Of a stretch of DNA of 64,000 nt, positions 1 to 64,000 are shown piece by piece. Origin of the DNA: Vicinamibacterales bacterium (lineage in GTDB: Bacteria > Acidobacteriota > Vicinamibacteria > Vicinamibacterales > UBA823). How positions within the stretch are numbered: position 1 is the stretch's first letter; the number at the start of each line of letters is the position of its first letter. Both the position numbers and the translations under genes were made by a program. Location: the NCBI GenBank assembly GCA_965197385.1, contig CBDANA010000009.1, positions 788,558 to 852,557 on the forward strand. Reading direction: 5' to 3'. The notes under the pieces were generated by a model. That model did not search any database. It saw only the letters and a list, made by a program, of their open reading frames with translations, and was not told the DNA's origin.

Positions 1-1
1 A

Positions 2-759
2 CGATCGCTGCGCCGCGAGACCGAGCTGTTCTTCGAGCACCTTGTTCGAGACGATCGCAGCGTGCTCGATCTGCTCGATGCCGATTACACATTCGTGGAC
101 GAGCGCGTCGCGAAGCACTATGGGATTCCGAACGTCACCGGCACACGCTTCCGGCGCGTCAGTCTGCCCGAGGAGCGGCGCGGGATCCTCGGCCACGGCA
201 GTATCCTGGCGTCGACGTCACTGGCCAATCGGACGTCGCCGGTGCTGCGCGGCAAGTGGGTGATGGAGGTGCTGCTCGGCAGCCCGCCGCCACCGCCCAA
301 CGTGCCGGAGCTCGAGGAGACCGAGGCGGTCGCGGGTGAGCGCCGGCTGTCGGTGCGGGAGCGGATGGAAGAGCATCGCTCGAACCCAGCCTACAGCTCG
401 TGCCATCGCGTCATCGACCCGCTCGGACTGGCGCTGGAGAACTTCGACGTCACGGGAGCCTGGCGCCTCAAGGACAGCGGCATGCCGATCGACCCGTCCG
501 GCGACCTGTACGACGGCACGCCGCTCAACGGCCCGGCAGATTTGCGCAAAGCGCTCCTGCATCGCTCACGAACGTTTCTCACGACCTTTACCGAGAACTT
601 GATGGCCTACGCCATCGGCCGTCGGATCGAGTACTACGACATGCCGGCGGTGCGGGCCATCATGCGGAACGCTGCCGAGCACGACCATCGAATGTCGGCA
701 TTCATTCTCGGCATCGCCAACAGTGCGCCGTTCCAGATGAGCCAGGCCAGCTGCGCTGA
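2..759 (+). CDS. DUF1588/DUF1592-family (PSD1-like) protein, C-terminal part; the 5' end is outside the window and the 3' end is uncertain
   Basis: In the frame of ORF 62..1549: DADYTFVDERVAKHYGIP, TSPVLRGKWV, PPPPPNVPEL and SCHRVIDPLGLALENFD are typical of this family. Homology ends near ...SAPFQM (~740), but no in-frame stop follows. The nearest stop is TGA 757-759 in another frame. Confidence 0.6.
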
Positions 760-836
760 CCGAAGATGCACCAGCGGAGCCGGCCGCTCAAGACGTCGAG
801 CGACCGATACTGACCCGACCCCAGGAGACAGAGGCG

Positions 837-2144
837 ATGTACATCACCAAGAAACATCTTTCGCGCCGCACGGTCCTCCGTGGCATGGGCGCGCTGCCGA
901 TGCTCCGCCATGGTGCCGGCGATTCGTTGAAGGCAGCCTCCTGGCAATCGAGATGGTGCATCGGCCGCCGACGAAGGTGGGTATCACCAAGTCGTCGCCG
1001 GCCGCCGCCGGAAGCGAGTTCGACCTCAGCCCGACGAGCATGCGTCCGCTCGAGCCGCTGCGCGAGCACCTCACGATCGTGAGCAACACTGGCATCCGCA
1101 ACGCCGAAGCGTTCACGGCGCCCGAGACGGGCGGCGACCACTTCCGGTCCAGCGCGACCTTCCTTACGCAGGAGCTCCGAAGCAGACGGAGGGATCCGAC
1201 ATCCACGTCGAACGATGGATCAGCTGTACGCGCAGCGGTTCGGCCAGGACGACGATGCAGCTCTGCATCGAGAAGATCAGTCAGGAGGCTGCGCGTACGG
1301 CTACGCCTGCGTCTACACCGACACGATCAGCTGGGCGTCGCCGACCGAGCCGCTGCCGATGGTGCGCGACCCACGCGTGGCCTTCGACCAGCTCTTCGGC
1401 GCCGGCGGCACGCCCGAAGAGCGCGCCGCGCGCCGCCGCACCGACAGCAGCCTCCTGGACTGGATCGCCGACGAGGTCGTTCGGCTCAAGCGAACGCTGG
1501 GGCCGACCGACCGGAATCGGCTGGACGACTATCTGGACGACGTCCGTGAGATCGAGCGCCGAATCCAGCGGATCGAGGCGGTGAACACGAGCGGCGAGCC
1601 GCGGGAGCTGCCCGAAGCGCCGATCGGCGTTCCCGACTCCTTCCGGGAGCACGTCGAAGTCATGTTCGATCTCCAGGCACTGGCCTTCCAGTCGGACCTG
1701 ACGCGCGTATTCTCGTTCAAGATGGGCCGCGACGCCTCAGGGCGCACGTACCCCGAGAGCGGTACCGCGCGCGGCTTCCACCCAGCGTCACATCACGGCG
1801 AGCGGGAGGACCGGGTACTCGAGTTCGCCAAGATCAACGCCTATCATGTCAGCTTGATCCCGTACTTCCTGAACAAGCTGAGGAGCATTCCCGACGGGGA
1901 TGCCACGCTGCTCGACCGGACGCTCGTTCTCTACGGATCGCCGATGGGTAACTCCAACGTCCACAACCACAAGCGCTGCCCGCTGTTCCTCGCCGGTCAC
2001 GCGAACAGCCAGCTCCAAGGCAACCTCCACGTGATCGCGGACGATCGCACGCCGATGGCCAACGTCATGTTGACCCTGCTGCACAAGCTTGGGCTCAACG
2101 ATCTGGAGAGCTTCGGCGACAGCACGGGTACGCTGTCGATCTGA
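837..2144 (+). pseudogene. DUF1552-family protein, multiply frameshifted
   Basis: AGGAGA RBS plus ATG 837 gives MYITKKHLSRRTVLRGMGA. Family-like segments then hop frames: AMVPAI, then RFV..AIEMVH..EFDLSPTSMRPLEPLREHLTIVSN..GGDHFRSSATFLTQ, then MDQLYAQRFGQD, then QLCIE, then GGCAYGYACVYTDTISW. The last frame runs intact to 2144. Confidence 0.75.
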
Positions 2145-2188
2145 TTGCAGACCACCGGAAGCGCTACACATCTGTCGGAGGGTGTCTG

Positions 2189-3892
2189 ATGCGGGGTACG
2201 AAGATCCTCGGCGGCTTCACGGTGAGCGTCATCGCGGCGCTCTACTTTCCCTTGCTCGCGGCGGTCGAATCGCCGGTGGCGGATGCCGCCATGCACGGCG
2301 ACACCGAGACGGTCCGGGCACTGCTGACGGACGGCGTCGATGCCAACACGGCGCAGGGCGACGGCATGACGGCGCTGCACTGGACGGCGGTTAACGGTGA
2401 TGTCGAGACGGCGCAGATGCTGCTCTACGCCGGAGCCAACGTGCGCGCCACGACCCGGCTTGGCACCTACACTTCGCTCCTGCTCGCGGCAGCCTCCGGT
2501 TCGGCCGAGGCCGTCACGACCCTCATTGCGAGCGGGGCCGACGTGAACGCGCTGGAATCGGGGCGCGGCCAGACGGCGCTCATGTTCGCCGCCGCGCTCG
2601 GCCGCGCGCAGGCGCTCGACGTGCTGCTGGCGCACGGCGCCGACACCACCCTGGCCACCACGGTGGTGGATGTCGTTGAGGTGGACAAGGAACTCAAGGC
2701 CGCCCGGAAGCAGCGCCAGGAGCGGGTCGATTCTGAGCTTAAGGCGGCGGTGGAAGCGGGCCTCGCAGCCAACCCGGACGTCATCCAACCGGAGCCCGAG
2801 GCCGAGCCACAGGACGAATCCGGCGGTCCCAATATCTTCAAGCGGTTCTTCGCCTGGATCGTTCTGGGTGGCGGCGGCGAAAACGATGAAAAGGGGCCCG
2901 AGCGACTCTCCTACGTACAGCTGGTCGGAAAACAGGGCGGTTTGACACCCCTGCATTTCGCCGCGCGCCAAGGCCATACCGACTCGGTCAAGAGCCTCCT
3001 GGCTGCCGGCGCCGACATCAATGCCCCGACCGGCGACGGGACGACACCGATCCTGATCTCGACGATCAACGGCCACTTCGACCTGTCGCAGTACCTGCTC
3101 GACCAGGGAGCGGACGCCACGATCGCCAGCGAAGCCGGTGCCACCCCGCTGTACGCGACGATCAACATGGAGTATGCGCCGCGCACGCTGCACCCGCAGC
3201 CGACCGCGTTTCGGCAGCAGCGGGTCACGTATCTGGAATTGATGGACGCGTTGCTGGATGCCGGCGTCGACGTGAACGCCAGGCTCTCAAAGAAGATCTG
3301 GTATTCGGGCTACAACTTCGATCTATCAAACGTGAACGAGACCGGCGGCACCGCCTTTTGGCGCGCGGCCTATGCGAGCGACATCGAGGCGATGCGTCTG
3401 CTCGTCGCCCGGGCCGCCGATCCCGACATCCGGACCCAGAAGACTCCCAGACGTCGTCGCCGTAGCGACCCGGACCCGAAGGACGACCCGTCTGGCTTGC
3501 GACCGGTCCCTGTGGGCGCGCCTGCCGTCACGCCACTCCAGGCGGCCGCCGGTGTCGGCTACGGATTCGGCTTTGCCGCCAACTCGCATCAGTTCCATCC
3601 CGGCGGCATGTTGCGCGCCGTCAGGTATCTCGTGGAGGAACTGGGCGCTGACGTGAACGCCCGCGACCATGACGGCTACACGGCGATGCACCACGCCGCC
3701 GCCAGGGGCGACAACGAGATGATCCAGTATCTGGTCTCGAAGGGGGCGGATGCGACGTTCGTCAGCCGACGAGGCCAGACGACGGTCGACATGGCGAACG
3801 GTCCGGTGCAGCGCATCGAGCCGTTCCCGGCGACCATCGCGCTCCTGGAGAGCCTGGGCGCCGTCAACAACCACAACTGCGTGTCCTGCTAG
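2189..3892 (+). CDS. secreted ankyrin-repeat protein
   Basis: N-terminal hydrophobic signal followed by many ANK repeats (GDGMTALHWTAVNGDVETAQMLLYAGANV, GLTPLHFAARQGHTDSVKSLLAAGADINA, GYTAMHHAAARGDNEMIQYLVSKGAD). Confidence 0.85.
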   Translation: MRGTKILGGFTVSVIAALYFPLLAAVESPVADAAMHGDTETVRALLTDGVDANTAQGDGMTALHWTAVNGDVETAQMLLYAGANVRATTRLGTYTSLLLAAASGSAEAVTTLIASGADVNALESGRGQTALMFAAALGRAQALDVLLAHGADTTLATTVVDVVEVDKELKAARKQRQERVDSELKAAVEAGLAANPDVIQPEPEAEPQDESGGPNIFKRFFAWIVLGGGGENDEKGPERLSYVQLVGKQGGLTPLHFAARQGHTDSVKSLLAAGADINAPTGDGTTPILISTINGHFDLSQYLLDQGADATIASEAGATPLYATINMEYAPRTLHPQPTAFRQQRVTYLELMDALLDAGVDVNARLSKKIWYSGYNFDLSNVNETGGTAFWRAAYASDIEAMRLLVARAADPDIRTQKTPRRRRRSDPDPKDDPSGLRPVPVGAPAVTPLQAAAGVGYGFGFAANSHQFHPGGMLRAVRYLVEELGADVNARDHDGYTAMHHAAARGDNEMIQYLVSKGADATFVSRRGQTTVDMANGPVQRIEPFPATIALLESLGAVNNHNCVSC

Positions 3893-3924
3893 CAGCCCTG
3901 CGCGCGAGGTTACGCATGGCTGGC
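3889..3924. repeat. mini palindrome starting with the CTAGCAGCCC repeat head
   Basis: CTAGCAGCCCTGCG...CGCATGGCTGGC form imperfectly complementary arms. The CTAG contains the ankyrin gene stop, and the right arm contains ATG 3916 of the next gene. Confidence 0.3.
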
Positions 3925-4581
3925 AACTTCCCGGTCGGCGGACGGAGCGTCTCGCGTCGCGAGCTGATCAAGCGCGCGCTCATAGCCGGCGCGGCGGCGA
4001 CCATGTCGGCCGAGACACTCGCGCACGCCGGGTCCGACCAGACGCCGTTCGACACGTTCGACACACTGTCACGGGCCGAAGCCGAAACCCTCCAGGCCAT
4101 CGTGGCCCGTCTCATCCCAACCGACGAGCGCGGCCCCGGCGCGAGCGAAGCCCGTGCGGAGCACTACATCGACCAGGCGCTGGCCGGCGCCCTGTCCGCG
4201 TCACGCCAGGCCTACGCCGACGGCCTGGCCGGCGTCGACGCCTACGCGCGAACGTCGAAAGGCGCCCTCTTCGCGTCGCTTCCAGCCGACGATCAGGACG
4301 CCGTCCTGCGCGAGATGGAGGCCAACACGGCAACCGGCTTCAGCCCGGACGCTTCGACCTTCTTCGAGCTGCTCCGCACCCATACGATCGAAGGCACCTT
4401 CGGCGATCCGTATTACGGCGGCAACACGAATTTCGTCGGGTGGGACCTGATTGGGTATCCAGGGGTCCGCGTGGTCGTCACGCCTCGCCACCAGCGGCTC
4501 GACATCGCGCCGCGGCCGGTCCACCGGTCGGCCTACGATTTTGGACGATTCGTGAAGGAAGTGCTGAACCGTGGCCGTTGA
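3916..4581 (+). CDS. gluconate 2-dehydrogenase subunit 3-family protein (Tat signal)
   Basis: Twin-arginine motif SRRELIKRALIAGAAA. Small subunit positioned directly upstream of, and overlapping, a GMC flavoprotein gene, which is the usual pairing. Confidence 0.7.
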   Translation: MAGNFPVGGRSVSRRELIKRALIAGAAATMSAETLAHAGSDQTPFDTFDTLSRAEAETLQAIVARLIPTDERGPGASEARAEHYIDQALAGALSASRQAYADGLAGVDAYARTSKGALFASLPADDQDAVLREMEANTATGFSPDASTFFELLRTHTIEGTFGDPYYGGNTNFVGWDLIGYPGVRVVVTPRHQRLDIAPRPVHRSAYDFGRFVKEVLNRGR

Positions 4582-6280
4582 CCTGCCGAAGACGGACGTG
4601 GTGATTGTCGGACTGGGTGCCGTCGGCGGCGTGGCCGCGTTGCCGCTCACGCGGGCTGGCCGCGATGTCATCGGGCTCGAAGCGGGCGCATGGATGCGCC
4701 GCCGCGACTTCGCCCCGGACGAGCTGCGCAACGGCGCCAGGGGATGGCCCCACGCGGTTCAGAAGGCGAACCGGGAGATTCCCGTGCACCGGCCGAACGC
4801 ATCAGCACCGGATTCCCCCCGGCTGACCGTCCATCCGATGATGAACGCGGTCGGCGGCACATCCCTCCACTATTGGGGCCAGAGCTGGCGCTTGAACCCC
4901 TGGGACTTCAAGGTCGTGAGCGAGACGACCCGGCGGTACGGCGCGGCGCGGATCCCCACTGGCTCGACGGTCGAAGACTGGCCGTTCGGGCTCAAGGAGC
5001 TCGAGCCGTTCTACGACCTGGTCGAGTACGAAGTGGGCGTCTCGGGTCAGGCCGGCAATATCAACGGCGCGATCGACCGGCGGGGCAACGTCTTCGAAGG
5101 CCCCCGCCGGCGTGACTATCCGATGCCGCCGCTCCGGGGCACGGGCTTCACCGAGCTCATGACGGACGCGGCACGAAGTCTCGACTGGCATCCGTTTCCC
5201 GGCCCGGCGGCCGTCAATTCCCAGCCGTACCAGAACCGAGCAGCGTGCGTCTATCACGGATTCTGCAGCCGCGGGGGCTGCCATGTCGACGCGAAGAGCT
5301 CCACCGCTGTGTCGACGATCCCGATGGCGCAGGAGACCGGGCACCTATCGGTCATCACGCATGCCCATGTCATCTCGGTCGGCGTCGATGGCAACGGTCG
5401 CGTCACCGGGGTGACCTATCGTAAAAACGGTGAAACCTACGTTCAGCCTGCCGAGGTGGTATTGCTCGGCACCTACACCTACGAGAACGTACGGACCCTC
5501 CTTCTCTCGATGTCGCGAGCCTACCCGGACGGCCTCTCGAACAACCACGGGCAGGTCGGCCGCCATTACTTCAGCCACAACATGGGGGCGGGCGTCCTCG
5601 CGCTCTTCCCGTCGAACCTGAACACGTGGTACGGCTTGCCCGCACAGGGCGTCGCGGTGGATGACTGGGCCGACGACAATTTCGACCACACCGATCTCGA
5701 CTTCATCGGGGGCGGCAACCTCTGGATCTACACCGAGCGACAACCGATCTCGGCGGCCAGGATGAACACATTTGGCCGCGCCCCGCGATGGGGCTCGGCC
5801 TGGAAACGGTTCGTCACGGAGAACGCCGACCGCTGGACCGGTACCTACATCCAGAAGACGACGCTGCCGTACGAAGACAACTACCTGGACCTGCATCCCA
5901 CCGTGAAGGACCCGCTCGGCTTCCCGGTCTGCCGGATCACCGCCGACTTCAAGGACAACGAGCGCAAAGTCGCCGCCTTCATGCAGGACAAGATGGTGCG
6001 GTGGTTCGAGGAGGCCGGCGCCATCGCCACGGTCCGGCAGTCCATCGGCACCATGCGGGCCACCCACGCCTACGGCGGGACGCGCATGGGTGACAATCCC
6101 GAGACGAACGTCGTCGACCGGTGGGGTTTCTCGCACGAGGCACCGAATCTGGGTGTTCTCGGCGCCTCGGTCATGGGCACGAGCGGCGCCCATAATCCCA
6201 CGTTGACGGCGCAGGCGCTCGCGTGGCGGACAGCCGACCATCTGGTCGAGAACTGGCGCGCGATCGCTAGCAGCCCGTAG
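4571..6280 (+). CDS. GMC-family FAD oxidoreductase (gluconate 2-dehydrogenase alpha-like)
   Basis: N-terminal Rossmann motif DVVIVGLGAVGG..LEAG, C-terminal GMC region HAYGGTRMG..VVD..GASVMGTSGAHNPTLT. The last residues and the stop lie inside repeat 6267-6345. Confidence 0.85.
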   Translation: MAVDLPKTDVVIVGLGAVGGVAALPLTRAGRDVIGLEAGAWMRRRDFAPDELRNGARGWPHAVQKANREIPVHRPNASAPDSPRLTVHPMMNAVGGTSLHYWGQSWRLNPWDFKVVSETTRRYGAARIPTGSTVEDWPFGLKELEPFYDLVEYEVGVSGQAGNINGAIDRRGNVFEGPRRRDYPMPPLRGTGFTELMTDAARSLDWHPFPGPAAVNSQPYQNRAACVYHGFCSRGGCHVDAKSSTAVSTIPMAQETGHLSVITHAHVISVGVDGNGRVTGVTYRKNGETYVQPAEVVLLGTYTYENVRTLLLSMSRAYPDGLSNNHGQVGRHYFSHNMGAGVLALFPSNLNTWYGLPAQGVAVDDWADDNFDHTDLDFIGGGNLWIYTERQPISAARMNTFGRAPRWGSAWKRFVTENADRWTGTYIQKTTLPYEDNYLDLHPTVKDPLGFPVCRITADFKDNERKVAAFMQDKMVRWFEEAGAIATVRQSIGTMRATHAYGGTRMGDNPETNVVDRWGFSHEAPNLGVLGASVMGTSGAHNPTLTAQALAWRTADHLVENWRAIASSP

Positions 6281-6345
6281 TGAAAATCCCGCGTGGCACC
6301 GAGGCAAGATCGACACGCAGCGTTACCCATGACGGCCGCCGCCCG
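6267..6345. repeat. short CTAG-anchored palindromic repeat (REPIN/MITE-like), copy A
   Basis: Left arm CTAGCAGCCCGTAGTGAAAATCC, degenerate right arm GTTACCCATGACGGCCGCCGC. Same head as the copies at 14698, 18401, 29589 and 38239. Confidence 0.45.
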
Positions 6346-6410
6346 CTGGGGTAGACTGGTCCGTCCGGATGGAACCCGCCACCCGGCGCAGACGACCTTG
6401 CACACTGAGG

Positions 6411-7079
6411 ATGACCACCATGACCATGCTCCGAACTCTCGTCGTTGCGACCGCGGTCGTGACCCTTGCGATCCTGGCGTCCGTCGGCGCGACCGCGCAG
6501 GACAACGCCATGACCTTCTTCATCACCAGCGCCGGCCCGGGCGACGGGGCGAACCTCGGCGGGATCGACGGCGCTGACGCGCACTGCCAGATGCTCGCGG
6601 AAGCAGCCGGCAGCACGGGCCACACGTGGCGCGCCTATCTCAGCCAGAGTGCCGCCGGTGGCGGAATGGCGGCCGACGCCCGGGATCGGATCGGTAGCGG
6701 CCCCTGGTACAACGCAAACGCCGTCGAGGTGGCGTCCAGCGTGGCCGACCTACACAGCGCCAACAACGAGCTGAGCAAGGCGAACAGCATCAGCGAGAAG
6801 GGCGACGTCATCAATGGCCGCGGGGACAGCCCGAACATGCACGACGTCCTGACCGGGTCGCAGCCAGACGGCACCGCCTTCACCAACGGCGAGGATCACA
6901 CCTGCAGCAACTGGACGAGCAGCGGCGCCGGCAGCGCCCAGGTCGGCCACCACGACCGGCAGGGTGGCGGTGACAACCCGACCTCGTGGAATGCCGCGCA
7001 CGGCAGCCGGGGGTGCAGTCAGGACGACCTGATCGGTACCGGCGGCAACGGCCTGTATTACTGCTTCGCGACGAACTGA
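6411..7079 (+). CDS. secreted endostatin-like / C-type-lectin-fold (DUF1554-like) protein
   Basis: Signal peptide [80 protein letters not shown] and LYYCFATN align by eye with the collagen XVIII endostatin motifs [46 protein letters not shown] and YIVLCIEN. The start is chosen at the signal peptide (ORF opens at 6369). Confidence 0.6.
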   Translation: [222 protein letters not shown]

Positions 7080-7540
7080 TGTCGGCCGAGCCGGGCACCG
7101 CGATCGTCAAGCTCGACACGCCCGCGAACGCGTGGCGGGAGCTGATCTCTCCCGAGGGCTATCAGGTGCTGTTCCAGGAGGCCACCGAGTCGGCCTTTTC
7201 GAGCCCGTTGAACGCGGAGAAGCGAGGCGGGACTTTCATCTGTGCCGCCTGCTTCCTCCCGCTGTTCGACGCGGAGGCCAAGTTCGACAGCGGCACGGGA
7301 TGGCCGAGCTTCACGGCGGCAATCGACGGCCGGATCGGGACGACGCGCGACACCACAATGCCACTACCGCGGACGGAGTACCACTGCGCCCGCTGCGGAG
7401 GGCATCAGGGGCACGTCTTTCCTGACGGCCCTCCGCCGAACGGCCAGCGATATTGCAACAACGGCGTCGCGTTGCGGTTCGTGCCCACCGGCGAGCCGAT
7501 CCCGGCCCTGCGCGACGGGTCCCGCGCAGCAGCCCCCTAG
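7079..7540 (+). CDS. msrB: peptide-methionine (R)-S-oxide reductase
   Basis: Motifs GTFICAACFLPLF..KFDSGTGWPSF and EYHCARCGGHQGHVFPDGP..RYCNNG. The ATG overlaps the upstream TGA. Confidence 0.9.
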   Translation: MSAEPGTAIVKLDTPANAWRELISPEGYQVLFQEATESAFSSPLNAEKRGGTFICAACFLPLFDAEAKFDSGTGWPSFTAAIDGRIGTTRDTTMPLPRTEYHCARCGGHQGHVFPDGPPPNGQRYCNNGVALRFVPTGEPIPALRDGSRAAAP

Positions 7541-7600
7541 CATTCATCATTCATTCATCCGGGTCGGCTCGCCCGCTCGGGACTGGATGGGCGCCAACCC

Positions 7601-8551
7601 GTGTGTCGGGGTCGTCTGCGGCGGCCGGCCGCTCCGGGGTGCGGCACGGTGAGCACTCAGACGCTCTTCCTCACCGGCGCCACCGGGTTCGTCGGCCGGC
7701 ACGTTGTCACGCGCCTGGATTCCGCCCGTTTTCCGGTCGTGCGCTGTCTCGTCAGACCCGGCGCCGCACGCGCGGCCCAGGACTGGAGCCGTCCGGGACT
7801 GGACATCATTCCGGGCGCGTTGGAAGATCACGCCTCGTACGCCTTCGCGCTCGCCGACGCTGACGTCGTGCTGCACCTTGCCGCGATCACCGGCAGGGCG
7901 TCGCCGCGCACATACCATCGAATCAACGTCGACGGGACGCGCCAGTTGCTGGCCATGGGCCGCGCCCGATTCGTCTTCGTCAGCTCGATCGCCGCCGCGT
8001 TCTCCCGCACCCGCGCCTACCACTACGCCCGATCGAAGCGCGAGGCGGAGGCGCTCGTCCGTGCCTCCGGCCGCAACCACGTCATCGTGCGCCCGACCAT
8101 GGTCTTCGGCCCCGGCTCCCCCGTCGCGGAGAAATTGTCGCGACTGGCGTCGAGTCGGGTGGTCTTCGGCAACGGGCGTGTCCTCGTTCAACCGATCGAC
8201 GTCGGCGATCTCGCCGACCTGCTGGTCACGCTCGCGGCGACCGACCTGCTGCCCGATGACGTGGTTGAGGCGGGCGGGCCTGACGTGATCACACTGGACG
8301 CCCTGCTCGCCGGGATGCGTCGGTCGGCTGGCACTGCCGCTGCCACGTTTTTTCACCTGCCGGTACGCCCGATCATCGAGGGCCTGGCGCTCATCGAGGG
8401 GCTCGGCCTCCGATGTGCCCCGGTGCACGCCGGGCAACTCGCCTCGTTCGTGAATGACAGCACGGCGGACCCGGCCAAGCGTCCGGGTGACTTGCCGGAG
8501 CGGTTGAAGAGCCTGGAGGCAATGCTCGGGAGGCAGGCCGGCGATGCCTGA
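7601..8551 (+). CDS. NAD-dependent epimerase/dehydratase-family (SDR) protein
   Basis: TLFLTGATGFVGRHVV glycine-rich NAD motif and YxxxK-like YARSKREAE. The true start may be GTG near 7649. Confidence 0.75.
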   Translation: MCRGRLRRPAAPGCGTVSTQTLFLTGATGFVGRHVVTRLDSARFPVVRCLVRPGAARAAQDWSRPGLDIIPGALEDHASYAFALADADVVLHLAAITGRASPRTYHRINVDGTRQLLAMGRARFVFVSSIAAAFSRTRAYHYARSKREAEALVRASGRNHVIVRPTMVFGPGSPVAEKLSRLASSRVVFGNGRVLVQPIDVGDLADLLVTLAATDLLPDDVVEAGGPDVITLDALLAGMRRSAGTAAATFFHLPVRPIIEGLALIEGLGLRCAPVHAGQLASFVNDSTADPAKRPGDLPERLKSLEAMLGRQAGDA

Positions 8552-8716
8552 GCGCCAGGTGGACGAACGGCTGGCCCGGGAATACCTGATTTTGACGCGC
8601 TACCTGTCTGGCTCGGACTCGACCACCGCGGTCGTGCACGCCTACCAACGAGCGCACGCGCAGGGTGTCGTCGGCGCCAGGCCGGCCAGATTCAATCGGC
8701 TGCTGACGGCAGCAAC

Positions 8717-9001
8717 GTGAGGCCGGCGAGGAGCTGGTTCGTCGTGCCGAAGAGTAGCCAGAGGACGGTCACCAGCGTCATCCTGGCGAGAGCCGGTCGT
8801 CCGGCCCGCTACACGCTGATTCCAATGGCCTTCGTGACGACCGTAGCGTTGCTGGCCGCCCTCTATCAGCTGTGGGATCTGTACCGAACGTCCCAGTATC
8901 TGTTGCTCCTTCTCGACGTCGTGATCGTCATCTCCGCCGCTATCGTGATGCTCGAGGCGATCTCGGCGCTCACGCCAGCCGGCACCCGACGCGGCGCTTG
9001 A
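8717..9001 (+). CDS. hypothetical small membrane protein (possibly a gene remnant)
   Basis: Two predicted TM helices (IPMAFVTTVALLAALYQLW, LLLLLDVVIVISAAIVMLEAI). No confident family. A 58-codon ORF (8544-8719) precedes it in another frame. Confidence 0.3.
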   Translation: MRPARSWFVVPKSSQRTVTSVILARAGRPARYTLIPMAFVTTVALLAALYQLWDLYRTSQYLLLLLDVVIVISAAIVMLEAISALTPAGTRRGA

Positions 9002-9162
9002 CCGCCAGGACTGCACCGCTTATACTTCGCGTCGACCTGCGGCCATGTCTATCCGTCACGGACTCCGCACTGGCGACGACGCGCGAAGGTACGCGCGTGC
9101 GTACACCGGTGAAGCTGGCTGGTCCAGGCGCTGACCTTTCGTTACGCGCTGCCCTTCGGGAG

Positions 9163-9199
9163 CCCGCCGACCACCACTCACGCGTCGGCGGGTTTTTTT
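9163..9199 (+). terminator. rho-independent terminator-like hairpin, 20 nt upstream of lysW
   Basis: CCCGCCGAC-loop-GTCGGCGGG (9-bp GC stem) followed by TTTTTTT. GGAGGGA RBS and ATG 9219 follow immediately. Confidence 0.6.
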
Positions 9200-9218
9200 G
9201 TGGCAGCCCGGAGGGACC

Positions 9219-9383
9219 ATGCCCAAGTGTCTCGAGTGCGACGCTGACATCCGCCTGAAGGCCGACGTCGAGTCCGGCGAGATCGTGGATTGCCCGGACT
9301 GCGGTACCGAGTTCGAGGTACGATCCGTCGATCCACCGCAGCTCGACTACGCACCCAAGGAAGAAGAGGACTGGGGCGAATAA
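9219..9383 (+). CDS. lysW: LysW/ArgW amino-group carrier protein
   Basis: 54 aa. Zinc-ribbon CxxC...CPDC ([24 protein letters not shown]) and the acidic tail ending EEEDWGE, which is diagnostic of LysW. Confidence 0.85.
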
Positions 9384-9388
9384 GGATC

Positions 9389-10249
9389 ATGCGCCTGGGC
9401 GTCCTCTGCTCCATCGTCCGCACCGAGGAAAAGCTGATCTTCCAGGCGCTCCGCGCCCGGGGGGTGCCGTTCGAGAAGATCGACGACCGGCAGCTCTCCC
9501 TTGATCTGCAGGTCCGCCAGCTGCCCTGGGATGTCGTCCTCGAGCGCGCGGTCAACCACGCGCGCGCCCTGCACACGTTGAAGATCCTGAACGACCGCGG
9601 CGTCCCGACGATCAACACCTGGGACGTCGCCAACGTCTGCGGCGACAAGGTGCTGACGACGAACGCGCTGGTGCGGCACGACGTGCCGACGCCAAGAACG
9701 CGGATCGCCTACACACCGGAGTCGGCTCTCGCCACGATCGAGGACATGGGCTATCCCATCGTCCTCAAACCGGCTGTCGGCTCCTGGGGCCGGCTGATCG
9801 CGCGGGTCAACGACCGGCAAGCCGCGGAAGCGCTGCTCGAGCACAAGCAGATCCTGGGGTCGTACCACCACTCGATCTTTTACATCCAGGAGTACATCGA
9901 GAAGGGGGGACGGGACATTCGCGCGTTTGTCGTCGGCGGCAAGACGATCTGCGCCATCTATCGGATGAGCGAGCACTGGATCACGAACACCGCCCGGGGC
10001 GCTACCACCGCCAACTGTCCAGTTACTGACGAGCTGGACGCCGTCTGCCTCGGGGCGACCAAGGCGGTCGGCGGCGGCGTCCTGGCGATCGACGTCTTCG
10101 AAACCGACCAGGGCCTCCTGGTGAACGAGGTGAACTACACGATGGAGTTCCGCAACAGCATCGGCGTCACCGGCGTGCCGATTCACGAGCGCATCGTGGA
10201 CTACGTGCTGTCCATCGGCCAGGCGCCGGCGACGATAGCCTCCCGATGA
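9389..10249 (+). CDS. lysX: RimK-type ATP-grasp ligase LysX/ArgX
   Basis: ATP-grasp motifs ([35 protein letters not shown]). Located directly after lysW. Confidence 0.8.
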
Positions 10250-11283
10250 AGGTCAACATTCTCGGGGGGTCTGGGTACGTTGGCGGCGAGCTGCTGCGGC
10301 TCCTGCTCGACCACCCCAAGGTGACCGTCGCGCAGGTCACGTCCGAGCGACTCGCGGGGAAACTCGTCGCGACGGCGCACCCGAACCTCAGGCGGCGAAC
10401 CGACCTGCGCTTCAGCCGCCTGGAGGACCTGGACCCATGCGATCTGCTCTTCGCCGCGCTGCCGCACGGGAGCTTCGCCCAGAAATTTGGGGAGCTGCGG
10501 TCCGTGGCGCCACGCATCATTGACATGAGCGCCGATTTCCGCCTGCGCTCGCCTGCGGCCTACCGACGCTGGTACGGCCACGACCACCCGAATCCGGCGG
10601 CACTCGCCGACTTCGTGTACGGCATCCCCGAGCTGCACCGGGCCGACATCGCGGGGGCAGCCTACGTGACCGGCGCCGGCTGCCTGGCGACGACGGCCAT
10701 CTTGGCGCTTCGCCCGCTCTTCCTCGAAGGGGTGGTCGCCAACCGCGAGGTCTATATCGAGGCGAAGGTCGGCTCGTCGGCAGCGGGCAACAAGGAAAAC
10801 GCGTCCTCACATCACCCGGAGCGCAGCGGCGCCGTCCGATCGTTCCAGCCGACCGGCCATCGGCACACCGGTGAGATCGTGCAGGAGCTCTCCGACCACG
10901 GCGCGCCGACGGTCCATTTTTCTGCCACAGCGATCGAGCTCGTGCGCGGTGTGCTCGTGACCGCCCACGTGCGTCTTACGCAGGATCTGGACACCAAGGC
11001 GCTCTGGAAGCTGTTTCGGGCCGCGCACGGTCACGAGCCCTTTATCCGAATCGTGAAGGAGGCGCGCGGCGTCTTCCGCTATCCGGAACCGAAGATCTTG
11101 GCCGGCTCCAACTACTGCGACGTCGGCTTCGAGCGCGATGCCGACGCCGACCGGCTGGTCGTCCTCGCCGCTCTCGACAATCTCATGAAGGGCGCCGCCG
11201 GCAACGGCGTGCAAGCGATGAACGTCATGGCCAGCTGGGACGAGCGCACGGGTCTGGACTTCCCCGGACTGCACCCGGTCTGA
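10246..11283 (+). CDS. lysY: [LysW]-aminoadipate/glutamate semialdehyde-forming reductase (ArgC family)
   Basis: [20 protein letters not shown], and the active-site region [11 protein letters not shown] is typical of ArgC/LysY. Confidence 0.8.
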
Positions 11284-11291
11284 TCGCGCCG

Positions 11292-12116
11292 ATGCTAGTC
11301 GTCAAAGTCGGCGGCGGCCGCGGCATTGGCTACGAGCCGGTGTGCGACGATCTCGCAGCGCTGCACGCGCGAGGCTGCCCGTGGCTCTTGGTCCACGGCG
11401 GGTCGCACGAGACGAACGAGCTGGCCAAGGCGCTGGGGCATCCCCCGCGGTTCGTTACGTCGGCCTCGGGGTACGAGAGCCGTTACACCGATCGCCGGAC
11501 GCTCGAAATCTTCGAGATGGCGTACTGCGGCAAGGTGAATAAGCGTATCGTCGAGCTATTGCAGCGCCGGGGTGTCCCTGCCATCGGGTTGGCCGGCCTG
11601 GACGGCCGCCTGCTGTCGGGCCCCCGGAAGGCGACGCTCACCATCGTCGAAAGCGGAAAGAAGAAGGTCCTCCGGGACGATCACACCGGCAAGATCACGT
11701 CGGTCAACACCGAGCTCATCCGAGTACTCTATGATGCCGGCTACGTGCTCGCGGTCTGCCCGCCCGCCATCAGCGACGACCATGTCGCCGTCAACGTGGA
11801 TGGCGACCGCGCGGCAGCCCGGCTGGCCGACGCGGTGGGTGCGGACGACCTCGTGATTCTCTCCAATGTTCCTGGCCTGCTGCGCGATCCTGATGACGAG
11901 TCGTCCCTCATCCGCCATATCGTATCGGATGCCCTGGACGGATACGTCGACTACGCCAAAGGGCGGATGAGAAAGAAGCTAATGGCGGTCAAGGAGGCGC
12001 TCGCCGGCGGCGTCCGACGGATCGTGCTGGGGGATGCCCGGCTCGACCAGCCCGTGACGGAAGCGCTCGCCGGCAGAGGAACGGTCGTTGCAGCCGCAGG
12101 ACATCATCGCGCGTGA
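11292..12116 (+). CDS. lysZ: [LysW]-aminoadipate/glutamate kinase (ArgB family)
   Basis: Amino-acid kinase fold: VVKVGGG, LVHGGS, AVNVDGDRAAA. Confidence 0.8.
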   Translation: MLVVKVGGGRGIGYEPVCDDLAALHARGCPWLLVHGGSHETNELAKALGHPPRFVTSASGYESRYTDRRTLEIFEMAYCGKVNKRIVELLQRRGVPAIGLAGLDGRLLSGPRKATLTIVESGKKKVLRDDHTGKITSVNTELIRVLYDAGYVLAVCPPAISDDHVAVNVDGDRAAARLADAVGADDLVILSNVPGLLRDPDDESSLIRHIVSDALDGYVDYAKGRMRKKLMAVKEALAGGVRRIVLGDARLDQPVTEALAGRGTVVAAAGHHRA

Positions 12117-13251
12117 AGACCGGCATTCGTCCGGCCTGTACCACAAGCGTCCGATCGCCCTCGTCCGGGGCAAGGGCGCGCGGGTGTGGGACGCTGACGG
12201 CCGCGAGTACATCGACTGCACCGCCGGCATCGGCGTCGCCGTCCTCGGCCACGCCCACCCGGTCGTCGTCGAGGCCCTGGCCGCGCAGGCGGGTCGGCTG
12301 ATCACGGTGCACGAACTGTTCTACAACGACCGGCGCGCGGCCCTGCTCGAGCGGCTGCACGCGGTCACGCCGCCCTCGCTCGACCGATTCTTCCTCAGCA
12401 ACTCCGGCGCCGAGGCGAACGAGGCGGCCATCAAGTTCGCGCGGGCGGCGACCGGCCGACCGGAAATCGTGTCCGCGATGCGCGGCTACCACGGCAAGAC
12501 GCTCGGCGCACTGAGCGCGACGTGGGGCAAGAACTACCGCGCGCCGTTCGAACCGCTCGTGCCCGGCTTCCGGACCATCCCGTTCAACCGACCCGAGGCG
12601 GTCGCGGTCGCTGTCACGGACGCGACCGCGGCGGTGATCGTCGAGGTCGTCCAGGGCGAAGGCGGCATTCGACCGGCGACCACGGAGTACTTGCGCGCCA
12701 TCCGCGACGCCTGCACCGAGCGCGGCACGCTGCTCATCATCGATGAGGTCCAGACCGGCTTCGGCCGCACGGGGACACTGTTCGCGTTCGAGCACCACGA
12801 CGTGGTCCCAGACATCCTGACACTCGCCAAGAGTGTGGCGGGCGGCATCCCAATGGGGGTGACGGCATTCGGCGACACCGTCGGCCAGTTGGCCAAATTG
12901 AGCCACACGACGACCTTCGGGGGCAACCCGCTGGCCTGCGCCGTGGCCGATCGGGTCATCGCGCACATCGTGGAGACCGATCTGCCGGCCCGCGCGGCCA
13001 CAGCCGGCCAGCGGACGATGGATGCCATCCGCGCCTTCGGCAGCCCGCACGTCCGGGACATCCGCGGCCTGGGTCTCATGATTGGCATCGAGCTGAAGCG
13101 CCCGGCCGCCAAGACAGCCCGGGCGTTGATGGATGAGGGCGTTCTGGCGCTGCTGGCCGGCTCGACGGTCCTCCGGCTACTGCCGCCGCTCGTCATCGAA
13201 GCGGACGAGCTCGACACAGTGGTCGCCGCCCTGGGCAGGGTGCTCGCGTGA
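12088..13251 (+). CDS. lysJ: class III aminotransferase (ArgD/LysJ family)
   Basis: Motifs GIGVAVLGHAHP, IVEVVQGEGG, LIIDEVQTGFGRTG, LAKSVAGGIPMG. Confidence 0.8.
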   Translation: MQPQDIIAREDRHSSGLYHKRPIALVRGKGARVWDADGREYIDCTAGIGVAVLGHAHPVVVEALAAQAGRLITVHELFYNDRRAALLERLHAVTPPSLDRFFLSNSGAEANEAAIKFARAATGRPEIVSAMRGYHGKTLGALSATWGKNYRAPFEPLVPGFRTIPFNRPEAVAVAVTDATAAVIVEVVQGEGGIRPATTEYLRAIRDACTERGTLLIIDEVQTGFGRTGTLFAFEHHDVVPDILTLAKSVAGGIPMGVTAFGDTVGQLAKLSHTTTFGGNPLACAVADRVIAHIVETDLPARAATAGQRTMDAIRAFGSPHVRDIRGLGLMIGIELKRPAAKTARALMDEGVLALLAGSTVLRLLPPLVIEADELDTVVAALGRVLA

Positions 13252-14297
13252 CCGATCGGGATGCCATCGACCTGCTGCGTGATCTTTGCGCCGTGTACTC
13301 GCCGTCAGGCGAGGAGGTCGGCGCAGTGTCGTTGCTGGTGGAGCGAGCCAACCGGGCCGGCCTCCACGCATTCTCTGATGACGTCGGGAACTTCGTCGCC
13401 GAGCGCGGCACTGGCCCGACCACGATCGTCCTGCTGGGTCACGTGGACACCGTGCCGAGCTTCATCACCCCGTCGGTGGCCGGCCGGTCGCTGCATGCCC
13501 GGGGCGCCGTCGATGCCAAGGGACCGCTTACCGCGTTCGTCGCGGCGGCCTCCCATGCCGCGATTCCGGACGACGTCCGGGTGGTCGTCATCGGCGCCGT
13601 CGAGGAGGAGGCGCCAACGTCGAAAGGGGCCCACTTCGTCCGCGATCGATATGCGCCCTCGGCGGTCGTTATCGGTGAGCCGAGCGGTGTCTCGGGCATC
13701 ACCCTCGGGTACAAGGGGCGCATCGGCCTGACGCTTGTCGCGCAGCAGGCGCACGCGCACACGGCCGCCGAAGACAGGAGCATCGCCGCGCGTGCCGCTG
13801 ACTGGTGGACCCGACTCGAGGACTACTGCGAGCGTCGCAACCACGCACGCACCGTCTTCGAACGACTCGACCCACACCTGGCAGAGTTTCAGACGTCGAC
13901 CGATGGATTCACCGACCGCGCCGACCTGCGCGGCAGTGTACGCCTCCCGCTTGACGCAGCTGTCGATGACCTGCGGGCTCGATTCGAGGAACTGGCCTCC
14001 GGCTGGGGCTCGGTGTCACTCGACGGATTCGTTCCGCCGTTCAAAGCGGGCCGCAAGAACCGACTGGTCGCCGCCTTCATTCGAGCGATCCGGCAAGCCG
14101 GCCTGACCCCCAGCTTCAAGCTGAAAACCGGCACGTCTGACATGAACGTCGTCGGCCCGGTCTGGCGGTGCCCGATTGTCGCCTATGGCCCGGGCGACTC
14201 GACCCTCGACCACACCCCTGAGGAACACGTGGACCTCGACGACTACCTGCTCGCCGTCCGCGTCTTGACACACGTCCTCGGCGACCGGCTTCAGTGA
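13248..14297 (+). CDS. lysK: M20-family deacylase ([LysW]-lysine/ornithine hydrolase, ArgE/LysK family)
   Basis: Motifs LLGHVDTVP, ARGAVDAKG, EEEAPTSKGA. It is the last gene of the lysW cluster and has overlapping start/stop codons. Confidence 0.7.
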   Translation: MTDRDAIDLLRDLCAVYSPSGEEVGAVSLLVERANRAGLHAFSDDVGNFVAERGTGPTTIVLLGHVDTVPSFITPSVAGRSLHARGAVDAKGPLTAFVAAASHAAIPDDVRVVVIGAVEEEAPTSKGAHFVRDRYAPSAVVIGEPSGVSGITLGYKGRIGLTLVAQQAHAHTAAEDRSIAARAADWWTRLEDYCERRNHARTVFERLDPHLAEFQTSTDGFTDRADLRGSVRLPLDAAVDDLRARFEELASGWGSVSLDGFVPPFKAGRKNRLVAAFIRAIRQAGLTPSFKLKTGTSDMNVVGPVWRCPIVAYGPGDSTLDHTPEEHVDLDDYLLAVRVLTHVLGDRLQ

Positions 14298-14338
14298 AGC
14301 GCTTCGCGCTCGGCTCTGGGCGCTCGGCTCTGGGAAGG

Positions 14339-14668
14339 TTAGGAGCCGGCGACCAGCATGATGGCACCGGTGCCGATCAGCGTCACGGCGCCGGCGAAGA
14401 GTGTGAAGTCCGCAATTTCAGAACGCTCACCGCGCAGCTCGATCATCTCGTCGATCTTCTCGGGTCCGCGCGTGAGAAAGAACCCGAAGAGACCGACGCC
14501 CACCACCAGCGCGACGATGGCCCCGGCCTTGCGCCTGCCGCCGGACGCCGACGGCGGGCCATTGTCCGCGCCAGACTCTTGACCGTTCGGCGTCGCGCGC
14601 GCGGCTGCCGCCGCCGCGGCGTCGCGAACCCATCCGGCCGGCTCGGCGAGCAGGCGGCGTACCCGCAC
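14339..14668 (-). CDS. hypothetical small membrane protein
   Basis: C-terminal third of track ORF 14339..15034: two TM helices (AIVALVVGVGLFGFFL, FTLFAGAVTLIGTGAIMLVAG). The start is placed at an in-frame GTG below the MITE, because the upstream part of the ORF is repeat sequence. Confidence 0.3.
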   Translation of the reverse strand: MRVRRLLAEPAGWVRDAAAAAAARATPNGQESGADNGPPSASGGRRKAGAIVALVVGVGLFGFFLTRGPEKIDEMIELRGERSEIADFTLFAGAVTLIGTGAIMLVAGS

Positions 14669-14697
14669 CAGATCGGCGCTTGACGCAGGCGTGACGC

Positions 14698-14887
14698 CTA
14701 GCGGCCCGTGGTGAAAGTCCAGCGACGCACCGAGACCCCGCTGAACCAACGCCGCGGTCGCCCAGCGCAAGGCGCGACGAGGGAAAATACCGGCTGTATG
14801 TGGCCCATCTTGGACAATGCCCAGCGCCGCCGAAGCCGAGATGCAGCGCCGGTCGCATGCAGCTGGACTTTCACCACGGGCTGCTAG
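14698..14887. mobile_element. non-autonomous MITE-like element, copy B (CTAG...CTAG)
   Basis: TIRs are CTAGCGGCCCGTGGTGAAAGTCCAGC and GCTGGACTTTCACCACGGGCTGCTAG. The internal core is shared with the copies at 29589 and 38239. Confidence 0.7.
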
Positions 14888-15030
14888 CGAGGCCCAGCGC
14901 GCCGGCAACGGCCCCTGCGCGGCGACCGTGCTGCCCCACGCGACCAGCCCGCTCAACGTCAGCACCAGGACTCGGGACGCGCGGCCATGCAGACACGGCC
15001 TCTCCGCTCGCGGCATCATCACGTGCACGC

Positions 15031-16779
15031 TCAATCCGAAGCGGTAGCCTCGTACACGATCCGCCCGCCCAGGATCGTCGTGAGCACCGCGGTCTCGAGG
15101 ATCTCCGGTGCCGCGATCGTCATGATGTCCCGAGACAGCACGACCATGTCGGCCAGCTTACCGACCTCCAGCGATCCTTTCAAATCTTCTTCGAAGGCGC
15201 CGTACGCGGCATCGATCGTGAACATCCGGAGCGCTTCCTCGCGGGTGACGAGCTGCTCCGGGTGCCACGGCGCCGCGTTTCCCGGATCATGGTCCTGCCG
15301 CGTCACCGCCGAGTAGATCCCCCAGAGCGGCCTGACCGACTCGACCGGCGCGTCCGATCCTCCGGGCATCCGGACGCCCGAATCGAGGAGGGTGCGCCAG
15401 GCGTAGGCAAACGTCGTCCGCTGCTCACCAACTCGATCGACGACCCAGTGCATGTCGCTGGTGGCGTGCGTCGGTTGCATCGACGGCAGGACGCCGAGCT
15501 CGGCGAACCGGCCGACATCGTCCGGGTGCAGAATCTGCGCGTGCTCAATACGCAGCCGGTGATCCTCGACGCTCGATTCCTCGATGGCGCGCTCGAACGC
15601 ATCGAGTACGACGCGATTGGCGGCGTCACCGATTGCATGGGTTGCCGTCTGGAAGCCGGCCTCCAGCCCGCGCAGGATCGTGTCGTAGATCTCGTCCTCG
15701 CTCAGCCGGAACAGCCCGGTGTTGCCCGGGTCGTCCGCATACGGCTCCAGCAGCGCCGCACCGCGCGAGCCCATCGCCCCGTCGATGCTCATCTTGATGC
15801 CGCGGATCGTCAGCCGGTTGTCGTATAGGCCGACCTGCGGCCCCTGCTCGAGGAAGTAATCCAGCTCGTCGTAGGTGTGCTGCTGCTCCGCTTCGTTCGC
15901 CGGCCAGCGGACGAACTCGTAGAGGCGAAAGTCGAAGTCGTCGTCCTCGAGCATCTCGAGATAGACCTCGATCTCCTCCCGGGAGCCACCCGCCTCGTGG
16001 ACACCGGTCAAGCCGGAGGCCAACGCTTCCTCGATCGCCAGTTGCACCGCCTGCCGGCGCTGCGCGCGTGACGGTGGCGGAATCTCCCGCTCGGCGAGAC
16101 GGAAGCCGTTGTCGATCAGCGTGCCGGTCGGATCGCCGGCGGCGTCACGAATGATCTGTCCACCCGCCGGATCCAGTGTGTCGCGGGTGATGCTGGCCGC
16201 CATGAGCGCCGCGCTGTTGACCCAGGCCGCGTGACCGTCGATCCGTTTGAGGAACACCGGGTTGTCCGGCGACACGCCGTCCAAGTCTGCCTTTGTGGGG
16301 AACTCGCGCACCTACCAGGTGTTCTGATCCCAGCCCCGTCCCTCGATCCAGTCACCTGGCGGCGACGCGGCCGCACGTCGCCCGACCTCCGCGACGATCT
16401 CTTCCTTGCTCATCCCCCGCGCATTGAGAATCTGCCGCTGGCGGCCGAGGTTCGTGAAGTGCACGTGCGCATCGATCATCCCCGGCACAACCGTCTTCCC
16501 GTCGAGCCGGATGACCTGGGTCTCGGGGCCGACCAGCGCCTCGACCTCCGCGTCGGAGCCCACGGCAGCAATCCGATCGCCCCGCACGGCGATCGCCTGG
16601 GCGGCGGGTGCGCCGTTCGCCATCGTCACGATATTGCCGCCGGTCAGCACTACATCGGCCGGATTCTCCGGTACCGACGGTCCGCATGCGGCCCCGACAA
16701 TGATGATGAGGAGGACCGCGGCGCTTGTGAGAAACACGGCTGGGACCGAAGGACGGCGCAGAAGAAAGGCCGTGCGCAT
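15031..16779 (-). pseudogene. YtcJ-like amidohydrolase lipoprotein with an in-frame TAG
   Basis: Track ORFs 16312..16884 and 15031..16311 are contiguous in one frame: ...GRGWDQNTW-TAG-VREFPTKADLD. The intact paralog at 18851 reads [20 protein letters not shown] across this point. It has a lipobox (IVGAAC) and the MIDAHVHF metal motif. Confidence 0.8.
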
Positions 16780-16811
16780 GGTTCGTAGCTCGCAACCGGA
16801 CGGCCTCGCCG

Positions 16812-18374
16812 CTACGGCTCCTCCGTCGTCTCCAGGTAGCGCTTCGCTTCCCGGTAGCCCCCGAAAGCGTCCCGACCGTCCCACACGTCCGCCACGCGCG
16901 TGTAGTACTCGCTCGCGGCCTCGCGGTTGCCGACGGCCGCCTGCGCCCGGGCCATGCCCAGCAGGGACCGTGGCCGATTCGGCAGCCTCATGAGCGATGT
17001 CTCGAACCGTTCGATCGCCTTGGCCGGCCGATCCAAGTCCAGCAGCAGCTCGCCGTACAGCTCGAACACCGGCTTGCTCGGCCTGGCAGGTCCGTTGGGT
17101 GGGCGCATCGTCAACACCAGCTCCACCGCCTCGTCCATCAGGCCGGTGGCGACGTCGGCATGGCCCATCGCGGCGTGCACCAGCGCGCCGACCTCCTTGT
17201 GCATGATCTGTGTGGTGGTGTCACCGTCGCGACCACCGTTCTCGACCAGCGCCTTCAGCGCCGCCTCGGCGGCTCGCGCCGCGGCCTAGTCGCCCGTCCG
17301 CGCGGCACTCAGACCAGTGGCCAACAGTTCTACCGCCGAGGAGTCCTCCGTGATCGGCCCGAACTTCCACTCCTCGGTCTCGATGACGTACCGCCCGACC
17401 AGCCTGGAGCGAGACCGCGAGGCCCGCTCGCCGCCGGCCCGCTGGGCCAGCCCGTCGAGCCGTTCTAGCCAGAGGCGCGCCTTCGCGTAGTCGCCCCGCT
17501 GCAGGTCGCCGTAATGACCCCAGTCGAGCGAGTGCATCGCGTCGCCGACGCTCTCGCCGCCGTTCCACAGGTCGATCGCAGCCTCGAACGCATACTGGTT
17601 ATTACCCGACACGCGATCCCACATGCCGTGCTGGATGAAGATATGCGTCGGCATGTGCCGGGCGTGGGAAACCGCCGGCGCAATCTCGGCGAAGCGATTG
17701 GCTGCGGCCAGCGCCAGCGGCGCATGCAGCGGGTAGTCGTACGAATGGATGGTGTAGTGAGCAGCGCCCGGGTGATCGGGATTCTCGTCGAACAGCTTGA
17801 GCGCGATGACGCCGGCGCGCATCTCGGGCCGCAGGCTCTGATCGCCGGTGGCGCGCAACGCGCCCAGAACCGACAGCGCGTAGAACGCCGCCACCTCGGA
17901 GTCGTTCGGATGGGCCTCGTAGAGATCCTCCATCGCCTCCATGTATCCCACGCGGCGGGCGACATGGTCGCCGTCGCCCCAGAGCACCTCCACGGCGTTC
18001 AGGAAGCCTCTCTCACGGTCGGTCGGCGCCTTGGCCAACCGACCGGCCCGAGTCGGGGCCAGACGGGCGAGCGCCGCCCGCGGCTTCGTGGGATCCATGT
18101 TCGAATTTAGCGGATGGTTGTAGGCGAGCGACTCACCCCAGTAGGCCAGCGTAAAATCGGGATCGAGGCGCTGCGCCGCACGGAACTGCTCTCTCGCCTG
18201 GGCCCAGCCGAAGCTGTGCAGGATAGCGACGCCTCGGAGGAATGACTGCTGGGCTTCCGCCAACGCCGAGGTCGGGAACTCGATCGAGCCGACGTTCTGG
18301 AACTGCGCATGGGCCGTCGCGCCCGCGCCGCACGTCAGGACGACCACCGCCACCGCAAGAAATCGTTTCGTCAT
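16812..18374 (-). pseudogene. secreted TPR-like protein with an in-frame TAG
   Basis: Track ORFs 17286..18521 and 16812..17204 share a frame with one stop between them: ...SAARTGD-TAG-AAARAAEAALKAL. The real start is MTKRFLAVAVVVL at 18374 after a GGAAGGAG RBS; the upstream ORF extension is repeat sequence. Confidence 0.6.
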
Positions 18375-18400
18375 TTGCTCCTTCCAATCGACAACGCGTT

Positions 18401-18470
18401 CTAGCAGCCCATGGCGAAAGCTCAATGAGCCACCTGTAGCACGCCCAGTATATCGCCGGGCCAGGCACGA
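18401..18470. repeat. short CTAG-anchored palindromic repeat, copy G
   Basis: Left arm CTAGCAGCCCATGGCGAAAGCTC, degenerate complementary arm TATCGCCGGGCCAGGC. It sits between two gene ends. Confidence 0.45.
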
Positions 18471-18471
18471 G

Positions 18472-18738
18472 TCACGGCCGCACGGCGAGTTCCGCCGCGA
18501 AAAGCATCGTCCGGTCGTCATCCCGCACCGCCCATCGCATCAGCGTGCGCACATCCGGCTCCAGGTGCTGTCCGACGGCGGTCCAGCCATTCACGCGGAC
18601 CCGAATGCGGCGCGACAGGTCGAACCGATCCGGTGACACCAGGATCGTGAACCCGGCGATGCCGGTCGTCTCAGGCAGACCGTTCGACAGTGAAGCATCA
18701 TCCGTTCTCCGGAGCGGTCTCCTGCCCGCTCGGCTCAT
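18472..18738 (-). pseudogene. possible 5'-truncated gene remnant (C-terminal domain only)
   Basis: Only the last ~88 codons of track ORF 18472..19293 look protein-like (GFTILVSPDRFDLSRRIRVRVNGWTAVGQHLEPDVRTLMRW...). The rest is antisense to the amidohydrolase gene. Confidence 0.3.
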
Positions 18739-18850
18739 GATAAACTCGCATCGCCGTCGCCTGAGATGACCCGCTCGACCATGGCCTCCACCCGGGCGCC
18801 CTGCACCGCGCGGCGGCGGACGTTCCGCGCCAACCTTTACCGTCTGGACC

Positions 18851-20506
18851 GTGCTCCTCGCCGGCGTCAACGCGTGCGGTGGGTCCGTTGATGGACCGGC
18901 CGCCGACCTGATCGTCATCAACGCGAACGTCTGGACGGTCGACCGCAACCGCCCCCGGGCGGAAGCCATCGCTATCATCGGCGACCGCATCGCTGCCGTG
19001 GGTGACGCCGCCCAGATCGACGCGTGGCGCGGCTCCGAGACGATCGTCGTCGACGCCGGAGGCCGCCTGGTCCTCCCGGGCTTCAACGACGCGCACGTGC
19101 ACCTCGTCCAGGCCGGACACCAACTCGACAGCGTGCATCTCAAGGACGCGGACTCCCCAGCGGAGTTCACCCAACGCATTGCCGACTTCGCCGCGAGCGT
19201 ACCCGCCGGCGAGTGGATTCTCGGCGGTGATTGGGACGAGCAACTGTGGACGCCACCCGACCTGCCGACGCGACAGCTCATCGACCACGTCACACCGAAC
19301 CACCCGGTCTACATCATTCGCTACGACGGCCATCAGGCGCTCGCCAACACGCGGGCACTCGAACTGGCGGGGATCACGATGTCGACCACCGATCCGCCGG
19401 GCGGCGAAATCTTGCGTGACGGCGCCGGCGCCCCGACGGGGATTCTCAAGATGGCGGCGCGCGATCTCGTGGCCGGTATCGTACCGCCGCTGAGCCCAGA
19501 ACGGCGGCGACGGGCCGCCACCCGCGCGCTCGAACAGATGGCGACCGCTGGGGTCACCAGTGCGACCGACATGGGGACGTCGGCCGATGACGCCGCCCTC
19601 TTCATGGAGCTCGAGGCCTCGGGCCGGCTGACCACCAGTCTCTACCTCGCGCCGATGGAGACCGATTGGCAAGACCAAGCCAACGTCGGCATCCGGCGTG
19701 GATTCGGCAGCGCGTTCCTCCGCCTCGGGGCGCTCAAGGGCTACGTCGATGGCTCGCTGGGATCCTCCACCGCGCTGTTCTTCGAGCCGTATCTGCACGA
19801 GCCGGAGTCGATCGGCATGCTGACCGAGGATTTCACGCCGTTCGAGGACGCCCGCACTCGCCTCCTCTCGGCGGACGACGCTGGCCTCCAGATTGCGCTC
19901 CATGCCATTGGTGATCGCGGCATCTCAATGACGCTCGACCTCTTCGAAGAGCTGGCGGTGCTGAACGGCCCGCGCGACCGCCGCCTCCGGATCGAGCACG
20001 CCCAGCACCTGGTCGAGCTGGACTTCGCACGATTCGCCGAGCTGGACGTCATCGCCTCGGTCCAGCCGTACCACGCCGTGGACGACGGACGCTGGGCAGA
20101 GGATCGCATCGGGCCGGATCGGGCGAAGACAACCTACGCCTTTCGCACCTTCCTCGACCACGGCGTCCGCCTGGCGCTCGGCACCGATTGGAACGGCGCG
20201 CCGATCGAGCCGATGCTGACGCTGTACGCCGCCGTGACGCGCGCGACGATCGACGGCCGCCACCCGGACGGCTGGGTGCCGGAGCAGAAGTTGACGCTCG
20301 ACGAAGCCATCGAGGCGTACACCCTGGGATCGGCCTACGCCGAGTTCCAGGAGCAGGACAAGGGCTCCATCGAACGCGGCAAGCTGGCTGACCTCGTCAT
20401 CCTGAGCGACGACATCTTCTCGATGCCCCTAGAGGATCTGCCGACGGTCTCCGTCGTCACGACGATCGTCGGCGGTCAGATCGTGTATTCGGCCAACACG
20501 CCGTAG
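18851..20506 (+). CDS. YtcJ-like amidohydrolase (lipoprotein)
   Basis: Motifs GFNDAHVHL, ALHAIGD and RIEHAQ; paralog of 15031-16779. The signal peptide appears split: ATG 18766/18781 (MASTRAPCTARRRTFRA) is in a different frame from TFTVWTVLLAGVNACGG. Confidence 0.8.
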   Translation: MLLAGVNACGGSVDGPAADLIVINANVWTVDRNRPRAEAIAIIGDRIAAVGDAAQIDAWRGSETIVVDAGGRLVLPGFNDAHVHLVQAGHQLDSVHLKDADSPAEFTQRIADFAASVPAGEWILGGDWDEQLWTPPDLPTRQLIDHVTPNHPVYIIRYDGHQALANTRALELAGITMSTTDPPGGEILRDGAGAPTGILKMAARDLVAGIVPPLSPERRRRAATRALEQMATAGVTSATDMGTSADDAALFMELEASGRLTTSLYLAPMETDWQDQANVGIRRGFGSAFLRLGALKGYVDGSLGSSTALFFEPYLHEPESIGMLTEDFTPFEDARTRLLSADDAGLQIALHAIGDRGISMTLDLFEELAVLNGPRDRRLRIEHAQHLVELDFARFAELDVIASVQPYHAVDDGRWAEDRIGPDRAKTTYAFRTFLDHGVRLALGTDWNGAPIEPMLTLYAAVTRATIDGRHPDGWVPEQKLTLDEAIEAYTLGSAYAEFQEQDKGSIERGKLADLVILSDDIFSMPLEDLPTVSVVTTIVGGQIVYSANTP

Positions 20507-20550
20507 CAGGCCGACGGTTTCAACCGCAACACCATCCAAAGGACCGCTAC

Positions 20551-22431
20551 ATGCGCACCCCGACCGTCGCACTCGCCCTCGTGATCACGGTTGCCGCCGT
20601 CACCACCATCGTGACGGGCCGGCCGGCCGCCGACGGCCAACGCACCCTCGATCGTCTTCGCCCGTTCGAGACCTACGGACACATCTACGACCCGGACAAC
20701 GTCGAGGCCATGCGACCGCGTGTCATGGGCACACGCGGTGTCATCGCCAGCGGGCACTACCTGGCCACCGAGGCCGGCCTCGAAGTCTTGAAGGCCGGCG
20801 GCAACGCGTTCGACGCCGGTGTCGCCGCAGCCATGACCCTCAAGGTCACGAAGATGGACTACGCCGGCTGGAACGGCGTGGCGCCACTCATTGCCTACAG
20901 CGCGGCGGATCGCGTAGTCGTCACGCGAATCGGCGCGGGCCGGACCCCGGCGGCCGCCACGCTCGAGTACTTCCTGGAGTACGGGAAGACGTCGACCAAT
21001 ACGGCGCTGATTCCAGCGGATGTCGACGTCTGGCTGGCCGCGCTGGCGCGATACGGCACCCTCAGCTTCGCCGATGCTGCGCGCGGCGCGCTCGACGCCG
21101 CCGAGCACGGCTACCACATGCACAAGATGCAGAAGTGGATACTGGACACGCGGACGCAGGACGCGCTCCGCTATCCGTATAACGCTGCCTTCTGGTTTCA
21201 GCACGGGGTGGGCCGACAGCAGGTCGGCGATCTGATGGTCAATCGCGACCTCGGGCGGCTCATCCGCTACCTGATGACGGCCGAGCGTGACGCGCTCATG
21301 AACGGTGGCACCCGCGAGGACAGCCTACGTGCGGCGCGCGACGCCTTTTATGCCGGAGCGCCGGCCCGAGCAGCCGCAGACTTCCTGGCGAAGCACGGGG
21401 GCATACTCACGTACGACGATCTCTCCACCTATGATGGCGCCTGGGTGGCGTCGCTGCACACGATATACGAAGGTTACGACATCCACGTGCCGGACGGGTG
21501 GTCCCAGGGACCACGCCTCATTCTCTTCCTGAACCTCCTCCGCCACTTCGACGTGCGTGCACTAGGCTTCAACACGCCGGACTACATCCACCTGCTGTCG
21601 CAGGTCATCGCGCTCGGCATGGCGGACAGCCACCGCTACATCGGCGACCCCGATATCGTGGACATCCCGCCTGCACTGTTCTCGAACGAGTATGCGGTCA
21701 CGCGTGCCACGCTCGTGGACATGGAACGAGCGTTCCCGGACATGCCGCCGTGGGGCGATCCGACGCGCGGTCTCGCCGTCGCCGACGAGTCACCGACCCG
21801 CTTCACGTCGACGGACGGCGCGCCTGACGCGCCGGAACCGGATCCACTCGACACATCTTCGCTGAACGTCATGGACGCCGATGGTAACCTGTTCTCGCTC
21901 ACCGAGAGCGACAGTCACATCGCCAGCCCGATGATCCCTGGCTGGGGCTTCGGCCTGGGCCGCCGGATGGCGCAGTTCAACCTGGACCCCGCGTTAGCCA
22001 ACGTGATGGCACCGGAGAAGCGGCCGAGAAACACGAACGCGCCGGTGCTGGTGATGAGGGCTGCCGAGCCCGTCATGGGACTGTCCACGCCGGGCGCCGA
22101 TCAGCAGCTGCAGGCAATCCTGCAAGTCCTGCTCAACGTGATCGTCTGGGACATGTCGCCCGAACACGCGCTGGATCAACCCCGGTTCGGCAGCCAGAAC
22201 TTTCCGACCACCGGCTCCGAGGTGAACCGGACGCCCGCACGGCTGAATCTGGAAGGTCGGATCCCGGATGCCACGGCCGACGCCCTACGTGCCCGCGGCC
22301 ATGACGTGCGGTCCTGGGGTCTGTGGAGCTACCTCACCGGCGCCGTCACGGTGACCTACCGCGCGCCCGGCGACGCGACGATGATCGCCGCCGGTGACGT
22401 CCGCCGCGAGACGGTCGCGCTCGGATACTGA
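20551..22431 (+). CDS. gamma-glutamyltransferase-family Ntn hydrolase
   Basis: Signal peptide, GVIASGHYLATEAG, and an autoprocessing-region-like DTSSLNVMDADGNLFSLTES. Confidence 0.8.
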   Translation: MRTPTVALALVITVAAVTTIVTGRPAADGQRTLDRLRPFETYGHIYDPDNVEAMRPRVMGTRGVIASGHYLATEAGLEVLKAGGNAFDAGVAAAMTLKVTKMDYAGWNGVAPLIAYSAADRVVVTRIGAGRTPAAATLEYFLEYGKTSTNTALIPADVDVWLAALARYGTLSFADAARGALDAAEHGYHMHKMQKWILDTRTQDALRYPYNAAFWFQHGVGRQQVGDLMVNRDLGRLIRYLMTAERDALMNGGTREDSLRAARDAFYAGAPARAAADFLAKHGGILTYDDLSTYDGAWVASLHTIYEGYDIHVPDGWSQGPRLILFLNLLRHFDVRALGFNTPDYIHLLSQVIALGMADSHRYIGDPDIVDIPPALFSNEYAVTRATLVDMERAFPDMPPWGDPTRGLAVADESPTRFTSTDGAPDAPEPDPLDTSSLNVMDADGNLFSLTESDSHIASPMIPGWGFGLGRRMAQFNLDPALANVMAPEKRPRNTNAPVLVMRAAEPVMGLSTPGADQQLQAILQVLLNVIVWDMSPEHALDQPRFGSQNFPTTGSEVNRTPARLNLEGRIPDATADALRARGHDVRSWGLWSYLTGAVTVTYRAPGDATMIAAGDVRRETVALGY

Positions 22432-22453
22432 CGCAACCTGCTAGGACAGGATA

Positions 22454-23875
22454 CTACGTGGATTTGCGTTTTCTCACCCGCCGGGGCGCCCGCTGCCGCA
22501 ACGTCGGACGAGCCAGGTGGGTGATTAGGTCGATCTTCGTCACGACACCCACGAGGTCGTCGCCGTCCAGGACGATCGCCATCCGTGTGTCCGCCAGCAG
22601 GGTCTGCACCAGCTCAACCCGGGTGTGCGGCGACACCGTCGCATAGTCGCTCTCCACCAGAGCGTCGATCCGCGTGTCCAGCAAGTGCTCGCCCGCCGCC
22701 AGGTGACGCAGCAGATCGACCTCCGCGACGGCACCCAGCAGCTTGCCGCGCGACAGCACCGGCAACTGTGAAATCCCGCGCGCCTTCATCTTCGCGATCA
22801 CGTCGCGGACGCGATCGCTGGCCTTGGCGGTGATCACCTTCGCGTGGCGGGACGCGAGCAAGTCGGCGACCGTCCCCAACCCCCATTCGTCATCGAGGAA
22901 GCCGTTCTCTCGAAGCCATTCGTCGTTGAACACCTTCGACAGGTACTTCGCGGCGCCGTCAGGCAGCAGCACGACGATGTTCTGTCGCTTCCGGCTCTGC
23001 CTGGCGAGCTTGATCGCGCCCGCCACCGCCGCGCCGGACGAGCCGCCGGCATACAAGCCCTCGTGTCGCACCAGGTCGCGCGCCATCAGAAAACATTCCT
23101 TGTCGTCGACTCGCACGATGTCGTCAATCCATTTGGGATCGAACGTCGACGGAAAGAAATCCTCGCCGATGCCCTCCACCTTGTAGGTGAACGCCTTCGT
23201 CACCCGCTGGCTCTTGACGTAGTCGTGTTACAGCGATCCCACCGGGTCGACGCCGACCAGCTGCACGGACGGCTTCCGGTTCTTGAGGTGCCGGCCCGTA
23301 CCGGCCATCGTCCCGCCGGTCCCCATGCCAGCCACAAACACGTCGATCTTGCCCTCCGTCTGCTCCCAAATTTCCGGACCAGTGGATCGATAGTGTCCGT
23401 CCGGATTGTCCTGGTTATGATAATTGGTTGCATAGAACGAGTTGGGCATTTCGACATGCAGCTTCTGGGCCACGGAATAGTAGCTCCGGGGATCCTCAGG
23501 CTCCACCGCGGTTGGACACACGACGACCCGAGCGCCAAACGCCTTGAGCGAGGCGATCTTCTCGTTCGACATCTTGTCCGGCATGACGAACACGCACTGA
23601 TAGCCGCGCACGGCGGCAATCATCGCCAGTCCCGCGCCCGTGTTGCCGCTCGTCGCCTCGATGATCGTCCCGCCGGCCCTCAGCTCGCCCCGCGCTTCGG
23701 CCTGATTGACCATGTGGAGGGTCATGCGATCCTTCATCGAGCTGCCTGGATTTATGTACTCGCACTTGACATAAATCGTCGCGGCCACCCCCCGTGCGAC
23801 GCGGTTGAGCTTTACGAGCGGGGTGTGGCCGATGGCCTCGAGGATCGTCGAACACGCCTTGGCAAGCATGCGCAC
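22454..23875 (-). pseudogene. cystathionine beta-synthase (PLP domain plus CBS pair) with an in-frame TAA
   Basis: ORFs 23228..23875 (PLP fold: NPGSSMKDR, SGNTG) and 22454..23203 (EGIGEDF, tandem CBS domains) share a frame: ...GVDPVGSL-TAA-HDYVKSQRVTKAFTYKVEGIGEDF. Confidence 0.8.
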
Positions 23876-23963
23876 CTCCTGGATGACGCGGTTCCGTCAG
23901 ACCGCGCACCGATCATACCGTGCGCCCGCCGGCGATGTATCATCCCGATGGCAAGGGTTCGCG

Positions 23964-25266
23964 CTAGCAGGCTACTGAAAAAGTCCATGGAATGGGATCG
24001 ACAGATCGATCCCGGCGTACTCCCATGCTCCCAATATTGCTGAAGGGAGCCACCTCATGCGCGGACACGATGAGCAGACCCATCACATGTTCAGTTACCG
24101 GTCGCCGGAACAGCGCGTGCCGGCCGATCCTCCGCTCCGCGCGGTCCGCGCGCTGACGGATCACGCGCTGAAGACGATGTCGCGCAGGTTCGCCGGCCTG
24201 TACGCCAAGACGGGACGTCCGTCGATCCCGCCTGAGCCATTGTTGCGGGCCCTGTTGCTGCAGGTGCTGTACACGATCCGGAGCGAACGGCTGCTGCTGG
24301 AAGAGCTCAACGACAACCTGCTGTTCCGCTGGTTCGTCGGCTTGCATATGGACGACCCGGTCTGGCATCCCACGACGTTTACCAAGAATCGTGACCGGCT
24401 GCTGGCGGGGGATGGCGCGGCCGCCTTCGTTGATGCGGTCCAGGCCCACGCCCGGGCGGCCGGTCTGCTCTCGGACGAGCATTTCACGGTGGACGGGACG
24501 CAGTTGGAAGCCTGGGCCAGCCTGAAGAGCTTCCGATGCCGGGACGCCGCGCCGCGCGCGCCCCCCGATGACCCCGGGAATCCCACGGTCGACTTCCACG
24601 GCGAGCGGCGGCGCAACGACACGCACCAGTCGACGACTGATCCGGCGGCGATGCTGCATCGGAAGGGCCAAGGGAAGGAGGCGAAGCTGGCGTCTCTGGG
24701 CCACGTGCTGTTGGATAATCGGCAGGGGCTCGTCGCCAACGTCTGTGCGACCCACGCGACGGGGACCGCCGAACGCGAGGCGGCGGCACTGTTGCTGGAG
24801 GCCAGCGCGCCGCCGGGCAGCACGGTCGGAGCAGACAAGGGCTACGATGTGGCGAGCTTCGTCGCCGATGTCCGCGTCCGGGACGTCACGCCCCACGTGG
24901 CGCAGAAGGTCCGCTGGCGGGCGATTGATGGTCGGCCCACCCGGCATGCGGGTTCTCACGTGAGTCAGCGGAAACGAAAACTCGTGGAACAGGTCTTTGG
25001 GTGGAGGCAGACCGTCGGTGGTTTGCGCAAGCTCCGGCCTCGCGGCGTCCCACTCGTCGAGTGGCAGCTCACTTTCGCCGCCACGGCCTATAACTTGGTC
25101 CGCCTGCGGAATCTGGAGGCGACGTGTCCCTGCTCGCCGGCCGCGCGTGTCGCCGGCCCCCTCATCGGGGTCAGCGCACACCCGTGCGCACGGTCGTCGG
25201 GCGGTCGTCACCCGCATGATGCTTAAGAAAACAGCCCGATACCCGGGTTCTTCAGCAGCCTGCTAG
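23964..25266 (+). mobile_element. IS5-family insertion sequence, copy 1 (CTAG at both ends)
   Basis: 1.3 kb. IRs are CTAGCAGGCTACTGAAAAAGTCC and GGGTTCTTCAGCAGCCTGCTAG. Near-identical inverted copy at 49049-50351. Confidence 0.9.
24057..25226 (+). CDS. IS5-family DDE transposase
   Basis: 389 aa. N-terminal DUF772-like [43 protein letters not shown] and a DDE region (VDGTQLEA..., GADKGYD). Confidence 0.9.
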   Translation: MRGHDEQTHHMFSYRSPEQRVPADPPLRAVRALTDHALKTMSRRFAGLYAKTGRPSIPPEPLLRALLLQVLYTIRSERLLLEELNDNLLFRWFVGLHMDDPVWHPTTFTKNRDRLLAGDGAAAFVDAVQAHARAAGLLSDEHFTVDGTQLEAWASLKSFRCRDAAPRAPPDDPGNPTVDFHGERRRNDTHQSTTDPAAMLHRKGQGKEAKLASLGHVLLDNRQGLVANVCATHATGTAEREAAALLLEASAPPGSTVGADKGYDVASFVADVRVRDVTPHVAQKVRWRAIDGRPTRHAGSHVSQRKRKLVEQVFGWRQTVGGLRKLRPRGVPLVEWQLTFAATAYNLVRLRNLEATCPCSPAARVAGPLIGVSAHPCARSSGGRHPHDA

Positions 25267-25367
25267 CGCAGGTCATCGACGACTGGTCCGGCCACGCCTA
25301 CTGCGTCCTGTTCCGACGTCCCGTGACTCCCTGATGGAGTCCATGAGGCCGCCGCGGAGGTGACCGT

Positions 25368-26186
25368 ATGACGACTCGTAACCCTCAACCGACCCCACGT
25401 TTCGATCTGGGAAGCCAACCGGCCGTCAGCCGCCGGGCGTTTCTCAGCCTCGGGGCGGCGTTGACCGGCCCGACGGCACTCACCGCTCGCCGTCGGCCTG
25501 GCGCTGCGCCCGTGCCCAGTGCCGCGCTGCCCGACAGGCAGCCGGATTCTTCCGAGCAGCTTCGCGGTGTGCCGGCCACGCTGCTGTGCGATGCCTTGAC
25601 AAGGCTCGGCTTCGATCGGACGCGCTTCACGCTCTCACGGGAGATCCGCCCCACCGTGCGCACGCCGGGCACGATGATGGGCCCGGCGGTCACGACGAAA
25701 TACGAAACGGGGGCCGACGGAACGCTCGACGACATTCGCCGGTTCGTGTTCGATCCGGTGGACGCGGCGGGACCCGGGGCGGTCTGGGTCATCGAGAGCG
25801 GCACCGACGACGTCGTGAGCATGCTGGGCGAGCTGATCGCGGTGGCCTGCCGTCGGACCGGCCTGGCCGGAATCGTCACCGACGGCGGGTGCCGGGACAT
25901 TGACGCGATTGCCGCCATCGGCCTGCCGCTGTTCTCGAAGGGAACGGTCCTCTACGGTCCGGGCTCAATCATCCGCCCGGTCGCGGCCGACGTGCCGGTG
26001 AGATGCGGTGGCGTGGAGGTGCGGCCGGGGGACCTCGTGGCCGCGGATGCCGATGGCGCGCTCGTCGTGCCTCGCGAGGCGGTCGGCGACGTGGCGACGC
26101 TGGTCGCCGAGCTGCGGGCTAAGGAGGATCGGACGCGAGCGGCGCTCGCCCGCGGCGATACGCTACGAGACGCGTACGTGTTCTAG
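25368..26186 (+). CDS. RraA-family (RraA / HMG-aldolase-like) protein with an N-terminal Tat-type signal
   Basis: SRRAFLSLGAALTG twin-arginine signal followed by an RraA-like core (GELIAVACRRTGLAGIVTDGGCRD, VRPGDLVAADADGALVVP). Confidence 0.65.
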   Translation: MTTRNPQPTPRFDLGSQPAVSRRAFLSLGAALTGPTALTARRRPGAAPVPSAALPDRQPDSSEQLRGVPATLLCDALTRLGFDRTRFTLSREIRPTVRTPGTMMGPAVTTKYETGADGTLDDIRRFVFDPVDAAGPGAVWVIESGTDDVVSMLGELIAVACRRTGLAGIVTDGGCRDIDAIAAIGLPLFSKGTVLYGPGSIIRPVAADVPVRCGGVEVRPGDLVAADADGALVVPREAVGDVATLVAELRAKEDRTRAALARGDTLRDAYVF

Positions 26187-26222
26187 TGTCCGGTGGTGAA
26201 GGTCTCGACACATCGAGGGCTA
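26183..26222. repeat. solo/short copy of the CTAG repeat head between convergent genes
   Basis: CTAGTGTCCGGTGGTGAAGGTCTCGACACATCGAGGGCTA. Its two ends coincide with the TAG stops of the RraA-like gene (+) and the SSF gene (-). Confidence 0.4.
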
Positions 26223-27749
26223 CCAGAAGAACGCGTACAGCATTGCGGTCGCCGCCAGAATGGCGACCCCCAGCGCGGGACCTAAGGGATCGGGCGTCAG
26301 GTCGATCTGCGGCGTCCCTAGCCCCAGCCGCCAGGCAACGGCCAGGGGTTGCACCGCCGTCACGCAGCCCATCAGCACGACCAGGGTGACGATCGTGATC
26401 GCCATGTGGTTCAGGAACGCCACCTGCGGCAGCGACCACAGCAGGATCCCGTAGAGCGGCAGCCCCGCCACCAGCGCCGCCGTGGCCGCGGCGGCAGGCG
26501 CCCGCCGCACCACCAGGCTCACCAGGAAGACTGCGACGACCCCCGGCGAGATGAAGCCCCACACCAGCTGGATGTACTGAAACACACCCCCGAAGCGACG
26601 GGGCAACGGGGCGAGCAGGCAGCCGAGGACGACCAGCACAGCGGTCGTCACGCGGCCCACCCGCACGAGATCCGCGGGCTGCGCGTTCGGCCGCAACCAT
26701 CGCTTGACGACGTCCATCGTGAAGACCGTCGACGCCGAATTCAACATCGAATCCAGGCTGCTCATCACGGCGCCGAACAGCGCGGCGAACAGCACGCCAC
26801 GCAGTCCGGCTGGCAGGAGTCGGCTGATCAGCACCGGATACGCCTGATCGCCGTGCTCGATCTCGGCGCCGAACAACTGGAACGCCACGATGCCAGGAAC
26901 CACGACGATAAACGGGACCACCAGTTTCAGGCTGGCCGCGAACAGAATGCCGCGCTGTCCATCGGCCAGTGTCCGCGCCGCCAGCGTCCGCTGAGTGATG
27001 AACTGATTGAATCCCCAATAGAACACGTTCGGAATCTAGATGCCGAGCAGCAACGCGGTCCAGGGCAGGTCGGGATGGTCGGCAGGCAACACCAGGTGCA
27101 GCTTCGCCTCGTTTGCCGAAAGAAACGCCCTCAGCCCCCCCACGTGCCCGAGGCCCACGACGGCGACGATGGCGCCCCCCACGAGCAGCGCCGTCCCCTG
27201 GAGCAGATCCGACCAGACGACCGCCTTCAGACCCCCGTAGACGGTGTACGCCCCGGCCAGCGCCCCGATCAGCCAGATCCCGGCCACAACGTCGAGGCCG
27301 AAGATCGCTTCCAGGCCAATCGCGCCGGAGTACAGCACGGCCGCAATGGCCACGCCGACGTGCGCCGCCAGCATGTACCCCGCCATGATCGTTCGCGGTA
27401 CCGGCCCATACCGATGCTCGAGAAATTCCGGCATCGTATAGATGCCGACGCGAAGAAACTGAGGCAGCAGCACCAGCGCAACGAACACCAGCGTCACGGC
27501 CGCGACCCACTCGTAGCTCGCGACGGCGAGACCGGCCTGGCCGAATCCGGAACCCGCCATACCGACGAAATGTTCGGTCGAGATATTCGAGGCAATCAGC
27601 GAGATCCCGATGAGCGGCCAGGTCAACCCGCGGCCGGCCAGGAAGTAGTCTTCATCGGTTCGTTCGTGTCGGGAGGCATACAGGGACACCCCGATCACCG
27701 CAGCCAGAAAGAGCACGAATGACACGCCGTCCCACAGCGTCCACGTCAT
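26220..27749 (-). pseudogene. sodium:solute symporter (SSF) with an in-frame TAG
   Basis: ORFs 27036..27749 and 26220..27026 share a frame: ...LPWTALLLGI-TAG-IPNVFYWGFNQFITQRTLAA. Polytopic membrane protein with SSF signature regions. Confidence 0.8.
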
Positions 27750-27759
27750 CGGGGCGTCC

Positions 27760-29067
27760 TCACGCCCTGGCCGGGGCCGTGGCGCGCCAGCACGGCGTCA
27801 CGAGCCAGGCGTTCGTCAGCAACCGGCCGATCACCAGCGCCACCGCCGCGCTCATGACACCGACCGCATCGAACGTGTGAATACCGATCCAGAGGATCGC
27901 GACAATCGTGGCCAACTCCGCGCTCGACGCCCAGGTGATGGCCGCGGGGCGTCGGCTCGTCACCAGGATGGACCGCTGGAATGAGAGCCAGACCGACAGC
28001 GCCGGAAGCGGCAGCATGATCTGGAGCGGCGGCACGGCGAACGCCGTCAAGGCGGCCGACAATCCCGAGACGCCTTGAAACCACACGACCGCAAGCGGGC
28101 TATAGGCGATCAGCCCCAGGCCAACCGATGTGGCGACCGCCAGCACGATGGCAAAGGTTCGCAGCGGTCGGTACTGCTCCATCCCGGGCCCGAGCAACAC
28201 GATGGCCGCCTCTTGAAACGACAGGCCGAGGCATCGGAAGACGAACGCCAGTCCGGTGATGACCGGCAGCACCGCCAGCGACTCGACGGCCATCCGGCTC
28301 TGGCCCATGAAGAACGTGACGAGCGGTTGGATTCCCATCGCCAGTATCGACGTGAGGGCGAGCGGCACGTAGAACGTGGCCGTCTGCCGCATCGTCAGGC
28401 GCCGCCGTGGCGGCCCCGGCCCGTCGTCCAGCGCCCGCACGGCGCGACGCGCCATCCGTCCGGCAGCTAGCGCCTCGGCCACGACGCCGGCCGACAACGC
28501 GATCGCTCCGATGTGGGCCCCGTGCAGGGAGGTGACGGCGGCCAGGCCGGCCCCCGTTCCTGCCATAGCCGTCAGGCGCAGCGTCGTGCCGTACGCCACG
28601 CGACCCGTGAGCCCATGCCGAATCAGCAGTCCCTGCTTGAAGCGCCGATACCCGATGGCCGCCGGCCACGGCAGCAGCCAGACGAGCGCGCCGTGGGTCA
28701 GTTCCCGAACCTCCGCCGGGAGGGCCAGCAGGCCGCTCAGGCCGTCGAAGACCGGCGGCAGCACGACGATGCCCATGAGCACGGTCATCCCGGCGCTGAG
28801 ACCGTAGCCGAAGCGACGGAGCGTCAGGTAACTGGCCCGATCCTCCACCAGCGCCAACGCCGCGCTCAGCAACATGACGACAGGGGATTCCAGAATGAGG
28901 CCGAACGCAAACGCCACTCCGTAGGCGGCCAGGTTCTCGCGCGCGTCCGGCAGGCGAGCGATGATCGCGGCAATCAGCGGCCCCTCGACCGCCATCATCA
29001 ACCACGTGCCGGCAAGCGGAATCCAGAACCGGACAATGGCGGGAACGGTGAGCGGCGCTCGAGGCAT
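27760..29067 (-). CDS. polytopic membrane protein, MOP/MATE-superfamily-like
   Basis: 435 aa with about 12 predicted TM helices. Only a weak family call from overall architecture. Confidence 0.45.
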   Translation of the reverse strand: MPRAPLTVPAIVRFWIPLAGTWLMMAVEGPLIAAIIARLPDARENLAAYGVAFAFGLILESPVVMLLSAALALVEDRASYLTLRRFGYGLSAGMTVLMGIVVLPPVFDGLSGLLALPAEVRELTHGALVWLLPWPAAIGYRRFKQGLLIRHGLTGRVAYGTTLRLTAMAGTGAGLAAVTSLHGAHIGAIALSAGVVAEALAAGRMARRAVRALDDGPGPPRRRLTMRQTATFYVPLALTSILAMGIQPLVTFFMGQSRMAVESLAVLPVITGLAFVFRCLGLSFQEAAIVLLGPGMEQYRPLRTFAIVLAVATSVGLGLIAYSPLAVVWFQGVSGLSAALTAFAVPPLQIMLPLPALSVWLSFQRSILVTSRRPAAITWASSAELATIVAILWIGIHTFDAVGVMSAAVALVIGRLLTNAWLVTPCWRATAPARA

Positions 29068-29101
29068 CTCTGGCAGTGTCTGGGTCTGTTATGATCGGCG
29101 C

Positions 29102-29452
29102 GTGCCTGCGGCGTTGACCCCGCTCTGTTCCATCGCCGAGCTCGAGGCGGCGCTCGCCGAATCGGCCGAGAAGCCCCTGCTGCTCTTCAAGCACTCCAAG
29201 CTCTGCGGTGCCAGCTGTATGGCGCTGGACGAGCTGCAGCGGCACCTCGAGGAAGCCCCGGACACCGTCCGCTATCGGCTCATCACCATCCAAACTAGTC
29301 GAGACGTGTCGAACGAAGCGACCGTTCGGCTCGGTGTGCCGCACAGCAGTCCTCAGGCGATTCTCATTCGCAACGGCGCGGCGGTCTGGACCGCGACGCA
29401 TTTGCAGATCACGGCTGAGGTCCTCTCTGCCGCGACCTCCCGCCGTAGCTGA
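29102..29452 (+). CDS. ytxJ: YtxJ-like monothiol thioredoxin-fold protein (bacillithiol-system type)
   Basis: LLLFKHSKLCGASCMA...VSNEATVRLGVPHSSPQAILIRNGAAVWTATHLQIT matches the YtxJ/DUF2847 pattern. GTG start chosen. Confidence 0.65.
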   Translation: MPAALTPLCSIAELEAALAESAEKPLLLFKHSKLCGASCMALDELQRHLEEAPDTVRYRLITIQTSRDVSNEATVRLGVPHSSPQAILIRNGAAVWTATHLQITAEVLSAATSRRS

Positions 29453-29588
29453 AACCGCTGGATCTGTTGACCACACGTCACGCACCCGACCGCGATGGCG
29501 GTCGATCTCGAACAGAAAGAGCACGACCGAAGCCAGCCTGCGGGGGTGCCGAACAGATCATTGTAGCTGATTCGTATGCGCGAACTGG

Positions 29589-29786
29589 CTAGCAGCCCGT
29601 GGTGAACGTCCCGCGTCGCATCGAAGCCCCTCTAAGGTTAAAACCGAAGCCGCGGTCGACCTGAGGAAGGTGCGAGGAGGAAGCATACCGGCAGTATTCG
29701 ACCCCGCTGATCAGAAGCCGAGCGCCGTCCCTGGCGGGATGCATCGGCGGGGGAATGCGGCCGTATTTATGACAAGGGCCACTAAG
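29589..29786. mobile_element. MITE-like element, copy C
   Basis: Left TIR CTAGCAGCCCGTGGTGAACGTCC, degenerate right end ...GACAAGGGCCACTAAG. Internal blocks are shared with copies B and F (…GAGGAGGAAGCATACCGGCAGTAT…, GGGATGCATCGGCGGGGGAATGCGGCC). Confidence 0.6.
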
Positions 29787-29822
29787 ACAGGGTGGACGCG
29801 GCGCGCCAGACGGAGCGCTCGC

Positions 29823-30212
29823 TCAGTCCGCGCAGGCAAACTGGGTGACGTCGATTGTGCCGGTGAGGAGCGCCGCCGCCGGCACCTCCGACAGCAGAAT
29901 CTGATCGCCGCCGACGCGGTCGGCGTCGGCGAGACGTGCCCAGTATTGCTGGGGTGCCGGCCTGAAGAGTCGACGCAGCGCGTCGGCCGCCACCGCCGCC
30001 TGCACTTGATCCCTGATCGTGTCGAACAGGTCGGCGACCGCCCGATCGCGCGACCGGCCGGTGGTGACGAAGTCCATTTCCAGGCAGTGGGCCACCGGCT
30101 GACTGTCCTTCGTGTAGACCAACACGGTGAGCAAGGCACTGCGGCCATGTCCCCCCCTTTGGCTCCAGGCGAAGGCCCACGCGGGCTCTCTAGAGGTATC
30201 GACTGGCTGCAC
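29823..30212 (-). CDS. hypothetical protein (possible HicB-like fold)
   Basis: 129 aa. LTVLVYTKDSQPVAHCLEMDFVTTGRSRDRAVADLFDTIRDQV resembles HicB-type antitoxin N-domains. No partner toxin is seen. Confidence 0.35.
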   Translation of the reverse strand: MQPVDTSREPAWAFAWSQRGGHGRSALLTVLVYTKDSQPVAHCLEMDFVTTGRSRDRAVADLFDTIRDQVQAAVAADALRRLFRPAPQQYWARLADADRVGGDQILLSEVPAAALLTGTIDVTQFACAD

Positions 30213-30280
30213 CGAGGCTATAGTCGATTGCCGCTCGTATCACCCCCGGGTGGTAGACTCGTCTCGCGCTCACACCGCCC

Positions 30281-31834
30281 ATGGTGACCCACCTGTCCCT
30301 GCTCTCGTGTACCGTCCGCATCGGCGCGACCCTCGTGGTCCTCGCCAGCGGCGCCTGCCGTCCCGCCAGCGAACCCGCCGAGCCAGCGCCCGTCGTCGAT
30401 GACCGCAGCCAGCTCGAAGAACGGTTTCTCGAGATGTTCTCACGGGCCTACTATCCGGGCCGGAGCGGCCAGATCATGCTCGTACCCGAGCCCGGCGACG
30501 TCATGCTGGAACCGGACGATCCCTTCCACCGGTTCATGCACGGTAGCCCGTGGGAGTACGACGTCGAGATTCCCCTGCTGATGTTTGGGCCGGGCGCCAT
30601 TCGACCGGGGATCTACAACGTCCCAGCTACCCAGCGCGATGTGGCTCCGACGGTGGCGGCCCTCCTGGGGGTGCCCACCCCGATCACGATGTCCGGCCGG
30701 GTCCTGAGCGAGGCGTTGCGGGAAGATGCCGAGCCGCCCAGGGCGATCCTCGTGGCCGTACTGGACGGCGCCCGTCGCGACTTGTTCGACCGCCGGGCCT
30801 CGACGCTCCCGACGCTGAGCCGCTTGAAGAGCGAAGGCGCCTGGATCGCCCAGACGACGGTGGACTACCTGCCTTCGTTGACGAGTGTCGGCCACGCGTC
30901 AATTGCGACCGGCGCAGAGCCGCGGGTTCACGGCGTCGTCGCCAACACGATGTTCGACCACATAGCCGGACGACCACGCGGACCGTATCCCGGCCGCACA
31001 CCCACACCGCTCTTGGCCCTGACCATCGCCGACCTCTGGAGCCTCCAGACGCACGGGCGGGCGGTCATCATCGCCCAGGGCACCACGCCACGCGCCACGA
31101 TCCCCCTCGGAGGGCACGGCCGCTGCCTCGTCAACGGCCACGCGCCAGTTCTCGCCATGTTCGACGCCGCCAGCGCCCGCTGGCTGACCAATGAGGACTG
31201 CTACCGCTTGCCGCCGTATGTGGCCGACGATCGTGCCGACCGCATGTGGCAGCGATCCGACGGTGGATGGCTCGGCCACGAGGTATCGGATGGCCGCACG
31301 CTCCTGCGCTCCGGCTGGTTCCCGCAGTTTCAAGCCGACGCGCTGGTCTCGATAATCGAGCGGGAGGCAGTCGGACGGGATGACGTCGCGGATCTGATCC
31401 TCGTCAACTTCAAGACGCTCGACTATGTCGCCCACCGATGGGGACCCGACTCGGACGAGCTCGCGGCGGCCGCCACCGATCTCGACCGCGCCCTGGGGCG
31501 CATCCTGGCGGCACTGACCAGCACGGTCGGCGCCGGTCGGTTCGTGGTCGTCGTGGTGTCAGATCATGGGATGCCGGGTGAACCCGCAGCCAGCGAGGCC
31601 GAGCGTCACTACATCACCGATGTCGTCGACGATCTGCACGCGCGATTCGATCCGCACGAGGCGCGAATCGTGCAGTACTACGGAGATCCAGCCGACAACC
31701 AGATCTTCATCGACCGAGAGCGCTTGGAAGGGCTTGGCTTCACGCTCGCCGCCGTCGCCGATCACATCGCCGCCCTGCCGTTCATCTTCTCGGCCTATAC
31801 CGAAGATGAGGTCGCCGCCGCCAGCCGGCGCTGA
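30281..31834 (+). CDS. alkaline-phosphatase-superfamily nucleotide pyrophosphatase/phosphodiesterase (lipoprotein)
   Basis: Lipobox (LASGAC), metal-site regions VAVLDGARRD, SLTSVGHASIATG and VVVSDHGM. Confidence 0.7.
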   Translation: MVTHLSLLSCTVRIGATLVVLASGACRPASEPAEPAPVVDDRSQLEERFLEMFSRAYYPGRSGQIMLVPEPGDVMLEPDDPFHRFMHGSPWEYDVEIPLLMFGPGAIRPGIYNVPATQRDVAPTVAALLGVPTPITMSGRVLSEALREDAEPPRAILVAVLDGARRDLFDRRASTLPTLSRLKSEGAWIAQTTVDYLPSLTSVGHASIATGAEPRVHGVVANTMFDHIAGRPRGPYPGRTPTPLLALTIADLWSLQTHGRAVIIAQGTTPRATIPLGGHGRCLVNGHAPVLAMFDAASARWLTNEDCYRLPPYVADDRADRMWQRSDGGWLGHEVSDGRTLLRSGWFPQFQADALVSIIEREAVGRDDVADLILVNFKTLDYVAHRWGPDSDELAAAATDLDRALGRILAALTSTVGAGRFVVVVVSDHGMPGEPAASEAERHYITDVVDDLHARFDPHEARIVQYYGDPADNQIFIDRERLEGLGFTLAAVADHIAALPFIFSAYTEDEVAAASRR

Positions 31835-32011
31835 CTCGTGTCCTGTCCCAGTCGTTGGCAATATATCTGCCTGGCGGGGCTCCCGGCTTCAGCGGCGCTG
31901 GGCGTTGTCCACGATGGGTCACACATTCCCGATGGGCTCCCGGGTCGCGCCTTGCCAGCCTGGCGCCGCACTCCGGGATAGATGCCGCGAATCACTGGGA
32001 CAGGACACGAG
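31835..32011. repeat. 177-bp element bounded by a perfect 18-bp inverted repeat
   Basis: CTCGTGTCCTGTCCCAGT (31835-31852) is the exact reverse complement of ACTGGGACAGGACACGAG (31994-32011). It begins one nt after the upstream stop codon. Confidence 0.6.
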
Positions 32012-32078
32012 CACCCCGTCCAAGCCTTCCCGCGGGCCACGTTGCCACGCCGTCCGCTCCCCAGATAGACTGCTACCG

Positions 32079-32765
32079 GTGGCCGGTCTCGCCGCGATCC
32101 TGGTCTCGTCGTTCGAGCATGCCTCGGCGTTGCTGTCGCGTGCTGGCATCGACGGCTCGGTCCTTACGTTTTCCGACGCCGAGCCGCTGAAGGCCATCGC
32201 GGCGATCACACGGCACCGCCCGTCGCTCGTAGTCCTGGAGCGGTTCTTCGCCGCGACCCCGCGCAGCGCCGCGCTGCTCAATCGAATCAAGGTAGATGCG
32301 GCGTTGACCGACACCGTCATCAAGGTGCTGGCGCACGATAGCGGGTACTCACGACTGATTCCTCGAGGGCGCGCCGCAGGGACGGCCGCTGCGCCGGCGC
32401 CGGTGTCCGAACCCGTCACGCCAGCCGCCGAGCCCGACACACCACTCGACGCGAAGGGCACCCGCATCGCGCCCCGAATCCAGTTGCAGCCCGGCGCGCA
32501 ACTCCAGCTGGGCGGCGCACCAGTGGCCATCATGGACCTGTCGCACAGCGGCGCGCAGGTCATCTCGCCGCACGCGCTGAGGCCGAACGATCAGTTCGAT
32601 GCCGTCCTGTCGGACGAAGACGGCATCCTGCAGTTCGAGGCGTGTGTCGTGTGGGCGAACTTCGAAGCGCCCGAGGGACAGGCGCAGTATCGGGCGGGAC
32701 TCACGTTCAGCGGTGCCGACCCGGCCTGGCTCGACAAGTTCTCCGCGGCGCACCGTCCCGCTTGA
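32079..32765 (+). CDS. PilZ-domain protein with a receiver-like N-terminal region
   Basis: The C-terminal RIAPRIQL...VAIMDLSHSGAQVISP...VVWANFE fits PilZ (RxxxR ... DxSxxG). GTG start chosen within track ORF 31566..32765. Confidence 0.5.
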   Translation: MAGLAAILVSSFEHASALLSRAGIDGSVLTFSDAEPLKAIAAITRHRPSLVVLERFFAATPRSAALLNRIKVDAALTDTVIKVLAHDSGYSRLIPRGRAAGTAAAPAPVSEPVTPAAEPDTPLDAKGTRIAPRIQLQPGAQLQLGGAPVAIMDLSHSGAQVISPHALRPNDQFDAVLSDEDGILQFEACVVWANFEAPEGQAQYRAGLTFSGADPAWLDKFSAAHRPA

Positions 32766-32775
32766 CGCTGAGCTG

Positions 32776-34212
<1,437 letters not shown>

Positions 34213-34306
34213 CTAATTCTGACTCTATTCAGCGGACGGCTTACCGAAAACGTCTCCGCGCAAGAAGTCAAGTACGAAATAGGTCGTCGCATTATTGCGT
34301 TTCACG

Positions 34307-34335
34307 TTGACAACGTTTGCCGCCATTCCATAAGT
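34307..34335 (+). promoter_or_regulatory. candidate sigma70-type promoter in an AT-rich island
   Basis: A perfect TTGACA, a 16-17 nt spacer, then CATAAGT, in the most AT-rich stretch of the purA/ATPase intergenic region. Confidence 0.3.
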
Positions 34336-34524
34336 TCTACTTGTCCGAGCGCTGCCCCCGAGCATGTCGCTCGACGGGTATCTCACAGGCGTTCGGCTCG
34401 GAGGATCGTGGCCCACCGCCGCGCGTTCCTTCGATCGGATTGCTAATGACGATCGCCACGCGTCGCTATCCCCTGATCACGGAGGCACGATGACCTCCCG
34501 CCGACGCCTGGCAGCGGCAACACC

Positions 34525-34545
34525 GGACATTCACCACGGGCTACG
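34525..34545. repeat. degenerate right terminus of the CTAG repeat family, copy D
   Basis: GGACATTCACCACGGGCTACG, with CTAC in place of CTAG, 13 nt before ATG 34558. The left half of the element is not clearly recognisable. Confidence 0.4.
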
Positions 34546-34557
34546 CAAGGGCGCGTT

Positions 34558-35721
34558 ATGACGGATGCGCGCCCCGCGGCCGAACGGCGCATCCTCTCGG
34601 CGCTTCACGCCGAACCGGCGCGCATCCCGTTCGTGCTCGGACCCTGTGGCATCGGCCGGACCTCCACGCTCCTCCAACTCCGCGAGACGATCGGCTCCAG
34701 TCGGTGCCAGTACGTGGACGTCGAGCAGTCGGCGACGACGCCTGAGGGCTTCCTTACAGCCGTGACGAGTGCCTCGCCGTTCTCCGGCCCCGCTCACCCG
34801 AGGCCCCTCGAAGACGGTATTTCTGCGCGCGACGCGTTCCAGGCCGCGCTGGGATTTCTGGTCTCGGCCCGGACCGCGGGCGGCGAGCCGGCAACGTTCC
34901 TGCTGGACGAGGCACTCGAGCTTCGGACGTTCGACAGCTTTCCGGGGCTCCGGATCGTCCTCCAGGACCTCATGCAGGCTCTCCAGCACAGCGACAACCG
35001 GTTCGTCCTGACCACGCGCTACGTCAGCCGGGCTCACCGACTGCTGCGGGACGCCCCGTCGAAATATGAGGTTGTTCGTTTACCGTCGTTCTCGCCGGCC
35101 GAGGTCGCCGACGTGCTCTCGGACGACTACGCGCCTCAGGACACCCTGCGCCGCGCGGAGTTGGCCCGTACGGTGCACGCGCTGACTGACGGGCGGCCCG
35201 GGTATGTCCGGTTCCTCGACGACGCGATGCGGATCATGGGTGGTCGGGGCGCCGACGACCCGGTCGCCGCGCTGGCGGGGCAGATGGCGCGCGGCACGCC
35301 GCTGTACGGATGGTGTCGATTCTGTTACGAGCTGCGCCTCCACCGCGCTCGTGGCTACGGCGCCCTGAAAGCCATCCTGCAGGTCCTGGCGGAGGAAGAG
35401 CCGCTGACCCTCACGGCGATCGCCCAACGACTCCGTCGGACGCCCGGCTCGACGAAGGACTACTTGTCGTGGCTGGAAGACGTGGATCTGGTAATGGCGC
35501 GCCAGAAGCGCTACACCTTTCTGGATCCGCTGCTGCGTCTCTGGGTGCGACTCCACTGCCGGTCCGAGCCGCTGAACGATGAAGCCCTCGCCCGAGAGGT
35601 GCAGCGCTTCGCCCACAGCGTGTTGCCGAACGTCGAACCGGCACTGGCCCTCGTGACCGCTGATTCGCCACGTGACGTTGGCCGTCGCGACCGCGGCTGG
35701 AGCGTCGTCGAGATCGACTGA
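34558..35721 (+). CDS. P-loop ATPase (Arch_ATPase/DUF234-like, C-terminal wHTH)
   Basis: Walker A VLGPCGIGRTS, Walker B-like FLLDEALEL, and a C-terminal winged-helix-like region (LTLTAIAQRLRRTPGSTKDYLSWLEDVDLV). Confidence 0.6.
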   Translation: MTDARPAAERRILSALHAEPARIPFVLGPCGIGRTSTLLQLRETIGSSRCQYVDVEQSATTPEGFLTAVTSASPFSGPAHPRPLEDGISARDAFQAALGFLVSARTAGGEPATFLLDEALELRTFDSFPGLRIVLQDLMQALQHSDNRFVLTTRYVSRAHRLLRDAPSKYEVVRLPSFSPAEVADVLSDDYAPQDTLRRAELARTVHALTDGRPGYVRFLDDAMRIMGGRGADDPVAALAGQMARGTPLYGWCRFCYELRLHRARGYGALKAILQVLAEEEPLTLTAIAQRLRRTPGSTKDYLSWLEDVDLVMARQKRYTFLDPLLRLWVRLHCRSEPLNDEALAREVQRFAHSVLPNVEPALALVTADSPRDVGRRDRGWSVVEID

Positions 35722-35726
35722 CCTCC

Positions 35727-35794
35727 GTCAGCCGCCCGTCGTGAACGTCGCGCATCGCCCCGAGGCGTCACGTCGGGTTCTCACCACGGGCTGC
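35727..35794. repeat. short inverted pair of the CTAG-family repeat head (REPIN-like hairpin), copy E
   Basis: GTCAGCCGCCCGTCGTGAACGTC ... GTTCTCACCACGGGCTGC form complementary arms between convergent genes. The right arm encodes the last codons and the stop of rnc. Confidence 0.6.
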
Positions 35795-36743
35795 CCCCGC
35801 GTCGTAGTCGCTGCAGCGCCAGGGCGGCGGCGTGCTGCTCCGCCTCTTTCTTGCTGCGGCCCTTCGCCGTCGCAACCACCTCCTGGCCGACCGTCACGCC
35901 GATCTCGAAGATCTTCGCATGGTCCGGGCCACGTTCGCCGATCACGTGGTACGCCGGCAGGGGCTGCACGTGGGCCTGCGCCCACTCCTGCAGCGCCGAC
36001 TTGGCATCGGCATCGAATCCGGCCGGGCGCCGGCCCATCTGGACCTCGCCTAGGCACTCGAGGAATTCCCGTTCGATGAATGCCCGGGCCGCGTCGATAC
36101 CGCCATCCAGGTAGATCGCGGCGATCACCGCTTCATAGGCGTCGGCCAGCAACCCGGACTTCGACCGCCCCCCAGAGCGCTCCTCACCCTTACCGAGCAC
36201 CAGGTGCGCCCCCAGCCCCAGCGCACGCGCACGCTCGGAAAGCGTGACCGCCGACACGAGGGTCGCCTTCAGCTTCGACTTGCCGCCTTCGTCCTGGTCC
36301 GGGCATTCGCGGTACAGCAGATCGGCGATGACGAAGCCCAGCACGGCATCTCCGAGAAACTCCATCGACTCGTTGTCGACGACACCACCGCTCGGATCCT
36401 CGTGCACCCGCGACCGATGCGTCAGCGCGTCCTCCAGCACCCCCCGGTTCGTGAAGCGATAGCCGAGCGCTGCCTCGAGACGCGCCTCGTCAGCCGGCGG
36501 CCCGTCGCCCGCACCGGCGGCGGCTCGTGACGCGTCGAGAATCTCGCGCGCCTGCGCCACGTCACCAGCCGCAACCATGACGAGTACCGTCAACTGTGGA
36601 TCCCCGCGCAGTGAGGCCAACCGTCCGAGCCGGTCGGTCGAGATGACCGCCTGGATGCCGTGACTGCGCAGCAGCGACTGCACCACGCTCGCCTCGCCTT
36701 CGGAGGCGGTCGCCAACGCGATGGCCAGGTCGTCCGTGCTCAC
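35781..36743 (-). CDS. rnc: ribonuclease III with an ~90-aa N-terminal extension
   Basis: RNase III signature NESMEFLGDAVLG and a C-terminal dsRBD (DAKSALQEWAQ..GPDHAKIF..GRSKKEAEQHAA). The GTG start overlaps the upstream TGA (GTGA). Confidence 0.85.
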   Translation of the reverse strand: MSTDDLAIALATASEGEASVVQSLLRSHGIQAVISTDRLGRLASLRGDPQLTVLVMVAAGDVAQAREILDASRAAAGAGDGPPADEARLEAALGYRFTNRGVLEDALTHRSRVHEDPSGGVVDNESMEFLGDAVLGFVIADLLYRECPDQDEGGKSKLKATLVSAVTLSERARALGLGAHLVLGKGEERSGGRSKSGLLADAYEAVIAAIYLDGGIDAARAFIEREFLECLGEVQMGRRPAGFDADAKSALQEWAQAHVQPLPAYHVIGERGPDHAKIFEIGVTVGQEVVATAKGRSKKEAEQHAAALALQRLRRGGSPW

Positions 36744-38157
36744 GCCGGCGCGACCGCCACTGGTCCGTGTGAGTCGGCCGCGGGAGGCAGGCCCCCCACC
36801 TTGACGAGAATCATCGTCATGTCGTCGTGCTGCTCGGCGCCGTCCACGAACGCATCGACCTCGAGCAGGACGTGCTGCTGCAATTCTTGTGACGAGTGGT
36901 GGCCGTGCTGCTCCAGCGCCTGGCTCAGGCGGGCCTCGCCGAAGAAATCGGACGCGCCGTTCATCGCTTCGGTCACGCCGTCGGTATAGAGCGCAAACAC
37001 ATCGCCCGGCCCGACCTGGAGCGTGCTCTCCTGGAGCAGTGCCTGGAACTTCTCGGCGATCCCCTCGAACTGCAGCCCGAGCGGGCACCCGAGATGCGAG
37101 TGAAAATGTCGCTGATGCGAATCTGGATGGCGGTGCTGACCTTGGCGCTCGAACCGGTAGCCCAGTTCGTGTAATCGAAGAACGTGACCCAGTCGAGGGT
37201 ATACCCGGCGTCCCGCGCCGACGGCACCGTCTGGACCGCCGCCTCCGACCCGAACGCTCGGCCGACCTCCAGCTCCACAATCTGACCGTCTGCCGTGACA
37301 ACGGCGGTGCGACCCAGAGTAATCCCGGTCGTCTCGAGTAGCCGCTCCAGCGTCTGTCCGGCGACCGGCAGGTCCACGACGACGGCGTAGTCCGCCATGG
37401 GATCGACCGGCAGCCCGACCGCCCGCGCGACCAGATCGGTCCGATCGGTCCCAGGAAGGGCAAACGCGAGCAGCCCGCCGAACCCGGTCGGCTGGATCCA
37501 GGCCGGCAGCGCCTCGGGCGGCGATAGATGCCGCCACGGGCCGACGACGAGGGGCACAGCGTCCGCCGCAGGCGAACCCGACCGGGACACCAGCGCGAGT
37601 GAAACGCCTAGGTGACGTCCCACCGTGGCGGTGAGCTTCCCGGCCAGCACCTCCTGTGCTGCCGCTTGACCGCCTCGCCGCTCCAGCTCGCCCGCTGACG
37701 TCTCGGCCAGAACGACCGCCTCCTCGATCAGATCGTCGAATCCGCTGCGCACGAAGAACGAGCTGACGTTCAGGAATATCAGCACGCCGGCGAGCAGAAA
37801 GAACGCCATCACGAGCAACACCGGCACGAAGCCGATGAAGACGTACGACACGATCAGCTTTCGTCGGACGCGTCATAGCAATCGACGCCGGATCGCGCCG
37901 AAGGCCCGGGCGAACACCACGAGGCCTACGACCAGCAGGATCGCGCTGGCGAGGCCATCAACAACGCGGAAGACGGACCAATTCGACAGGGCGCCGAGCG
38001 GTGCCAGAACCTTGACCACGCCCGCCGCCAGCACGGCGCGGCCGGACCAGGTACGCACCAGCCAGGTCACCCCGCGGCGGATCGTATGCGCCGACAGGCG
38101 CGGCTCCGCGCTGGCTTGCTCATGTGGGAGCGGGTCGCGGAGTAAATCTCGGACCAT
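36740..38157 (-). pseudogene. membrane sensor / PP2C (SpoIIE-type) phosphatase, disrupted
   Basis: In-frame TGA: ...FGAIRRRLL-TGA-RVRRKLIVSYVFIGFVPVLLV. A frame change occurs near 37090. Only the C-terminal half of a SpoIIE domain remains (PLGLQFEG...GPGDVFALYTDGVTEA...DDMTMILVKV). Confidence 0.7.
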
Positions 38158-38238
38158 GCAGTTTGAAAATGAAATATATCAGATGTATCGTAACCTGCCG
38201 TCGCTGGAGTCCGCGCCCCGCGACCAACGCACGATCTG

Positions 38239-38417
38239 CTAGCCGCCCGTGGTGAACGTCTGGTCTTGCAGCGGGGGCCCCCGACCATGGAAGCTGCGGT
38301 CCGCCCGAGCAAGGCGCGGCGAGGGAGAATGTTGGGAATACTTGAACGAGAAGCCACGCCGCCAGTGGGGATGCATCGCCGGCCGAATGCCGCCAGACGT
38401 CCACCACGGCCGGCGAG
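38239..38417. mobile_element. MITE-like element, copy F
   Basis: TIRs are CTAGCCGCCCGTGGTGAACGTCTGG and CCAGACGTCCACCACGGCCGGCGAG. The core GCAAGGCGCGGCGAGGGAGAAT is shared with copy B. It ends 9 nt before GTG 38427. Confidence 0.7.
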
Positions 38418-38426
38418 GATCTCCAC

Positions 38427-39587
38427 GTGACAGAGACCCCCGGAACACGGTTCCGCACCCGATGCGTTCATGCCGGACAGGCGCCAGACCCGACGACCGG
38501 CACCATCATCACCCCGATCTATCAAACGTCCACCTATGTCCAGGACGGCTTGGGCCGGCACAAGGGCTACGAGTACTCGCGCACGCAGAACCCCACGCGC
38601 GAGGCGGCCGAAGCAAACATCGCGGCACTCGAGGAGGGCAAGGCCGGCATCGCGTTCGCGTCCGGGATGGCGGCAATCGACGCCGTGTCTACGCTGCTCG
38701 AGTCCGGCGACCATGTCGTCGTCACGGAGAACACCTATGGCGGGACGTTCAGGCTGTTCGAGCAGGTCCTCCGCCGCTACCGCCTGGACTTCACCTACGT
38801 CGATACGAGCGTGCCGGATCGGATCGCCGCGGCCCTCAGGCCGGAGACGCGCATGATCTTCGTCGAGACGCCGGCCAACCCCCTGCTGGACCTCACCGAC
38901 CTGGCCGGCCTAGCCGAACTGGCGCGACCCCGCAACATCACCGTCGTCGTCGACAACACCTTCGCCAGCCCGTGCGTGCAAGAGCCGCTGCTACTCGGCG
39001 CTGATCTCGTCGTGCACAGCACGACGAAATATCTGAACGGCCATGCGGACAGCGTGGGTGGGATGGTGGTGGCGCAGCGAGACGCACAGATCGAATGGCT
39101 GAGGTTCGTCCAGAACGCCGCCGGCGCCATCCTTAGCCCATTCGATGCCTGGCTGCTGCTGCGCGGCACGAAGACCCTCGCGCTTCGAATGGCGGCGCAC
39201 AACGCCGCCGGACTAGCACTGGCCGAGTTCCTCACCGGCCACAGCAAGGTGGCGCGAGTGTTCTACCCCGGCTTGCCGGACCACCCACACCATGCGCTGG
39301 CGGTTCGCCAGATGCGCGGGTTCGGCGGCATGGTGGCGTTCGACCTAGGATCGCTCGACGCGGCCCGAACGGTGCTCGAAGGCGTGGCCCTGCTATCGCT
39401 CGCCGAGAGCCTGGGCGGCGTTGAAAGCCTGATCAGCCACCCCGCGACGATGACCCATGCGTCGGTACCGGCCGAGCAGCGGCGCGCGCGCGGCATCACC
39501 GACGGCCTCGTCCGGATCTCGGCCGGCATCGAAGACGTGGACGACCTGAAAGACGATCTCGGCCAGGCCCTTGATCGAATCCGGTGA
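38427..39587 (+). CDS. Cys/Met-metabolism PLP enzyme (cystathionine gamma-synthase/gamma-lyase family)
   Basis: Motifs YEYSRTQNPTR, FASGMAAI and HSTTKYLNGHADSVGG (PLP lysine). Confidence 0.85.
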   Translation: MTETPGTRFRTRCVHAGQAPDPTTGTIITPIYQTSTYVQDGLGRHKGYEYSRTQNPTREAAEANIAALEEGKAGIAFASGMAAIDAVSTLLESGDHVVVTENTYGGTFRLFEQVLRRYRLDFTYVDTSVPDRIAAALRPETRMIFVETPANPLLDLTDLAGLAELARPRNITVVVDNTFASPCVQEPLLLGADLVVHSTTKYLNGHADSVGGMVVAQRDAQIEWLRFVQNAAGAILSPFDAWLLLRGTKTLALRMAAHNAAGLALAEFLTGHSKVARVFYPGLPDHPHHALAVRQMRGFGGMVAFDLGSLDAARTVLEGVALLSLAESLGGVESLISHPATMTHASVPAEQRRARGITDGLVRISAGIEDVDDLKDDLGQALDRIR

Positions 39588-40207
39588 GCGACCTCCTGCG
39601 CCCCTTCGTCCAGACGCCCCGCCGGTGGATCCGCCGCCTCTACGACTGGACGATGCACTGGGCCGACACACCGCAGAGCATCGTCGCGCTCTTCGCGATT
39701 GCCCTGGCCGAATCATCCGTATTTCCGATCCCCCCCGACGTCCTCCTCATTGCCATCGTCGCGTCGAACCCCCGTCGCTGGCTCCAGGCAGCCGGCGTCT
39801 GCGCCGCTGGGTCGGTCATAGGCGCCGCCGTCGGCTACCTCATCGGGTCGGCGTTCATGGTGACCGCCGGGCAGCCGATCATCGACGTCTACGGCGCCCA
39901 GGCGCACTGGGGGCGGGTCGTCGACATCTACACCGGCGTGTGGGGTCTGTGGTTTCTCGCGGGGGCGGCGTTCACGCCCATTCCGTTCAAGGTCGCGACC
40001 ATCGCGGCCGGTGCGACCGGCATGGCCTTCTGGCCCTTCCTGTTCGTGAGCTTCGCCGGGCGGTCGACGCGCTTTGGCATCGTCGCCGCCATTCTGCGCC
40101 TGTTCGGCCCTCCGATTCGCCGGGCGCTCGAGCGCCACTTCGACCTAGCCGCCCTCGCCTTCCTGGTACTGCTGCTCGGCGGCTTCCTCGTCCTCCGCAC
40201 ATTTTGA
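39584..40207 (+). CDS. yqaA: YqaA-family (DedA-related) membrane protein
   Basis: ALAESSVFPIPPDVLLIAI is the YqaA signature. There are 4-5 TM helices. Confidence 0.75.
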   Translation: MSDLLRPFVQTPRRWIRRLYDWTMHWADTPQSIVALFAIALAESSVFPIPPDVLLIAIVASNPRRWLQAAGVCAAGSVIGAAVGYLIGSAFMVTAGQPIIDVYGAQAHWGRVVDIYTGVWGLWFLAGAAFTPIPFKVATIAAGATGMAFWPFLFVSFAGRSTRFGIVAAILRLFGPPIRRALERHFDLAALAFLVLLLGGFLVLRTF

Positions 40208-40540
40208 TCACCGGACCGACTCGCCAAGCCAGGCGAGATACCCCTTGCTACCGCCCAGGATCGGCACCACGACGCATTCGGGCACCTCGTAGGGGTGAAG
40301 CTCGGTCAACCGCGCCTGCAGCTGCTCCAGGCATCGCGCGGCGGTCTTGATGATGAGCTGCCGCTCGGCGGCGTGCTCCACAACGCCTTCCCACTGGTAG
40401 ATCGACTGCATCGGCGTCTGCACGTTGACGCAGGCCGCCAGTCGCTCAGCCACGAGCGTTCGCGCCAGCCACTCAGCCTGATCCTCGTGGCCGTCGGCAG
40501 GCATGGTCGTCAGGACGATGACGTAGTTGTAATCGCTCAC
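40208..40540 (-). CDS. cutA: divalent-cation tolerance protein CutA
   Basis: 110 aa. Motifs ERLAACVNV..SIYQWEG, HPYEVPE. Confidence 0.85.
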   Translation of the reverse strand: MSDYNYVIVLTTMPADGHEDQAEWLARTLVAERLAACVNVQTPMQSIYQWEGVVEHAAERQLIIKTAARCLEQLQARLTELHPYEVPECVVVPILGGSKGYLAWLGESVR

Positions 40541-40633
40541 AGGACCTCCGTACGGTGTCTCGAGCGAGGACGGCCGACCCGCTGGCCTCCCCTATTCGGA
40601 CGAGGACATGGCGCCGAAACAGAAGGCAGACGC

Positions 40634-40999
40634 ATGCCGAAAATCGAGCTCCCGCGCGCTCCGCGCCGCAACGCCAGGCGAAAGCCGGCCCCGCCCAAGC
40701 GCCGTCGCACGCTTCGTCTGCTCCTCTCCTTCGTGACCCTTGTGCTGCTGGCCGACGCCGTCATCGGCGAGCGCGGGTTCCTCGAGACGCTTCGGGCTCG
40801 GCGTCACTCGACCGAGCTAGCGGCGTCGATCGCCGAGCGTCGACAGGAGAACGCGCGGCTCCGCGAGCAGGCCAGGCAGCTCCGCGAGGACCCGCGGGTC
40901 ATCGAGGCGATCGCCCGCCGCGAGCTGGGCCTCATCCGCCCGGGTGAGGTGCTCTTCATCATCAAGGACGTCGAGCCAAGATCCCGCCGCTTCGAGTAG
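40634..40999 (+). CDS. ftsB: septum formation initiator FtsB/DivIC family
   Basis: Single TM helix, a coiled coil (ERRQENARLREQARQLRED) and RVIEAIARRELGLIRPGEVLF. Confidence 0.75.
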   Translation: MPKIELPRAPRRNARRKPAPPKRRRTLRLLLSFVTLVLLADAVIGERGFLETLRARRHSTELAASIAERRQENARLREQARQLREDPRVIEAIARRELGLIRPGEVLFIIKDVEPRSRRFE

Positions 41000-41097
41000 T
41001 CCGTGACCGACACGCTTCGTTGACCCTCTGAAACCGGGCATGTTACCATGCCGTACTAGCCGTTGGCCTCGAGCGTGGCGGTGCGTGCGGACCTTGA

Positions 41098-41174
<77 letters not shown>

Positions 41175-41183
41175 TTTACAATC

Positions 41184-41219
41184 AACGGGTTACAAGGATT
41201 TGCCTTATAACCCGTTTTT
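41184..41219 (+). terminator. rho-independent terminator after the tRNA
   Basis: AACGGGTTA-loop-TAACCCGTT followed by TTT(TT). Confidence 0.7.
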
Positions 41220-41256
41220 GTTGGTACACCACTGGTACACCATCAAACCACGAACC

Positions 41257-42306
41257 TGAATCGTACCGGGTTTCTCGGAGACCGAATTCGTTGAATCAGG
41301 CCACCTCAGCCTGCTCATAGTACTGCGCCTCGAACTCTGCTGGTGGAATGTCCCCGAGCGGCCCCAACAGTCGTCGTGTGTTGAACCAGTCCACCCACGT
41401 CAAGGTGGCGAACTCCACGGCCTCGAGGGTGCGCCACGAGCCCTTCCGTCGAATCACCTCCGTCTTGTACAAGCCGATCACCGATTCGGCGAGGGCATTG
41501 TCATAGGCATCGCCTTGGCTGCCGACCGACGGCGCGATGCCGGCGTCCACGAGGCGATTCGTGTACCGCATCGAGAGATATTGCGACCCGGCATCACTGT
41601 GATGTACGAGGCCGGTGAGGGCGTCGCCCCGGCGGGCGTAGATCGCCTGCTCCAACGCATCCAGCACAAAGTCCGTGCGCATGGAGGCCGACACCCGCCA
41701 GCCCACAATGCGGCGCGCAAACACGTCGATGACGACCGCGACGTAGACAAAGCCGCCCCAGGTTGCGACGTACGTGAAATCGGAGACCCAGAGCTGATTC
41801 GGACGGGTGGCCACGAATCGGCGGTCAACGAGGTCCACCGGGCGACCGCCCTCACCTGCGGGGGTCGTGGTGACCCAGGCCCGGCCCCGGACGGCCCCGG
41901 CAAGGCCCATCGCGCGCATCAGGCGCGCCACGGTGCAGCGCGCCACGCGGACGCCGTCCCGCCGCAGCTGCTTCCAGACTTTCCGGGGGCCGTAGACCTG
42001 CTGGTGCGCGTCATAGACCCGCTGAATCTCGACGCGGAGCTGATCGTCGCGCTGCGCCCGTGCGGACCGGCGCGTCGGATGTGTCCGCTGGTGCCGATGG
42101 CGATGATACGTCGACGGGGCGATCGGCAGCACGGCGCAGATCGGCTCGACCCCGAACACGGCGCGATGGTCGGCGATGAACTGGACCATCGTGGCTACGT
42201 CCTCCGGCGGTCGAGCTCCGCCTGGGCGAAATACGCGAACGCTTTCCGCAGGATCTCATTCGCCCGCTTCAGCTCACGGACCTCGCGCTCCAGCTCCTTC
42301 AACCGC
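41257..42306 (-). mobile_element. IS3-family element, 5'-truncated
   Basis: orfB is intact, but only the last ~35 codons of orfA remain ([35 protein letters not shown]). No left IR is present. The right end is placed at TGAATCG... and is approximate. Confidence 0.75.
41296..42189 (-). CDS. IS3-family transposase OrfB (integrase core)
   Basis: Motifs PNQLWVSDFTYV, HHSDAGSQY and NALAESVIGLYKTE are the typical rve/DDE core. Confidence 0.9.
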   Translation of the reverse strand: MVQFIADHRAVFGVEPICAVLPIAPSTYHRHRHQRTHPTRRSARAQRDDQLRVEIQRVYDAHQQVYGPRKVWKQLRRDGVRVARCTVARLMRAMGLAGAVRGRAWVTTTPAGEGGRPVDLVDRRFVATRPNQLWVSDFTYVATWGGFVYVAVVIDVFARRIVGWRVSASMRTDFVLDALEQAIYARRGDALTGLVHHSDAGSQYLSMRYTNRLVDAGIAPSVGSQGDAYDNALAESVIGLYKTEVIRRKGSWRTLEAVEFATLTWVDWFNTRRLLGPLGDIPPAEFEAQYYEQAEVA

Positions 42307-42543
42307 ACGTGTCAGCGGCACGCTGGATCCTGGCACGACTCGCGCAGCGGAGCTGGTGATCTACGTTGCGAGAGCGAGGCCGATGCGACCGCGGCTAACA
42401 GCGATCAGCGCTCAGCTCGAGCCGCGCTTCATCGTGGAGCGCGTTCGGGCTGGTACTGGGAATGACACCGAGCTCCACGCGGCCCTGGCCGCGGCGGCAT
42501 CGCTTCCTCACACCGCCCGCAGCGCGATGATCTGGTCTACCGG

Positions 42544-43143
42544 GTGGCGCTGCGCCCTTCGGCGGCGTCAGGACCGAGTCTCTTTCGAATCGATCTCGGC
42601 GGGCTTCCGCGGTGGGCGGTCGCCTCGGTGCCTGCCGCCACCGCCGCTTGGCCTTCGGCGACCCTCTGCGCCGCCCCGCTCTCAGAGGACGAGCTGTTTG
42701 GCGACCGGAACCAGGCAGCGCCGATCAGGCTCGGAAGCCGAAGCCTGTTTGGAGATGGGCGGCACTCCCCCGAACGTGTGGCCACACCGGACGAGTTCAG
42801 GTGGACCGCTGCACCCGAAGCCGAATTACTGGTTCCCCTCGTGCGTTCCGGGCCGGTTCAGCTGCGGGTTCGTGCGAGGCCCGGTGCGCCAGCTGACGAA
42901 TCTGGGAGGACCCTCGCGGTGCGCGTGAACGAACATCAGCTGCCGGCTTTCCCGCTGCGTCGCCGAGTGTCGCAGTACGAGTGGATCATCCCGGCCGCCG
43001 CTCTGCGAGCTGGCGTCAACCAGATATTCCTCCAGTCGTCCCAGCTGACCGTGCCGGCGAGGGGGCGCGACAGTCGCGACGGGAGACGCTTGGGCGTCAG
43101 GGTCTCAGGCGTGACCCTGGAGCTGCTGAACGGCGCGCGATGA
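42544..43143 (+). pseudogene. probable 5'-truncated remnant of a larger gene (C-terminal domain only)
   Basis: Only the C-terminal ~130 aa look protein-like (PDEFRWTAAPEAELLVPL..LAVRVNEHQLPAFPL..YEWIIPAAALRAGVNQIFL). The upstream 240 nt is frame-broken and abuts the truncated IS3. Confidence 0.3.
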
Positions 43144-43156
43144 CTGATCTTCGTCT

Positions 43157-44371
43157 TTACCGGACCGCGGCCGCCCGGAGCGCCAGCTGCTCGTTGAGAC
43201 CACTTTCCGGGTGTCCGGGGTCCCAGTAGCGATGCGGCTGCCCCCGGCTGCCTTCCAGCGGCGGCGTGTCGTATGACCCACCACTCCAGTCCCCATGCGC
43301 CGCCACCACCATCCTGAGACTGGGAATCACGAACATCGCCTTGCGAAGATAGTTGCCAATGGCGGCAAACGTGTCGAGCGGTGCGTCCGGCCAATGCCGT
43401 CTGGTGGTCTTGCCAACCAGGCCGTTGAACCACCAGTGCAGGCCGTAGAGGCCTGGCCCAAACGGCATGTCGAACGTCACCGGGTTGCCCCAGGTGCCGA
43501 TCAACAAGTACTTCCCCGCTGCGGCCACGCTGAGCGGCATGGCGTTGGGCACGAGTGGGATCGCAGATCGCGTGAAGTAGCTGTCGGGTAGCAACGGCGC
43601 TTCCCTCCAGTGGCCCCGGTTCAACCAGAGCCAGCCCAGGCGTGCAAAGTCGCGCGGGCTGGTGACCAATGCCGTTTCCGCACGGCCGACCTGCATCGGA
43701 TCAGTCGTGCCGAACACCGGGCCATCCTCGAATTCGAGCGGTCCGAGGCGAGCCGGAGTGAGCGCTGCGTCGTTGAACGCCGTTTGAGGGGTCTCGGCAT
43801 CGAACACGCGCAGCAGCGTCCGCGCGTAAAGCTGAACCGCGTTGTCGTTGTACGCGTACGCCTCGCCTGGTCCTTCCACACGGTCGAACCCGCTGGTCAT
43901 GTTCGCCAGGTGACGGAAGGTGGTCGCGCGATCTTCCCCCTGGAGTCGCTCGGTGGGATCAGTCGACACAGCCCATTCCCAGTCGATGACAGGGTCGTCA
44001 AGACTGGACAGTGTCCCCTCCTTGAGCGCAAACAGGAGCATCGTGCTGAGCGCCGACTTGCCCGCAGAGGCCCAATCGACGCGCGCCGCTGGATCGCCCC
44101 AGGCCTTCACGACGTAGCCATCCTTGATGATCACGCCGGAGTCGTCAGGTGACGACCGGATCCGGGCAGCAAACCGATTGAGCATCGATCCGTCCAGACC
44201 CAGCTCGGCCGGCGCGTGTTCCGGCCAGGCCCTACCTGGAAACAGGACGGATGGGTCGCGACACGCCGCGCCGCCCGTCGCCCAGACTGCCAGCGCCGCG
44301 GTCAACCCGAACGCTACACGTCGATTCACCGACCGCCTACCGCCCGTTCGTTTCGAATCTAGCCCGGTCAT
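43157..44371 (-). CDS. serine hydrolase (beta-lactamase/transpeptidase-like fold), secreted
   Basis: Signal peptide, candidate SxxK motif (SAGKS), and a family-like N-terminal region. Confidence 0.55.
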   Translation of the reverse strand: MTGLDSKRTGGRRSVNRRVAFGLTAALAVWATGGAACRDPSVLFPGRAWPEHAPAELGLDGSMLNRFAARIRSSPDDSGVIIKDGYVVKAWGDPAARVDWASAGKSALSTMLLFALKEGTLSSLDDPVIDWEWAVSTDPTERLQGEDRATTFRHLANMTSGFDRVEGPGEAYAYNDNAVQLYARTLLRVFDAETPQTAFNDAALTPARLGPLEFEDGPVFGTTDPMQVGRAETALVTSPRDFARLGWLWLNRGHWREAPLLPDSYFTRSAIPLVPNAMPLSVAAAGKYLLIGTWGNPVTFDMPFGPGLYGLHWWFNGLVGKTTRRHWPDAPLDTFAAIGNYLRKAMFVIPSLRMVVAAHGDWSGGSYDTPPLEGSRGQPHRYWDPGHPESGLNEQLALRAAAVR

Positions 44372-44445
44372 GCGTTGCGGTGCTTCCTCACCCGGTCGTC
44401 CGAGTACACAGACTATAATTCCTCATCCCGTTACCCTTCCACACG

Positions 44446-45075
44446 GTGATACTCGAAGGCTGGACGTTCCTGCTTGTCGGCGTCGTCGTCGGGCTAGCCG
44501 GAGGCTTCTCGCCCGGCCCCCTCACGACGCTCGTCATCGTGCAGAGCCTTCGCTACGGCCTGCGCGAAGGACTGAAAGTCGCCATCGCGCCGGCCCTCAC
44601 CGATGCGTCGATCGCGGTCGCGGCCCTTCTGGCCGTCGGTCAACTGCGTGACGCCGCACCCGTGCTGGGCGCGATCGCGCTCGCCGGCGCCGCCTTTCTG
44701 GGCTACCTCGCGTACGAGAGCCTGACCACTCCGCCACCCGCGGCCGTCTCGACCGGTGAGCTCCCTGGGTCGCTTCGGAAGGGGATCCTGACCAACCTCG
44801 CAAACCCGAACCCCTACCTCTTCTGGTTCATGATCGGCGCCCCGACCGTGCTCGAGGCCTCCCGCCTCAATGGACTCTACGTGGTGCTGTTTCTCGTCGG
44901 GCTGTACACCTGTCTGATCGGCGCCAAGGTCCTCTTCGCGGCGCTGGCCGCTCGTGGACGCTCGTTTCTGGCCGGCGCAGCGTACCGCCGGACGCTCCGC
45001 GTTCTCGGCATCGCGCTACTGGTCTTCGCCCTGAAATTCGCCTTCGACGGACTGAGCTATCTGGGCCTGCGATGA
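44446..45075 (+). CDS. LysE/RhtB-family amino-acid exporter
   Basis: GFSPGPLTTLVI near the N-terminus, LTNLANPNPYLFW, and 6 TM helices. Confidence 0.8.
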   Translation: MILEGWTFLLVGVVVGLAGGFSPGPLTTLVIVQSLRYGLREGLKVAIAPALTDASIAVAALLAVGQLRDAAPVLGAIALAGAAFLGYLAYESLTTPPPAAVSTGELPGSLRKGILTNLANPNPYLFWFMIGAPTVLEASRLNGLYVVLFLVGLYTCLIGAKVLFAALAARGRSFLAGAAYRRTLRVLGIALLVFALKFAFDGLSYLGLR

Positions 45076-45226
45076 CGATGACGAGAAAGGCTCGTTCCGG
45101 ATGCCTCAGCAGCGTCGTTGTCCATTTGAACGCGGCTCCCGGATGGGCTAAGGCGTATTGACCCGTGACGGTTCGTCACGTAGACGCCAGACGCCGCGGC
45201 GGGACCTGACTGGAGTGGCTGTGACT

Positions 45227-45787
45227 ATGCGTAGACACGCGCGTGTGATTGCGCTGTTCGTCGGTTGCCTCCTGCTACTGATCACCAGGTCCGCCTCCAG
45301 TCAACCGCTGCCGATGACCTTTGCCGAGATGACCTCTGAGGCGAACCTGATCGTCCGTAGATACGTGGCCGACCAGCGCGCCGAGTGGATTACCGCAGAC
45401 GACGGTACGGGGATCGTGACCTTCGTCGTGTTCCGGATCGAGCGGACCCTGAAAGGCGACGCCGGCATCCAGAACCCGCTGGAATTCCTCGGCGACACCA
45501 TTGGCGACACGCGCATCGAGGTCTCCCACGTGCCGACGTTCGAGGTCGGCCACCGGGCCGTGTTGTTCTTGAACACCACACAGCGATTCATCAGTCCGGT
45601 CGTGGGGAGTGAACAGGGCCTGTTCCCAATCGTGGAACGCGCCGATGGCGACTTCGTGATCAGCCACAACGGTGCAGCCTTTTCTGCAGTCAGGCAACTC
45701 GGCGTGCCGCAAGCGGCGGAGGCGGGACCGCTGTCCCTCGCCGTCTTCGAGTCCGAGATCGTACGCGTCGTACACGAGCTGCGATGA
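45227..45787 (+). CDS. hypothetical secreted protein
   Basis: Signal peptide MRRHARVIALFVGCLLLLITRSASS. No family recognised. The start is moved to the signal peptide within track ORF 45158..45787. Confidence 0.4.
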   Translation: MRRHARVIALFVGCLLLLITRSASSQPLPMTFAEMTSEANLIVRRYVADQRAEWITADDGTGIVTFVVFRIERTLKGDAGIQNPLEFLGDTIGDTRIEVSHVPTFEVGHRAVLFLNTTQRFISPVVGSEQGLFPIVERADGDFVISHNGAAFSAVRQLGVPQAAEAGPLSLAVFESEIVRVVHELR

Positions 45788-45926
45788 CCTGGAGGATCTG
45801 GATCCTCGCAGTCGTACTCGTCACCGCCGTGACCGGCGCGACGTATTCCGTCTACGCGTTCACGTTCACCGGGGCCCGCTGGCCGAATGGCAAGGCACCT
45901 ACATGCTGACGCTCGCCGTCAGCTAG
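45784..45926 (+). pseudogene. N-terminal fragment of a secreted protein, cut at the CTAG junction
   Basis: ATG overlaps the upstream TGA. MTWRIWILAVVLVTAVTGATYSVYAFTFTGARWPNG..., then a frame slip, and the reading frame ends in the CTAG at 45923-45926. Confidence 0.35.
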
Positions 45927-46451
45927 CAGGACGACGGACACGTCGTGCCGGCTCGAGAAGCCGATCTCGCTGTCGAGACGCTCGAGGAGATGCTTCCGGT
46001 TGAACGCTCCGGTCAGCTCGTCACGCACCGCCGCCTGGTACATCAGACGCTGAAATTCCCCGTCGACGTCGTCATGGAAGCCGAACTTGAGCACGGTCGC
46101 CGGGCCGAGCTGGAGCCGGTCGCCGTCGAACAACTGGGCGTTGGTGACCGACGTGCCGTTGAGGTACGTCCCGTTGGTCGACCCGAGATCCTGGACGAAG
46201 AACCGATCGCCCCGCTTCTCGAATCGCGCGTGATCGCGAGACACCTCCTTGTCGGTGACGCTCACCCGGACACCCGGGGCACGGCCGACGACGTCGTCGC
46301 CCTGCAGCTTGTACATCTTACCGACGTTCGGGCCGGCCATGACGATGACGTATGCCGCATATTTTCGCGTCCCACGGGCCAACTCCTCGATCAGCTGGCG
46401 ATTGCCGATGATCGTCTTGTCAGGCGAGGTGTCGTCGTCGTCCTCAGGCAC
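45852..46451 (-). pseudogene. FHA-domain diguanylate cyclase, 3'-truncated
   Basis: FHA domain (GRAPGVRVSVTDKEVSRDHARF..LGSTNGTYLNG), then the start of GGDEF (DELTGAFNRKHLLERLDSE...HDVSVVLL). This stops exactly at CTAG 45923-45926; the remaining 24 codons are unrelated. Confidence 0.7.
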
Positions 46452-46510
46452 GAGTTGAATAGTACACCGCGGCGGGCTCCGCGCATAGCGCTCCGCGCGG
46501 GCTGCTAGAC

Positions 46511-48037
46511 TCAGCCCAGGCGCCGCCAGCGGCGGCCGTCCTTAGCCAGGAGTACGTCGGCGTCTGCCGGGCCCTGGGACCCGGCCGCGTAGTTCGGGAA
46601 GTCGCGGGCTGGCAGCGCCCCCCACACATCGAGAATCGGCGTCACGATGCGCCACCCCGCCTCGACGTTGTCCGCTCGCTGAAACAGTGTGGCGTCCCCC
46701 TTCATCGCGTCGTAGAGCAGCGTCTCGTAGCCGGTGGATCGACGAGAGCCGAAATAGTCGGCGTAGCTGAAGTCCATGTCGACGCCGCCGATCTGGAGGA
46801 CCGCCGACGGCACCTTCGCACCAAAATGCAACGAGATCGCCTCGTCGGGCTGAATCCGCATGACCAGGCGGTTCGGGGCCAGCTGGTCCACGGCGGTCTT
46901 CCGGAACATCATGAACGGTGCCTGCTTGAACTGGATAGCCACCTCGGTTACTCGCGCCGCGAGGCGCTTGCCGGTGCGCAGGTAGAACGGCACGCCGGCC
47001 CAGCGCCAGTTGTCCACCATCAGCTTCAAGGCGACGTAGGTGTCGGTGTTCGATTCGGGATCGACCTGGGTCTCCTCGCGGTACCCGACGACCTGCGCCC
47101 CGTTGGCCCCCGTGCCCCGTCCGTACTGCCCACGCACCGTCTGCGTGAGGACCTCCTCTGGCCCGATCGGCTGCAGCGCCTCGATCACCTTGCCTTTCTC
47201 GTCGCGCACCGCCTCCGCCTCGAACGACGAGGGCGGCTCCATGGCCGTCAACGCCAGCAGCTGGAACAGGTGGTTCGGCACCATGTCGCGCAGGGCGCCC
47301 GCCCCCTCGTAGTAGCGGCCCCGACCCTCCACGCCGAGCTGCTCCGCCACGGTGATCTGCACGTGATCGACATAGCGCCGGTTCCAGATCGGCTCAAAAA
47401 TGCCGTTGGCGAAGCGAAAGACGAGGATGTTCTGGACGGTGTCTTTCCCCAGATAGTGGTCAATCCGGTAGATCTGCTGTTCCTGCAGGACGCCGCGCAG
47501 CGCGCCGTTCAGGGCCCGCGCCGATGCGAGATCCTGTCCGAACGGCTTCTCGATGACGACCCGCCGCCATCCCGAATCCGACTCGCTCGCCAAACCGGCC
47601 GCGCCGAGGCCGGTGACGATCGACGCGAAAAACGTCGGCGGCGTGGCGAGATAGAACAGCCGATTGCCACCTGTTTTGCGCTCCGCGTCGATGCCGTCGA
47701 GCCGCTGCGCCAGGCGCGTCAAAGCCTCCATGTGCCCCAGCTTGCCCTGGACGTAGTGCGCCCTGGCCGCCAGCCACTCCCACAGGTCGCTATCGAGGTC
47801 GCCGTCGATGTGCTGCGCGACCTGCCCGCGCAGGTGCGTCCGGAACGCCTCGTCGTCGTAGTCCCGTCCACCGAACCCGACGATGGCGAATGCATCCGAC
47901 AGCAGCTTGTACCGCGCCAGGTGGTAGAGGGCCGGCACCAGCTTCCGCATCGTCAGATCACCGCCGGCGCCGAAGATCACCATCGTATTCGGTCCGGCCG
48001 GCGTCGCGTCGCGTTCGCGTGCAGTCTCAGTCGCCAT
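46511..48037 (-). CDS. zwf: glucose-6-phosphate dehydrogenase
   Basis: Motifs [28 protein letters not shown]. Confidence 0.9.
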
Positions 48038-48042
48038 GGGTC

Positions 48043-49032
48043 CTACTTCTTGGCCCCGCCGTCCGGCTCGACGTGGCCGCCGAATTTCTCGCGCATCGCC
48101 GACAGCACCTTCTCGGCGAACGTATGGTCCTGCCGGGAGCGAAACCGCGCGTAGAGCGCCGCCGAGAGGACGTCGGCCGGCACCGCCTCCTCGACCGCCG
48201 TCATCACCGTCCAGCGGCCTTCACCCGAATCCTGTACCACGCCCTCGTAGCGGTCCAGCGCCGGGTCCTCGACGAGCGCCGCCGCCGTCAAGTCGAGCAA
48301 CCAGGATGACACGACGCTGCCCCGGCGCCACACCTCGGCAACGTCGGCCAGATTCAAGTCGTAGCGTAGCTCGGCCGGCCGGTCCGACGCCCCGGCGCTG
48401 CGCATGATGTCGAACCCCTCCGCATACGCCTGCATGAGGCCGTACTCGATGCCGTTGTGCACCATCTTCACGAAGTGGCCGGCCCCGACCGGACCGCAGT
48501 GCACGTAGCCCTGCTCGGCCGTGCCGGCCAGCGCCTCGCGGCCCGGCGTCCGGGCGATGTCGCCGCGCCCCGGCGACAAGGTCTTGAAGATCGGATCGAG
48601 CCGCTCGACCGATTCGACGTCGCCGCCGATCATCATTGAGTAGCCACGCTCGAGGCCCCAGACGCCTCCACTGGTGCCGACGTCGACGTACTTCACGCCC
48701 TGCTTCGACAGATCGCCGGCTCGCCGCACGTCATCCTTGAAATAGCTGTTCCCGCCGTCAATGACCACGTCACCCGACTGCAGAGCACCACCCAGCGCAG
48801 CGACTGTGCGATCGGTGATCTCGCCCGCCGGCACCATCACCCAGACAGCGCGTGGGGGCTGTAGCCGCTTCATCAGATCCTCTATCGACTGAGCGCCGGT
48901 CGCCCCCTCGCCGGCCATGCCTTCGACCGCTCGCGAATCGATGTCGAAGACGACGCACTCGTGGCCGCCGGCCATGAGCCGCCGGACCATGTTCGACCCC
49001 ATCCGTCCCAATCCGACCATGCCTAGCTGCAT
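48043..49032 (-). CDS. gnd: 6-phosphogluconate dehydrogenase (decarboxylating, short form)
   Basis: Motifs [40 protein letters not shown]. Confidence 0.85.
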
Positions 49033-49048
49033 CTCGACTCCCGAGAAA

Positions 49049-50351
49049 CTAGCAGGCTGCTGAAGAACCCGGGTATCGGGCTGTTTTCTTAAGCATCATG
49101 CGGGTAACGACCGCCCGACGACCGTGCGCACGGGTGTGCGCTGACCCCGATGAGGGGGCCGGCGACACGCGCGGCCGGCGAGCAGGGACACGTCGCCTCC
49201 AGATTCCGCAGGCGGACCAAGTTATAGGCCGTGGCGGCGAAAGTGAGCTGCCACTCGACGAGTGGGACGCCGCGAGGCCGGAGCTTGCGCAAACCACCGA
49301 CGGTCTGCCTCCACCCAAAGACCTGTTCCACGAGTTTTCGTTTCCGCTGACTCACGTGAGAACCCGCATGCCGGGTGGGCCGACCATCAATCGCCCGCCA
49401 GCGGACCTTCTGCGCCACGTGGGGCGTGACGTCCCGGACGCGGACATCGGCGACGAAGCTCGCCACATCGTAGCCCTTGTCTGCTCCGACCGTGCTGCCC
49501 GGCGGCGCGCTGGCCTCCAGCAACAGTGCCGCCGCCTCGCGTTCGGCGGTCCCCGTCGCGTGGGTCGCACAGACGTTGGCGACGAGCCCCTGCCGATTAT
49601 CCAACAGCACGTGGCCCAGAGACGCCAGCTTCGCCTCCTTCCCTTGGCCCTTCCGATGCAGCATCGCCGCCGGATCAGTCGTCGACTGGTGCGTGTCGTT
49701 GCGCCGCCGCTCGCCGTGGAAGTCGACCGTGGGATTCCCGGGGTCATCGGGGGGCGCGCGCGGCGCGGCGTCCCGGCATCGGAAGCTCTTCAGGCTGGCC
49801 CAGGCTTCCAACTGCGTCCCGTCCACCGTGAAATGCTCGTCCGAGAGCAGACCGGCCGCCCGGGCGTGGGCCTGGACCGCATCAACGAAGGCGGCCGCGC
49901 CATCCCCCGCCAGCAGCCGGTCACGATTCTTGGTAAACGTCGTGGGATGCCAGACCGGGTCGTCCATATGCAAGCCGACGAACCAGCGGAACAGCAGGTT
50001 GTCGTTGAGCTCTTCCAGCAGCAGCCGTTCGCTCCGGATCGTGTACAGCACCTGCAGCAACAGGGCCCGCAACAATGGCTCAGGCGGGATCGACGGACGT
50101 CCCGTCTTGGCGTACAGGCCGGCGAACCTGCGCGACATCGTCTTCAGCGCGTGATCCGTCAGCGCGCGGACCGCGCGGAGCGGAGGATCGGCCGGCACGC
50201 GCTGTTCCGGCGACCGGTAACTGAACATGTGATGGGTCTGCTCATCGTGTCCGCGCATGAGGTGGCTCCCTTCAGCAATATTGGGAGCATGGGAGTACGC
50301 CGGGATCGATCTGTCGATCCCATTCCATGGACTTTTTCAGCAGCCTGCTAG
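49049..50351 (-). mobile_element. IS5-family insertion sequence, copy 2 (inverted relative to copy 1)
   Basis: Same 1.3-kb element with CTAG at both ends. I saw only two differences from copy 1: one in the IR (GCTGCTG vs GCTACTG) and one His/Tyr codon. Confidence 0.9.
49089..50258 (-). CDS. IS5-family DDE transposase
   Basis: 389 aa, identical to 24057..25226 except ...GGRYPHDA vs ...GGRHPHDA. Confidence 0.9.
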
Positions 50352-52117
50352 AGACTCTTCAGCGCGTCTGCGACCAGCCGTTCCAGCGTTGCGAGGCCGG
50401 CCGCCGCGTCGTCCCCGAGGTGGACGCGCAGCGCTCGCCGCTGCCGCTCGGCCAAGACATCAAAATCCCCTCGCGCCTGCGCCGCCTTGACGACACCGAA
50501 CGAATAGCGCCGCCCCGGAATCGGCAGGTTCCGCGCGTCGTCCGCCGTGACCTGCAGGAACACGCCGCTGTTCGGCCCACCCTTGTACGCCTGGCCGGTC
50601 GAGTGCAAGAAGCGCGGACCGAAGCCGACGCAGGTGGCGACACGCCTCGTGTCGCGGATCGTGTGTCGCATCCTGGACAGCGACGCCTCGTTCGCTTCGT
50701 TCATGTCCACGTAGGCGAGCAACGCGCAGTAGTCACCAGCCTGCAACCGCTTCAGGTGCGTCCCGAGGACCGCCTCCGAGGAGGTTGCGCCACCCGCCTC
50801 CAGCGCCGAACGGTTCACGGGGTCCGCGAACCACTCCAGCCCGTCGGCCTCAACGAACGGAGCTTCCGGCGGCAGACTGCCCTGGCGCTCGAACTGATCG
50901 GTCAGCGCTCGGGTCGCGACCTTGCTCGCTTCGACATCCGGTTGGTCGAACGGATTGATGCCGAGCACCGCGCCCGCGACCGCCGTCGCGATCTCCCATC
51001 GGAAGAACTCACCGGCCAGGTCGTCGTGATCCCGGACCCTAATCCGGATCACCGGATGCCCGGCCGCTTCGATGGCATCCACCGCCTCGTCCTGGGCCGT
51101 CGTGTCATCCGACGCGAGGCGAATCGACACGAATAGCCGGTCGTCGCCGTACACCCCGGGCGCGGTCAGAGACTCGCGGTCCACCGGAATCAGCCCCACC
51201 CCCTTCTTGCCGGTCGATTCGGCAATCAGCTGCTCCAGCCAGGCCCCCAGGGTTCGCACCCCCTCCGACGCGGCAAGCGTCACCTTGTCGCGACCGGCCC
51301 GGCCCGCCACGCCCAGTGCGAGACCCAGGAGCACTCCCGGATTCCCGGTGACCGGCACGTCGGGACCGCACGCCATCACCATCTCGGCCGCCCGCGCGAG
51401 CAGCCGCTCGACACTCAGCCCCATGACGGCGGCCGGCACCAGCCCGAAGTCGGACAGCGCCGAGTAGCGCCCGCCGATGCTCGGGACCCCTGGTGAGACC
51501 GACTGGAATCGACGTCGCCGCGCGATCGCTTCCAGCTTCGAGCCCGGATCCGTGATGGCGAGAAAGTGCTCGCCCGCCCGATCGCCGAGCCGCCGTGCGA
51601 CCTGCTCGTAGAAGTACTCGTAAAAGATGTTTGGCTCGAGCGTGTTGCCCGACTTGCTGGCGACGATGAACAAACAGCGCTCCAGATCCACCGCGGCCTG
51701 CACCCGCGCGACTTGCGCCGGGTCCGTGGAATCCAGCACGTGGAGGCGGGGTGCTCCGTCCACCGGCCCGAAGCTGCGGCTCAGGACGTCCGGACACAGG
51801 CTGGACCCGCCCATGCCGAGCACGACGGCGTCGGTGAAGTCACCGCGCGTGGCCAGACTCGCCAGCGCCCTGAAGTGGCCTGTTCGCGCCTGCTGGGCCG
51901 CCACGATGTCGAGCCAGCCCAGCCAGCCGGACTCGCCCGTCCCGGTCCACAGCGTCGCGTCCTTGCCCCACAGCCGTCCGATGCGGCCCTCCTGCTGCCA
52001 CACCGCCGCTTCGCGTTGCAGTGCCGCCGCGAACGGCTCGGCACCCGAGATGGTTTGACCCGCGATCGCCGTGTCGCTCATCCGGTCATTGGTCATTGGT
52101 CGTTGGGCATTGGGCAT
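50348..52117 (-). CDS. pgi: glucose-6-phosphate isomerase (PGI of the type often fused to transaldolase)
   Basis: Motifs VVLGMGGSSLCP, FIVASKSGNTLEP, GGRYS. The start is ambiguous (several ATGs inside the heptamer repeat). The stop TAG lies in the CTAG at the IS boundary. Confidence 0.8.
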   Translation of the reverse strand: MPNAQRPMTNDRMSDTAIAGQTISGAEPFAAALQREAAVWQQEGRIGRLWGKDATLWTGTGESGWLGWLDIVAAQQARTGHFRALASLATRGDFTDAVVLGMGGSSLCPDVLSRSFGPVDGAPRLHVLDSTDPAQVARVQAAVDLERCLFIVASKSGNTLEPNIFYEYFYEQVARRLGDRAGEHFLAITDPGSKLEAIARRRRFQSVSPGVPSIGGRYSALSDFGLVPAAVMGLSVERLLARAAEMVMACGPDVPVTGNPGVLLGLALGVAGRAGRDKVTLAASEGVRTLGAWLEQLIAESTGKKGVGLIPVDRESLTAPGVYGDDRLFVSIRLASDDTTAQDEAVDAIEAAGHPVIRIRVRDHDDLAGEFFRWEIATAVAGAVLGINPFDQPDVEASKVATRALTDQFERQGSLPPEAPFVEADGLEWFADPVNRSALEAGGATSSEAVLGTHLKRLQAGDYCALLAYVDMNEANEASLSRMRHTIRDTRRVATCVGFGPRFLHSTGQAYKGGPNSGVFLQVTADDARNLPIPGRRYSFGVVKAAQARGDFDVLAERQRRALRVHLGDDAAAGLATLERLVADALKSL

Positions 52118-52120
52118 TGG
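52086..52120. repeat. 5 tandem heptamers (NCATTGG)
   Basis: TCATTGG TCATTGG TCGTTGG GCATTGG GCATTGG. It spans the stop of 52093..53559 and the candidate starts of pgi. Confidence 0.8.
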
Positions 52121-53559
52121 GTAAGTCGCGCCACCAGATCGGGAAGGAACTCGCTAGCCACGTCGTAGCAGTAGCGGAGCCGCCGTGAGGTGGACAGCTC
52201 ACGCGAAACGATCAGGTAGGGCTTGTGCGGCGCCTCACCGTCGCCGCTCCACGTGTCATCAGGACGCTGCTGAATCTCGACCGGCAATATCTCGCACGTC
52301 ACCCAGTCGGGCGACGTCAGGTACGCAATGGCCAAAGTGTCGAACGGATGAAAACCGGGCGACCCGAACTCGCGCACCCACAGGTCGAGCCAGTCGGCCA
52401 GCGGCTCGTGAAACCAGCCGAGCACTGCCCGCCCCTCGGCCAGGCGAGCCGCGTCCTCAGGCGTGAACAGGACCTTAGACGAGATCTCGAACGGCGCCAG
52501 CGTGAGCGGCACCTCCGTGTCGAGCAGGGCCTGAAACCCCTCGGCGTCGAGCTCGAAATTCAGATCTCGGAGCGCTCGCGCGTCCAGCCGCGCGCCCACC
52601 GTGAACCGCTCGCCCGGCCGCCGGCCCGCCACGGCGACGATCTCCTCGACCTGCCCGGCCAGCTCTGAATGGTTCAGGAGCACCGTCGCCACGTTCGTGA
52701 CCGGGCCGATCGCCACCAGGGTCAGCCGCTCCCGTCGGAGCGCCGCCACCATCGCGCGCGTCGCCGCCGTCTCGACCCCCAGCGCGTCGCTTCCCGCCGC
52801 CCCTTCGAACACCTCCAGACCGGACGGACCGAACCGGCGGACGACCTCCTGGCCGATCGGATAGGTGCGATCCAGCGGCGCGTTACCGAAAACGGTGCTC
52901 ACACCGCGCACCTCCAGTTCCGGTGAGTGAAACGCCTGCACCAGCGCCAAGCCGTCATCCACTTCGTGGCCGCCCGGGGCAACCGACGTGTCGGCGTCGA
53001 TCCAGACAGCTCGAACGTTCGCCTCGCCGACCTCCGGTCTGTCGTCGACTCTTGTCCAGCGGGTGGTCCGACCGAACAGCGAGAAGCCGACGTAGCCACG
53101 TAGCTTCAGCCGGTCATCGGCCTCGAGCTCCAGCTTGCACTTGTAGGTCTTCCCGTTCCTCGGATCGTAGATGCGCGCGTCGGTCCAGACGCCGTCGTCG
53201 TTCGGGACGCGCGGTACCCTGGTCAGAATCGTCAGGCCGAGCACCGGACCCTCGCGCAGCGCAGCCTCTCGGTTCTCGACGTCACGCCGCGGGCGCCCTC
53301 CCGCGTCGAGCGACTCCTCGAGCCACACGATGCGCCCGCATAAGTCGCCATCGCCGCAGGGCTCCACGCGCACCTGCGCCGCACCATCTTCAACCAGCCA
53401 CAGACCGATGATGCCGTCGCCCGCCCTGGCGCGAGACGCACCGGTCGGGCCGTCCAGACAGCACACCACCCCTATCGCCGCCAGCAGTGCCGACACCGCT
53501 CGGCGCACCGCCCGAGACGTCCGACGTTTCCCTGAGATCGCCAGTCGCACCCTCGTCAT
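52093..53559 (-). CDS. DUF2147-domain / inosine-uridine-preferring nucleoside hydrolase fusion protein
   Basis: The N-terminus has a signal plus a DUF2147-like region (GLWLVEDGAAQVRVEPCG..LCGRIVWL..IYDPRNGKTYKCKLEL..LKLRGY). The C-terminus has an IUNH-like region (WIDADTS..DDGLALVQAFHSPELEVRGVSTVFGN). Confidence 0.6.
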   Translation of the reverse strand: MTRVRLAISGKRRTSRAVRRAVSALLAAIGVVCCLDGPTGASRARAGDGIIGLWLVEDGAAQVRVEPCGDGDLCGRIVWLEESLDAGGRPRRDVENREAALREGPVLGLTILTRVPRVPNDDGVWTDARIYDPRNGKTYKCKLELEADDRLKLRGYVGFSLFGRTTRWTRVDDRPEVGEANVRAVWIDADTSVAPGGHEVDDGLALVQAFHSPELEVRGVSTVFGNAPLDRTYPIGQEVVRRFGPSGLEVFEGAAGSDALGVETAATRAMVAALRRERLTLVAIGPVTNVATVLLNHSELAGQVEEIVAVAGRRPGERFTVGARLDARALRDLNFELDAEGFQALLDTEVPLTLAPFEISSKVLFTPEDAARLAEGRAVLGWFHEPLADWLDLWVREFGSPGFHPFDTLAIAYLTSPDWVTCEILPVEIQQRPDDTWSGDGEAPHKPYLIVSRELSTSRRLRYCYDVASEFLPDLVARLTQCPMPNDQ

Positions 53560-53621
53560 CTTTTCGCTATTATGCCGCGTTCTGCTTTTTTTAGGAGACC
53601 TGCATCCTGGGAGATACTTCC

Positions 53622-54996
53622 ATGCCTGCCAAATACGACGCCCTGATCATCGGCACCGGCCAGGCCGGCCCAGCCCTGGCGCATCGCCTCGCGGCCGCCG
53701 GCTGGAAGACCGCCGTCGTCGAGCGGCACAAGTTCGGCGGCACCTGCGTAAACACCGGCTGCATCCCGACGAAGACGCTGGTCGCCAGCGCCCGCGCCGC
53801 CTACGTGGCTCGGCGCGCCGTCGACTACGGCGTCACCTTCGGCGGTGAGGTGTCGCTGGACATGGCCCGGGTCAAGGCCCGGAAGGACGCCATCTCCAGC
53901 AAGTCGAGCCAGGGTCTCGAACGATCCCTCAAGACACTCGAGCACGCAACCGTCTACGAGGGGCATGCGTGCTTCACCGGCCCCCACACGGTTGCGGTGG
54001 GTGACCAGACGCTCGAGGCGGAGCGCATCTTCATCAACGTCGGCGCCCGCGCCTTCGTCCCCGACATGCCGCTTGGCGACGTGCCGTACCTGACCAACTC
54101 CAGCATGGTGGAGGTGGACTTCCTGCCGGAGCATCTCATCGTGATTGGCGGCAGCTACGTCGGCCTGGAGTTCCGCCAGATGTACCGGCGGTTCGGCAAC
54201 AAGGTCACGATCGTCGAACAAGGACCGCGCCTCATCTCGCGGGATGACGAGGACGTGTCGGCCGCCGTGAAGGAGATCCTGGAAGCGGAGGATATCGAGA
54301 TCCGCCTCGATGCCAAGTGCCTGAGCGAGCATCGCGGAACGGCCAGGTCGCCGTCGCCTTGGAGTGCGCGGCAGGCGCACCCGAGGCCGTCGGATCGCAT
54401 CTCCTGCTGGCCGTCGAACGGCGGCCGAACACCGACGACCTCGGCCTCGATCTCGCTGGTGTCGAAACCAACGCACGCGGTTACATCACCGTGGACGACC
54501 AGCTGCGCACCAACGCGGACGGCATCTGGGCGCTGGGCGACTGCAATGGCCAGGGAGCCTTCACGCACACGTCGTACAACGACTTCGAGATCGTTGCGGC
54601 GAATTGCTGGACGACGACCCGCGGCGCGTCAGCGACCGGATTCTGATCTACGGCCTGTTCATCGACCCGCCGCTCGGCCGAGCCGGCATGACCGAGACCC
54701 AGGTCCGCGCCTCTGGAAAGAAGGCGCTCATCGCCAAGCGGCCGATGTCGCGCATCGCACGGGCGATCGAGCGCGGCGAGACGCAGGGGTTCATGAAGAT
54801 CCCGGTGGATGCCGACTCGAAGCTGATTCTCGGCGCCGCCGTCCTCGGCATCAACGGCGACGAGATCGTCCATTCCATTCTCGACATCATGTACGCCAAG
54901 GTGCCCTACACCGTCATCCAGCGCGCCGTCCACGCCCACCCGATCGTCACCGAGCTCATTCCCACGATACTGGCTGAGCTGAAGCCGCTGGAATGA
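53622..54996 (+). pseudogene. pyridine nucleotide-disulfide oxidoreductase (class I, CxxxxC), twice frameshifted
   Basis: YDALIIGTGQAGP and GGTCVNTGCIPTK occur in frame a up to ~54330. RNGQVAVALEC...GIWALGDCNGQGAFTH is in frame b. LLDDDPRRVSDRI...HAHPIVTELIPT is in frame c. The second shift sits at a short T run (AATTGCTGG). Confidence 0.8.
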
Positions 54997-54997
54997 C

Positions 54998-55756
54998 GTG
55001 ATGCCTTTTCCCGCCGATCGCGTCGCGCCGCTCGTCGAGCGCCTGCAGAGCGCAGCCCGCGTCACCCTCCTCACCAGCGCCGGCGTGTCGGTGGCCAGTG
55101 GTATCCCGACGTTCCGCGGCACGAACGGGTTATGGAGACGGCACCGCCCAGAGTCGCTCGCGACGCCGGAAGCGTTCGCGAAGGATCCGAAGCTCGTCTG
55201 GGAGTGGTACGTCTGGCGCCGCCGGAAGGTCGCCGCGTGCAAGCCGAACCTCGCTCATGAGGTCATCGCCGCCTGGAGCCGGCGCTACCCCGCGTTCAGC
55301 CTCATCACCCAGAACGTAGATGGGCTGCACGAGCTGGCCGGCACGACCAACGTCTTGCGCATGCACGGCTCGCTCTGGGAGATGTCCTGCTGGGACCAGT
55401 GCGCCGGCTCCCCAGGCCGCTGGGAGGATCGTCGGACCGAGCTCGACGCGCTGCTGCCCCGCTGCCCGCACTGCCTGGGCCTCCTCCGACCTGGCGTCGT
55501 CTGGTTCGGCGAGTCGCTCGACTCGGACGTGTTGCGCCAATGCGACGCCGCGCTCGACTGCGACATCTTCATGACGATCGGCACCTCGTCGGTCGTCTAC
55601 CCGGCGGCCTCGCTCGCGCCGGAGGCCAAGCGACGCGGCGCGTTCACCGTCGAGATCAACCCGGAGGCGACGCTGGCGTCGAACGTCCTGAATCTGTCGA
55701 TACGGCAATCGGCCGAATCCGCGCTCGCGGCCATCGAACAGCGCCTGGCAGGCTAA
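54998..55756 (+). CDS. cobB: NAD-dependent protein deacylase (Sir2 family)
   Basis: Motifs GVSVASGIPTFRG, ITQNVDGLH, Zn ribbon C..C...CPHC, TIGTSSVVYPAA. Confidence 0.85.
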   Translation: MMPFPADRVAPLVERLQSAARVTLLTSAGVSVASGIPTFRGTNGLWRRHRPESLATPEAFAKDPKLVWEWYVWRRRKVAACKPNLAHEVIAAWSRRYPAFSLITQNVDGLHELAGTTNVLRMHGSLWEMSCWDQCAGSPGRWEDRRTELDALLPRCPHCLGLLRPGVVWFGESLDSDVLRQCDAALDCDIFMTIGTSSVVYPAASLAPEAKRRGAFTVEINPEATLASNVLNLSIRQSAESALAAIEQRLAG

Positions 55757-55949
55757 CGCCGTCGGGTCACGGCGTTGCCAGTGCGCCGCGCTCTTGATCG
55801 CGTGTCATCGTGAGGGAGGTTCTGACATGTCCGACCACCGCTCCGAGCGCGAAGGCAACGGCTGGATGTAGCCCATTCGCGGGACTGAGGGTCCCGCGCT
55901 ACACCGACCTCTACGGAGACCGGCGCGCCCCTGTCCCGGCGACCGGCCG

Positions 55950-56777
55950 GTGCATACGCGCGTGGGTGTTGACACATTGAAATTAGGCGAGCACGTGCCG
56001 GTGCTGACCAACGAGCAGCGTGACGCGTTCGACGAGCTAGGCTTCGTCCGCCTGCCCGGCGCGTTCTCGTCAGCCGAGGCGGTCGCCATGGCGGACCGGA
56101 TCTGGGCAACCCTCGGCGAGCGGCACGGCGTCCGGCGCGAGGCGCCCGAGACCTGGTCGGTCGAGCAGGCCACCGGGCTCCAGGACCTGAAGGCGGACGT
56201 CGTCTTCGATCCGATCGGCGGACCGGCACTCACCGGCGCGCTCGACGAGCTCTTGGGCTCGGGCGCCTGGAAGCGACCCCAGCAATGGGGGCAATTTCTC
56301 GTGACGTTTCCTCCGCGAGGCGCAGAGACCGCCCTGCCGTCCGCCGCGCTCTGGCACGCCGACTTCGACTTCCTGTCGCCACCGGACCAGCTCGCCGGTG
56401 CGCTGGTCTTCAGCTTCCTCTCGGCGGTACCAGCCCACTCGGGCGGCACCGCAATTCTCCTGGGCTCTCATCGAGTGATTGCGCAGTTCGTCGCCCGCCA
56501 GGCTCGTGAAGCGCTGCAACCGATGAAACGCGTGCGCAAAGCTTACATGCAGAGCGACCCGTGGCTGGAGGCCCTCGTCAAGGCCCGGGGGGCCGACTGG
56601 CTCGAGCGGCGTCTGGGCAGCGAAGCGACGATCGACGGCATCCGCGTTCGGGTCGACGAGTTGACCGGTGCTGCGGGCGACGTCGTCATCGGGCACCCGT
56701 GGCTGCTGCACGCCCCGGCGCCGAACCGTGCTACACGGCCGCGATTCATGCGTGTCCAGCGGGTGCACACGGCCTGA
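55950..56777 (+). CDS. phytanoyl-CoA dioxygenase-family Fe(II)/2OG oxygenase
   Basis: LTNEQRDAFDELGFVRLPG, WHADFD and GGTAILLGSH match PhyH patterns. The true start may be downstream (TTG/GTG near 55977-55995). Confidence 0.6.
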   Translation: MHTRVGVDTLKLGEHVPVLTNEQRDAFDELGFVRLPGAFSSAEAVAMADRIWATLGERHGVRREAPETWSVEQATGLQDLKADVVFDPIGGPALTGALDELLGSGAWKRPQQWGQFLVTFPPRGAETALPSAALWHADFDFLSPPDQLAGALVFSFLSAVPAHSGGTAILLGSHRVIAQFVARQAREALQPMKRVRKAYMQSDPWLEALVKARGADWLERRLGSEATIDGIRVRVDELTGAAGDVVIGHPWLLHAPAPNRATRPRFMRVQRVHTA

Positions 56778-56789
56778 TCGGCGTGGGGC

Positions 56790-58091
56790 TCACAGCCCGG
56801 TGCTGCGAATCGACGCGTCCAGGATCTGAATCGGGTGCACGACGCGGATCGGCCGACCCGCCGCGCGCGCCGCCGCGGCGAGCTGCAGCAAACAACCAGC
56901 ATTGCCGGTCGCGACGACATCCGCGCTCACCTGGCGCAGTCCCTCGATCTTCCTGACGCCAAGTGCTTCGGCCGCGTCCGGTTGCACGAGGTTGTAGATC
57001 CCGGCGCTGCCGCAGCAGAGCTCGGCTTCGGGCGCCGTCGTCACGACGAGTCCCGGAATCGCCCGCAGCATCTTGCGCGGCGCCTCACGCACCCCCTGCC
57101 CGTGCGCCAGATGACAGGCGTCGTGGTAGACGACGCGCAACGACAAAGAGTGGCGCGGTGTGCGCACCGGTTGCAGGGACTGGACTGCTTCACTGACATC
57201 GCGGACCTTGCTGGAGAATGTCGCCGCGCGACCGGCCCAGGACGCATCGCCGGAGAGGAGACGCCCGTAGTCCTTCATCGCCGACCCGCAGCCGGCCACG
57301 TTGGCGACGACGATCTCCGCCGGCAAACGCTGGAACTCGGCGATCAACCGCCGCGCAAACACCTTCGCCTCCATCTCGCGCCCGGCGTGGAGTGAGAGCG
57401 CGCCGCAACATCCCTGCCCACGCGGCGCGATGACCTCGCATCCCTCGGCCGCCAGGACGTTGACGGTCGCCCGGTTGACGTCACCAAAGAACACGCGCTG
57501 CACACACCCGGTGAGCAGACCGACTGTCGCGCGCTTCGACCCAACCGGGGGTGTGCGCTCGGGGACCGGGTGCCGGTCCGCTGGCCGGTCCGGCGCGAGA
57601 CGCACGAGGGCCCGGAGCCGCGCCGGCAGGCGCTCGAGCCACCCCAGGCGCTCCAATACAGATCGGGTCCGCAACGCCAGGCCGAGTCCGTGTCCGAGCG
57701 CGCGAAGCCGGGCGGGGTACGGCAGGACCGTGAAGAGCAACTGTCGAAACACGCGGTCCGCGACCGGCCGGTCGAACGATCGCTCGATCTCCCCGCGTGT
57801 CGCCTCGATGAGCGGCCCGTACTCAACGCCGGACGGACAGGCCGTGACGCAGGCCAAGCAGCCCAGGCAGGCGTCCATCCGCCGAACGACGGACGAGTCG
57901 AACGACACCCGCCCATCCACCTCGGCCTTCATCAACTGCAGCCGCCCGCGCGGCGAGTCCATCTCCTCGCCCCAGAGGACGTACGTCGGACAGGTCGGCA
58001 GGCAGAAGCCGCAGTGCACGCACGAGGCCAGCTGCGCTCGACGGTCGGCGGCGCTGGAATCAGTCAGGCTGTACCCTCCTCCAGCGTCCAT
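56790..58091 (-). CDS. glcF: glycolate oxidase iron-sulfur subunit
   Basis: CVHCGFCLPTCPTY and CLGCLACVTACPSGV 4Fe-4S motifs plus two CCG domains. Confidence 0.8.
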   Translation of the reverse strand: MDAGGGYSLTDSSAADRRAQLASCVHCGFCLPTCPTYVLWGEEMDSPRGRLQLMKAEVDGRVSFDSSVVRRMDACLGCLACVTACPSGVEYGPLIEATRGEIERSFDRPVADRVFRQLLFTVLPYPARLRALGHGLGLALRTRSVLERLGWLERLPARLRALVRLAPDRPADRHPVPERTPPVGSKRATVGLLTGCVQRVFFGDVNRATVNVLAAEGCEVIAPRGQGCCGALSLHAGREMEAKVFARRLIAEFQRLPAEIVVANVAGCGSAMKDYGRLLSGDASWAGRAATFSSKVRDVSEAVQSLQPVRTPRHSLSLRVVYHDACHLAHGQGVREAPRKMLRAIPGLVVTTAPEAELCCGSAGIYNLVQPDAAEALGVRKIEGLRQVSADVVATGNAGCLLQLAAAARAAGRPIRVVHPIQILDASIRSTGL

Positions 58092-59347
58092 CGGCCGGGA
58101 CTGAGAATCCCCTCCGGATCAAACTCTCGCTTGACCGCCGCCATCACACGCGCCGCATCGCCCAAGCTCCCCCACGAATCGACAGCGGTTCGCAGATCTG
58201 CCGGGGCGCGCAAGAGCACGGCGTGACCGTCACGTGGTTGCACCTGCTGCCTCATGGTCTCGACGACCCGCCTCACCGCGGCCGCCTCCCCCTCCATCCG
58301 CACGTGCAGGATCCCGACACGCGCGCGACCGGCCACCTGTCCCTGCACCGACAGCCCCTCCAGCAACGCGTGAAACCGGTCGAGAAACCCGGCCAGGTCA
58401 GCCGGGCGCAGCCCCACCCGGCACACGACGCCCCCCGGACGCCAGATGGAATCGTGGTGCGCTTTCCACCGCTCCGCCTCCGCTGCACCGGTCAGCACCC
58501 GAACCGAGGCGGCCCACTGCCGGACCAGCGCCGAGGCTACCGCGACCTGCCGCTCGGCGGCCTCGGGAGACGTCTCGAAGCGCGCCAGGATCGAGAACGG
58601 CGGGCCCTGCACCTCCACCGCGCTCGGCGTCAGTTGACTCGATGTGAGGGCGTCGACCGCTTGGGCCGCCTCGGCCGCCGACAGGTCCCCCGCCACCAGG
58701 GTCCTGGACGCCGGCGCAACTGGCGCCAGCTTGAAGGTCGCCTCAATCATCACGCCTAGCGCCCCGAACGAGCCGGTCAGCAGCCTCGCCAGGTCGTAGC
58801 CCGCTACGTTCTTGACCACGGCACCACCAGCCGTGGCCATCTCGCCGTCGCTCCGGACGAACCGCACGCCGAGGATGAGATCCCGAGGGGCGCCATGCTG
58901 GTGGCGGCGCGGCCCAGCGTCGTTCGTCGCCACGATCCCGCCAATCGTCGCGCGGTCCGGACAGGCGGGATCGAGCGGCAGCCACTGCCGGTGGCGCCCA
59001 AGGATCCGGTTCACCTCGACCAGCCGGGCGCCCGCCTGGACGGTAGCGGTCAGATCCCCCGGGCGGTGCGCCACCACCGCATCGAGCCGGCGTGTGGATA
59101 GCAGGATGTCGATTCGTGGCGGGATCGCACCCCAGTCGAGCTTCGTACCAGCGCCGCTCGGCATCACGGCGAGCCGACGCCCCCGCGCCCAGCGCAGCGT
59201 CTCCGCCACCCGGGCGGCATCGCCCGGCGTGACGAGAATCGACGGGACGACGGTCCCGACCGCCGACCCGGGTGTCCCGAGCTCAACCGCATCCTCCCCC
59301 GCAACCCGCGCCGCGACGCCCGCCAGTTCGGAGGCCTCGGCGCGCAT
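58064..59347 (-). CDS. glcE: glycolate oxidase FAD-binding subunit
   Basis: FAD-binding PCMH-type domain (VMPSGAGTKLDWG). Start taken at the ATG overlapping the glcD stop, within track ORF 58064..59476. Confidence 0.7.
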   Translation of the reverse strand: MRAEASELAGVAARVAGEDAVELGTPGSAVGTVVPSILVTPGDAARVAETLRWARGRRLAVMPSGAGTKLDWGAIPPRIDILLSTRRLDAVVAHRPGDLTATVQAGARLVEVNRILGRHRQWLPLDPACPDRATIGGIVATNDAGPRRHQHGAPRDLILGVRFVRSDGEMATAGGAVVKNVAGYDLARLLTGSFGALGVMIEATFKLAPVAPASRTLVAGDLSAAEAAQAVDALTSSQLTPSAVEVQGPPFSILARFETSPEAAERQVAVASALVRQWAASVRVLTGAAEAERWKAHHDSIWRPGGVVCRVGLRPADLAGFLDRFHALLEGLSVQGQVAGRARVGILHVRMEGEAAAVRRVVETMRQQVQPRDGHAVLLRAPADLRTAVDSWGSLGDAARVMAAVKREFDPEGILSPGRWTLEEGTA

Positions 59348-60795
59348 CAGAACCGCTCCGCCAGACCGGCCCGCTCGGCCGGATGGGCGCGATACGGACC
59401 CGGCACCTCGCCGCACAACCGAGGCGTCGGAAAGATCTTTCCCGGATTGCACAGCCCGGCCGGATCGAACGCGCATCGCAGCCGCTGCATCGTGTCGAGG
59501 TCGACCTCGCTGAACATCTTCAGCATCTGCGAGACCTTGTCCGCGCCCACCCCGTGCTCGCCGGTGATCGACCCGCCCGCCTCCACGCAGTAGGTCAGGA
59601 TCTCGGCACCGACCTGGGCGGCGAGCGCCGCCTGACCGTCCACCGACGCGTCGTAGCAGATCAGCGGATGCAAGTTGCCATCACCCGCGTGGAACACGTT
59701 GCCGATCCGCAGGCCGGACGTCGCCTCCAGTGCACGAATTCGCCTCAGTACCTCGGGCAGCTTCGTCCGGGGGATCACCCCGTCCTGGACGTAGTAGCTC
59801 GGCGACACCCGTCCCATTGCCGCGAAGGCCGCCTTGCGGCCGGTCCAGAACCTGCCGCGCTCCTCGGCATCTCGCGCCACCCGCACCTCAGTCGCGCCAC
59901 TGTCACGACAGATCGCGACGACCTCTCGAAATCGATCGTCGACCTCGGACTGCGGACCGTCCAGCTCGACGATCAAGACGGCCTCGGCCTGCGGGAAGCC
60001 GGGATGCACAGCCGCCTCCGCCGCCTCGATCGTCAGCCGGTCCATCATCTCGACGGCGGCCGGGATGATGCCGGCCGCGATGATCCCGGACACGGCCTCG
60101 CCGGCGCCATCGGTCGAGCCGAAGGCGGCCAGCAGCGTGCGAACCCGCTCCGGGACCACCAGCAACCGAAGGGTCACCTCGGTGACGACCGCCAGCGTGC
60201 CCTCTGAGCCGACGATCGCGCCCACGAGATCGAACCCGGGCGCATCCGGCACCGCGCCGCCGAAGCGGGCCCGTGAGCCGTCGGGCAGGACTACCTCGAG
60301 GCCGAGCACGTGGTGGACGGTGAATCCGTACTTGAGACAGTGCGCCCCGCCGGCGTTCTCCGCCACGTTGCCGCCGATCGAGCAGACCTGCTGGGACGAC
60401 GGGTCGGGCGCGTAGTACAGGCCGAACGGCGCCGCCCGGCGGCTGACCTCAAGGTTCGTGACCCCGGGCTGCACGACCATGCACCGGTTCGCCACGTCGA
60501 CGCTCAACACGCGATCGAGGCGCGTGAGCACCAGCAGCACGCCATCTTCGACCGGCAGCGCGCCCCCAGACAGCCCCGTGCCGTGACCGCGTGCGACGAA
60601 CGGCACGCCGGCTGCCCCGCACACCCGCACGACCTGCTGCACCTGCTCGACGGTCGACGGCAGTACGACGGCGCCCGGTACCGCACGCAGGTGCGTTAGC
60701 GCGTCGGACTCGTAGGTCAGACGATCCGGAAGATCGGTGACGAGCCCCGCCTCACCCACGGCGGACCTCAAGGCCTCGAGAAATCGCGTCTCCAT
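59347..60795 (-). CDS. glcD: glycolate oxidase subunit GlcD (FAD-linked oxidase)
   Basis: Motifs VPFVARGHGTGLSGGA, GGNVAENAGG, ITGEHGVG. Confidence 0.8.
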   Translation of the reverse strand: METRFLEALRSAVGEAGLVTDLPDRLTYESDALTHLRAVPGAVVLPSTVEQVQQVVRVCGAAGVPFVARGHGTGLSGGALPVEDGVLLVLTRLDRVLSVDVANRCMVVQPGVTNLEVSRRAAPFGLYYAPDPSSQQVCSIGGNVAENAGGAHCLKYGFTVHHVLGLEVVLPDGSRARFGGAVPDAPGFDLVGAIVGSEGTLAVVTEVTLRLLVVPERVRTLLAAFGSTDGAGEAVSGIIAAGIIPAAVEMMDRLTIEAAEAAVHPGFPQAEAVLIVELDGPQSEVDDRFREVVAICRDSGATEVRVARDAEERGRFWTGRKAAFAAMGRVSPSYYVQDGVIPRTKLPEVLRRIRALEATSGLRIGNVFHAGDGNLHPLICYDASVDGQAALAAQVGAEILTYCVEAGGSITGEHGVGADKVSQMLKMFSEVDLDTMQRLRCAFDPAGLCNPGKIFPTPRLCGEVPGPYRAHPAERAGLAERF

Positions 60796-60874
60796 GTCGA
60801 ACGACTAGATTTTGCTACCGCCGATCACGCCTTCCAACCGACGGCGCAGTCGGGCGGCGCCGGTCTGACGTCAC

Positions 60875-62236
60875 TCATTCCGACCGCTTGCCCGCGCGGT
60901 CGACCAGAGCGCGTAGGCCCTCGCTGATCTCGACGGGATAGGGCTCGGCGTTCCGCAGCCGCCTCACGCCGGCCGGCAGGCGCTCGACCGCCTGCCTGGA
61001 CGTGCGGCGCACCGCAGGGAGAGCGGGCGCCTCAGCCAACCGTCGCCCGCCGCGCATCACCGGCTGCAGCAGCGCCCGCCCCGACGGTGGTCCCGCTTCA
61101 TCCCGGCTGCCAACCAGGTCACGCACCGCCTGGCCGTCGGTCTCGACGCGCCACACCTGCTTGCGCCCCGGCCAGGTTGCTTTTCCGGGACTGCGCTTGG
61201 CTGTCGGCACCCACGCGCCGCCGCGTTCGATCTCCGAGAGCTTGTAGACGACGCTCAGCGCCGGCGCATCATGCGACGTGCTGAGCGCCGTGCCGACACC
61301 GAATCCGTCGATCGGTGCCCCGCCGGCCAACAACCGCTCGATGCGGTGCTCGTCGAGGTCGCCGCTGGCGAAGATCCGCGTTTTCGTGAGCCCGCCGTCG
61401 TCGAGAATCGACCGCACCGCCCGGCTGAGCGCAGCCAGGTCGCCGCTGTCCAGCCGCACCGCCGCCGGCGCGAGCCCGGCCCGCACGACCCGTCGCGCCG
61501 CCGCCAGGCTGTCGTAGGTGTCGAGCAGCAGCACGGTCTCGGCGCCGAACAGCTCCGCGTAGCTCCGGAACGCAGTCGCCTCGTCGGCATGCGCCATCAC
61601 CCACGAGTGCGCCATCGTGCCGGAGACCGAAATACCGAAGTGCCGCCCGGCCTCGAGATTCGACGTCGCTTCGCAGCCACCCACGAAGGCCGCCCGCGCC
61701 GCCGCCCACGCCGCATCTGGCCCGTGCGCACGTCGGCCCCCGAATTCGACCACCGGCCGTCCCCCGGCCGCCGCCACGACCCGCGCCGCCTTCGTCGCCA
61801 CCGACGTCTGGAACCCGAGGATCGCCAGAAGGGCCGTCTCGACGATCTGCGCTTCGGCGATCGACGCGGTCACCGTCAGGATCGGCTCCTCGGCGAACAC
61901 CGGCGTACCCTCCGACACGGCCCAGACCTCCCCGCAAAACCGAAACTCGGCCAGATAACGTTCGAAGAATTCATCATCGACGCCGGCCATCGCCGGGACC
62001 GACCGCAGGTAGGCTATCTCCTCCTGGGTAAAGCGCAGCGCCGACAGATGCGCCAGCACCTGCTCCAGCCCGGCGGCGACCAGGAACGATCGCTCGAAGG
62101 GCAGCTGTCGGACATACAGGTCGAACGTGGCGCGCCCATGCCCGCCGGCGACGTACCCGGCCGCCATCGTCAACTCGTAGAGATCGGTGGACAGGGCGGT
62201 AGGCATCACGAGGCTCTCGCCAGTAGCAAGGAGCAA
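60875..62236 (-). CDS. pncB: nicotinate phosphoribosyltransferase
   Basis: Motifs LSTDLYELTMAAGY, GTMAHSWV, RLDSGD. The start may be the second ATG (62206). Confidence 0.8.
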   Translation of the reverse strand: MLLATGESLVMPTALSTDLYELTMAAGYVAGGHGRATFDLYVRQLPFERSFLVAAGLEQVLAHLSALRFTQEEIAYLRSVPAMAGVDDEFFERYLAEFRFCGEVWAVSEGTPVFAEEPILTVTASIAEAQIVETALLAILGFQTSVATKAARVVAAAGGRPVVEFGGRRAHGPDAAWAAARAAFVGGCEATSNLEAGRHFGISVSGTMAHSWVMAHADEATAFRSYAELFGAETVLLLDTYDSLAAARRVVRAGLAPAAVRLDSGDLAALSRAVRSILDDGGLTKTRIFASGDLDEHRIERLLAGGAPIDGFGVGTALSTSHDAPALSVVYKLSEIERGGAWVPTAKRSPGKATWPGRKQVWRVETDGQAVRDLVGSRDEAGPPSGRALLQPVMRGGRRLAEAPALPAVRRTSRQAVERLPAGVRRLRNAEPYPVEISEGLRALVDRAGKRSE

Positions 62237-62247
62237 GGAGCCAGCTG

Positions 62248-63360
62248 CTAGTGTGCTGTCTCTAACGCTTCTTTACAATGGCGCACCTTTCGGAGAATCG
62301 TGGCCGCGGGCGCCGTCCAAATGAAGGGCTCGGCCGAGCGGTTGTGGTGCGTCACATACTCTTCGATGGCACGAATCAGATCCGGCAGGCTCCGGAACGT
62401 GCCGCGGCGAATCCGTTTCCGAGTGATCTCCGCGAACCAGCGCTCGATCAAGTTGAGCCACGAGGCGCTTGTGGGGACGAAGTGACGGTAGTAGCGCGGG
62501 TGATCAGCGAACCACTGTTCGACTTTCGGATGCGTGTGCGTGCCGTAGTTGTCGAGAATGAGATGGATATCGCGCCGCTTGGGGACTGCGCGATGCAGCT
62601 GATTCAAGAAGGCCAGGAACTCCGTGTGCCGTTTCCGCGGCGCACACCGCGCGAGGACGGTGCCATCCAAGACGTTCAGCGCCGTAAACAGGTTTGTCGT
62701 GCCGTGACGGATATAGTCGTGCGTCTGGCGCGCGGGAATGCCCCTTCGCAACGGGAGCACCGGCGCGGTTCGATCCAGGGCCTGCACCTGCGGTTTCTCA
62801 TCGACACAAAAGACCAAGGCGTTGTCGGGCGGATGGAGGTAGACGCCCACGACATCCCGCAACTTCTTCACGAAGTTGGGATCGCGGCTGAGTTTGAAGG
62901 TTTCGACGCGATGCGGCTGCAACCCATGCGCGCGCCAGATGCGATGGACCACCGCGTGGCTGAGCCCTTGCGCCTTCGCCATCGTCCGCACGCTCCAGTG
63001 CGTCGCATCGGGCGGCGTCGTCTGCAAGGTCGCGTCGACCACGGCCGCGATGGCCTGGGCCGTCAGCGCGGGGCGTCGACCTGGCCGTGGGGCATCCTTC
63101 ATCAGGCCGAGCACGCCGACCTGCTGAAAGCGACGCCGCCACAGGTACACCGTCGGCCGGCTCACCCCGAACTCTTTCGCAATCGCATTAATGGGTTTGC
63201 CCTCACTCGCCGCGAGCACAATCATCGCGCGTGCCGACACGCGCTGCGGCGTCTTGCCGCTGCGCACCAGTGCCTCGAGCCCCGTGCGTTGCACCCGTGT
63301 AAGGGCCAATGCCTTCGCAGGGTTCCACATGCTGCGCACCATACGCCTTCTGTGGTACAT
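62248..63360 (-). CDS. IS630-family (Tc1/mariner-like) DDE transposase
   Basis: HTH region (INAIAKEFGVSRPTVYLWRRRF), DDE region (VFCVDEKPQVQAL...LILDNYGTHTH...SWLNLIERWF). Confidence 0.9.
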   Translation of the reverse strand: MYHRRRMVRSMWNPAKALALTRVQRTGLEALVRSGKTPQRVSARAMIVLAASEGKPINAIAKEFGVSRPTVYLWRRRFQQVGVLGLMKDAPRPGRRPALTAQAIAAVVDATLQTTPPDATHWSVRTMAKAQGLSHAVVHRIWRAHGLQPHRVETFKLSRDPNFVKKLRDVVGVYLHPPDNALVFCVDEKPQVQALDRTAPVLPLRRGIPARQTHDYIRHGTTNLFTALNVLDGTVLARCAPRKRHTEFLAFLNQLHRAVPKRRDIHLILDNYGTHTHPKVEQWFADHPRYYRHFVPTSASWLNLIERWFAEITRKRIRRGTFRSLPDLIRAIEEYVTHHNRSAEPFIWTAPAATILRKVRHCKEALETAH

Positions 63361-63384
63361 TGTAAAGCTATTTACGTGACGCTA
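62249..63384 (-). mobile_element. IS630-family insertion sequence (TA-flanked)
   Basis: About 1.14 kb. Imperfect IRs share ...CTTTACAATG at both ends, with TA at 62249-50 and 63383-84. It lies 12 nt from the pncB start region. Confidence 0.7.
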
Positions 63385-63515
63385 CGCTGGGGGTTAGACT
63401 CGGATTTCCGATTTGGCTATGGTACCGTATCGGCAGGCCAGTCGCCGCGCCTTGATTTCCGGGGCTCCGACGCAAGGAACCCCGCCACGGAGGGTGACAC
63501 CCTGTGGGTGAATGA

Positions 63516-64000
63516 CAGCACGAGGCGTTTCAGTTCACGTTCAATGGCTTTCTGAAGGTCGCATTCCAGGGGTCGCGCATCACCTCCGACGCCGGTCTCC
63601 TTCTGGTGCGCGAGTTGGATGAACGCCTGGGGCTGGCGACACTCATCGCCGAGCACCTGAGCGACTCCCGACAGGGCTTGCACACCCAGTTCAGCCTGGC
63701 GGATCTCCTGCGACAGTCGGTCTACAGTCGGCTCGCGGGCTACGAAGACCTGAACGATGCGGTGCGCGTGTCGGCGGACCCGACGTTTCGTCTCATCGGG
63801 GCGCCAACGCTCTGGGACCGCGGTGGCGCGCTGACCTCGCCGCTGCATTGGTTCGAGACTGAGCTGCTGACCCGAGAGGAGAAGCTCGTCGGGCTGATGG
63901 CCGTGAACCGGGAGGTGCTCGCACAGGCTGAGATGCCAACGCGCGCCGGCCGGATTGTGCTCGACATGGATTCGAGTGAGAGCCCGGTGCATGGGGCGCA
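63516..64000 (+). mobile_element. IS1380-family transposase gene, partial (runs off the window)
   Basis: By-eye translation: FQGSRITSDAGLLLVRELDERLGL...RQSVYSRLAGYEDLNDAVRVSADPTF...VLDMDSSESPVHG is typical of IS1380 transposases. No clean start codon is in frame; ATG 63513 is one frame off. Confidence 0.65.

Follow-up and report, generated by a model that had tools for sequence, protein, structure and literature searches.

Why should so many genes be broken in one stretch of a bacterial genome, and are the breaks genome decay, consensus error, or stops that the cell decodes? The stretch, hereafter the window, comprises 64,000 nucleotides of a 1,192,369-bp contig from an uncultured, soil-type species of Vicinamibacterales (Acidobacteriota). 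An earlier reading of the sequence alone had put the number of broken genes at ten or more of roughly 60, and the high density is borne out: 10 to 11 of the ~54 non-transposase genes in the window are disrupted. Over the ~100 kb examined, the broken fraction runs from ~6% in the best assembly up to ~19% in the window contig.

The window was compared with conspecific assemblies (S1 to S7; ~99% nucleotide identity, from several ENA samples, with S3, S4, and S7 possibly non-independent), with the sister species L002 (a Vicinamibacterales MAG, ~92% identical and syntenic with the window), with L025 (a ~98% relative), and with the outgroup L001 (~76%). S1 is a 4.38-Mb conspecific contig labelled 19x and circular, in which 5 split genes were counted by eye among ~85 non-IS genes (~100 kb of the 4.38 Mb seen). 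Some conspecific assemblies have low stated coverage (2x to 9x in the contig names), and L015, at 2x, is a contig nearly identical to the window.

Because the L002 orthologues are intact at the sites in question (sense codons and unbroken alignments at four stop-carrying genes, full-length sequence at the site of a 17-nt deletion), the density of broken genes is a property of the lineage or of the assembly and not of chance. Full-length counterparts of the genes bearing disabling lesions were found in L002, L001, and L025 and in protein clusters of 458-459, 513-525, 579-585, and 724 aa. The causes are in all likelihood mixed: judging from the sequence comparisons, most lesions would be inherited or strain-specific pseudogenes and one an assembly artefact, with no part for recoding.

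Lesions shared across the species

Four genes carry lesions that recur among the conspecific strains:

22454..23875, minus strand: cystathionine beta-synthase (CBS)-like gene (PALP and CBS domains), interrupted in frame by a TAA at 23228-23230; putative species-level pseudogene
26220..27749, minus strand: sodium:solute symporter (SSF) gene with an in-frame TAG at 27036-27038; putative species-level pseudogene
36743..38157, minus strand: SpoIIE/PP2C-type phosphatase remnant with a TGG-to-TGA change at 37873-37875 and a 756-nt internal deletion; putative species-level pseudogene
53622..54996, plus strand: FAD-containing pyridine-nucleotide-disulfide oxidoreductase gene with 1-nt deletions at 54327/8 and 54604; 458-459 aa when intact

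The CBS stop is present in all five of the S1 to S7 assemblies that cover the site, and the SSF stop in six of six, one of them a Logan read-run assembly; in both L002 and L001 the CBS site reads TAC and the SSF site TGG. The phosphatase deletion has its junction at 37082/37083, where L025 contains the 756 nt as extra sequence. A 94-aa fragment ending at the TGA occurs in at least five conspecific contigs, and intact relatives have 724 aa. The first oxidoreductase deletion is common to S1 through S4, which show no indel difference from the window at 54327/8, while the deletion at 54604 occurs in the window contig only. Rebuilt over both frameshifts, the oxidoreductase aligns at 94-95% identity along 100% of its length with intact relatives of 458-459 aa. 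Taken together, the CBS, SSF, and phosphatase lesions and the first oxidoreductase frameshift each recur in 3 to 6 other assemblies from different ENA samples, and in relatives further removed the genes are full length, with sense codons at the positions concerned. The frameshifts that the sequence-only reading had placed near 54330 and 54610 are thus located as 1-nt deletions, while the one suspected near 37090 turns out to be the 756-nt deletion.

The same genes are damaged further in other strains. The CBS gene has a derived 1-nt deletion at 23423 (S1 to S5), a CAG-to-TAG change at 23413, an IS3 insertion in S3 and S4, and two more 1-nt deletions in S4. In S1, the SSF gene has an additional TGG-to-TGA change at 26331 and the oxidoreductase gene a CGA-to-TGA change at 53822; in S2, the latter has a 1-nt deletion at 53677. 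On these assembly comparisons, we regard the CBS, SSF, phosphatase, and oxidoreductase genes as real pseudogenes, because their lesions recur across conspecific assemblies, relatives are intact, and further lesions pile up in other strains.

Lesions private to the window contig

A second set of lesions is confined to the window contig:

748..1274, plus strand: patch of 12 to 21 small deletions (1-25 nt, ~76 nt in total) relative to L015
15031..16884, minus strand: amidohydrolase A (orthologues of 579-582 aa) with an in-frame TAG at 16312-16314
16812..18374, minus strand: TPR-like protein (orthologues of 513-525 aa) with an in-frame TAG at 17286-17288
18767..20506, plus strand: amidohydrolase 2 (580-585 aa in relatives) with a 17-nt deletion at 18804
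29823..30149, minus strand: conserved 108-aa gene, HicB-like by eye, with a 1-nt deletion at 30132 near codon 6

The patch corresponds to frameshifts suspected at 740-1290. It ruins two adjoining genes, a DUF1592/1588/1585 (PSD) gene at its 3' end and a DUF1552 gene over its 5' third, leaving Pfam pieces in two frames. L015 is otherwise ~99.9% identical over 6 kb, has both genes intact (812 aa and 458 aa), and differs from the window within it by deletions and only ~2 substitutions. Because of this deletion-only pattern, absent from a near-identical contig with intact genes, the patch is judged from the alignment to be a consensus or assembly artefact. The combination of many indels, few substitutions, and absence from a near-identical assembly was found here only; assembly error, as proposed in the sequence-only reading, holds for this patch and not for the other lesions.

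The codon at 16312 is CAG in conspecifics and GAG in L002 and L001. The TAG at 17286 is a CCAGG-to-CTAGG change on the coding strand, with CAG in every other assembly and in L002, and the 362-aa and 130-aa fragments that it creates are found on the window contig alone. The 17 nt missing from amidohydrolase 2, at the cost of the frame of its N-terminal ~34 residues, are present in S1 to S4 and L002; a frameshift had been suspected at 18830-18850, and there is a lesion in this N-terminal region, though of another kind and at 18804. In the 108-aa gene, an upstream GTG start would give a 129-aa ORF. The suggestion that a frameshift lies in a short homopolymer was not upheld, as the C7 versus C8 difference at 30157 is derived in the other strains, not in the window, and lies upstream of a gene. 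Other 1-nt deletions private to the window contig lie at 29816 and 42490, and its private small indels are all deletions, bar an extra G at 8777 that is unpolarised.

Other strains have their own lesions in the same neighborhood: S1 amidohydrolase A carries an independent +C frameshift at 15796, and amidohydrolase 2 has a TGG-to-TAG change at 20190 (S3 and S4) and a 1-nt deletion at 18848 (S4). We infer from the assemblies that the lesions private to the window contig outside the patch (both TAGs, the 17-nt deletion, and the 1-nt deletions at 30132 and 54604) are probably real, because they are sited where other strains have independent lesions and because housekeeping genes are untouched in all assemblies.

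It is unlikely, if still the strongest competitor, that only the species-level lesions are real and that everything private to the window contig (the two TAGs, the 17-nt deletion, the 1-nt deletions at 29816, 30132, 42490, and 54604, and the patch) is consensus error of a lower-quality assembly. Such error would fit the obvious error patch on the same contig, the preponderance of deletions among the private indels, and the fragments that no other contig shares. It would also fit the window branch, which is ~1.5x longer than expected, with an intact-gene N:S of 24:19, close to neutral; this could come either from recent unfiltered mutations or from some substitution errors. However, outside the patch, four of the five private disabling events are in coding sequence that is already dead or independently hit in other strains, 29% of the exposure (p ~ 0.03, hand calculation), and the cores of housekeeping genes are free of them. 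The substitutions, moreover, show the GC-to-AT bias expected of real mutation (~3-fold per site), GC-to-AT transitions making up 58 of the 79 polarised window-branch changes; a new stop would be expected from ~3.2% of such transitions. No motif dominates these changes, CCWGG being without significant enrichment, and S1, at 19x, has comparable private nonsense and frameshift lesions. The branch counts are in themselves only suggestive. A window-branch transition at 10702 also lies at the inner C of a CCTGG, and the TAG at 16312 lies beside such a site, not inside it.

Distribution of disabling events and the meaning of the stops

Lineage-specific disabling events are far from evenly spread. Eleven of 24 fall in the four shared-broken genes, which make up 14% of the exposure (p = 2e-4), and nine in the 15.0-22.4-kb block, which makes up 15% (p = 5e-3), while all other coding sequence, 71% of the exposure, received four (deficit p = 6e-8). 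Errors would be blind to gene function, whereas these events avoid 71% of the coding exposure. Within-clade polymorphism amounts to N25:S11 plus 4 nonsense changes in the shared-broken genes versus N50:S44 plus 2 nonsense changes in intact genes; the N:S contrast alone is only suggestive, and per-gene rate tests have low power (Fisher p = 0.06-0.11). The concentration of secondary lesions in broken genes, together with the near-neutral N:S there, is what relaxed selection would leave.

This distribution makes it highly improbable that sequencing or polishing errors, such as systematic miscalls repeated in every sample of the species, account for all or nearly all disruptions, those shared between strains among them. 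Although the assemblies are apparently all from long-read metagenomes and several contigs have the low stated coverage noted above, the shared lesions comprise a C-to-A transversion, G-to-A transitions, a 756-nt deletion, and a non-homopolymer 1-nt deletion, which no single error mode fits. They are present in the circular 19x contig S1 and in strains that differ by 0.6% by assembly comparison, and, the patch apart, even L015, at 2x, still matches the window at ~99.9% identity.

All five in-frame stops lie at the coordinates noted in the sequence-only reading, each on the minus strand, with frame and homology continuing beyond each stop; in three cases a Pfam domain extends over the stop without a break (Amidohydro_3 1-472/472, SSF 1-406/406, PALP 2-295/295). 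It is scarcely credible, and was ranked least likely in that reading too, that these stops are decoded or tolerated (by a suppressor tRNA, as selenocysteine or pyrrolysine, or by leaky read-through) in functional genes: although TAG accounts for three of the five, all three stop types are affected, and TAG is in ordinary use, terminating 16 listed coding segments in the window, of which three end at the internal stops (at least 8 apparently intact genes had been counted before). The comparison with sister genomes that had been suggested at the outset gives ordinary sense codons in L002 and L001, with TGG in L025 at 37873, so that the residues replaced (E, Q, Y, W, and W) vary between sites and the stops are not conserved. 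Within the window, ARAGORN found tRNA-Met only and no suppressor tRNA, and an Rfam scan returned the ALIL element and tRNA only, with no SECIS or other recoding RNA. Stop-bearing genes, in the window and in other strains, moreover contain frameshifts, the 756-nt deletion, IS insertions, and extra stops.

A proposed course of gene loss and its known counterparts

The window is rich in mobile elements, and one of these adjoins a truncated gene:

14698..14887, strand not assigned: MITE-like element of 190 bp with 26-nt terminal inverted repeats and CTAG flanks
23968..25261, plus strand: IS5-family element of 1294 bp (DUF772 and DDE_Tnp_1 transposase) with CTAG flanks, absent from all conspecific assemblies
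41257..42306, minus strand: IS3-family copy without the 5' ~250 bp (most of orfA), adjoining tRNA-Met at 41098-41174
42299..43143, plus strand: 3' remnant of a hypothetical gene, covering residues 178-458 of the 458 aa encoded by the intact S1 copy, with the extra 1-nt deletion at 42490
49053..50347, minus strand: second IS5-family copy, 100% identical to the first but inverted, with CTAG flanks, absent from conspecifics
62248-63360, minus strand: IS630-like transposase at the right end of the window
63516 onward, plus strand: start of a DDE_Tnp_1_4 transposase (within 62248..64000)

The MITE-like family has a second full copy at 38239-38417 and partial copies at 29588-29790, 35727-35790, and 6266-6308, with terminal inverted repeats of 25-26 nt; the copy at 29583-29789 is absent from L002. 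The two-ORF layout of the IS3 copy is a programmed -1 ribosomal frameshift and not decay, an ALIL pseudoknot (RF01497, 87.1 bits) lying at 42115-42237 upstream of the rve-domain orfB. This copy marks a synteny breakpoint relative to S1, sequence to its left matching 2.84-2.89 Mb and sequence to its right 3.78-3.82 Mb, and the adjoining 458-aa gene is cut at ~42300; synteny with S1 stops again at 62210. The truncation proposed at 42544-43143 is a true remnant. The one proposed at 45852-46451 is not demonstrable, since the FHA domain of this ORF is complete; a 911-bp segment containing it is deleted in another strain. The 88-aa ORF at 18472-18738 is conserved among conspecifics. Identical IS5-like copies with CTAG duplications, strain polymorphism, the IS3 insertion in the CBS gene of S3 and S4, and the MITE inverted repeats all indicate an active complement of these elements, and it is pseudogenisation in an IS- and MITE-rich lineage, among the explanations offered earlier, that best suits most lesions.

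We consider it quite probable that genes are being lost from the species through ordinary mutation, against a background of active IS5-, IS3-, and IS630-type elements and an active MITE family. The CBS, SSF, phosphatase, and oxidoreductase genes would have been inactivated already in the ancestor that the sampled strains share, after the split from the ~92% sister and, for the phosphatase, after that from the ~98% relative. They would then have evolved neutrally, strains adding stops, frameshifts, and IS insertions. The block beside the dead CBS gene (amidohydrolase A, TPR protein, amidohydrolase 2, and GGT) would have been hit independently in each strain lineage, in the window by two CAG-to-TAG transitions and the 17-nt deletion, as selection on a functional module relaxed after the first loss. 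The stops would come from the usual GC-to-AT-biased mutation in a 67% GC genome and would not be decoded, and the 530-bp patch at 748-1274 would be a badly resolved consensus and not biology.

A more far-reaching possibility, which we hold only tentatively, is early reductive evolution, in which modules decay domino-fashion after the loss of CBS and SSF and neighbors, GGT included, are knocked out lineage by lineage; this pattern could even reflect selection for loss. If this possibility holds, a natural population would have been caught mid-decay and could be tracked across many long-read metagenomes.

Three known systems invite comparison. In lacI, Coulondre and Miller reportedly found amber hot spots at 5-methylcytosine in CCAGG, and the TAG at 17286 resembles these in arising at the inner C of such a site; unlike there, CCWGG is not enriched, and Dcm-type methylation in this Vicinamibacterales species is only conjectural. 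Consensus errors in long-read metagenomes are known to split genes and are addressed by IDEEL-type length checks and short-read polishing. The 748-1274 patch is like such errors in its small deletions, near lack of substitutions, loss of frame in two conserved genes, and absence from a near-identical contig, although it is one local patch, whereas homopolymer errors are typically scattered; the other lesions in the window differ in being common to several samples or in avoiding constrained genes.

The closest counterparts are the bottlenecked or niche-restricted bacteria in which pseudogenes have built up along with IS expansion, such as Bordetella pertussis, Yersinia pestis, Shigella, Burkholderia mallei, and Mycobacterium ulcerans. 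To our knowledge, Acidobacteriota is not a phylum known for genome decay, and we know of no host association or bottleneck in this lineage. It differs from those pathogens in being an uncultured member of the Vicinamibacterales with a ~4.4-Mb genome, its broken fraction being known from ~100 kb. As in those pathogens, ordinary genes of metabolism, transport, and signalling have fallen to nonsense changes, small indels, internal deletions, and IS insertions; identical IS copies have target duplications, and rearrangements and truncations lie beside IS elements; dead genes gain more lesions, and pseudogene content varies among strains. Findings of this kind are ordinary; it is the lineage that is new.

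Comparison genomes and in-frame stops

The window (67% GC) was compared with a syntenic sister-species locus, L002 (Vicinamibacterales MAG, CAXXNN010000001.1; ~92% nucleotide identity over window positions 10.5 to 34.4 kb), and with a more distant outgroup locus, L001 (Acidobacteria MAG; ~76%), both found through a GGT-like protein. By exact sequence, the window's proteins map to one contig of 1,192,369 bp in NCBI and ENA. Conspecific DNA, ~99% identical to the window, was retrieved through the clusters of the window's proteins; another relative, the 5.2-Mb contig L025, shows ~98% identity. Between the window strain and the S1 to S5 clade, 0.64% of sites differ. S3, S4, and S7 have variants in common and may be non-independent samples.

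Conspecific assemblies (suffixes such as "19x_c" are taken, from the contig names, as coverage and circularity)
S1: ERZ25766727, contig ctg362382_19x_c, 4.38 Mb; loci L008, L014, L016, L018, L021
S2: ERZ25068966 (9x); loci L009, L023
S3: ERZ28763718; loci L010, L017, L020, L024
S4: ERZ25074053 (5x); loci L012, L019, L022
S5: ERZ25071132 (2x); locus L011
S6: ERZ25067264 (2x); locus L015
S7: Logan assembly of run ERR14231558; locus L013

The disrupted genes discussed most are the following.

15031 to 16884 (-), amidohydrolase A
16812 to 18374 (-), TPR protein
18767 to 20506 (+), amidohydrolase 2
22454 to 23875 (-), CBS
26220 to 27749 (-), sodium:solute symporter (SSF)
36743 to 38157 (-), SpoIIE/PP2C-type phosphatase remnant
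53622 to 54996 (+), FAD-type oxidoreductase

A sequence-only reading of this DNA had counted at least 10 of roughly 60 genes as broken; our own tally, 10 to 11 of ~54 non-transposase genes, bears out this density. The five in-frame stops it listed are all present, with Pfam models running unbroken across three and homologues confirming the other two. Relatives have sense codons at all five sites, and, in the part covered, the sister species aligns without a break to four of the stop-carrying genes and has sense codons in place of their stops.

In-frame stops and ancestral codons
TAG 16312: GAG in L002 and L001, then CAG in conspecifics
TAG 17286: CAG in relatives
TAA 23228: TAC in relatives
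TAG 27036: TGG in relatives
TGA 37873: TGG in relatives

That every one of the five stops is on the minus strand was considered as a signal and dropped, the underlying base changes being heterogeneous (on the coding strand, two C>T, two G>A, and one C>A); it is treated as chance. Scans of JGI metagenomes with allele-tolerant patterns around TAG 17286 and TAG 27036 gave no match, and no literature was found on Vicinamibacterales and pseudogenes or on the accession numbers. A six-frame ORF comparison with L002 and L025, whose output was dominated by spurious high-GC ORFs, turned up no further disruption in those real genes that were checked by eye.

Inherited lesions, read-through, and an error patch

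Four of the broken genes, encoding CBS, SSF, the SpoIIE-type phosphatase, and the FAD oxidoreductase, are best read from these alignments as inherited pseudogenes that are still decaying. The CBS TAA occurs in 5/5 and the SSF TAG in 6/6 conspecific assemblies covering the site, and the 94-amino-acid fragment ending at TGA 37873 is found in at least five conspecific contigs. A frameshift proposed at about 37090 marks a real feature of another kind: the phosphatase gene, 724 amino acids when whole, has lost 756 nt internally, and the position is the junction of that deletion. (A frameshift at ~36750 suggested by our own frame plot is merely the boundary between rnc and this remnant.) The oxidoreductase, rebuilt over its two frameshifts, is 94 to 95% identical over its full length to intact relatives of 458 to 459 amino acids; the first of these, at 54327/8, is a 1-nt loss outside any homopolymer. 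Neither at this frameshift nor at the phosphatase deletion junction does any assembly show an indel relative to the window. Since the window differs from S1 to S5 at 0.64% of sites, the shared lesions are older than the strain divergence and are borne by different strains in different samples. They comprise three substitutions (one C>A transversion and two G>A transitions) and two deletions (756 nt and 1 nt), and no single mode of error would recreate so heterogeneous a set across samples.

Further lesions have accumulated in the same four genes. In CBS, the S1 to S5 clade also lacks a base at 23423, a derived deletion because the sister species and the outgroup both keep the window's length; S3 and S4 carry an IS3 insertion, to which S4 adds a CAG>TAG change (23413) and a further pair of 1-nt deletions. 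S1 shows an additional TGA in both SSF (26331) and the oxidoreductase (53822). The latter gene has a 1-nt deletion in S2 and another, at 54604, in the window, and the phosphatase gene of L025 is split by a different frameshift into 512 and 197 amino acids. Amino acid changes on the window branch versus the L002 branch (with L001 as the outgroup) number 23:11 in CBS plus SSF and 61:53 in intact genes; the excess in the broken genes is weak, and the test is not powerful enough to say when the genes were lost.

Consensus error does account for one region, and with it for the earlier observation that frameshifts cluster locally. Compared with the S6 locus L015, the window is ~76 nt shorter between 748 and 1274, through 12 (MAFFT) to 21 (BLAST) deletions of 1 to 25 nt, with ~2 substitutions and zero insertions; over 6 kb beyond the patch, the two sequences are ~99.9% identical. 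In L015 the genes for an 812-amino-acid DUF1592/1588/1585 protein and a 458-amino-acid DUF1552 protein are both intact. Evolution would not leave a dozen deletions in 530 bp between sequences that otherwise diverge by 0.1%, and the patch is judged an assembly artefact, a poorly resolved piece of long-read consensus. The DUF1592-family, DUF1552, and ankyrin-repeat genes of this end (1 to 3936) are not at this position in S1 and S3 (L016 and L017), where DinB, peptidase M24, and DAO genes are found; in L015 the trio adjoins a DDE_Tnp_1_4 transposase also present at window positions 63394 to 64000.

Recoding or read-through of the stops, the option ranked last in the sequence-only reading on the grounds that TAG also terminates intact genes, is rejected: three different stop codons are involved, TAG ends 16 coding segments in the window (the internal stops being 3 of those), the window's sole tRNA is tRNA-Met, an Rfam search of the window found no recoding element except an IS3 ALIL pseudoknot, the codons of relatives at these sites are ordinary ones and specify four different amino acids, and frameshifts, large deletions, and IS insertions are present in the affected genes as well.

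Strain-specific lesions

With the 748 to 1274 patch excluded, we tallied 24 lineage-specific disabling events over all assemblies.

Distribution of lineage-specific disabling events
Four inherited pseudogenes: 11 events; 14% of exposure; p = 2e-4
Block 15.0 to 22.4 kb (amidohydrolase A, TPR protein, amidohydrolase 2, GGT): 9 events; 15% of exposure; p = 5e-3
All remaining coding sequence: 4 events; 71% of exposure; deficit p = 6e-8

No assembly, including those labelled 2x to 5x, has a break in the LysW-type biosynthesis cluster, purA, rnc, G6PD, 6PGD, PGI, the glycolate oxidase subunits, or NAPRTase. Disabling events thus track gene function, as expected of selection-filtered mutation and not of random consensus error. 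The LysW-type amino-group-carrier cluster (9219 to 14297, +) is complete, comprising LysW, LysX, LysY/ArgC, LysZ/ArgB, an aminotransferase, and an M20 peptidase.

Lesions private to the window obey this pattern too: TAG 16312, TAG 17286, and a 17-nt deletion all lie inside the 15- to 22-kb block. The deletion, at 18804, is what had been taken for a possible frameshift at 18830 to 18850; a lesion is present, of a different nature and site. The block has been hit independently elsewhere, by +C at 15796 in S1, TGG>TAG at 20190 and a 1-nt deletion at 18848 in S3/S4, and a 1-nt deletion at 20860 in S2/S5. A further private lesion, the 54604 deletion, is in the already dead oxidoreductase.

GC>AT transitions make up 58/79 (73%) of window-branch substitutions polarised with L002, a roughly threefold bias per site; a bias of this size is expected for bacterial spontaneous mutation. 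About 3.2% of such transitions in these genes would make a stop, so that two private amber codons in ~60 recent coding changes match the prediction for unfiltered mutation. No motif dominates among these transitions (GGCAA, 5 observed versus 0.5 expected; TCCTG, 3 versus 0.7), which leaves methylation-motif miscalls unsupported and a 5mC hot spot without strong support. The inner C of CCWGG is a classic site of 5-methylcytosine deamination; the window-branch C>T changes at 17288, which made amber 17286, and at 10702 both fall there, a non-significant enrichment. The window branch is rather long, with a near-neutral N:S ratio in intact genes (24:19). The private lesions are present on no other contig, and the one clear error patch in the window contig is a caveat for them; we nevertheless consider them probably real.

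The PilZ-domain protein (32079 to 32765, +) is 228 amino acids long in the window and in relatives, L025 included, and 153 in S1 to S4, where a 1-nt deletion at 32227 shortens it (L008 and L018 compared); it is thus intact here and broken elsewhere. The 88-amino-acid ORF at 18472 to 18738 (-), between the TPR and amidohydrolase 2 genes, is conserved in conspecifics and patchy in the sister species, and may be an older gene remnant.

Mobile elements and significance

The premise of an IS- and MITE-rich lineage proved correct, given the following elements and the DDE_Tnp_1_4 transposase.

23968 to 25261 and 49053 to 50347, IS5-family copies (1,294 bp), 100% identical, inverted, CTAG-flanked
41257 to 42306, 5'-truncated IS3 copy beside tRNA-Met, at a synteny break
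14698 to 14887 and 38239 to 38417, full MITE-like copies
29588 to 29790, 35727 to 35790, and 6266 to 6308, partial MITE-like copies

Both IS5-family copies are absent from every conspecific assembly. The MITE-like family is intergenic, ~180 to 190 bp long, with terminal inverted repeats of 25 to 26 nt (CTAGCGGCCCGTGGTGAAAGTCCAGC...) and CTAG flanks; its ends loosely resemble those of the IS5-like element, whose target is likewise CTAG, and the copy at 29583 to 29789 is missing from L002. Left of the IS3 break the window corresponds to 2.84 to 2.89 Mb of S1 and right of it to 3.78 to 3.82 Mb, ~0.9 Mb apart in a 4.38-Mb genome. Synteny with S1 stops again at the window end, at IS630-like and DDE_Tnp_1_4 transposases. 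The tRNA-Met region (41098 to 42306) is a synteny breakpoint at which integrated DNA varies: downstream of the tRNA (L018, L019, and L020 compared) the content differs from strain to strain and consists of integrase fragments, an acetyltransferase, or IS3 copies. The ALIL pseudoknot (42115 to 42237, -; RF01497, 87 bits), the programmed -1 frameshift signal of the IS3 family, is kept although this copy lacks most of orfA.

Two proposed truncations fared differently. That at 42544 to 43143 is a true remnant, residues 178 to 458 of a 458-amino-acid gene, cut beside the truncated IS3; that at 45852 to 46451 is an FHA-domain ORF with a complete domain. The 911-bp segment containing the latter (45543 to 46453) is deleted in S1 between short CGAG repeats, and a neighbouring ORF has 209 amino acids in the window versus 109 in S1.

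The genes for CBS, SSF, two amidohydrolases, and GGT, dead or dying, are adjacent, a hint that one functional module is decaying piecewise and in parallel across strains; repeated independent hits on one gene block would be a small natural experiment on pathway decay. It is common to write off the split genes and in-frame stops of long-read MAGs as polishing errors. Comparing assemblies of the same species can tell inherited pseudogenes from artefact without reads, and this contig holds both. In this abundant uncultured soil-type Acidobacterium, several percent of the genes appear to be dead, pseudogenes vary between strains, IS5 and IS3 elements have been active recently, and rearrangements are linked to IS elements. 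The main use of these results is practical, namely which broken genes of this contig to trust and which to repair; in metabolic reconstructions from such MAGs, CBS, this SSF transporter, the FAD oxidoreductase, and the SpoIIE-type phosphatase should be treated as non-functional. The window shows the familiar picture of pseudogene accumulation with IS activity, overlaid by a long-read assembly defect of an equally familiar type; its novelty is limited to the host lineage and to the view across a population.

Follow-up and report, generated by a model that had tools for sequence, protein, structure and literature searches.

The stretch of DNA analysed here (the window, 64,000 nucleotides of a Vicinamibacterales genome) contains several short repeats bounded by the tetranucleotide CTAG. 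The question raised by this locus is what these repeats are, which enzyme could have moved them, and why their interiors have stayed alike. The initial annotation, made from the sequence, had described them as a MITE-like, non-coding mobile family with conserved interiors, and this description is supported: the repeats are genuine copies, now decayed, of a small hitch-hiker transposon that codes for nothing and uses CTAG as its insertion site. As the best explanation overall, we hold it to be very probable that the copies termed B, C and F are a decayed non-autonomous DDE transposon (a MITE) with ends of the IS5/IS1182 type and with a core under selection.

The three full-length copies announced by the initial annotation were found at the coordinates that it had given (Table 1). 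Copies B, C and F align end to end with a mean column identity of 77% (pairwise identities of 65-72%), so that their relatedness covers the interiors and is not limited to a head motif. The internal blocks quoted in the annotation are present, and one of them, GCAAGGCGCGRCGAGGGARAAT, is the 5' half of the conserved core of the family. This half was located in copy B, where it reads GCAAGGCGCGACGA (14767-14780) and is accompanied by a degenerate 3' core half, and in copy F (38309-38322). A covariance model of the family gave 62 bits on the plus strand versus 32 on the minus strand for copy B, and 81 versus 35 bits for copy F. Copy C, with about 30 bp of additional interior, is the most decayed of the three and was not recovered whole by the model. 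The scores of B, C and F (62-81 bits) compare with 150-190 bits for standard-length copies elsewhere, and the three copies are longer by 13-32 bases and have decayed in the 3' half of the core; they are old and diverged, and probably inert.

Table 1. Elements, element remnants and resident insertion sequence located in the window
Feature	Position	Strand	Length	Description
Solo left end	6267..6305	+		CTAG, TIR and about 16 nt of arm
Copy B	14698..14887	+	190 bp	CTAG at 14698-14701 and 14884-14887; perfect 19-bp TIRs
Solo left end, degenerate	18401..18423	+		CTAGCAGCCCATGGCGAAAGCTC
Resident IS5-family element	23964-25266 and 49049-50351			NCBIfam IS5 model, 247 bits versus a cut-off of 140
Left-end remnant, possible, weak	26183..26217	+		76% identity over 37 nt; CTAG at start
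Copy C	29589..29786	+	198 bp	Left end intact; right end degenerate (…GGGCCAC TAAG); 76 bits
Relative with another TIR	31835..32011	-	177 bp	Perfect 18-bp TIR CTCGTGTCCTGTCCCAGT; core GGCAAGGCGCGAC…GACAACGCC
Solo end (the fourth copy of the initial annotation)	34514..34545	-		…GGACATTCACCACGGGCTAC; interior gone
Mini hairpin remnant	35728..35795	.	68 bp	Ends CAGCCGCCCGTCGTGAACGTC … GTTCTCACCACGGGCTG kept, interior lost
Copy F	38239..38417	+	179 bp	Left CTAG intact; right duplicate mutated to CGAG

Further pieces, beyond those first reported, were found in the window by BLAST, by a motif scan and with the covariance model. In this DNA of 67% G+C, the end motif GCCCGTGGTGAAMGTC occurs 11 times with at most 3 mismatches versus 2.4 occurrences expected, and none of 100 shuffled sequences reached 11. 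The right end of the degenerate fourth copy is real (34526-34541, 1 mismatch), and there is no covariance-model match around 34514-34545. The element at 31835-32011 has 79% identity to the interior of copy B by BLAST and 30 bits (E 1.6e-4) with the covariance model; its flank CTCG is probably derived from CTAG, and it is a member of the ‘CTAG-TGTCC…’ class, which is common in metagenomes. The mini hairpin at 35728-35795 is an old occupied site that decayed differently in relatives, the same place in one of them (locus L120) being occupied at 6690-6853 with a score of 45 bits. CTAG itself is scarce in the window, with 42 sites versus 193 expected from base composition, and about 11 of the 42 (roughly a quarter) are ends of the resident IS or of MITE elements.

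Further copies, which were sought in other genomes, proved to be many. A standard copy of the family measures 166 bp, that is 158 bp plus two 4-bp CTAG target duplications. At 166 bp in this form and 179-198 bp in the window, the copies stay under the limit of about 300 bp taken here for MITEs. The 22-nt end pattern CTAGCNGCCCGTGGTGAANGTC was found in more than 116 genome stretches among the matches listed, one genome per species being scanned; these stretches are, among the same matches, mostly from Vicinamibacterales and other Acidobacteriota, and the other hosts are Planctomycetota, Myxococcota, ‘delta’ MAGs, Gemmatimonadales, Nitrospirales, Binatia, Rokubacteria and Limnocylindria. Pairing of inverted ends among the matches listed gave 57 short elements, 31 of them of 165-168 bp (the mode), and 19 long ones of 1436-1543 bp. 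Many matches to the end pattern and to the core are found at the ends of contigs, where a multicopy repeat would be expected. Copies also occur in tandem arrays (5103-5275/5276-5442 in locus L031 and 7639-7805/7806-7962 in locus L091), which suggests that the duplicated CTAG was re-used as a target.

The family had been put forward as undescribed, and no earlier description came to light. No Rfam match at gathering score was obtained at the elements in the window, in 7 genome loci and in 20 metagenome loci, and a search of one canonical copy with E up to 10 returned noise only (E 0.23). A blastn search of the canonical copy of L109 gave no match in 5,426 E. coli genomes, which bear ERIC, and none in phages; that of L011 gave no match in plasmids. 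Searches of the literature by sequence string and by keyword found no description of the family and no paper with the end sequence in this context.

Orthologous loci in relatives were reached by means of homologues of the flanking Cys/Met enzyme (99, 96 and 91% identity), an exact-protein look-up of two window proteins having returned no record. Empty and polymorphic sites, which had been proposed as a check, were found at three places. At the site of copy F, locus L118 (96%) reads …gagctgCTAGaatctccacGTG, and the window reads …gatctgCTAG, copy F, CGAGgatctccacGTG; L118 is thus an exact empty site with one CTAG. Copy F is present in L117 (99%) and absent in L119-L121 (91%). Copy C is missing in L118 and L120, with no CTAG at the empty site in L118, and L117 has a 672-bp deletion that begins inside the left end of C. 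At the third site (40207-40210), L117 (98% identity to the window) carries a canonical copy of 148 bits between genes for a VTT-domain protein and CutA1, L118 has a copy in the opposite orientation, and the window and the 80% outgroups have none; the flanks are untidy there, and insertion and excision are not separable. Mobility is shown by these empty sites and by the copy-number polymorphism in relatives of 96-98% identity, and the canonical copy of L117 indicates that the lineage had recent element activity despite the decayed state of the window copies.

In the initial annotation CTAG was counted as part of the TIR, which has to be revised. Flanks of the form CTAA…CTAA were seen in two elements elsewhere, and flanks of the form CTAA…TTAG in none. 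Because CTAA stands on both sides as a direct repeat, the tetranucleotide is a 4-bp target-site duplication and not a part of the TIR, as is also seen from the empty site in L118. Of 54 elements in a crude survey, 15 directly adjoin a TAG stop codon contained in the duplication; as CTAG occurs rarely in this genome and frequently includes such a stop, many copies come to lie just past genes. Their orientation relative to the flanking genes is unbiased (15 co-oriented versus 13 anti-oriented, the genes having been called by a crude method based on GC3).

An autonomous element with exactly these TIRs was also sought, and it was found elsewhere. The 19 long elements (1.44-1.54 kb; 1436-1543 bp) share the 22-nt ends of the MITE and encode a protein of 452-468 aa with DUF772 and DDE_Tnp_1 domains. 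Between a ‘delta proteobacterium’ and a Vicinamibacterales genome, the identity of these partner transposases is 57%. Their best NCBIfam model is NF033551 (IS1182), with 157-173 bits versus a cut-off of 270, and the second is NF033581 (IS5), with 80-89 bits versus a cut-off of 140. IS5-group elements use a YTAR target with a 4-bp duplication. The partner IS resembles the IS5 and IS1182 families in its DUF772 and DDE_Tnp_1 domains, in its YTAR target and in its 4-bp duplication, the last two being shown here on the MITE and on the resident IS; it differs in scoring below the curated cut-offs of both families, and the MITE differs in having no transposase and an unrelated interior. Homologues about 50% identical are carried by alphaproteobacterial plasmids and by one Solidesulfovibrio plasmid; the one on the Sphingobium plasmid pCHQ1 (about 48% identical) has ends like those of the partner, CAGGCCGTTGACGAAGTCGG, and is flanked by CTAA and CTAG.

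Both ends of the MITE (18-22 bp) correspond to the IS end that lies beside the transposase start. Two ISs of the partner type (L060 and L084) lie on the same chromosome as the MITE of L011, in a related Vicinamibacterales genome. In the mechanism that we propose, the element is a MITE that carries no gene, and both of its ends are copies of one end, the one next to the transposase start, of a 1.44-1.54-kb IS in the IS5/IS1182 superfamily. Given that the ends of the MITE are copies of this IS end, that IS would be expected to supply, in trans, the transposase for cut-and-paste movement of the element. Insertion takes place at YTAR targets, CTAG in nearly all cases, and leaves the four bases as a direct repeat on both sides, as the flanks and the empty site show. 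Mobilisation in this very genome is one that we infer, since no partner IS is present within the 64-kb window.

A nearer candidate for the mobilising enzyme is the resident IS5-family element, which the initial annotation had named as plausible. Its ends, as read from the sequences, agree with those of the MITE at 16-17 of 23 positions, including CTAGCAG…GTCC; it too inserts at CTAG and duplicates these 4 bp, as seen from a filled site in L121 (CTAG…CTAG) that in L120 is an empty site with only one CTAG; and its assignment to the IS5 family by NCBIfam is well above the cut-off (Table 1). Against this, its transposase, of 389 aa, has no more than 26% identity over 236 aa with the transposases of ISs that bear exactly the MITE ends, and such ISs do exist in related Vicinamibacterales (L060 and L084, with the MITE of L011). 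Moreover, 6-7 mismatches in a 23-nt IS end usually preclude cross-recognition, and the resident IS has that many. We therefore consider mobilisation by the resident element improbable; it is probably not the mobiliser and not the best candidate. Of the earlier proposal, the transposase class was retained and the resident IS5 copy was set aside.

RNA folding of the copies, another check that had been proposed, gave a single rod-like hairpin for each copy of standard length. Covariation was examined in near-gapless subsets, because RNAalifold on a mixed MAFFT alignment of 41 sequences recovered the terminal helix only, the subfamilies being misaligned. Minimum-free-energy folds of fixed windows cannot define the element ends, as pairing extends into the flanks. 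In alignment A3 (18 copies, MAFFT, nearly gapless), 62 pairs were defined, with 89.9% of the cells paired versus 29-45% when the partner was slid, and 29 pairs changed on both sides; in alignment A6 (26 elements of at least 10 TIR classes), 64 pairs were defined, with 88.0% of the cells paired versus 34-41%, and 51 of the 64 changed on both sides. For each alignment, none of 500 shuffles was as good. G·U pairs exceed A·C mismatches by about 3:1 (71 versus 23; 197 versus 71 in 49 elements aligned to the covariance model), two G·U positions are conserved in A6, and the covariance model favours one strand by about 100 bits. From this difference between strands and from the G·U excess, it follows that the fold belongs to one strand; a double-stranded palindrome or a cruciform would not explain them. 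Judged from the aligned sequences, the main feature of the family, which the initial annotation had not recognised, is that the whole element is a covarying, strand-specific hairpin, whose core recurs in many TIR classes and in many phyla.

The asymmetry between strands, the strong covariation and the conservation of G·U and G·A positions are also what would be seen if the repeats were chromosomal structured-RNA genes or cis-regulatory leaders that are not mobile, the ‘TIRs’ being the closing helix; the position of copy F, past a promoter match in the leader of a methionine/cysteine-pathway gene, points the same way. As an exclusive explanation this is contradicted, and we regard it as very improbable: the closing helix is identical to the ends of transposase-bearing ISs, single-CTAG empty sites and copy-number polymorphism occur in relatives of 96-98% identity, and the contexts are unrelated and in both orientations. 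In addition, one copy lies within a coding region, tandem arrays exist, the orthologous gene works without F in relatives, and Rfam has no match.

A strand-specific fold could alternatively belong to hairpins that an HUH/Y1 enzyme moves as single-stranded DNA, as happens with REP/RAYT or IS200/IS605; the likeness to DDE ends would then be secondary. Conserved unpaired or non-canonical bases are known from REPs, from IS608 ends and from integron attC sites, and a constant tetranucleotide is present in the flanks. Like attC and REP/BIME, the elements keep structure over sequence, fold well on one strand and conserve unpaired or non-canonical bases. Those systems, which depend on tyrosine recombinases or HUH enzymes, make no duplication, and HUH elements in general produce no target duplication; here, a 4-bp duplication is seen (empty site and CTAA…CTAA) and the ends are identical to those of DDE ISs over 22 nt. 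The elements, of about 160 bp, are also far above the 20-40-bp hairpins without duplication by which REP/RAYT systems are recognised. Movement by an HUH enzyme is thus extremely improbable, and the non-autonomous DDE transposon is the reading kept below.

The core consists of the blocks GCAAGGCGCGA-N-GA … GA-N'-GAGCAACGC. At the apex of the rod, GGCG/CGCC stands between two CAA bulges; after the second bulge come three tandem G·A pairs, which covarying Watson-Crick pairs separate, then a conserved G·U, and then a covarying stem-loop of 5-6 bp. A pattern made of the blocks GCAAGGCGCGA-N-GA and GAGCAACGC (22 specified bases) was matched exactly in at least 120 metagenome stretches, and IMG/VR gave two matches. 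At the positions left free by the pattern, N pairs with N' in 118 of 123 distinct cores (G-C 60, C-G 49, A-T 6, T-A 3), and GA precedes N' in 115 of the 123. Since the arms read 5'-GA-N-GA and 5'-GA-N'-GA, two tandem G·A pairs surround a covarying Watson-Crick pair. Beyond them lie two pairs that covary, a third layer of G·A/A·G, a G·U (in 68 of the 123 cores) and a covarying stem of 5 bp. In our reading, the G·A pairs may have tandem sheared geometry. A sigma-54 promoter, a hammerhead, a K-turn, SRP domain IV and group II domain 5 were compared with the core by eye, and none fits.

The cores sit in rods with a median of 49 enclosing pairs and with many classes of ends. With the covariance model, the same core was found, in an unchanged position, with the ends CCCGCATTTCTCACCACG, TGTCCTGAGTTGGAAGTTCG, GGACCCTGATCGACATAAGG and GGGTCCGCGCAAGAATAAG, and also with CTCGTGTCCTGTCCCAGT as in the window, the flanks being CTAG or CTAA. 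It is common to at least 10 terminal-repeat classes; with strict criteria, 8 end classes were distinguished among 18 elements, the largest being CTAG-TGTCCCG…, to which the element at 31835-32011 belongs. No cognate IS for the other TIR classes was found among the loci examined, and no transposase homologue near the core-bearing metagenome copies among the matches listed. That the core is kept while stems change in a compensatory way and terminal repeats are swapped shows that it is under selection on single-stranded nucleic acid. The core lies within the interior, a module of about 120 nt that is foreign to the IS and that, together with the ends, is predicted to fold one strand into a single rod.

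It could be objected that the elements are ordinary internal-deletion derivatives of ISs, and that palindromy and covariation are a functionless by-product of their origin or of template-switch correction. Both ends are indeed of the same (left) IS-end type, and a few copies match the IS of locus L020 up to 52-60 nt. Quasipalindrome correction by template switching, a known mutational process, can make compensatory changes in inverted repeats without selection. The similarity between MITE and IS is, in the window copies, restricted to 22-29 nt, and in others it reaches at most 52-60 nt, solely with the IS type that is carried twice in L020. The interiors match none of the 19 ISs past the ends; homology to the subterminal parts of the IS, by which an internal-deletion derivative (type I MITE) is recognised, is absent from the comparison with these 19. 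The blocks of the core arms (GA-N-GA) are direct and not inverted repeats, kept in 115-118 of 123 independent cores, and the core is not palindromic as DNA. Quasipalindrome correction would not yield conserved G·A and G·U positions or the excess of G·U over A·C, which is about 3:1, and the same core is found within at least 10 unrelated sets of TIRs and stems. Simple deletion derivatives are accordingly quite improbable, and a MITE with a selected core remains the preferred reading.

For the function of the core, the candidate to which we give most weight, at somewhat less than an even chance, is a transcript-level structure, for instance a protein-binding or processing site used when a copy is transcribed, as copy F may be. 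Such a role at the RNA level would fit the G·U and G·A pattern and the known biology of MITEs. Correia and ERIC transcripts are processed by RNase III and RNase E (PMC10969869). The role is weakened by the unbiased orientation of the copies, a poor fit to read-through from host genes, and by the lack of any evident internal promoter. The alternative is a single-stranded DNA hairpin that would bring the two ends together for the transposase, which is rather unlikely on present indications. More broadly, it may tentatively be suggested, with a probability well short of even, that the selected unit is the core (about 60-85 nt, G·A-rich, strand-specific) and not the transposon: a new class of nucleic-acid motif would then have been re-fitted repeatedly with different IS5-type ends, and would have spread in this way through many soil phyla as a modular parasite, a core with interchangeable ends. 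As a selected unit, the core could be an RNA that undergoes processing or to which a conserved protein binds, or a single-stranded DNA handle for the transposition of very short elements.

The initial annotation had placed all copies in intergenic DNA and had treated the open reading frames running through them as artefacts. This is correct for the reading frames through C and F, which overlap real genes, and incorrect for copy B; no Pfam match was obtained for the reading frames that run through copies. In a relative of 80% identity (L247), a gene of 154 aa lies between lysK and an amidohydrolase gene, and the minus-strand ORF of the window at 14339-15034 (231 aa) matches its protein on both sides of B, residues 15-49 corresponding to 1-35 and residues 118-231 to 42-154. 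Copy B with one CTAG adds 186 bp, that is 62 codons, in frame, and the remaining sequence has the same length as in L247. As this is an in-frame addition to a conserved gene, the ORF through B is not an artefact. Substitutions in the elements are compensatory for pairing and not codon-like, and their indels are not multiples of three.

Copy F lies 10 nt upstream of the GTG start of the gene for a Cys/Met PLP enzyme, and a sigma-70-like promoter match (TTGAAA-17-TATCGT, 38163-38191) lies upstream of F, which is probably transcribed within the mRNA leader, as inferred from this arrangement. A riboswitch preceding the Cys/Met gene was considered and rejected, as an ortholog is without the element. 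Copies can thus alter host genes: B splits a gene in frame, and F sits between a promoter and a start codon.

The elements were compared with known hairpin MITEs, namely Correia/CREE of Neisseria, ERIC and YPAL of enterobacteria and Yersinia, RUP, and QMITE of Coxiella. They have in common a size of about 100-200 bp, TIRs, a target duplication, the lack of genes and a high copy number, a preference for leaders and the ends of genes, transcripts for which one stable stem-loop is predicted, and occasional in-frame intragenic copies. The opposite orientations of the copy in L117 and L118 may reflect an in-situ inversion like that of Correia, for which it has been reported (review PMC10969869). 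The present elements differ from these hairpin MITEs in being G+C-rich and not A+T-rich, in their CTAG target with a 4-bp duplication instead of TA, and in their spread over many phyla instead of one family. ERIC can further be distinguished by the lack of blastn similarity in complete E. coli genomes, which carry it. We know of no report, for Correia, ERIC, YPAL, RUP or QMITE, of a conserved tandem-G·A apical core common to different TIRs. Copy B also resembles the Rickettsia palindromic elements (RPEs), as a palindromic repeat lying in frame in a coding gene whose frame stays open with 62 extra codons (one verified case); RPEs are unrelated to the present elements in ends, target and taxa. 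By kind the element is a MITE, and a cross-phylum core with exchangeable ends is, as far as could be checked, unreported.

For annotation, the finding means that such elements create long false ORFs, break assemblies and hold about a quarter of the rare CTAG sites of the window. MITE interiors are usually deemed passive; in this family, the interior is the part conserved across phyla and TIR classes, with RNA-like non-canonical pairs. On this family it can be tested concretely what else, apart from its ends, a hitch-hiking transposon requires. Its core, abundant in soil metagenomes, is a candidate for a structured motif of RNA or DNA that has not been described before.

CTAG is a clean 4-bp duplication for the 1303-bp IS5-family element, as seen by comparing two relatives' loci orthologous to the window around MITE copy F: L121 holds the element at 2710-4012, whereas L120 has a single CTAG at the corresponding place (around 6745). 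The insertion point in L121 lies inside an old MITE-like element. Two copies of the same IS reside in the window (see the table), and their ends read CAGGCTGCTGAAAAAGTCC. The tetranucleotide is strongly depleted over the whole window: it occurs 42 times, where base composition would predict 193 occurrences and dinucleotides 73. About a quarter of these sites mark the end of an IS or MITE, and several more serve as gene stop codons (e.g. at 3889, 17286, 27036 and 62248). In four other loci (L031, L091, L041 and L060), elements of different terminal-repeat classes are arranged head to tail with one CTAG in common; apparently, the target that one insertion duplicated was used again by the next element.

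Coordinates of the mobile elements and associated features in the window and in other loci
Feature	Location	Strand	Remarks
IS5-family element, copy 1	window 23964-25266	+	1303 bp, 389-aa transposase
IS5-family element, copy 2	window 49049-50351	-	1303 bp, 389-aa transposase
ALIL pseudoknot (IS3-family frameshift signal)	window 42115-42237	-	87 bits
tRNA gene	window 41098-41171	+	
Canonical MITE copy	L117 11780-11944		opposite orientation to L118 copy
Canonical MITE copy	L118 11795-11950		opposite orientation to L117 copy; additional end fragment present
Head-to-tail elements	L031 5103-5442		
Head-to-tail elements	L091 7639-7962		
Head-to-tail elements	L041 2136-2456		
Head-to-tail element	L060 5552-5718		adjoining IS at 4062-5537
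Core-bearing element	L244 3172-3223		
Core-bearing element	L245 5286-5337		

One MITE site is polymorphic among close relatives: the canonical copy found in both L117 and L118 is absent from window position 40207-40210 and from the outgroups, and the window carries 8 additional bases there (GATCACCG) compared with the outgroups. This pattern may reflect excision, independent insertions or in-situ inversion.

At copy F (window 38414-38422), the right-hand target duplicate, originally CTAG, is now CGAG, a change that created GAGGA 8 nt upstream of the Cys/Met enzyme gene's GTG start codon; the empty-site relative reads CTAGAA at that place. The GAGGA may be a compensatory gain of a Shine-Dalgarno motif following the insertion of F.

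About 757 bp present in all five related loci are missing from the window at 37082/37083; the HAMP-SpoIIE gene, which encodes 719-724 aa in relatives, is truncated in the window, resulting in a long ORF (35781-37463) fused with the RNase III gene. A stretch of 672 bp corresponding to window 29605-30276 is absent from the 99% relative L117 (around 1092-1101). The gap starts within the left end of copy C, 16 nt in, and may be either a deletion next to the element or an artefact of assembly. Elsewhere in the window, positions 9290-14297 form a biosynthesis cluster for lysine or arginine of the LysW (alpha-aminoadipate) type, comprising an amino-acid kinase, a semialdehyde dehydrogenase, an aminotransferase and an M20 deacylase, the latter being named acetyl-lysine deacetylase or LysW-lysine carboxypeptidase in relatives.

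The ALIL pseudoknot indicates that another IS adjoins a tRNA gene in the window. Past the same tRNA, relatives contain IS256-type (Transposase_mut) or IS3-type (rve) transposase genes instead, so that this region looks like an insertion hot spot.

Two elements bearing the conserved apical hairpin core of the MITE (L244 and L245) are located on a single predicted viral contig of 16 kb, IMGVR_UViG_3300022695_000189, which is a possible vehicle for the transfer of core-bearing elements between hosts.

Follow-up and report, generated by a model that had tools for sequence, protein, structure and literature searches.

Two near-identical insertion sequence (IS) copies in opposite orientation enclose about 23.8 kb of chromosome in a Vicinamibacterales bacterium, which raises the question of whether the enclosed DNA arrived together with the two copies, has been turned round between them, can still be flipped, or is native DNA on either side of which one element happened to insert twice. 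The whole stretch analysed, hereafter the window, is 64,000 nucleotides long, and its comparison with related strains favours the last reading with a probability of about 0.9: two recent simple insertions flank a native segment in its ancestral orientation, and the arrangement is neither a composite transposon nor the product of an inversion.

A repeat search reported a single such inverted pair, with arms of 1303 nt at 23964-25266 and 49049-50351 and 23,782 nt between them; these coordinates take in one CTAG per side, the element proper being 1295 bp. Sequence identity between the copies stops abruptly beyond these limits, and a 1.3-kb repeat at 99.85% identity cannot have originated by chance. 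Copy A occupies 23968-25262 on the plus strand and copy B the inverted interval 49053-50347 on the minus strand. Base-by-base comparison of the two finds exactly two differences in 1295 positions, in agreement with the initial annotation, which had recognised near-identical inverted copies distinguished by one base in the left inverted repeat and one His/Tyr codon. Specifically, position 7 of the left terminal inverted repeat is A in copy A (23974) and G in copy B (50341), and codon 385 of the transposase reads His in copy A (C at 25209) and Tyr in copy B (T at 49106). In the other copies of the clade position 7 is G and position 1242 is T, as in copy B, so that copy B holds the clade-consensus base at both variable positions and copy A the derived bases (A and C); the copy B sequence is thus probably the older of the two.

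The element begins and ends with CAGGCTGCTGAA..., and its terminal inverted repeats, CAGGCTGCTGAA(A/G)AA, match at 12 of 12 end bases and then at 14 of 15 in copy B. In copy A, the left repeat (CAGGCTACTGAAAAA, 23968-23982, plus strand) includes the variant A at position 7, and the right repeat (CAGGCTGCTGAAGAA, read on the minus strand) spans 25248-25262. These repeats coincide with the breakpoints against the empty sites of related strains and hence mark the exact ends of the mobile unit. CTAG flanks each copy on both sides, as had been noticed before, at 23964-23967 and 25263-25266 for copy A and, for copy B, at 49049-49052 on the gnd side and at 50348-50351 on the pgi side, where it includes the TAG stop codon of pgi. 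The empty-site comparison identifies these as target-site duplications, since the occupied sites hold two CTAG motifs and the empty ones a single CTAG.

Copy A lies in the intergenic region common to a divergent cystathionine beta-synthase (CBS) pseudogene (22454-23875, minus strand, with an in-frame TAA at 23228-23230) and an RraA-like aldolase gene (25368-26186, plus strand), its right neighbour. In five relative loci (L081-L085) CBS adjoins the RraA-like gene, and two of them (L081 and L082), 98.7-99.2% identical to the window at the DNA level, run from window position 23967 straight to 25262 with one CTAG (...GGTTCGCGCTAGAGCAGG...) and without the IS, fixing the ends of copy A. Copy B separates pgi (50348-52117, minus strand, encoding the phosphoglucose isomerase part of NF007080) from gnd (48043-49032, minus strand) and zwf (46511-48037, minus strand). 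In relatives pgi is directly upstream of gnd, and in three of them (L086, L088 and L089; 99.2-99.5% identical) the spacer between the two genes is 16 nt and window position 50348 is joined to 49052 across one CTAG (...AAGAGTCTCTAGTTTCTCGGGAGTCGAGATG...). At a fourth locus (L087) the IS is likewise missing and one CTAG remains, with about 12 additional bases ahead of the gnd start, and three others of about 98% identity (L090, L091 and L093) lack the IS and carry an unrelated MITE of ~158 bp at the same CTAG. As L092 duplicates the context of L091, the tally at this site is seven IS-free loci, four with a single CTAG and three with the MITE. The element is therefore polymorphic in presence and absence with precise boundaries, being missing from both sites in strains 98-99.5% identical to the window. 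Both insertions are probably recent, because the copies differ at only 2 of 1295 bases and strains of 99% identity do not have them.

The element itself belongs to the IS5 family, as first proposed: its transposase matches NF033581 (IS5 family transposase) at 246.6 bits against a cut-off of 140, and contains the DUF772 (PF05598, 82.8 bits) and DDE_Tnp_1 (PF01609, 36.9 bits) domains. The 389-codon reading frames, at 24057-25226 (plus strand, His385) in copy A and at 50258-49089 (minus strand, Tyr385, co-directional with pgi, gnd and zwf) in copy B, have their 3' ends facing inward, in line with the earlier description. Like E. coli IS5 and the IS5 group, the element is about 1.2-1.3 kb long, has a single DDE transposase gene, ends in short imperfect inverted repeats and inserts in intergenic or regulatory DNA; it also shares the 4-bp target duplication, which in E. 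coli IS5 occurs at Py-T-A-Pu (YTAR) and is most often CTAG (PMC5493358). It is, however, only distantly related to E. coli IS5 in sequence, its placement coming from NF033581 and the Pfam domains and not from close identity, and it differs in its termini, in its host, a soil bacterium of 67% G+C that is probably an acidobacterium (Acidobacteriota) judging from the best gnd matches, and in the uniform choice of CTAG. Six further insertion sites in the clade (L094, L095, L176, L177/L178, L179 and L180), where relatives have identical or near-identical copies at other loci, are all exactly 1295 bp long and CTAG-flanked, which together with the two sites in the window makes 8/8. In the transposase search of metagenome contigs no match exceeded 74% identity; these relatives are too distant for a fine mutation spectrum and instead gave the family-wide ends: 45 of 80 more distant family members are likewise flanked by CTAG. 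The closest named element found is ISAzs10 of Azospirillum sp. B510, whose product, annotated as 'IS5-like element ISAzs10 family transposase', matches over the full length (99% of the query) but at just 58% amino-acid identity. As this is far under the same-IS level, the element, judged by its transposase, is a new, unnamed IS.

Whether the transposase of the window is itself active is uncertain. The alignment shows no variation at D146 (HFTVDGT), D260 (GADKGYD) and E311 (KLVEQ), which form a candidate catalytic triad, and the reading frame is uninterrupted. Eleven private substitutions nevertheless fall at positions conserved in relatives, nine of them single-step A/C or G/T changes, and they include K318Q, which affects the lysine of the E-x6-K motif, and the loss of the family stop codon 359 (TGA to TGC), which adds a 31-aa tail with respect to the 358-aa relatives. 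The private substitutions, K318Q and the lost stop among them, are the grounds for this uncertainty, and mobilisation in trans is invoked as an alternative to self-mobilisation. The sequence of events that best accounts for the locus is short. The 1,295-bp element, which has a CTAG target, imperfect inverted repeats at its ends and one gene for a DDE transposase, has very probably inserted twice in the lineage of this strain, once in the divergent region between the CBS pseudogene and the RraA-like gene and once in the 16-nt pgi-gnd spacer, exactly at the CTAG that holds the pgi stop codon. Each event was a simple insertion duplicating the 4-bp CTAG, and the opposite orientations are coincidental. 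The transposase that moved the copies may have been their own or, acting in trans, that of a further copy. Lastly, the 1.3-kb inverted repeats could occasionally recombine via RecA, inverting the segment and uncoupling pgi from gnd-zwf.

The orientation of the segment between the copies (25267-49048, about 23.8 kb) cannot be read from the target duplications, because CTAG is palindromic, a point already made in the initial annotation; the comparative data answer the question that it had left. The segment is collinear at both ends with IS-free relatives. It contains purA (32776-34089), rnc (within 35781-36740), a cystathionine gamma-lyase gene (38427-39587), a DivIC/FtsB domain (about 40740-40966) and a tRNA-Met(CAT) (41098-41174) with the initiator features of a C1/A72 mismatch and a GGG/CCC anticodon stem, so that, with zwf and gnd, every gene previously listed as cargo is located there. 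In one strain both ends of the segment (L081 and L088) lie on the same 721-kb contig, on which the RraA-like gene and gnd converge as they do in the window, and CBS and pgi lie beyond them. The segment measures about 37 kb in that strain and about 23.8 kb in the window, which implies other indels in its interior and leaves the orientation unaffected. In more distant genomes, a gnd search of genome contigs (closest match 73% amino-acid identity) finds gnd directly preceded by pgi on its own strand at 16 loci, and followed on that strand by zwf in 13 of the 16. Judged by this gene order, the genes pgi-gnd(-zwf) form a conserved block running in one direction, which an inversion would disrupt. 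The GC skew is negative throughout, at -0.058 in the segment and -0.043 and -0.075 in the flanks; this continuity, which had been proposed as a check, argues against inversion. Gene-strand bias was dropped as an orientation test in favour of GC skew, as the flanks differ in strand preference, and the pairing of CBS with the cystathionine gamma-lyase gene was of no use as a clue, since an inversion would not make them neighbours.

The alternative that survives best, although very unlikely, is an active inversion switch, in which RecA-dependent recombination flips the segment, toggles the coupling of pgi to gnd-zwf and changes the promoter context of CBS and RraA. The repeats are long (1.3 kb), 99.85% identical and inverted, the junctions lie in a divergent promoter region and in an operon spacer, both of them regulatory positions, and IS-mediated chromosomal inversions are well documented, with both arrangements observed in E. 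coli long-term evolution lines (PMC4173774) and in Streptococcus pyogenes (PMC11602124). As in those cases, two inverted near-identical IS copies reside in one replicon; unlike them, the ancestral arrangement alone is seen here, and the copies are private to one strain. All informative relatives show the orientation of the window, and none shows the inverted one. Every close relative recovered is without the IS at both sites, with gene order and orientation as in the window, which speaks against a conserved or selected switch and counts against an inversion; of the two observations that had been named as counting against a switch, a single orientation in all long reads and the same gene order in relatives without the IS, it is the second that the relatives provide. 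The GC-skew continuity weighs against a switch as well, as does the fact that CBS has already become a pseudogene. The two bases private to copy A, at opposite ends of one copy, fit the absence of exchange between the copies, an argument of little power. No promoter-like site emerged from a scan for sigma-70 promoters across the two IS copies and their junctions, and a terminator scan of the same regions found terminator-like hairpins no commoner than in shuffled sequence. The pair is a substrate for homologous recombination (1295 bp with two mismatches), as had been stated, a generic property that holds for any inverted IS pair. Nothing thus suggests a switch, though the pair could still recombine.

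An assembly artefact, either one true IS copy duplicated or a misjoin at the repeat, is less probable still. The relatives are low-coverage long-read metagenome assemblies (contig names end in 5x-19x), and the source of the window may be similar; against this, two bases distinguish the copies, the site of each, exactly empty in relatives, shows a precise CTAG duplication, and all four flanks are collinear with independent assemblies, whereas ancestral synteny at both ends would not result from a misjoin. Intramolecular replicative transposition creates an additional IS copy in inverted orientation and turns round the DNA that separates the two. That the segment has already been inverted, by such an event or by recombination between the copies, would be compatible with the palindromic duplications but has a negligible probability given that both junctions are collinear to the base with IS-free relatives, that the pgi-gnd(-zwf) co-orientation is conserved at the 16 distant loci, that one relative contig has both ends in the relative orientation of the window, and that the sign of the GC skew in the segment is that of the flanks. 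A composite transposon, whose IS-segment-IS unit would have arrived whole, as two inverted copies of one IS bracket DNA in Tn5, Tn10 and Tn903, had already been considered unlikely and is now excluded by synteny: unlike in those transposons, the bracketed DNA is native at the locus, bordered by the same genes, in relatives with neither copy, and each IS has its own CTAG duplication, so the segment did not transpose as a unit, and it consists of core genes with a GC content (0.670) matching that of the flanks (0.673 for the window).

Besides the two insertions, the IS clade displays an unusual substitution pattern. Nearly all its substitutions are A:T->C:G transversions, while the host DNA is dominated by transitions. 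Of the 27-32 differences that separate the window IS from its nearest relatives, 25-27 are A<->C or G<->T, and after polarisation A->C or T->G accounts for 18 of the 19 changes that are private to the window lineage; these are even across codon positions and include the lost stop codon. In the same strains, intergenic DNA shows 122 transitions vs 33 A/C-G/T changes and pseudogenes 21 vs 3, and an IS3 copy has a normal spectrum, as do close pairs among the distant (<=74%) transposase relatives. The transition-dominated intergenic DNA and pseudogenes led to the rejection of a raw host mutational bias hidden by selection, and sequencing error is judged an unlikely source, as there are no indels and identical sequence types recur in independent assemblies. 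A mutational process specific to the IS clade and producing almost only A:T->C:G changes (an 8-oxo-dGTP or MutT-type signature) is a speculative and rather unlikely reading; its possible causes would be transposition-coupled error-prone synthesis, gene conversion between copies with a MutY bias, or a process that targets repeats.

The locus offers a textbook case of two recent IS insertions in the genome of an uncultured soil bacterium, with very little at stake in the arrangement itself. The gain is a cleanly bounded new IS5-family element with eight documented CTAG-flanked sites in its clade, and copy B shows, in a natural setting, how an IS can split a pentose-phosphate operon, here pgi-gnd-zwf. 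The clade-confined spectrum could matter more: if real, it would indicate that the life cycle of the element includes a step of DNA synthesis or repair peculiar to it.

The window contains one long inverted repeat of 1303 nt, recovered by repeat search at 23964-25266 and 49049-50351, outside of which similarity is abruptly lost. These coordinates take in one CTAG per side, and the element proper is 1295 bp, with termini CAGGCTGCTGAA(A/G)AA; repeat comparison places copy A of this IS5-family element at 23968-25262 on the plus strand and copy B at 49053-50347 on the minus strand. Each copy carries the transposase gene as a single long ORF of 389 aa (24057-25226, +, in copy A; 50258-49089, -, in copy B), and the 3' ends of both ORFs point toward the enclosed 23.8-kb segment (25267-49048). 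A base-by-base comparison of the copies reveals 2 differences, namely 23974 A vs 50341 G, which is the seventh base of the left end, and 25209 C vs 49106 T, corresponding to His385/Tyr385. The initial annotation had described the repeat, the two differences, the His/Tyr codon, and the inward 3' ends, and it proved accurate in all details checked. Near relatives of the IS at other loci, which form a clade with the window copies, share copy B's base at both variable positions, as does every clade member other than copy A, indicating that copy A is the carrier of two derived bases.

According to profile searches, copy A is located between a cystathionine-beta-synthase (CBS) gene (22454-23875, -) and an RraA-like aldolase gene (25368-26186, +), hence in a divergent intergenic region. 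Copy B separates pgi (50348-52117, -) from gnd (48043-49032, -), its transposase is co-directional with pgi, gnd, and zwf (46511-48037, -), and the TAG stop codon of pgi is contained in the pgi-side CTAG. At the IS junctions, simple scans for promoters and terminators were uninformative.

Being palindromic, the CTAG duplications are uninformative on whether an inversion of the segment has taken place, as had already been recognized, and the orientation was instead read from relatives. In a gnd scan of species-representative genomes, which returned 80 loci with a closest match of 73% identity, 16/80 loci have a co-directional pgi whose end lies 15-220 nt ahead of gnd, and in 13 of those 16 zwf follows gnd, also on the same strand; pgi/gnd is therefore a conserved co-directional junction that an inversion would destroy. 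Much closer relatives came from protein searches of long-read metagenome assemblies. At the site of copy A, loci L081 and L082 (98.7-99.2% DNA identity to the window) lack the IS and join window position 23967 directly to 25262 with one CTAG (...GGTTCGCGCTAGAGCAGG...). At the site of copy B, L086, L088, and L089 (99.2-99.5% identity) join 50348 directly to 49052, again with one CTAG (...AAGAGTCTCTAGTTTCTCGGGAGTCGAGATG...) and a pgi-gnd spacer of 16 nt; L087 has no IS and keeps one CTAG, and the IS is likewise missing from L090, L091, and L093 (~98% identity; L092 repeats the context of L091). Moreover, a single 721-kb contig includes both L081 and L088; on it, gnd (+, ~329.4 kb) and the RraA-like gene (-, ~366 kb) point toward each other and are flanked on the outside by pgi and CBS, exactly as in the window. 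In the more distant L083-L085 (75-85% DNA identity), CBS still adjoins the RraA-like gene, and the downstream order from purA through rnc is the same as in the window. GC skew keeps the same sign in the left flank (-0.043), the segment (-0.058), and the right flank (-0.075), and it is negative in 91% of the 1-kb windows of the segment.

All these lines agree: the two junctions are ancestral, the segment has not been inverted, and copies A and B are simple insertions, specific to this strain, that each duplicated a 4-bp CTAG, the supported reading being two transposition events into CTAG sites. An inversion of the segment, for which the inverted pair could have served as substrate, finds no support, since the relatives without the IS show the same gene order and orientation at both sites and GC skew is negative throughout. 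The same relative comparisons exclude intramolecular replicative transposition as the origin of the pair. A composite transposon, deemed unlikely in the initial annotation, is now excluded by the empty sites and by the synteny of the collinear relatives.

The segment comprises purA, rnc, the initiator tRNA-Met, a DivIC/FtsB gene, cutA, cystathionine gamma-lyase, zwf, and gnd, together with a truncated IS3-family copy (41257-42306; rve integrase, with an ALIL frameshift pseudoknot at 42115-42237) that adjoins the tRNA-fMet gene (41098-41174) and stops exactly where homology to relatives restarts (42304). L086 and L088 bear ~13 kb of extra genes at the same tRNA-adjacent point, resulting in a segment of ~37 kb vs 23.7 kb; L093 has neither these genes nor the IS3 copy there, and full IS3 copies are present in L081, L087, and L089 at other places and orientations. 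The locus of copy A and the RraA-like gene is bracketed by CBS and a Na+/solute symporter gene, whose reading frames are each broken by a single in-frame stop (TAC to TAA at 23228-23230 and TGG to TAG at 27036-27038, respectively). Both stops are common to L081 and L082 and both genes are intact in L083 and L085, indicating real lineage-specific pseudogenes rather than frameshift errors.

The target choice is consistent across the clade. Six further insertion sites in four assemblies, with copies 97.5-97.9% identical, each of exactly 1295 bp, carry CTAG on both sides (clade copies at 3912-5206 in L094/L095 and 312-1606 in L176-L180), and more distant family members are likewise CTAG-flanked in 45/80 cases. 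These targets match the preference of Escherichia coli IS5, which duplicates Py-T-A-Pu tetranucleotides, CTAG being the most frequent (PMC5493358). The CTAG between pgi and gnd is a repeated insertion target, since in sister strains the very CTAG used by copy B is hit by a ~158-bp MITE unrelated to the IS (L090 9823-9982, likewise in L091/L092; L093 3261-3420), which has terminal repeats ACCCCAGAACTCACTTGTGTTG... and a TA duplication inside that CTAG; a search of the window did not find this MITE. Just before the gnd start, L087 has ~12 extra bases (GGGGGCAAGGCGCG-like; 9972-9997) matching part of the interior of the L090-L093 MITE; they may represent a footprint of excision or, the assembly being 5x, a consensus of mixed strains. 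The window also holds a MITE-like element of 190 bp flanked by CTAG (14698-14887), with partial copies at 6267, 29589, 35727, and 38239; its terminal repeats (CAGCCCGTGGTGAAAGTCC) resemble the IS left end (CAGGCTGCTGAAAAAGTCC), and it probably belongs to the same IS5-family lineage as a non-autonomous relative. In another assembly, the clade member of L179 (312-1606) lies between a 387-aa gene and rnc, inside the equivalent of the 23.8-kb segment (window ~35.7 kb), where the window has a MITE-like remnant only.

Against the NCBIfam model NF033581 'IS5 family transposase', whose cut-off is 140, the transposase ORF reaches 246.6 bits, and it matches DUF772 and DDE_Tnp_1 in Pfam; in a search of a plasmid collection, the closest named element is ISAzs10 of Azospirillum (58% amino-acid identity). 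Soil metagenomes abound in unnamed relatives at 75-95% identity (cluster sizes of 841, 468, and 1423 members at 90% identity), and nearly all of these are 358 aa long. In the window copies, the family TGA stop at codon 359 has become TGC, adding 31 C-terminal residues (25133-25226 and 49089-49182), and the His385/Tyr385 difference thus falls in a non-conserved tail. Copies in a 4.38-Mb relative genome have a premature stop at codon 345 instead of the lost stop. At conserved positions, the window transposase departs from its relatives by 11 private substitutions, one being K318Q within the E-x6-K motif; its activity is therefore uncertain, and mobilization in trans is an alternative for how these copies may have moved.

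The clade also shows a distinctive mutation spectrum, in which nearly all substitutions are A:T→C:G transversions. Of the 27 differences between the window IS and L094, 26 exchange A with C or G with T and one is a transition; A↔T and C↔G changes are absent from all four of the clade's sequence types. When changes are polarized by majority, A→C or T→G accounts for 18/19 of those private to the window lineage and 6/6 of those private to the L094 type. The variable sites look neutral, being evenly spread over codon positions (9, 12, and 11). In the same strains, transitions dominate every class of host DNA, with transitions vs A/C-G/T changes numbering 114 vs 31 at codon position 3, 122 vs 33 in intergenic DNA, and 21 vs 3 in pseudogenes; ~70% of changes are transitions in host intergenic, pseudogene, and coding DNA and in the IS3 copy, whose spectrum is normal, as is that of closely similar pairs among more distant family members in Illumina metagenomes (622 transitions vs 226). 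The IS differs from its flanks with p = 4e-15 (Fisher test). Sequencing error is argued against by the lack of indels and by the recurrence of identical types in independent assemblies (L179 = L180, L176 = L177). Changes of the A:T→C:G kind are classically associated with 8-oxo-dGTP or MutT (PMC3556519); passage through a mutator host, transposition-coupled synthesis, or MutY-biased conversion among copies are candidate causes of what is a curious anomaly worth a separate look.

Lastly, the data examined give no sign of inversion above background frequency, and there is no conserved switch, since all close relatives recovered lack the IS at the two sites. A 1.3-kb inverted pair could nonetheless recombine, as documented for IS pairs elsewhere (PMC4173774, PMC11602124), and an inversion at this pair would part pgi from gnd-zwf.

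Follow-up and report, generated by a model that had tools for sequence, protein, structure and literature searches.

At positions 35728-35797 of the 64-kb window (the whole stretch of DNA analyzed here), two copies of a short repeat face each other between convergent genes, and further pieces of the same repeat lie scattered near the ends of other genes. This raises the question of whether these short forms are functional palindromes of the REP/REPIN type, as a preliminary description had proposed, or the debris of a mobile element. We searched the window for the head of the repeat (CTAGNNGCCCGTGGTGAA, with up to three mismatches) and obtained 10 matches relative to 0.63 expected (16-fold); none of 100 shuffled sequences reached this number. 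The shared head motif is therefore real. The GC-content along the window is 64-71%, and that of the genome is given as 67%. We observed that the head CAGCCCGTGGTGAAAGTC is the terminal inverted repeat of an insertion sequence (IS) of the IS5/IS1182 superfamily. The short palindromes are very probably relics of a MITE with IS5-type ends that inserts at CTAG.

Three long copies of the repeat share, in addition to the head, ~150 nt of interior sequence. The reference copy (14698..14887, + strand, 190 bp) lies between convergent genes with both ends intact and CTAG on both sides. The second copy (38239..38417, + strand, 179 bp) presents a decayed right foot (CGAG) and ends 10 nt before the start of a Cys/Met PLP-enzyme gene (38427), and the third (29589..29785, + strand, ~197 bp) presents a decayed right arm (TTTATGACAAGGGCCACTAA). 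For a non-circular test, we built a profile from 19 copies, all from other genomes, and searched it against the window. The long copies were recovered with E-values from 6e-33 to 8e-21, and the copies of 166-190 bp can be classified as MITEs, i.e., as non-autonomous IS derivatives. A conserved small ORF within the MITE was considered and rejected by eye since indels break the frame. The profile also aligned short pieces to the MITE model, and the earlier suggestion that they share ancestry with the ~190-bp copies is supported.

The 70-bp unit at 35728-35797 (+ strand) is composed of two facing arms whose feet have both decayed, and reads TCAG-CC-GCCCGTCGTGAA…TTCTCACCACGGGC-TG-CCCC. The left end (35728-35766, + strand) contains the foot TCAG, the core GCCCGTCGTGAA at 35734-35745 and the subterminal sequence CGCATCGCCCCGAGGC; the right end (~35775-35797) contains the foot CCCC and the core as the reverse complement GCCCGTGGTGAG at 35780-35791. 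The profile aligned at model positions 3-39 and 147-163 (left arm, E = 0.017 window-wide), and what is left of the MITE in this unit amounts to 39 nt on the left and ~23 nt on the right, in which otherwise near-invariant positions of the repeat carry point changes. This is probably an internally deleted, immobile copy, from which ~105-120 bp of interior would have been lost and in which both mutated ends would have been retained. The unit is located between the gene 34558-35721 (+) and the RNase III gene rnc (35781..36470, - strand, start approximate), and its right arm encodes the last codons and the stop of the latter (C-terminus …RRGGSPW*; AGC CCG TGG TGA). The gene rnc, whose product cuts double-stranded RNA, terminates inside a transposon-derived hairpin. 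The RNase III frame is also open upstream through a DUF2007 domain, forming a 560-aa ORF (35781-37463, - strand) that represents either a fusion or a pair of genes sharing the same frame.

Short inverted pairs had been described at five sites, and this holds for 35728-35797, the only listed short form with two ends (both mutated), but not for the other four. The sites at 6267, 18401 and 26183 are solo forms for which no right arm could be aligned with the profile, and the site at 3889 is a 10-mer. The one-armed forms are unequal in length and cover 24-40 model positions on the left side. The best preserved is a left-end fragment at 6267..6307 (+ strand; model 1-40, 37/40 positions identical to the consensus, E = 3.6e-7), within which the GMC-oxidoreductase gene 4571-6280 ends (…AIASSP*; GCT AGC AGC CCG TAG). 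A left terminal repeat at 18401..18424 (+ strand) matches model positions 1-24 only, with two core mismatches (E = 1.7). It sits between divergent genes, in front of a - strand gene for a secreted protein with a signal peptide (MTKRFLAVAVVVL…). The relic is 27 nt upstream of the true start of this gene at 18374, and the gene presents a GGAGG Shine-Dalgarno sequence. A sigma-70-like promoter match directed toward this gene (GTGACT-17-TATACT, 18447-18475, - strand) lies just past the relic; such matches occurred at near-chance frequency in the scan. The fragment at 26183..26222 (+ strand; model 2-40, E = 2.8) carries the variant head CTAGTGTCCGGTGGTGAAGG and fills the 33-nt gap between a convergent RraA-like gene, whose stop is the TAG of the CTAG at 26183, and an SSF symporter gene. 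As relics, the sites at 18401 and 26183 are individually weak given their window-wide E-values, and they are credible only because each begins on one of the 42 CTAG sites of the window, with a chance estimate of ~0.02 per such match.

The smallest listed form is the bare 10-mer CTAGCAGCCC at 3889..3898 (+ strand), in which the TAG terminates the ankyrin-repeat gene 2189-3892. The profile built from the 19 foreign copies did not detect it and no arm could be demonstrated there, such that it may represent a minimal relic or a chance match. We found two sites in addition to those listed previously. The first is a second solitary 10-mer at 46499..46508 (- strand; GGGCTGCTAG on the + strand), located 2 nt past the stop of the gene 46511-48037 (-). 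The second is a solo left-end fragment at 34517..34547 (- strand; model 5-31, E = 0.029, foot GTAG), which belongs to the 5' region of the gene 34558-35721, its distance upstream from the ATG being 10 nt. At 6267, 18401, 26183 and 34547, the left end alone would have been left after decay, and at 3889 and 46499 at most the outer 10 nt would be left. The short forms are most likely immobile relics without a selected function.

We scanned 185,579 species-representative genomes with a 22-nt head query (CTAGNNGCCCGTGGTGAANGTC) and identified at least 116 loci. Based on record titles, the loci listed comprise 77 Acidobacteriota (mostly Vicinamibacterales), 18 Planctomycetota, 11 "delta-proteobacteria"/Myxococcota and 10 others; the hosts of the head family, among the matches listed, are thus uncultured bacteria from soil and sediment that belong to several phyla. 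The head found no match in the viral contigs scanned, blastn of the MITE against plasmids gave no match, and a literature search on the motif strings, on IS1182/MITE/CTAG and on MITEs of Acidobacteria returned nothing specific. Among the matches listed, a head and the next head in inverted orientation are most often 140-180 bp apart (42 of 99 pairs). Forty-one inverted pairs were 150-300 bp apart, as expected for MITEs, four were less than 150 bp apart, and 11 spanned 1.42-1.53 kb, each enclosing a single ORF of 452-467 aa. At least 36 of the 193 heads were solo despite 1.7 kb of room for a partner. The two size classes proposed in the preliminary description did not hold up: there is no discrete 70-bp class among the matches listed, and the shorter forms are merely scattered. 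Two-armed derivatives of 46-135 bp do occur elsewhere (loci L105, L042, L071, L114, L028, L036 and L076). The interior of the short derivative is common to L071 and L114, which come from two MAGs, and some short derivatives may accordingly still have spread.

The long inverted pairs point to the autonomous partner of the MITEs. Among the matches listed, 11-12 elements of ~1.42-1.53 kb in other genomes carry CTAG-CAGCCCGTGGTGAAAGTC at both ends. The enclosed ORF (e.g., 1542-2930 of locus L023, 462 aa) matches the Pfam domains DUF772 (63 bits) and DDE_Tnp_1 (30.4 bits), and the best NCBIfam match of this type of transposase is IS1182 (E = 8e-46). Its scores reach the curated cut-off neither for the IS1182 model NF033551 (156.9 bits vs 270) nor for the IS5_4 model (89.1 bits vs 140), such that the enzyme is placed in the IS5/IS1182 superfamily but in no particular subgroup. 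The partner transposases are 54-99% identical to each other among MAGs. A homologue on plasmid pLB1 (AB244976), annotated "IS5 family transposase", shows 50% protein identity, and its element is bounded by CTAA-CAGGCCGTTGACGAAGTCGG … CCGACTTCGTCACCGCGCTG-CTAA. We considered whether the 1.45-kb elements could be ISs inserted into a pre-existing palindrome; this was rejected because neither half of the core is present in them (in L023, the match is confined to model positions 1-40). In the same locus, positions 1426-5896 contain tandem copies of the IS5-type IS (1432-2962 and 3176-4706) followed by an IS630-family IS that is inserted exactly in the terminal CTAG duplication (4706-4712), a hot spot common to both families.

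The outer tetranucleotides clarify the role of the CTAG foot. Among the matches listed, 59 elements have two ends: 39 of them are flanked by CTAG/CTAG and two by the non-palindromic CTAA/CTAA, and the remainder differ from CTAG at one or both ends, mostly by a single base. Because the non-palindromic CTAA/CTAA was found in two of these elements and again around the pLB1 element, together with the 39 cases of CTAG/CTAG, the foot is identified as the 4-bp YTAR direct target duplication of an IS5-type element and not, as had been supposed, as a recognition foot of the RAYT type. We infer that the 166-190 bp MITEs would be moved in trans by the partner DDE transposase through cut-and-paste.

No cognate transposase was found within the 64-kb window, but the window does contain a resident IS5-family element in two copies. 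Copy 1 (23964..25266, + strand) presents a CTAG/CTAG duplication and the end CAGGCTACTGAAAAAGTCC, and its transposase (24057-25226, 389 aa) matches NF033581 well above the cut-off (246.6 bits vs 140). Copy 2 (49049..50351, - strand) has a right-hand CTAG that forms the TAG stop of a 589-aa gene (50348-52117, - strand). The two copies are mutually inverted, and their counterparts in Vicinamibacterales MAGs (L109 and L093) show 86-89% identity to them, which suggests that the window probably comes from a Vicinamibacterales-like acidobacterium; exact look-ups of three window proteins found no record. Between the ends of the resident IS (CAGGCT[A/G]CTGAA…) and the head, 12 of 19 positions are identical, and the similarity of the resident transposase to the cognate enzyme is limited to 126 aa of the N-terminal domain (36% identity); we therefore judged this IS unlikely to be the mobilizer. 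The choice between a RAYT and an IS5-like mobilizer had been left open, and the evidence picks an IS5-like DDE enzyme different from the resident IS. The window also contains an IS3-family element (41296-42465) with an ALIL frameshift pseudoknot (42115-42237, - strand), and a tRNA gene with a CAT anticodon loop (41098-41171) is located ~125 nt from it.

How did the copies come to lie at gene ends? The tetranucleotide CTAG is scarce in this window: it occurs 42 times relative to ~193 occurrences expected from base composition (~4.6-fold depleted), and counts of 163-621 were obtained for the other palindromic tetramers of equal base composition. Of the 42 CTAG sites, 12-13 (nearly a third) are feet of elements. 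CTAG also carries TAG on both strands, and since it is rare, its usable targets are often stop codons, which accounts for the bias toward gene ends. Four genes or ORFs of the window take their stop from the duplicated CTAG, namely the genes 2189-3892 and 25368-26186, the ORF 37835-38242 (through the left CTAG of the MITE 38239-38417) and, via the resident IS, the gene 50348-52117 (-). Among the matches listed, 27 of 181 heads give a TAG stop to an upstream coding-like ORF, and four further heads do so with the TGA inside GGTGAA. Two genes of the window, rnc and the GMC-oxidoreductase gene, end inside arms, and their last codons and stop are thus derived from transposon ends. Insertion into a CTAG at a stop would regenerate the stop with little harm, and copies would then pile up at gene ends.

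Most short pieces abut stop codons, as first noted. They had all been placed at 3' ends or between convergent genes. This is correct for 35728 and 26183, which lie between convergent genes, as well as for 3889 and 6267, each located between the end of one gene and the start of the next, but not for 18401, which lies in a 5' region. Among the matches listed, 28 of the 44 gene termini adjoining full MITEs are 3' ends, and the orientation of full MITEs relative to neighboring genes presents no bias (15 sense and 13 antisense at 3' ends). Target choice combined with tolerance of stop-regenerating insertions is the simplest account of these observations, and selection for terminators is unneeded. 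This suggests that a CTAG-targeting element in a CTAG-poor genome of high GC-content can be funneled onto stops, yielding a gene-end distribution without any terminator selection. It follows for annotation that such sites should be labeled as MITE or IS remnants rather than as REPs or terminators.

The interior of the long copies is the part that we did not expect. This core of ~100 nt, for which Rfam gave no matching family, is absent from the autonomous ISs and is not derived from IS ends, since only model positions 1-40 match in L023 and the other full ISs match in their terminal repeats only. Across 22 copies, 94.7% of the cells of the interior pair and compensatory changes affect 22 of 45 pairs; none of 500 shuffles reached the observed values and slid controls were at most 50% paired. 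Extending the set to 44 cores, including Planctomycetota and IS630-type copies, 89% of the cells pair and 114 cells are compensatory relative to 39.5 in shuffles. All predicted pairs are nested around a central hairpin, such that the whole element would form one long imperfect hairpin. The consensus fold is more stable on the forward strand than on the reverse strand (-55.9 vs -39.5 kcal/mol). The predicted fold also contains 66 G·U cells vs 12 A·C cells, an asymmetry that is suggestive only because RNAalifold favors G·U when choosing pairs. We also observed that several subfamilies (L034, L044, L046, L050, L072, L112 and others) come from different phyla and have interiors that barely align by BLAST, and that they keep a length of 165-167 bp and the motif order CAAGG.GCGA, hairpin, GAGGA..GCAACG.

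The same core is found within other ends. In the window, a copy at 31835..32011 (- strand; model 25-109, E = 3e-6) is enclosed by other, perfect arms (CTCGTGTCCTGTCCCAGT) of the IS630 type. Among the matches listed, the core occurs without the head in ~10 loci (e.g., L071 167-331, L098 12-177, L091 760-935, L026 7628-7792 and L063 5553-5717), where it is enclosed by perfect arms of 15-29 bp with another sequence. Several of these arms (CTAGTG[T/A/G]CC[T/C]GT…) correspond to the termini of IS630-family ISs (L023 4710-5894 and L029 4180-5295), whose transposases are well above the cut-off of NF033545 (273.8 and 239.5 bits vs 100) and contain Pfam DDE_3. A third type of end around the core presents CTAAG feet. 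The core is therefore found in MITEs that belong to two unrelated transposase families, in MAGs that are Acidobacteriota, Planctomycetota or Myxococcota-like. These results raise the possibility of selection on the core (…GGCAAGGCGCGAcGA…hairpin…GAGGAGCAACGC…) as a structured module of RNA or ssDNA that is specific to one strand; it would be a mobile non-coding cargo that has repeatedly gained any mobilizable ends, and the short forms would be its empty shells. We regard this as a tentative and rather unlikely interpretation. The concerted change of both halves could also stem from hairpin-templated repair, or from a protein that binds with two-fold symmetry. If functional, the core would constitute an unusual mobile structured RNA. 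The strong covariation inside the long copies shows that this family is more than neutral debris.

A function had also been proposed for the short forms themselves, which would be retained as RNA hairpins acting as bidirectional terminators or as 3'-end stabilizers of the flanking genes. The location of 35728 and 26183 between convergent genes, the predominance of 3' ends among gene termini adjoining the elements listed (28 of 44) and the predicted hairpin at 35728 (-30 kcal/mol on the + strand and -38.7 kcal/mol on the - strand) are compatible with this proposal. However, the RNA folding z-scores are unremarkable (-0.85 and -1.7 at 35728; -0.3 to +1.2 at the other short sites), shuffled sequences fold as well as any of the short forms, and the palindromic character of these forms is weak. 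The terminator scan of positions 1-40000 revealed no U-tract terminator overlapping any copy. At the gathering threshold, Rfam identified only ALIL and one tRNA in the window, and a search of the reference MITE at E-values up to 10 returned only a miRNA noise match. Moreover, four of the five listed forms are one-armed, the sites at 18401 and 34547 lie upstream of genes, the bias toward 3' ends is accounted for by the CTAG/TAG target, and the elements show no orientation bias relative to neighboring genes. Retention of the short forms as RNA hairpins, including a co-opted role at 35728 or 26183, is thus improbable, although a residual RNA role for the hairpin at 35728 is still conceivable given the covariation in the long copies.

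The minimal forms (3889, 46499 and perhaps 26183) might instead represent excision footprints or repair scars of a departed MITE. The 10-mer CTAGCAGCCC is found solitary twice relative to an estimate of ~0.1 expected by chance, and both solitary copies are at stop codons. Nonetheless, no alignable remnant of a second arm was found, no established footprint model is known for the IS group concerned, and chance or truncation through an adjacent deletion fits the bare 10-mers equally well. We give little credence to this explanation. Decay of IS5-type MITEs remains our preferred origin of the short forms.

It is very improbable that the repeats are REP/REPIN elements mobilized by a RAYT (Y1, IS200/IS605-like) reading the CTAG foot: the inverted pair at 35728-35797, the outer tetranucleotide and the intergenic location give a superficial likeness, but the 22-nt head has no internal inverted repeat and the predicted folds pair arm with arm only, inverted heads enclose a gene for a DDE transposase in 11-12 elements among the matches listed, CTAG acts as a direct target duplication (including the CTAA/CTAA cases), and a Y1/RAYT gene flanked by the motif was found neither among the 20 ORFs flanking the copies of the window nor among the genes between heads in the matches listed. 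REP units are palindromes of 20-40 bp tagged by GTAG or CGTC and associated with a Y1 transposase. Like REP, REPIN and BIME sequences, the present repeat is short and intergenic, has a fixed outer tetranucleotide and in some cases forms inverted pairs. In contrast, its arms are not palindromic, it lacks the GTAG or CGTC tag (the tag being CTAG, and CTAA in two elements), this tag is a target duplication and the partner is a DDE enzyme. The analogy drawn in the preliminary description is therefore abandoned.

Among other small repeats, the Correia elements of Neisseria (CREE/NEMIS) are small, carry terminal inverted repeats, sit at gene ends with a TA-containing target and produce hairpin transcripts. 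They exist as full-length and internally deleted forms in two well-defined size classes, and their processing by RNase III and their promoter and terminator effects are documented. The repeats described here resemble them by their small size, terminal inverted repeats, short TA-containing target and predicted hairpin folding of transcripts, by the presence of full-length and internally deleted forms with the same ends and by the location at gene ends. They differ in that the short forms are heterogeneous, mostly one-armed and known from sequence alone, and in that the autonomous partner IS is identified. MITEs of the IS630 family (Tc1/mariner-Stowaway-like), of which RUP of pneumococcus is an example, are represented by the copy at 31835-32011 and by those of several loci, which have ends TA-GTGNCCTGT… and sit in CTAG. 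The difference is that these copies contain the same core as the IS5-type MITEs, and a limited literature search found no report of a core common to both types.

The closest counterparts are the MITEs derived from IS5/IS1182. As in these, the ends are identical to those of an autonomous IS with a DUF772 and DDE_Tnp_1 transposase, the target duplication is a 4-bp YTAR (CTAG or CTAA), the copies are 166-190 bp long, non-coding, multi-copy and intergenic, and truncated and internally deleted relics occur. The family departs from this class by a transposase that scores under the IS1182 and IS5 subgroup cut-offs, by a host range of several phyla and by an interior conserved beyond what is expected of a MITE. 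Such pairs of IS and MITE in bacteria are the counterpart of the PIF/Harbinger-Tourist pairs. The elements of this window are IS5-type MITEs and their debris, a known class, and constitute ordinary mobile DNA rather than REP or REPIN sequences.
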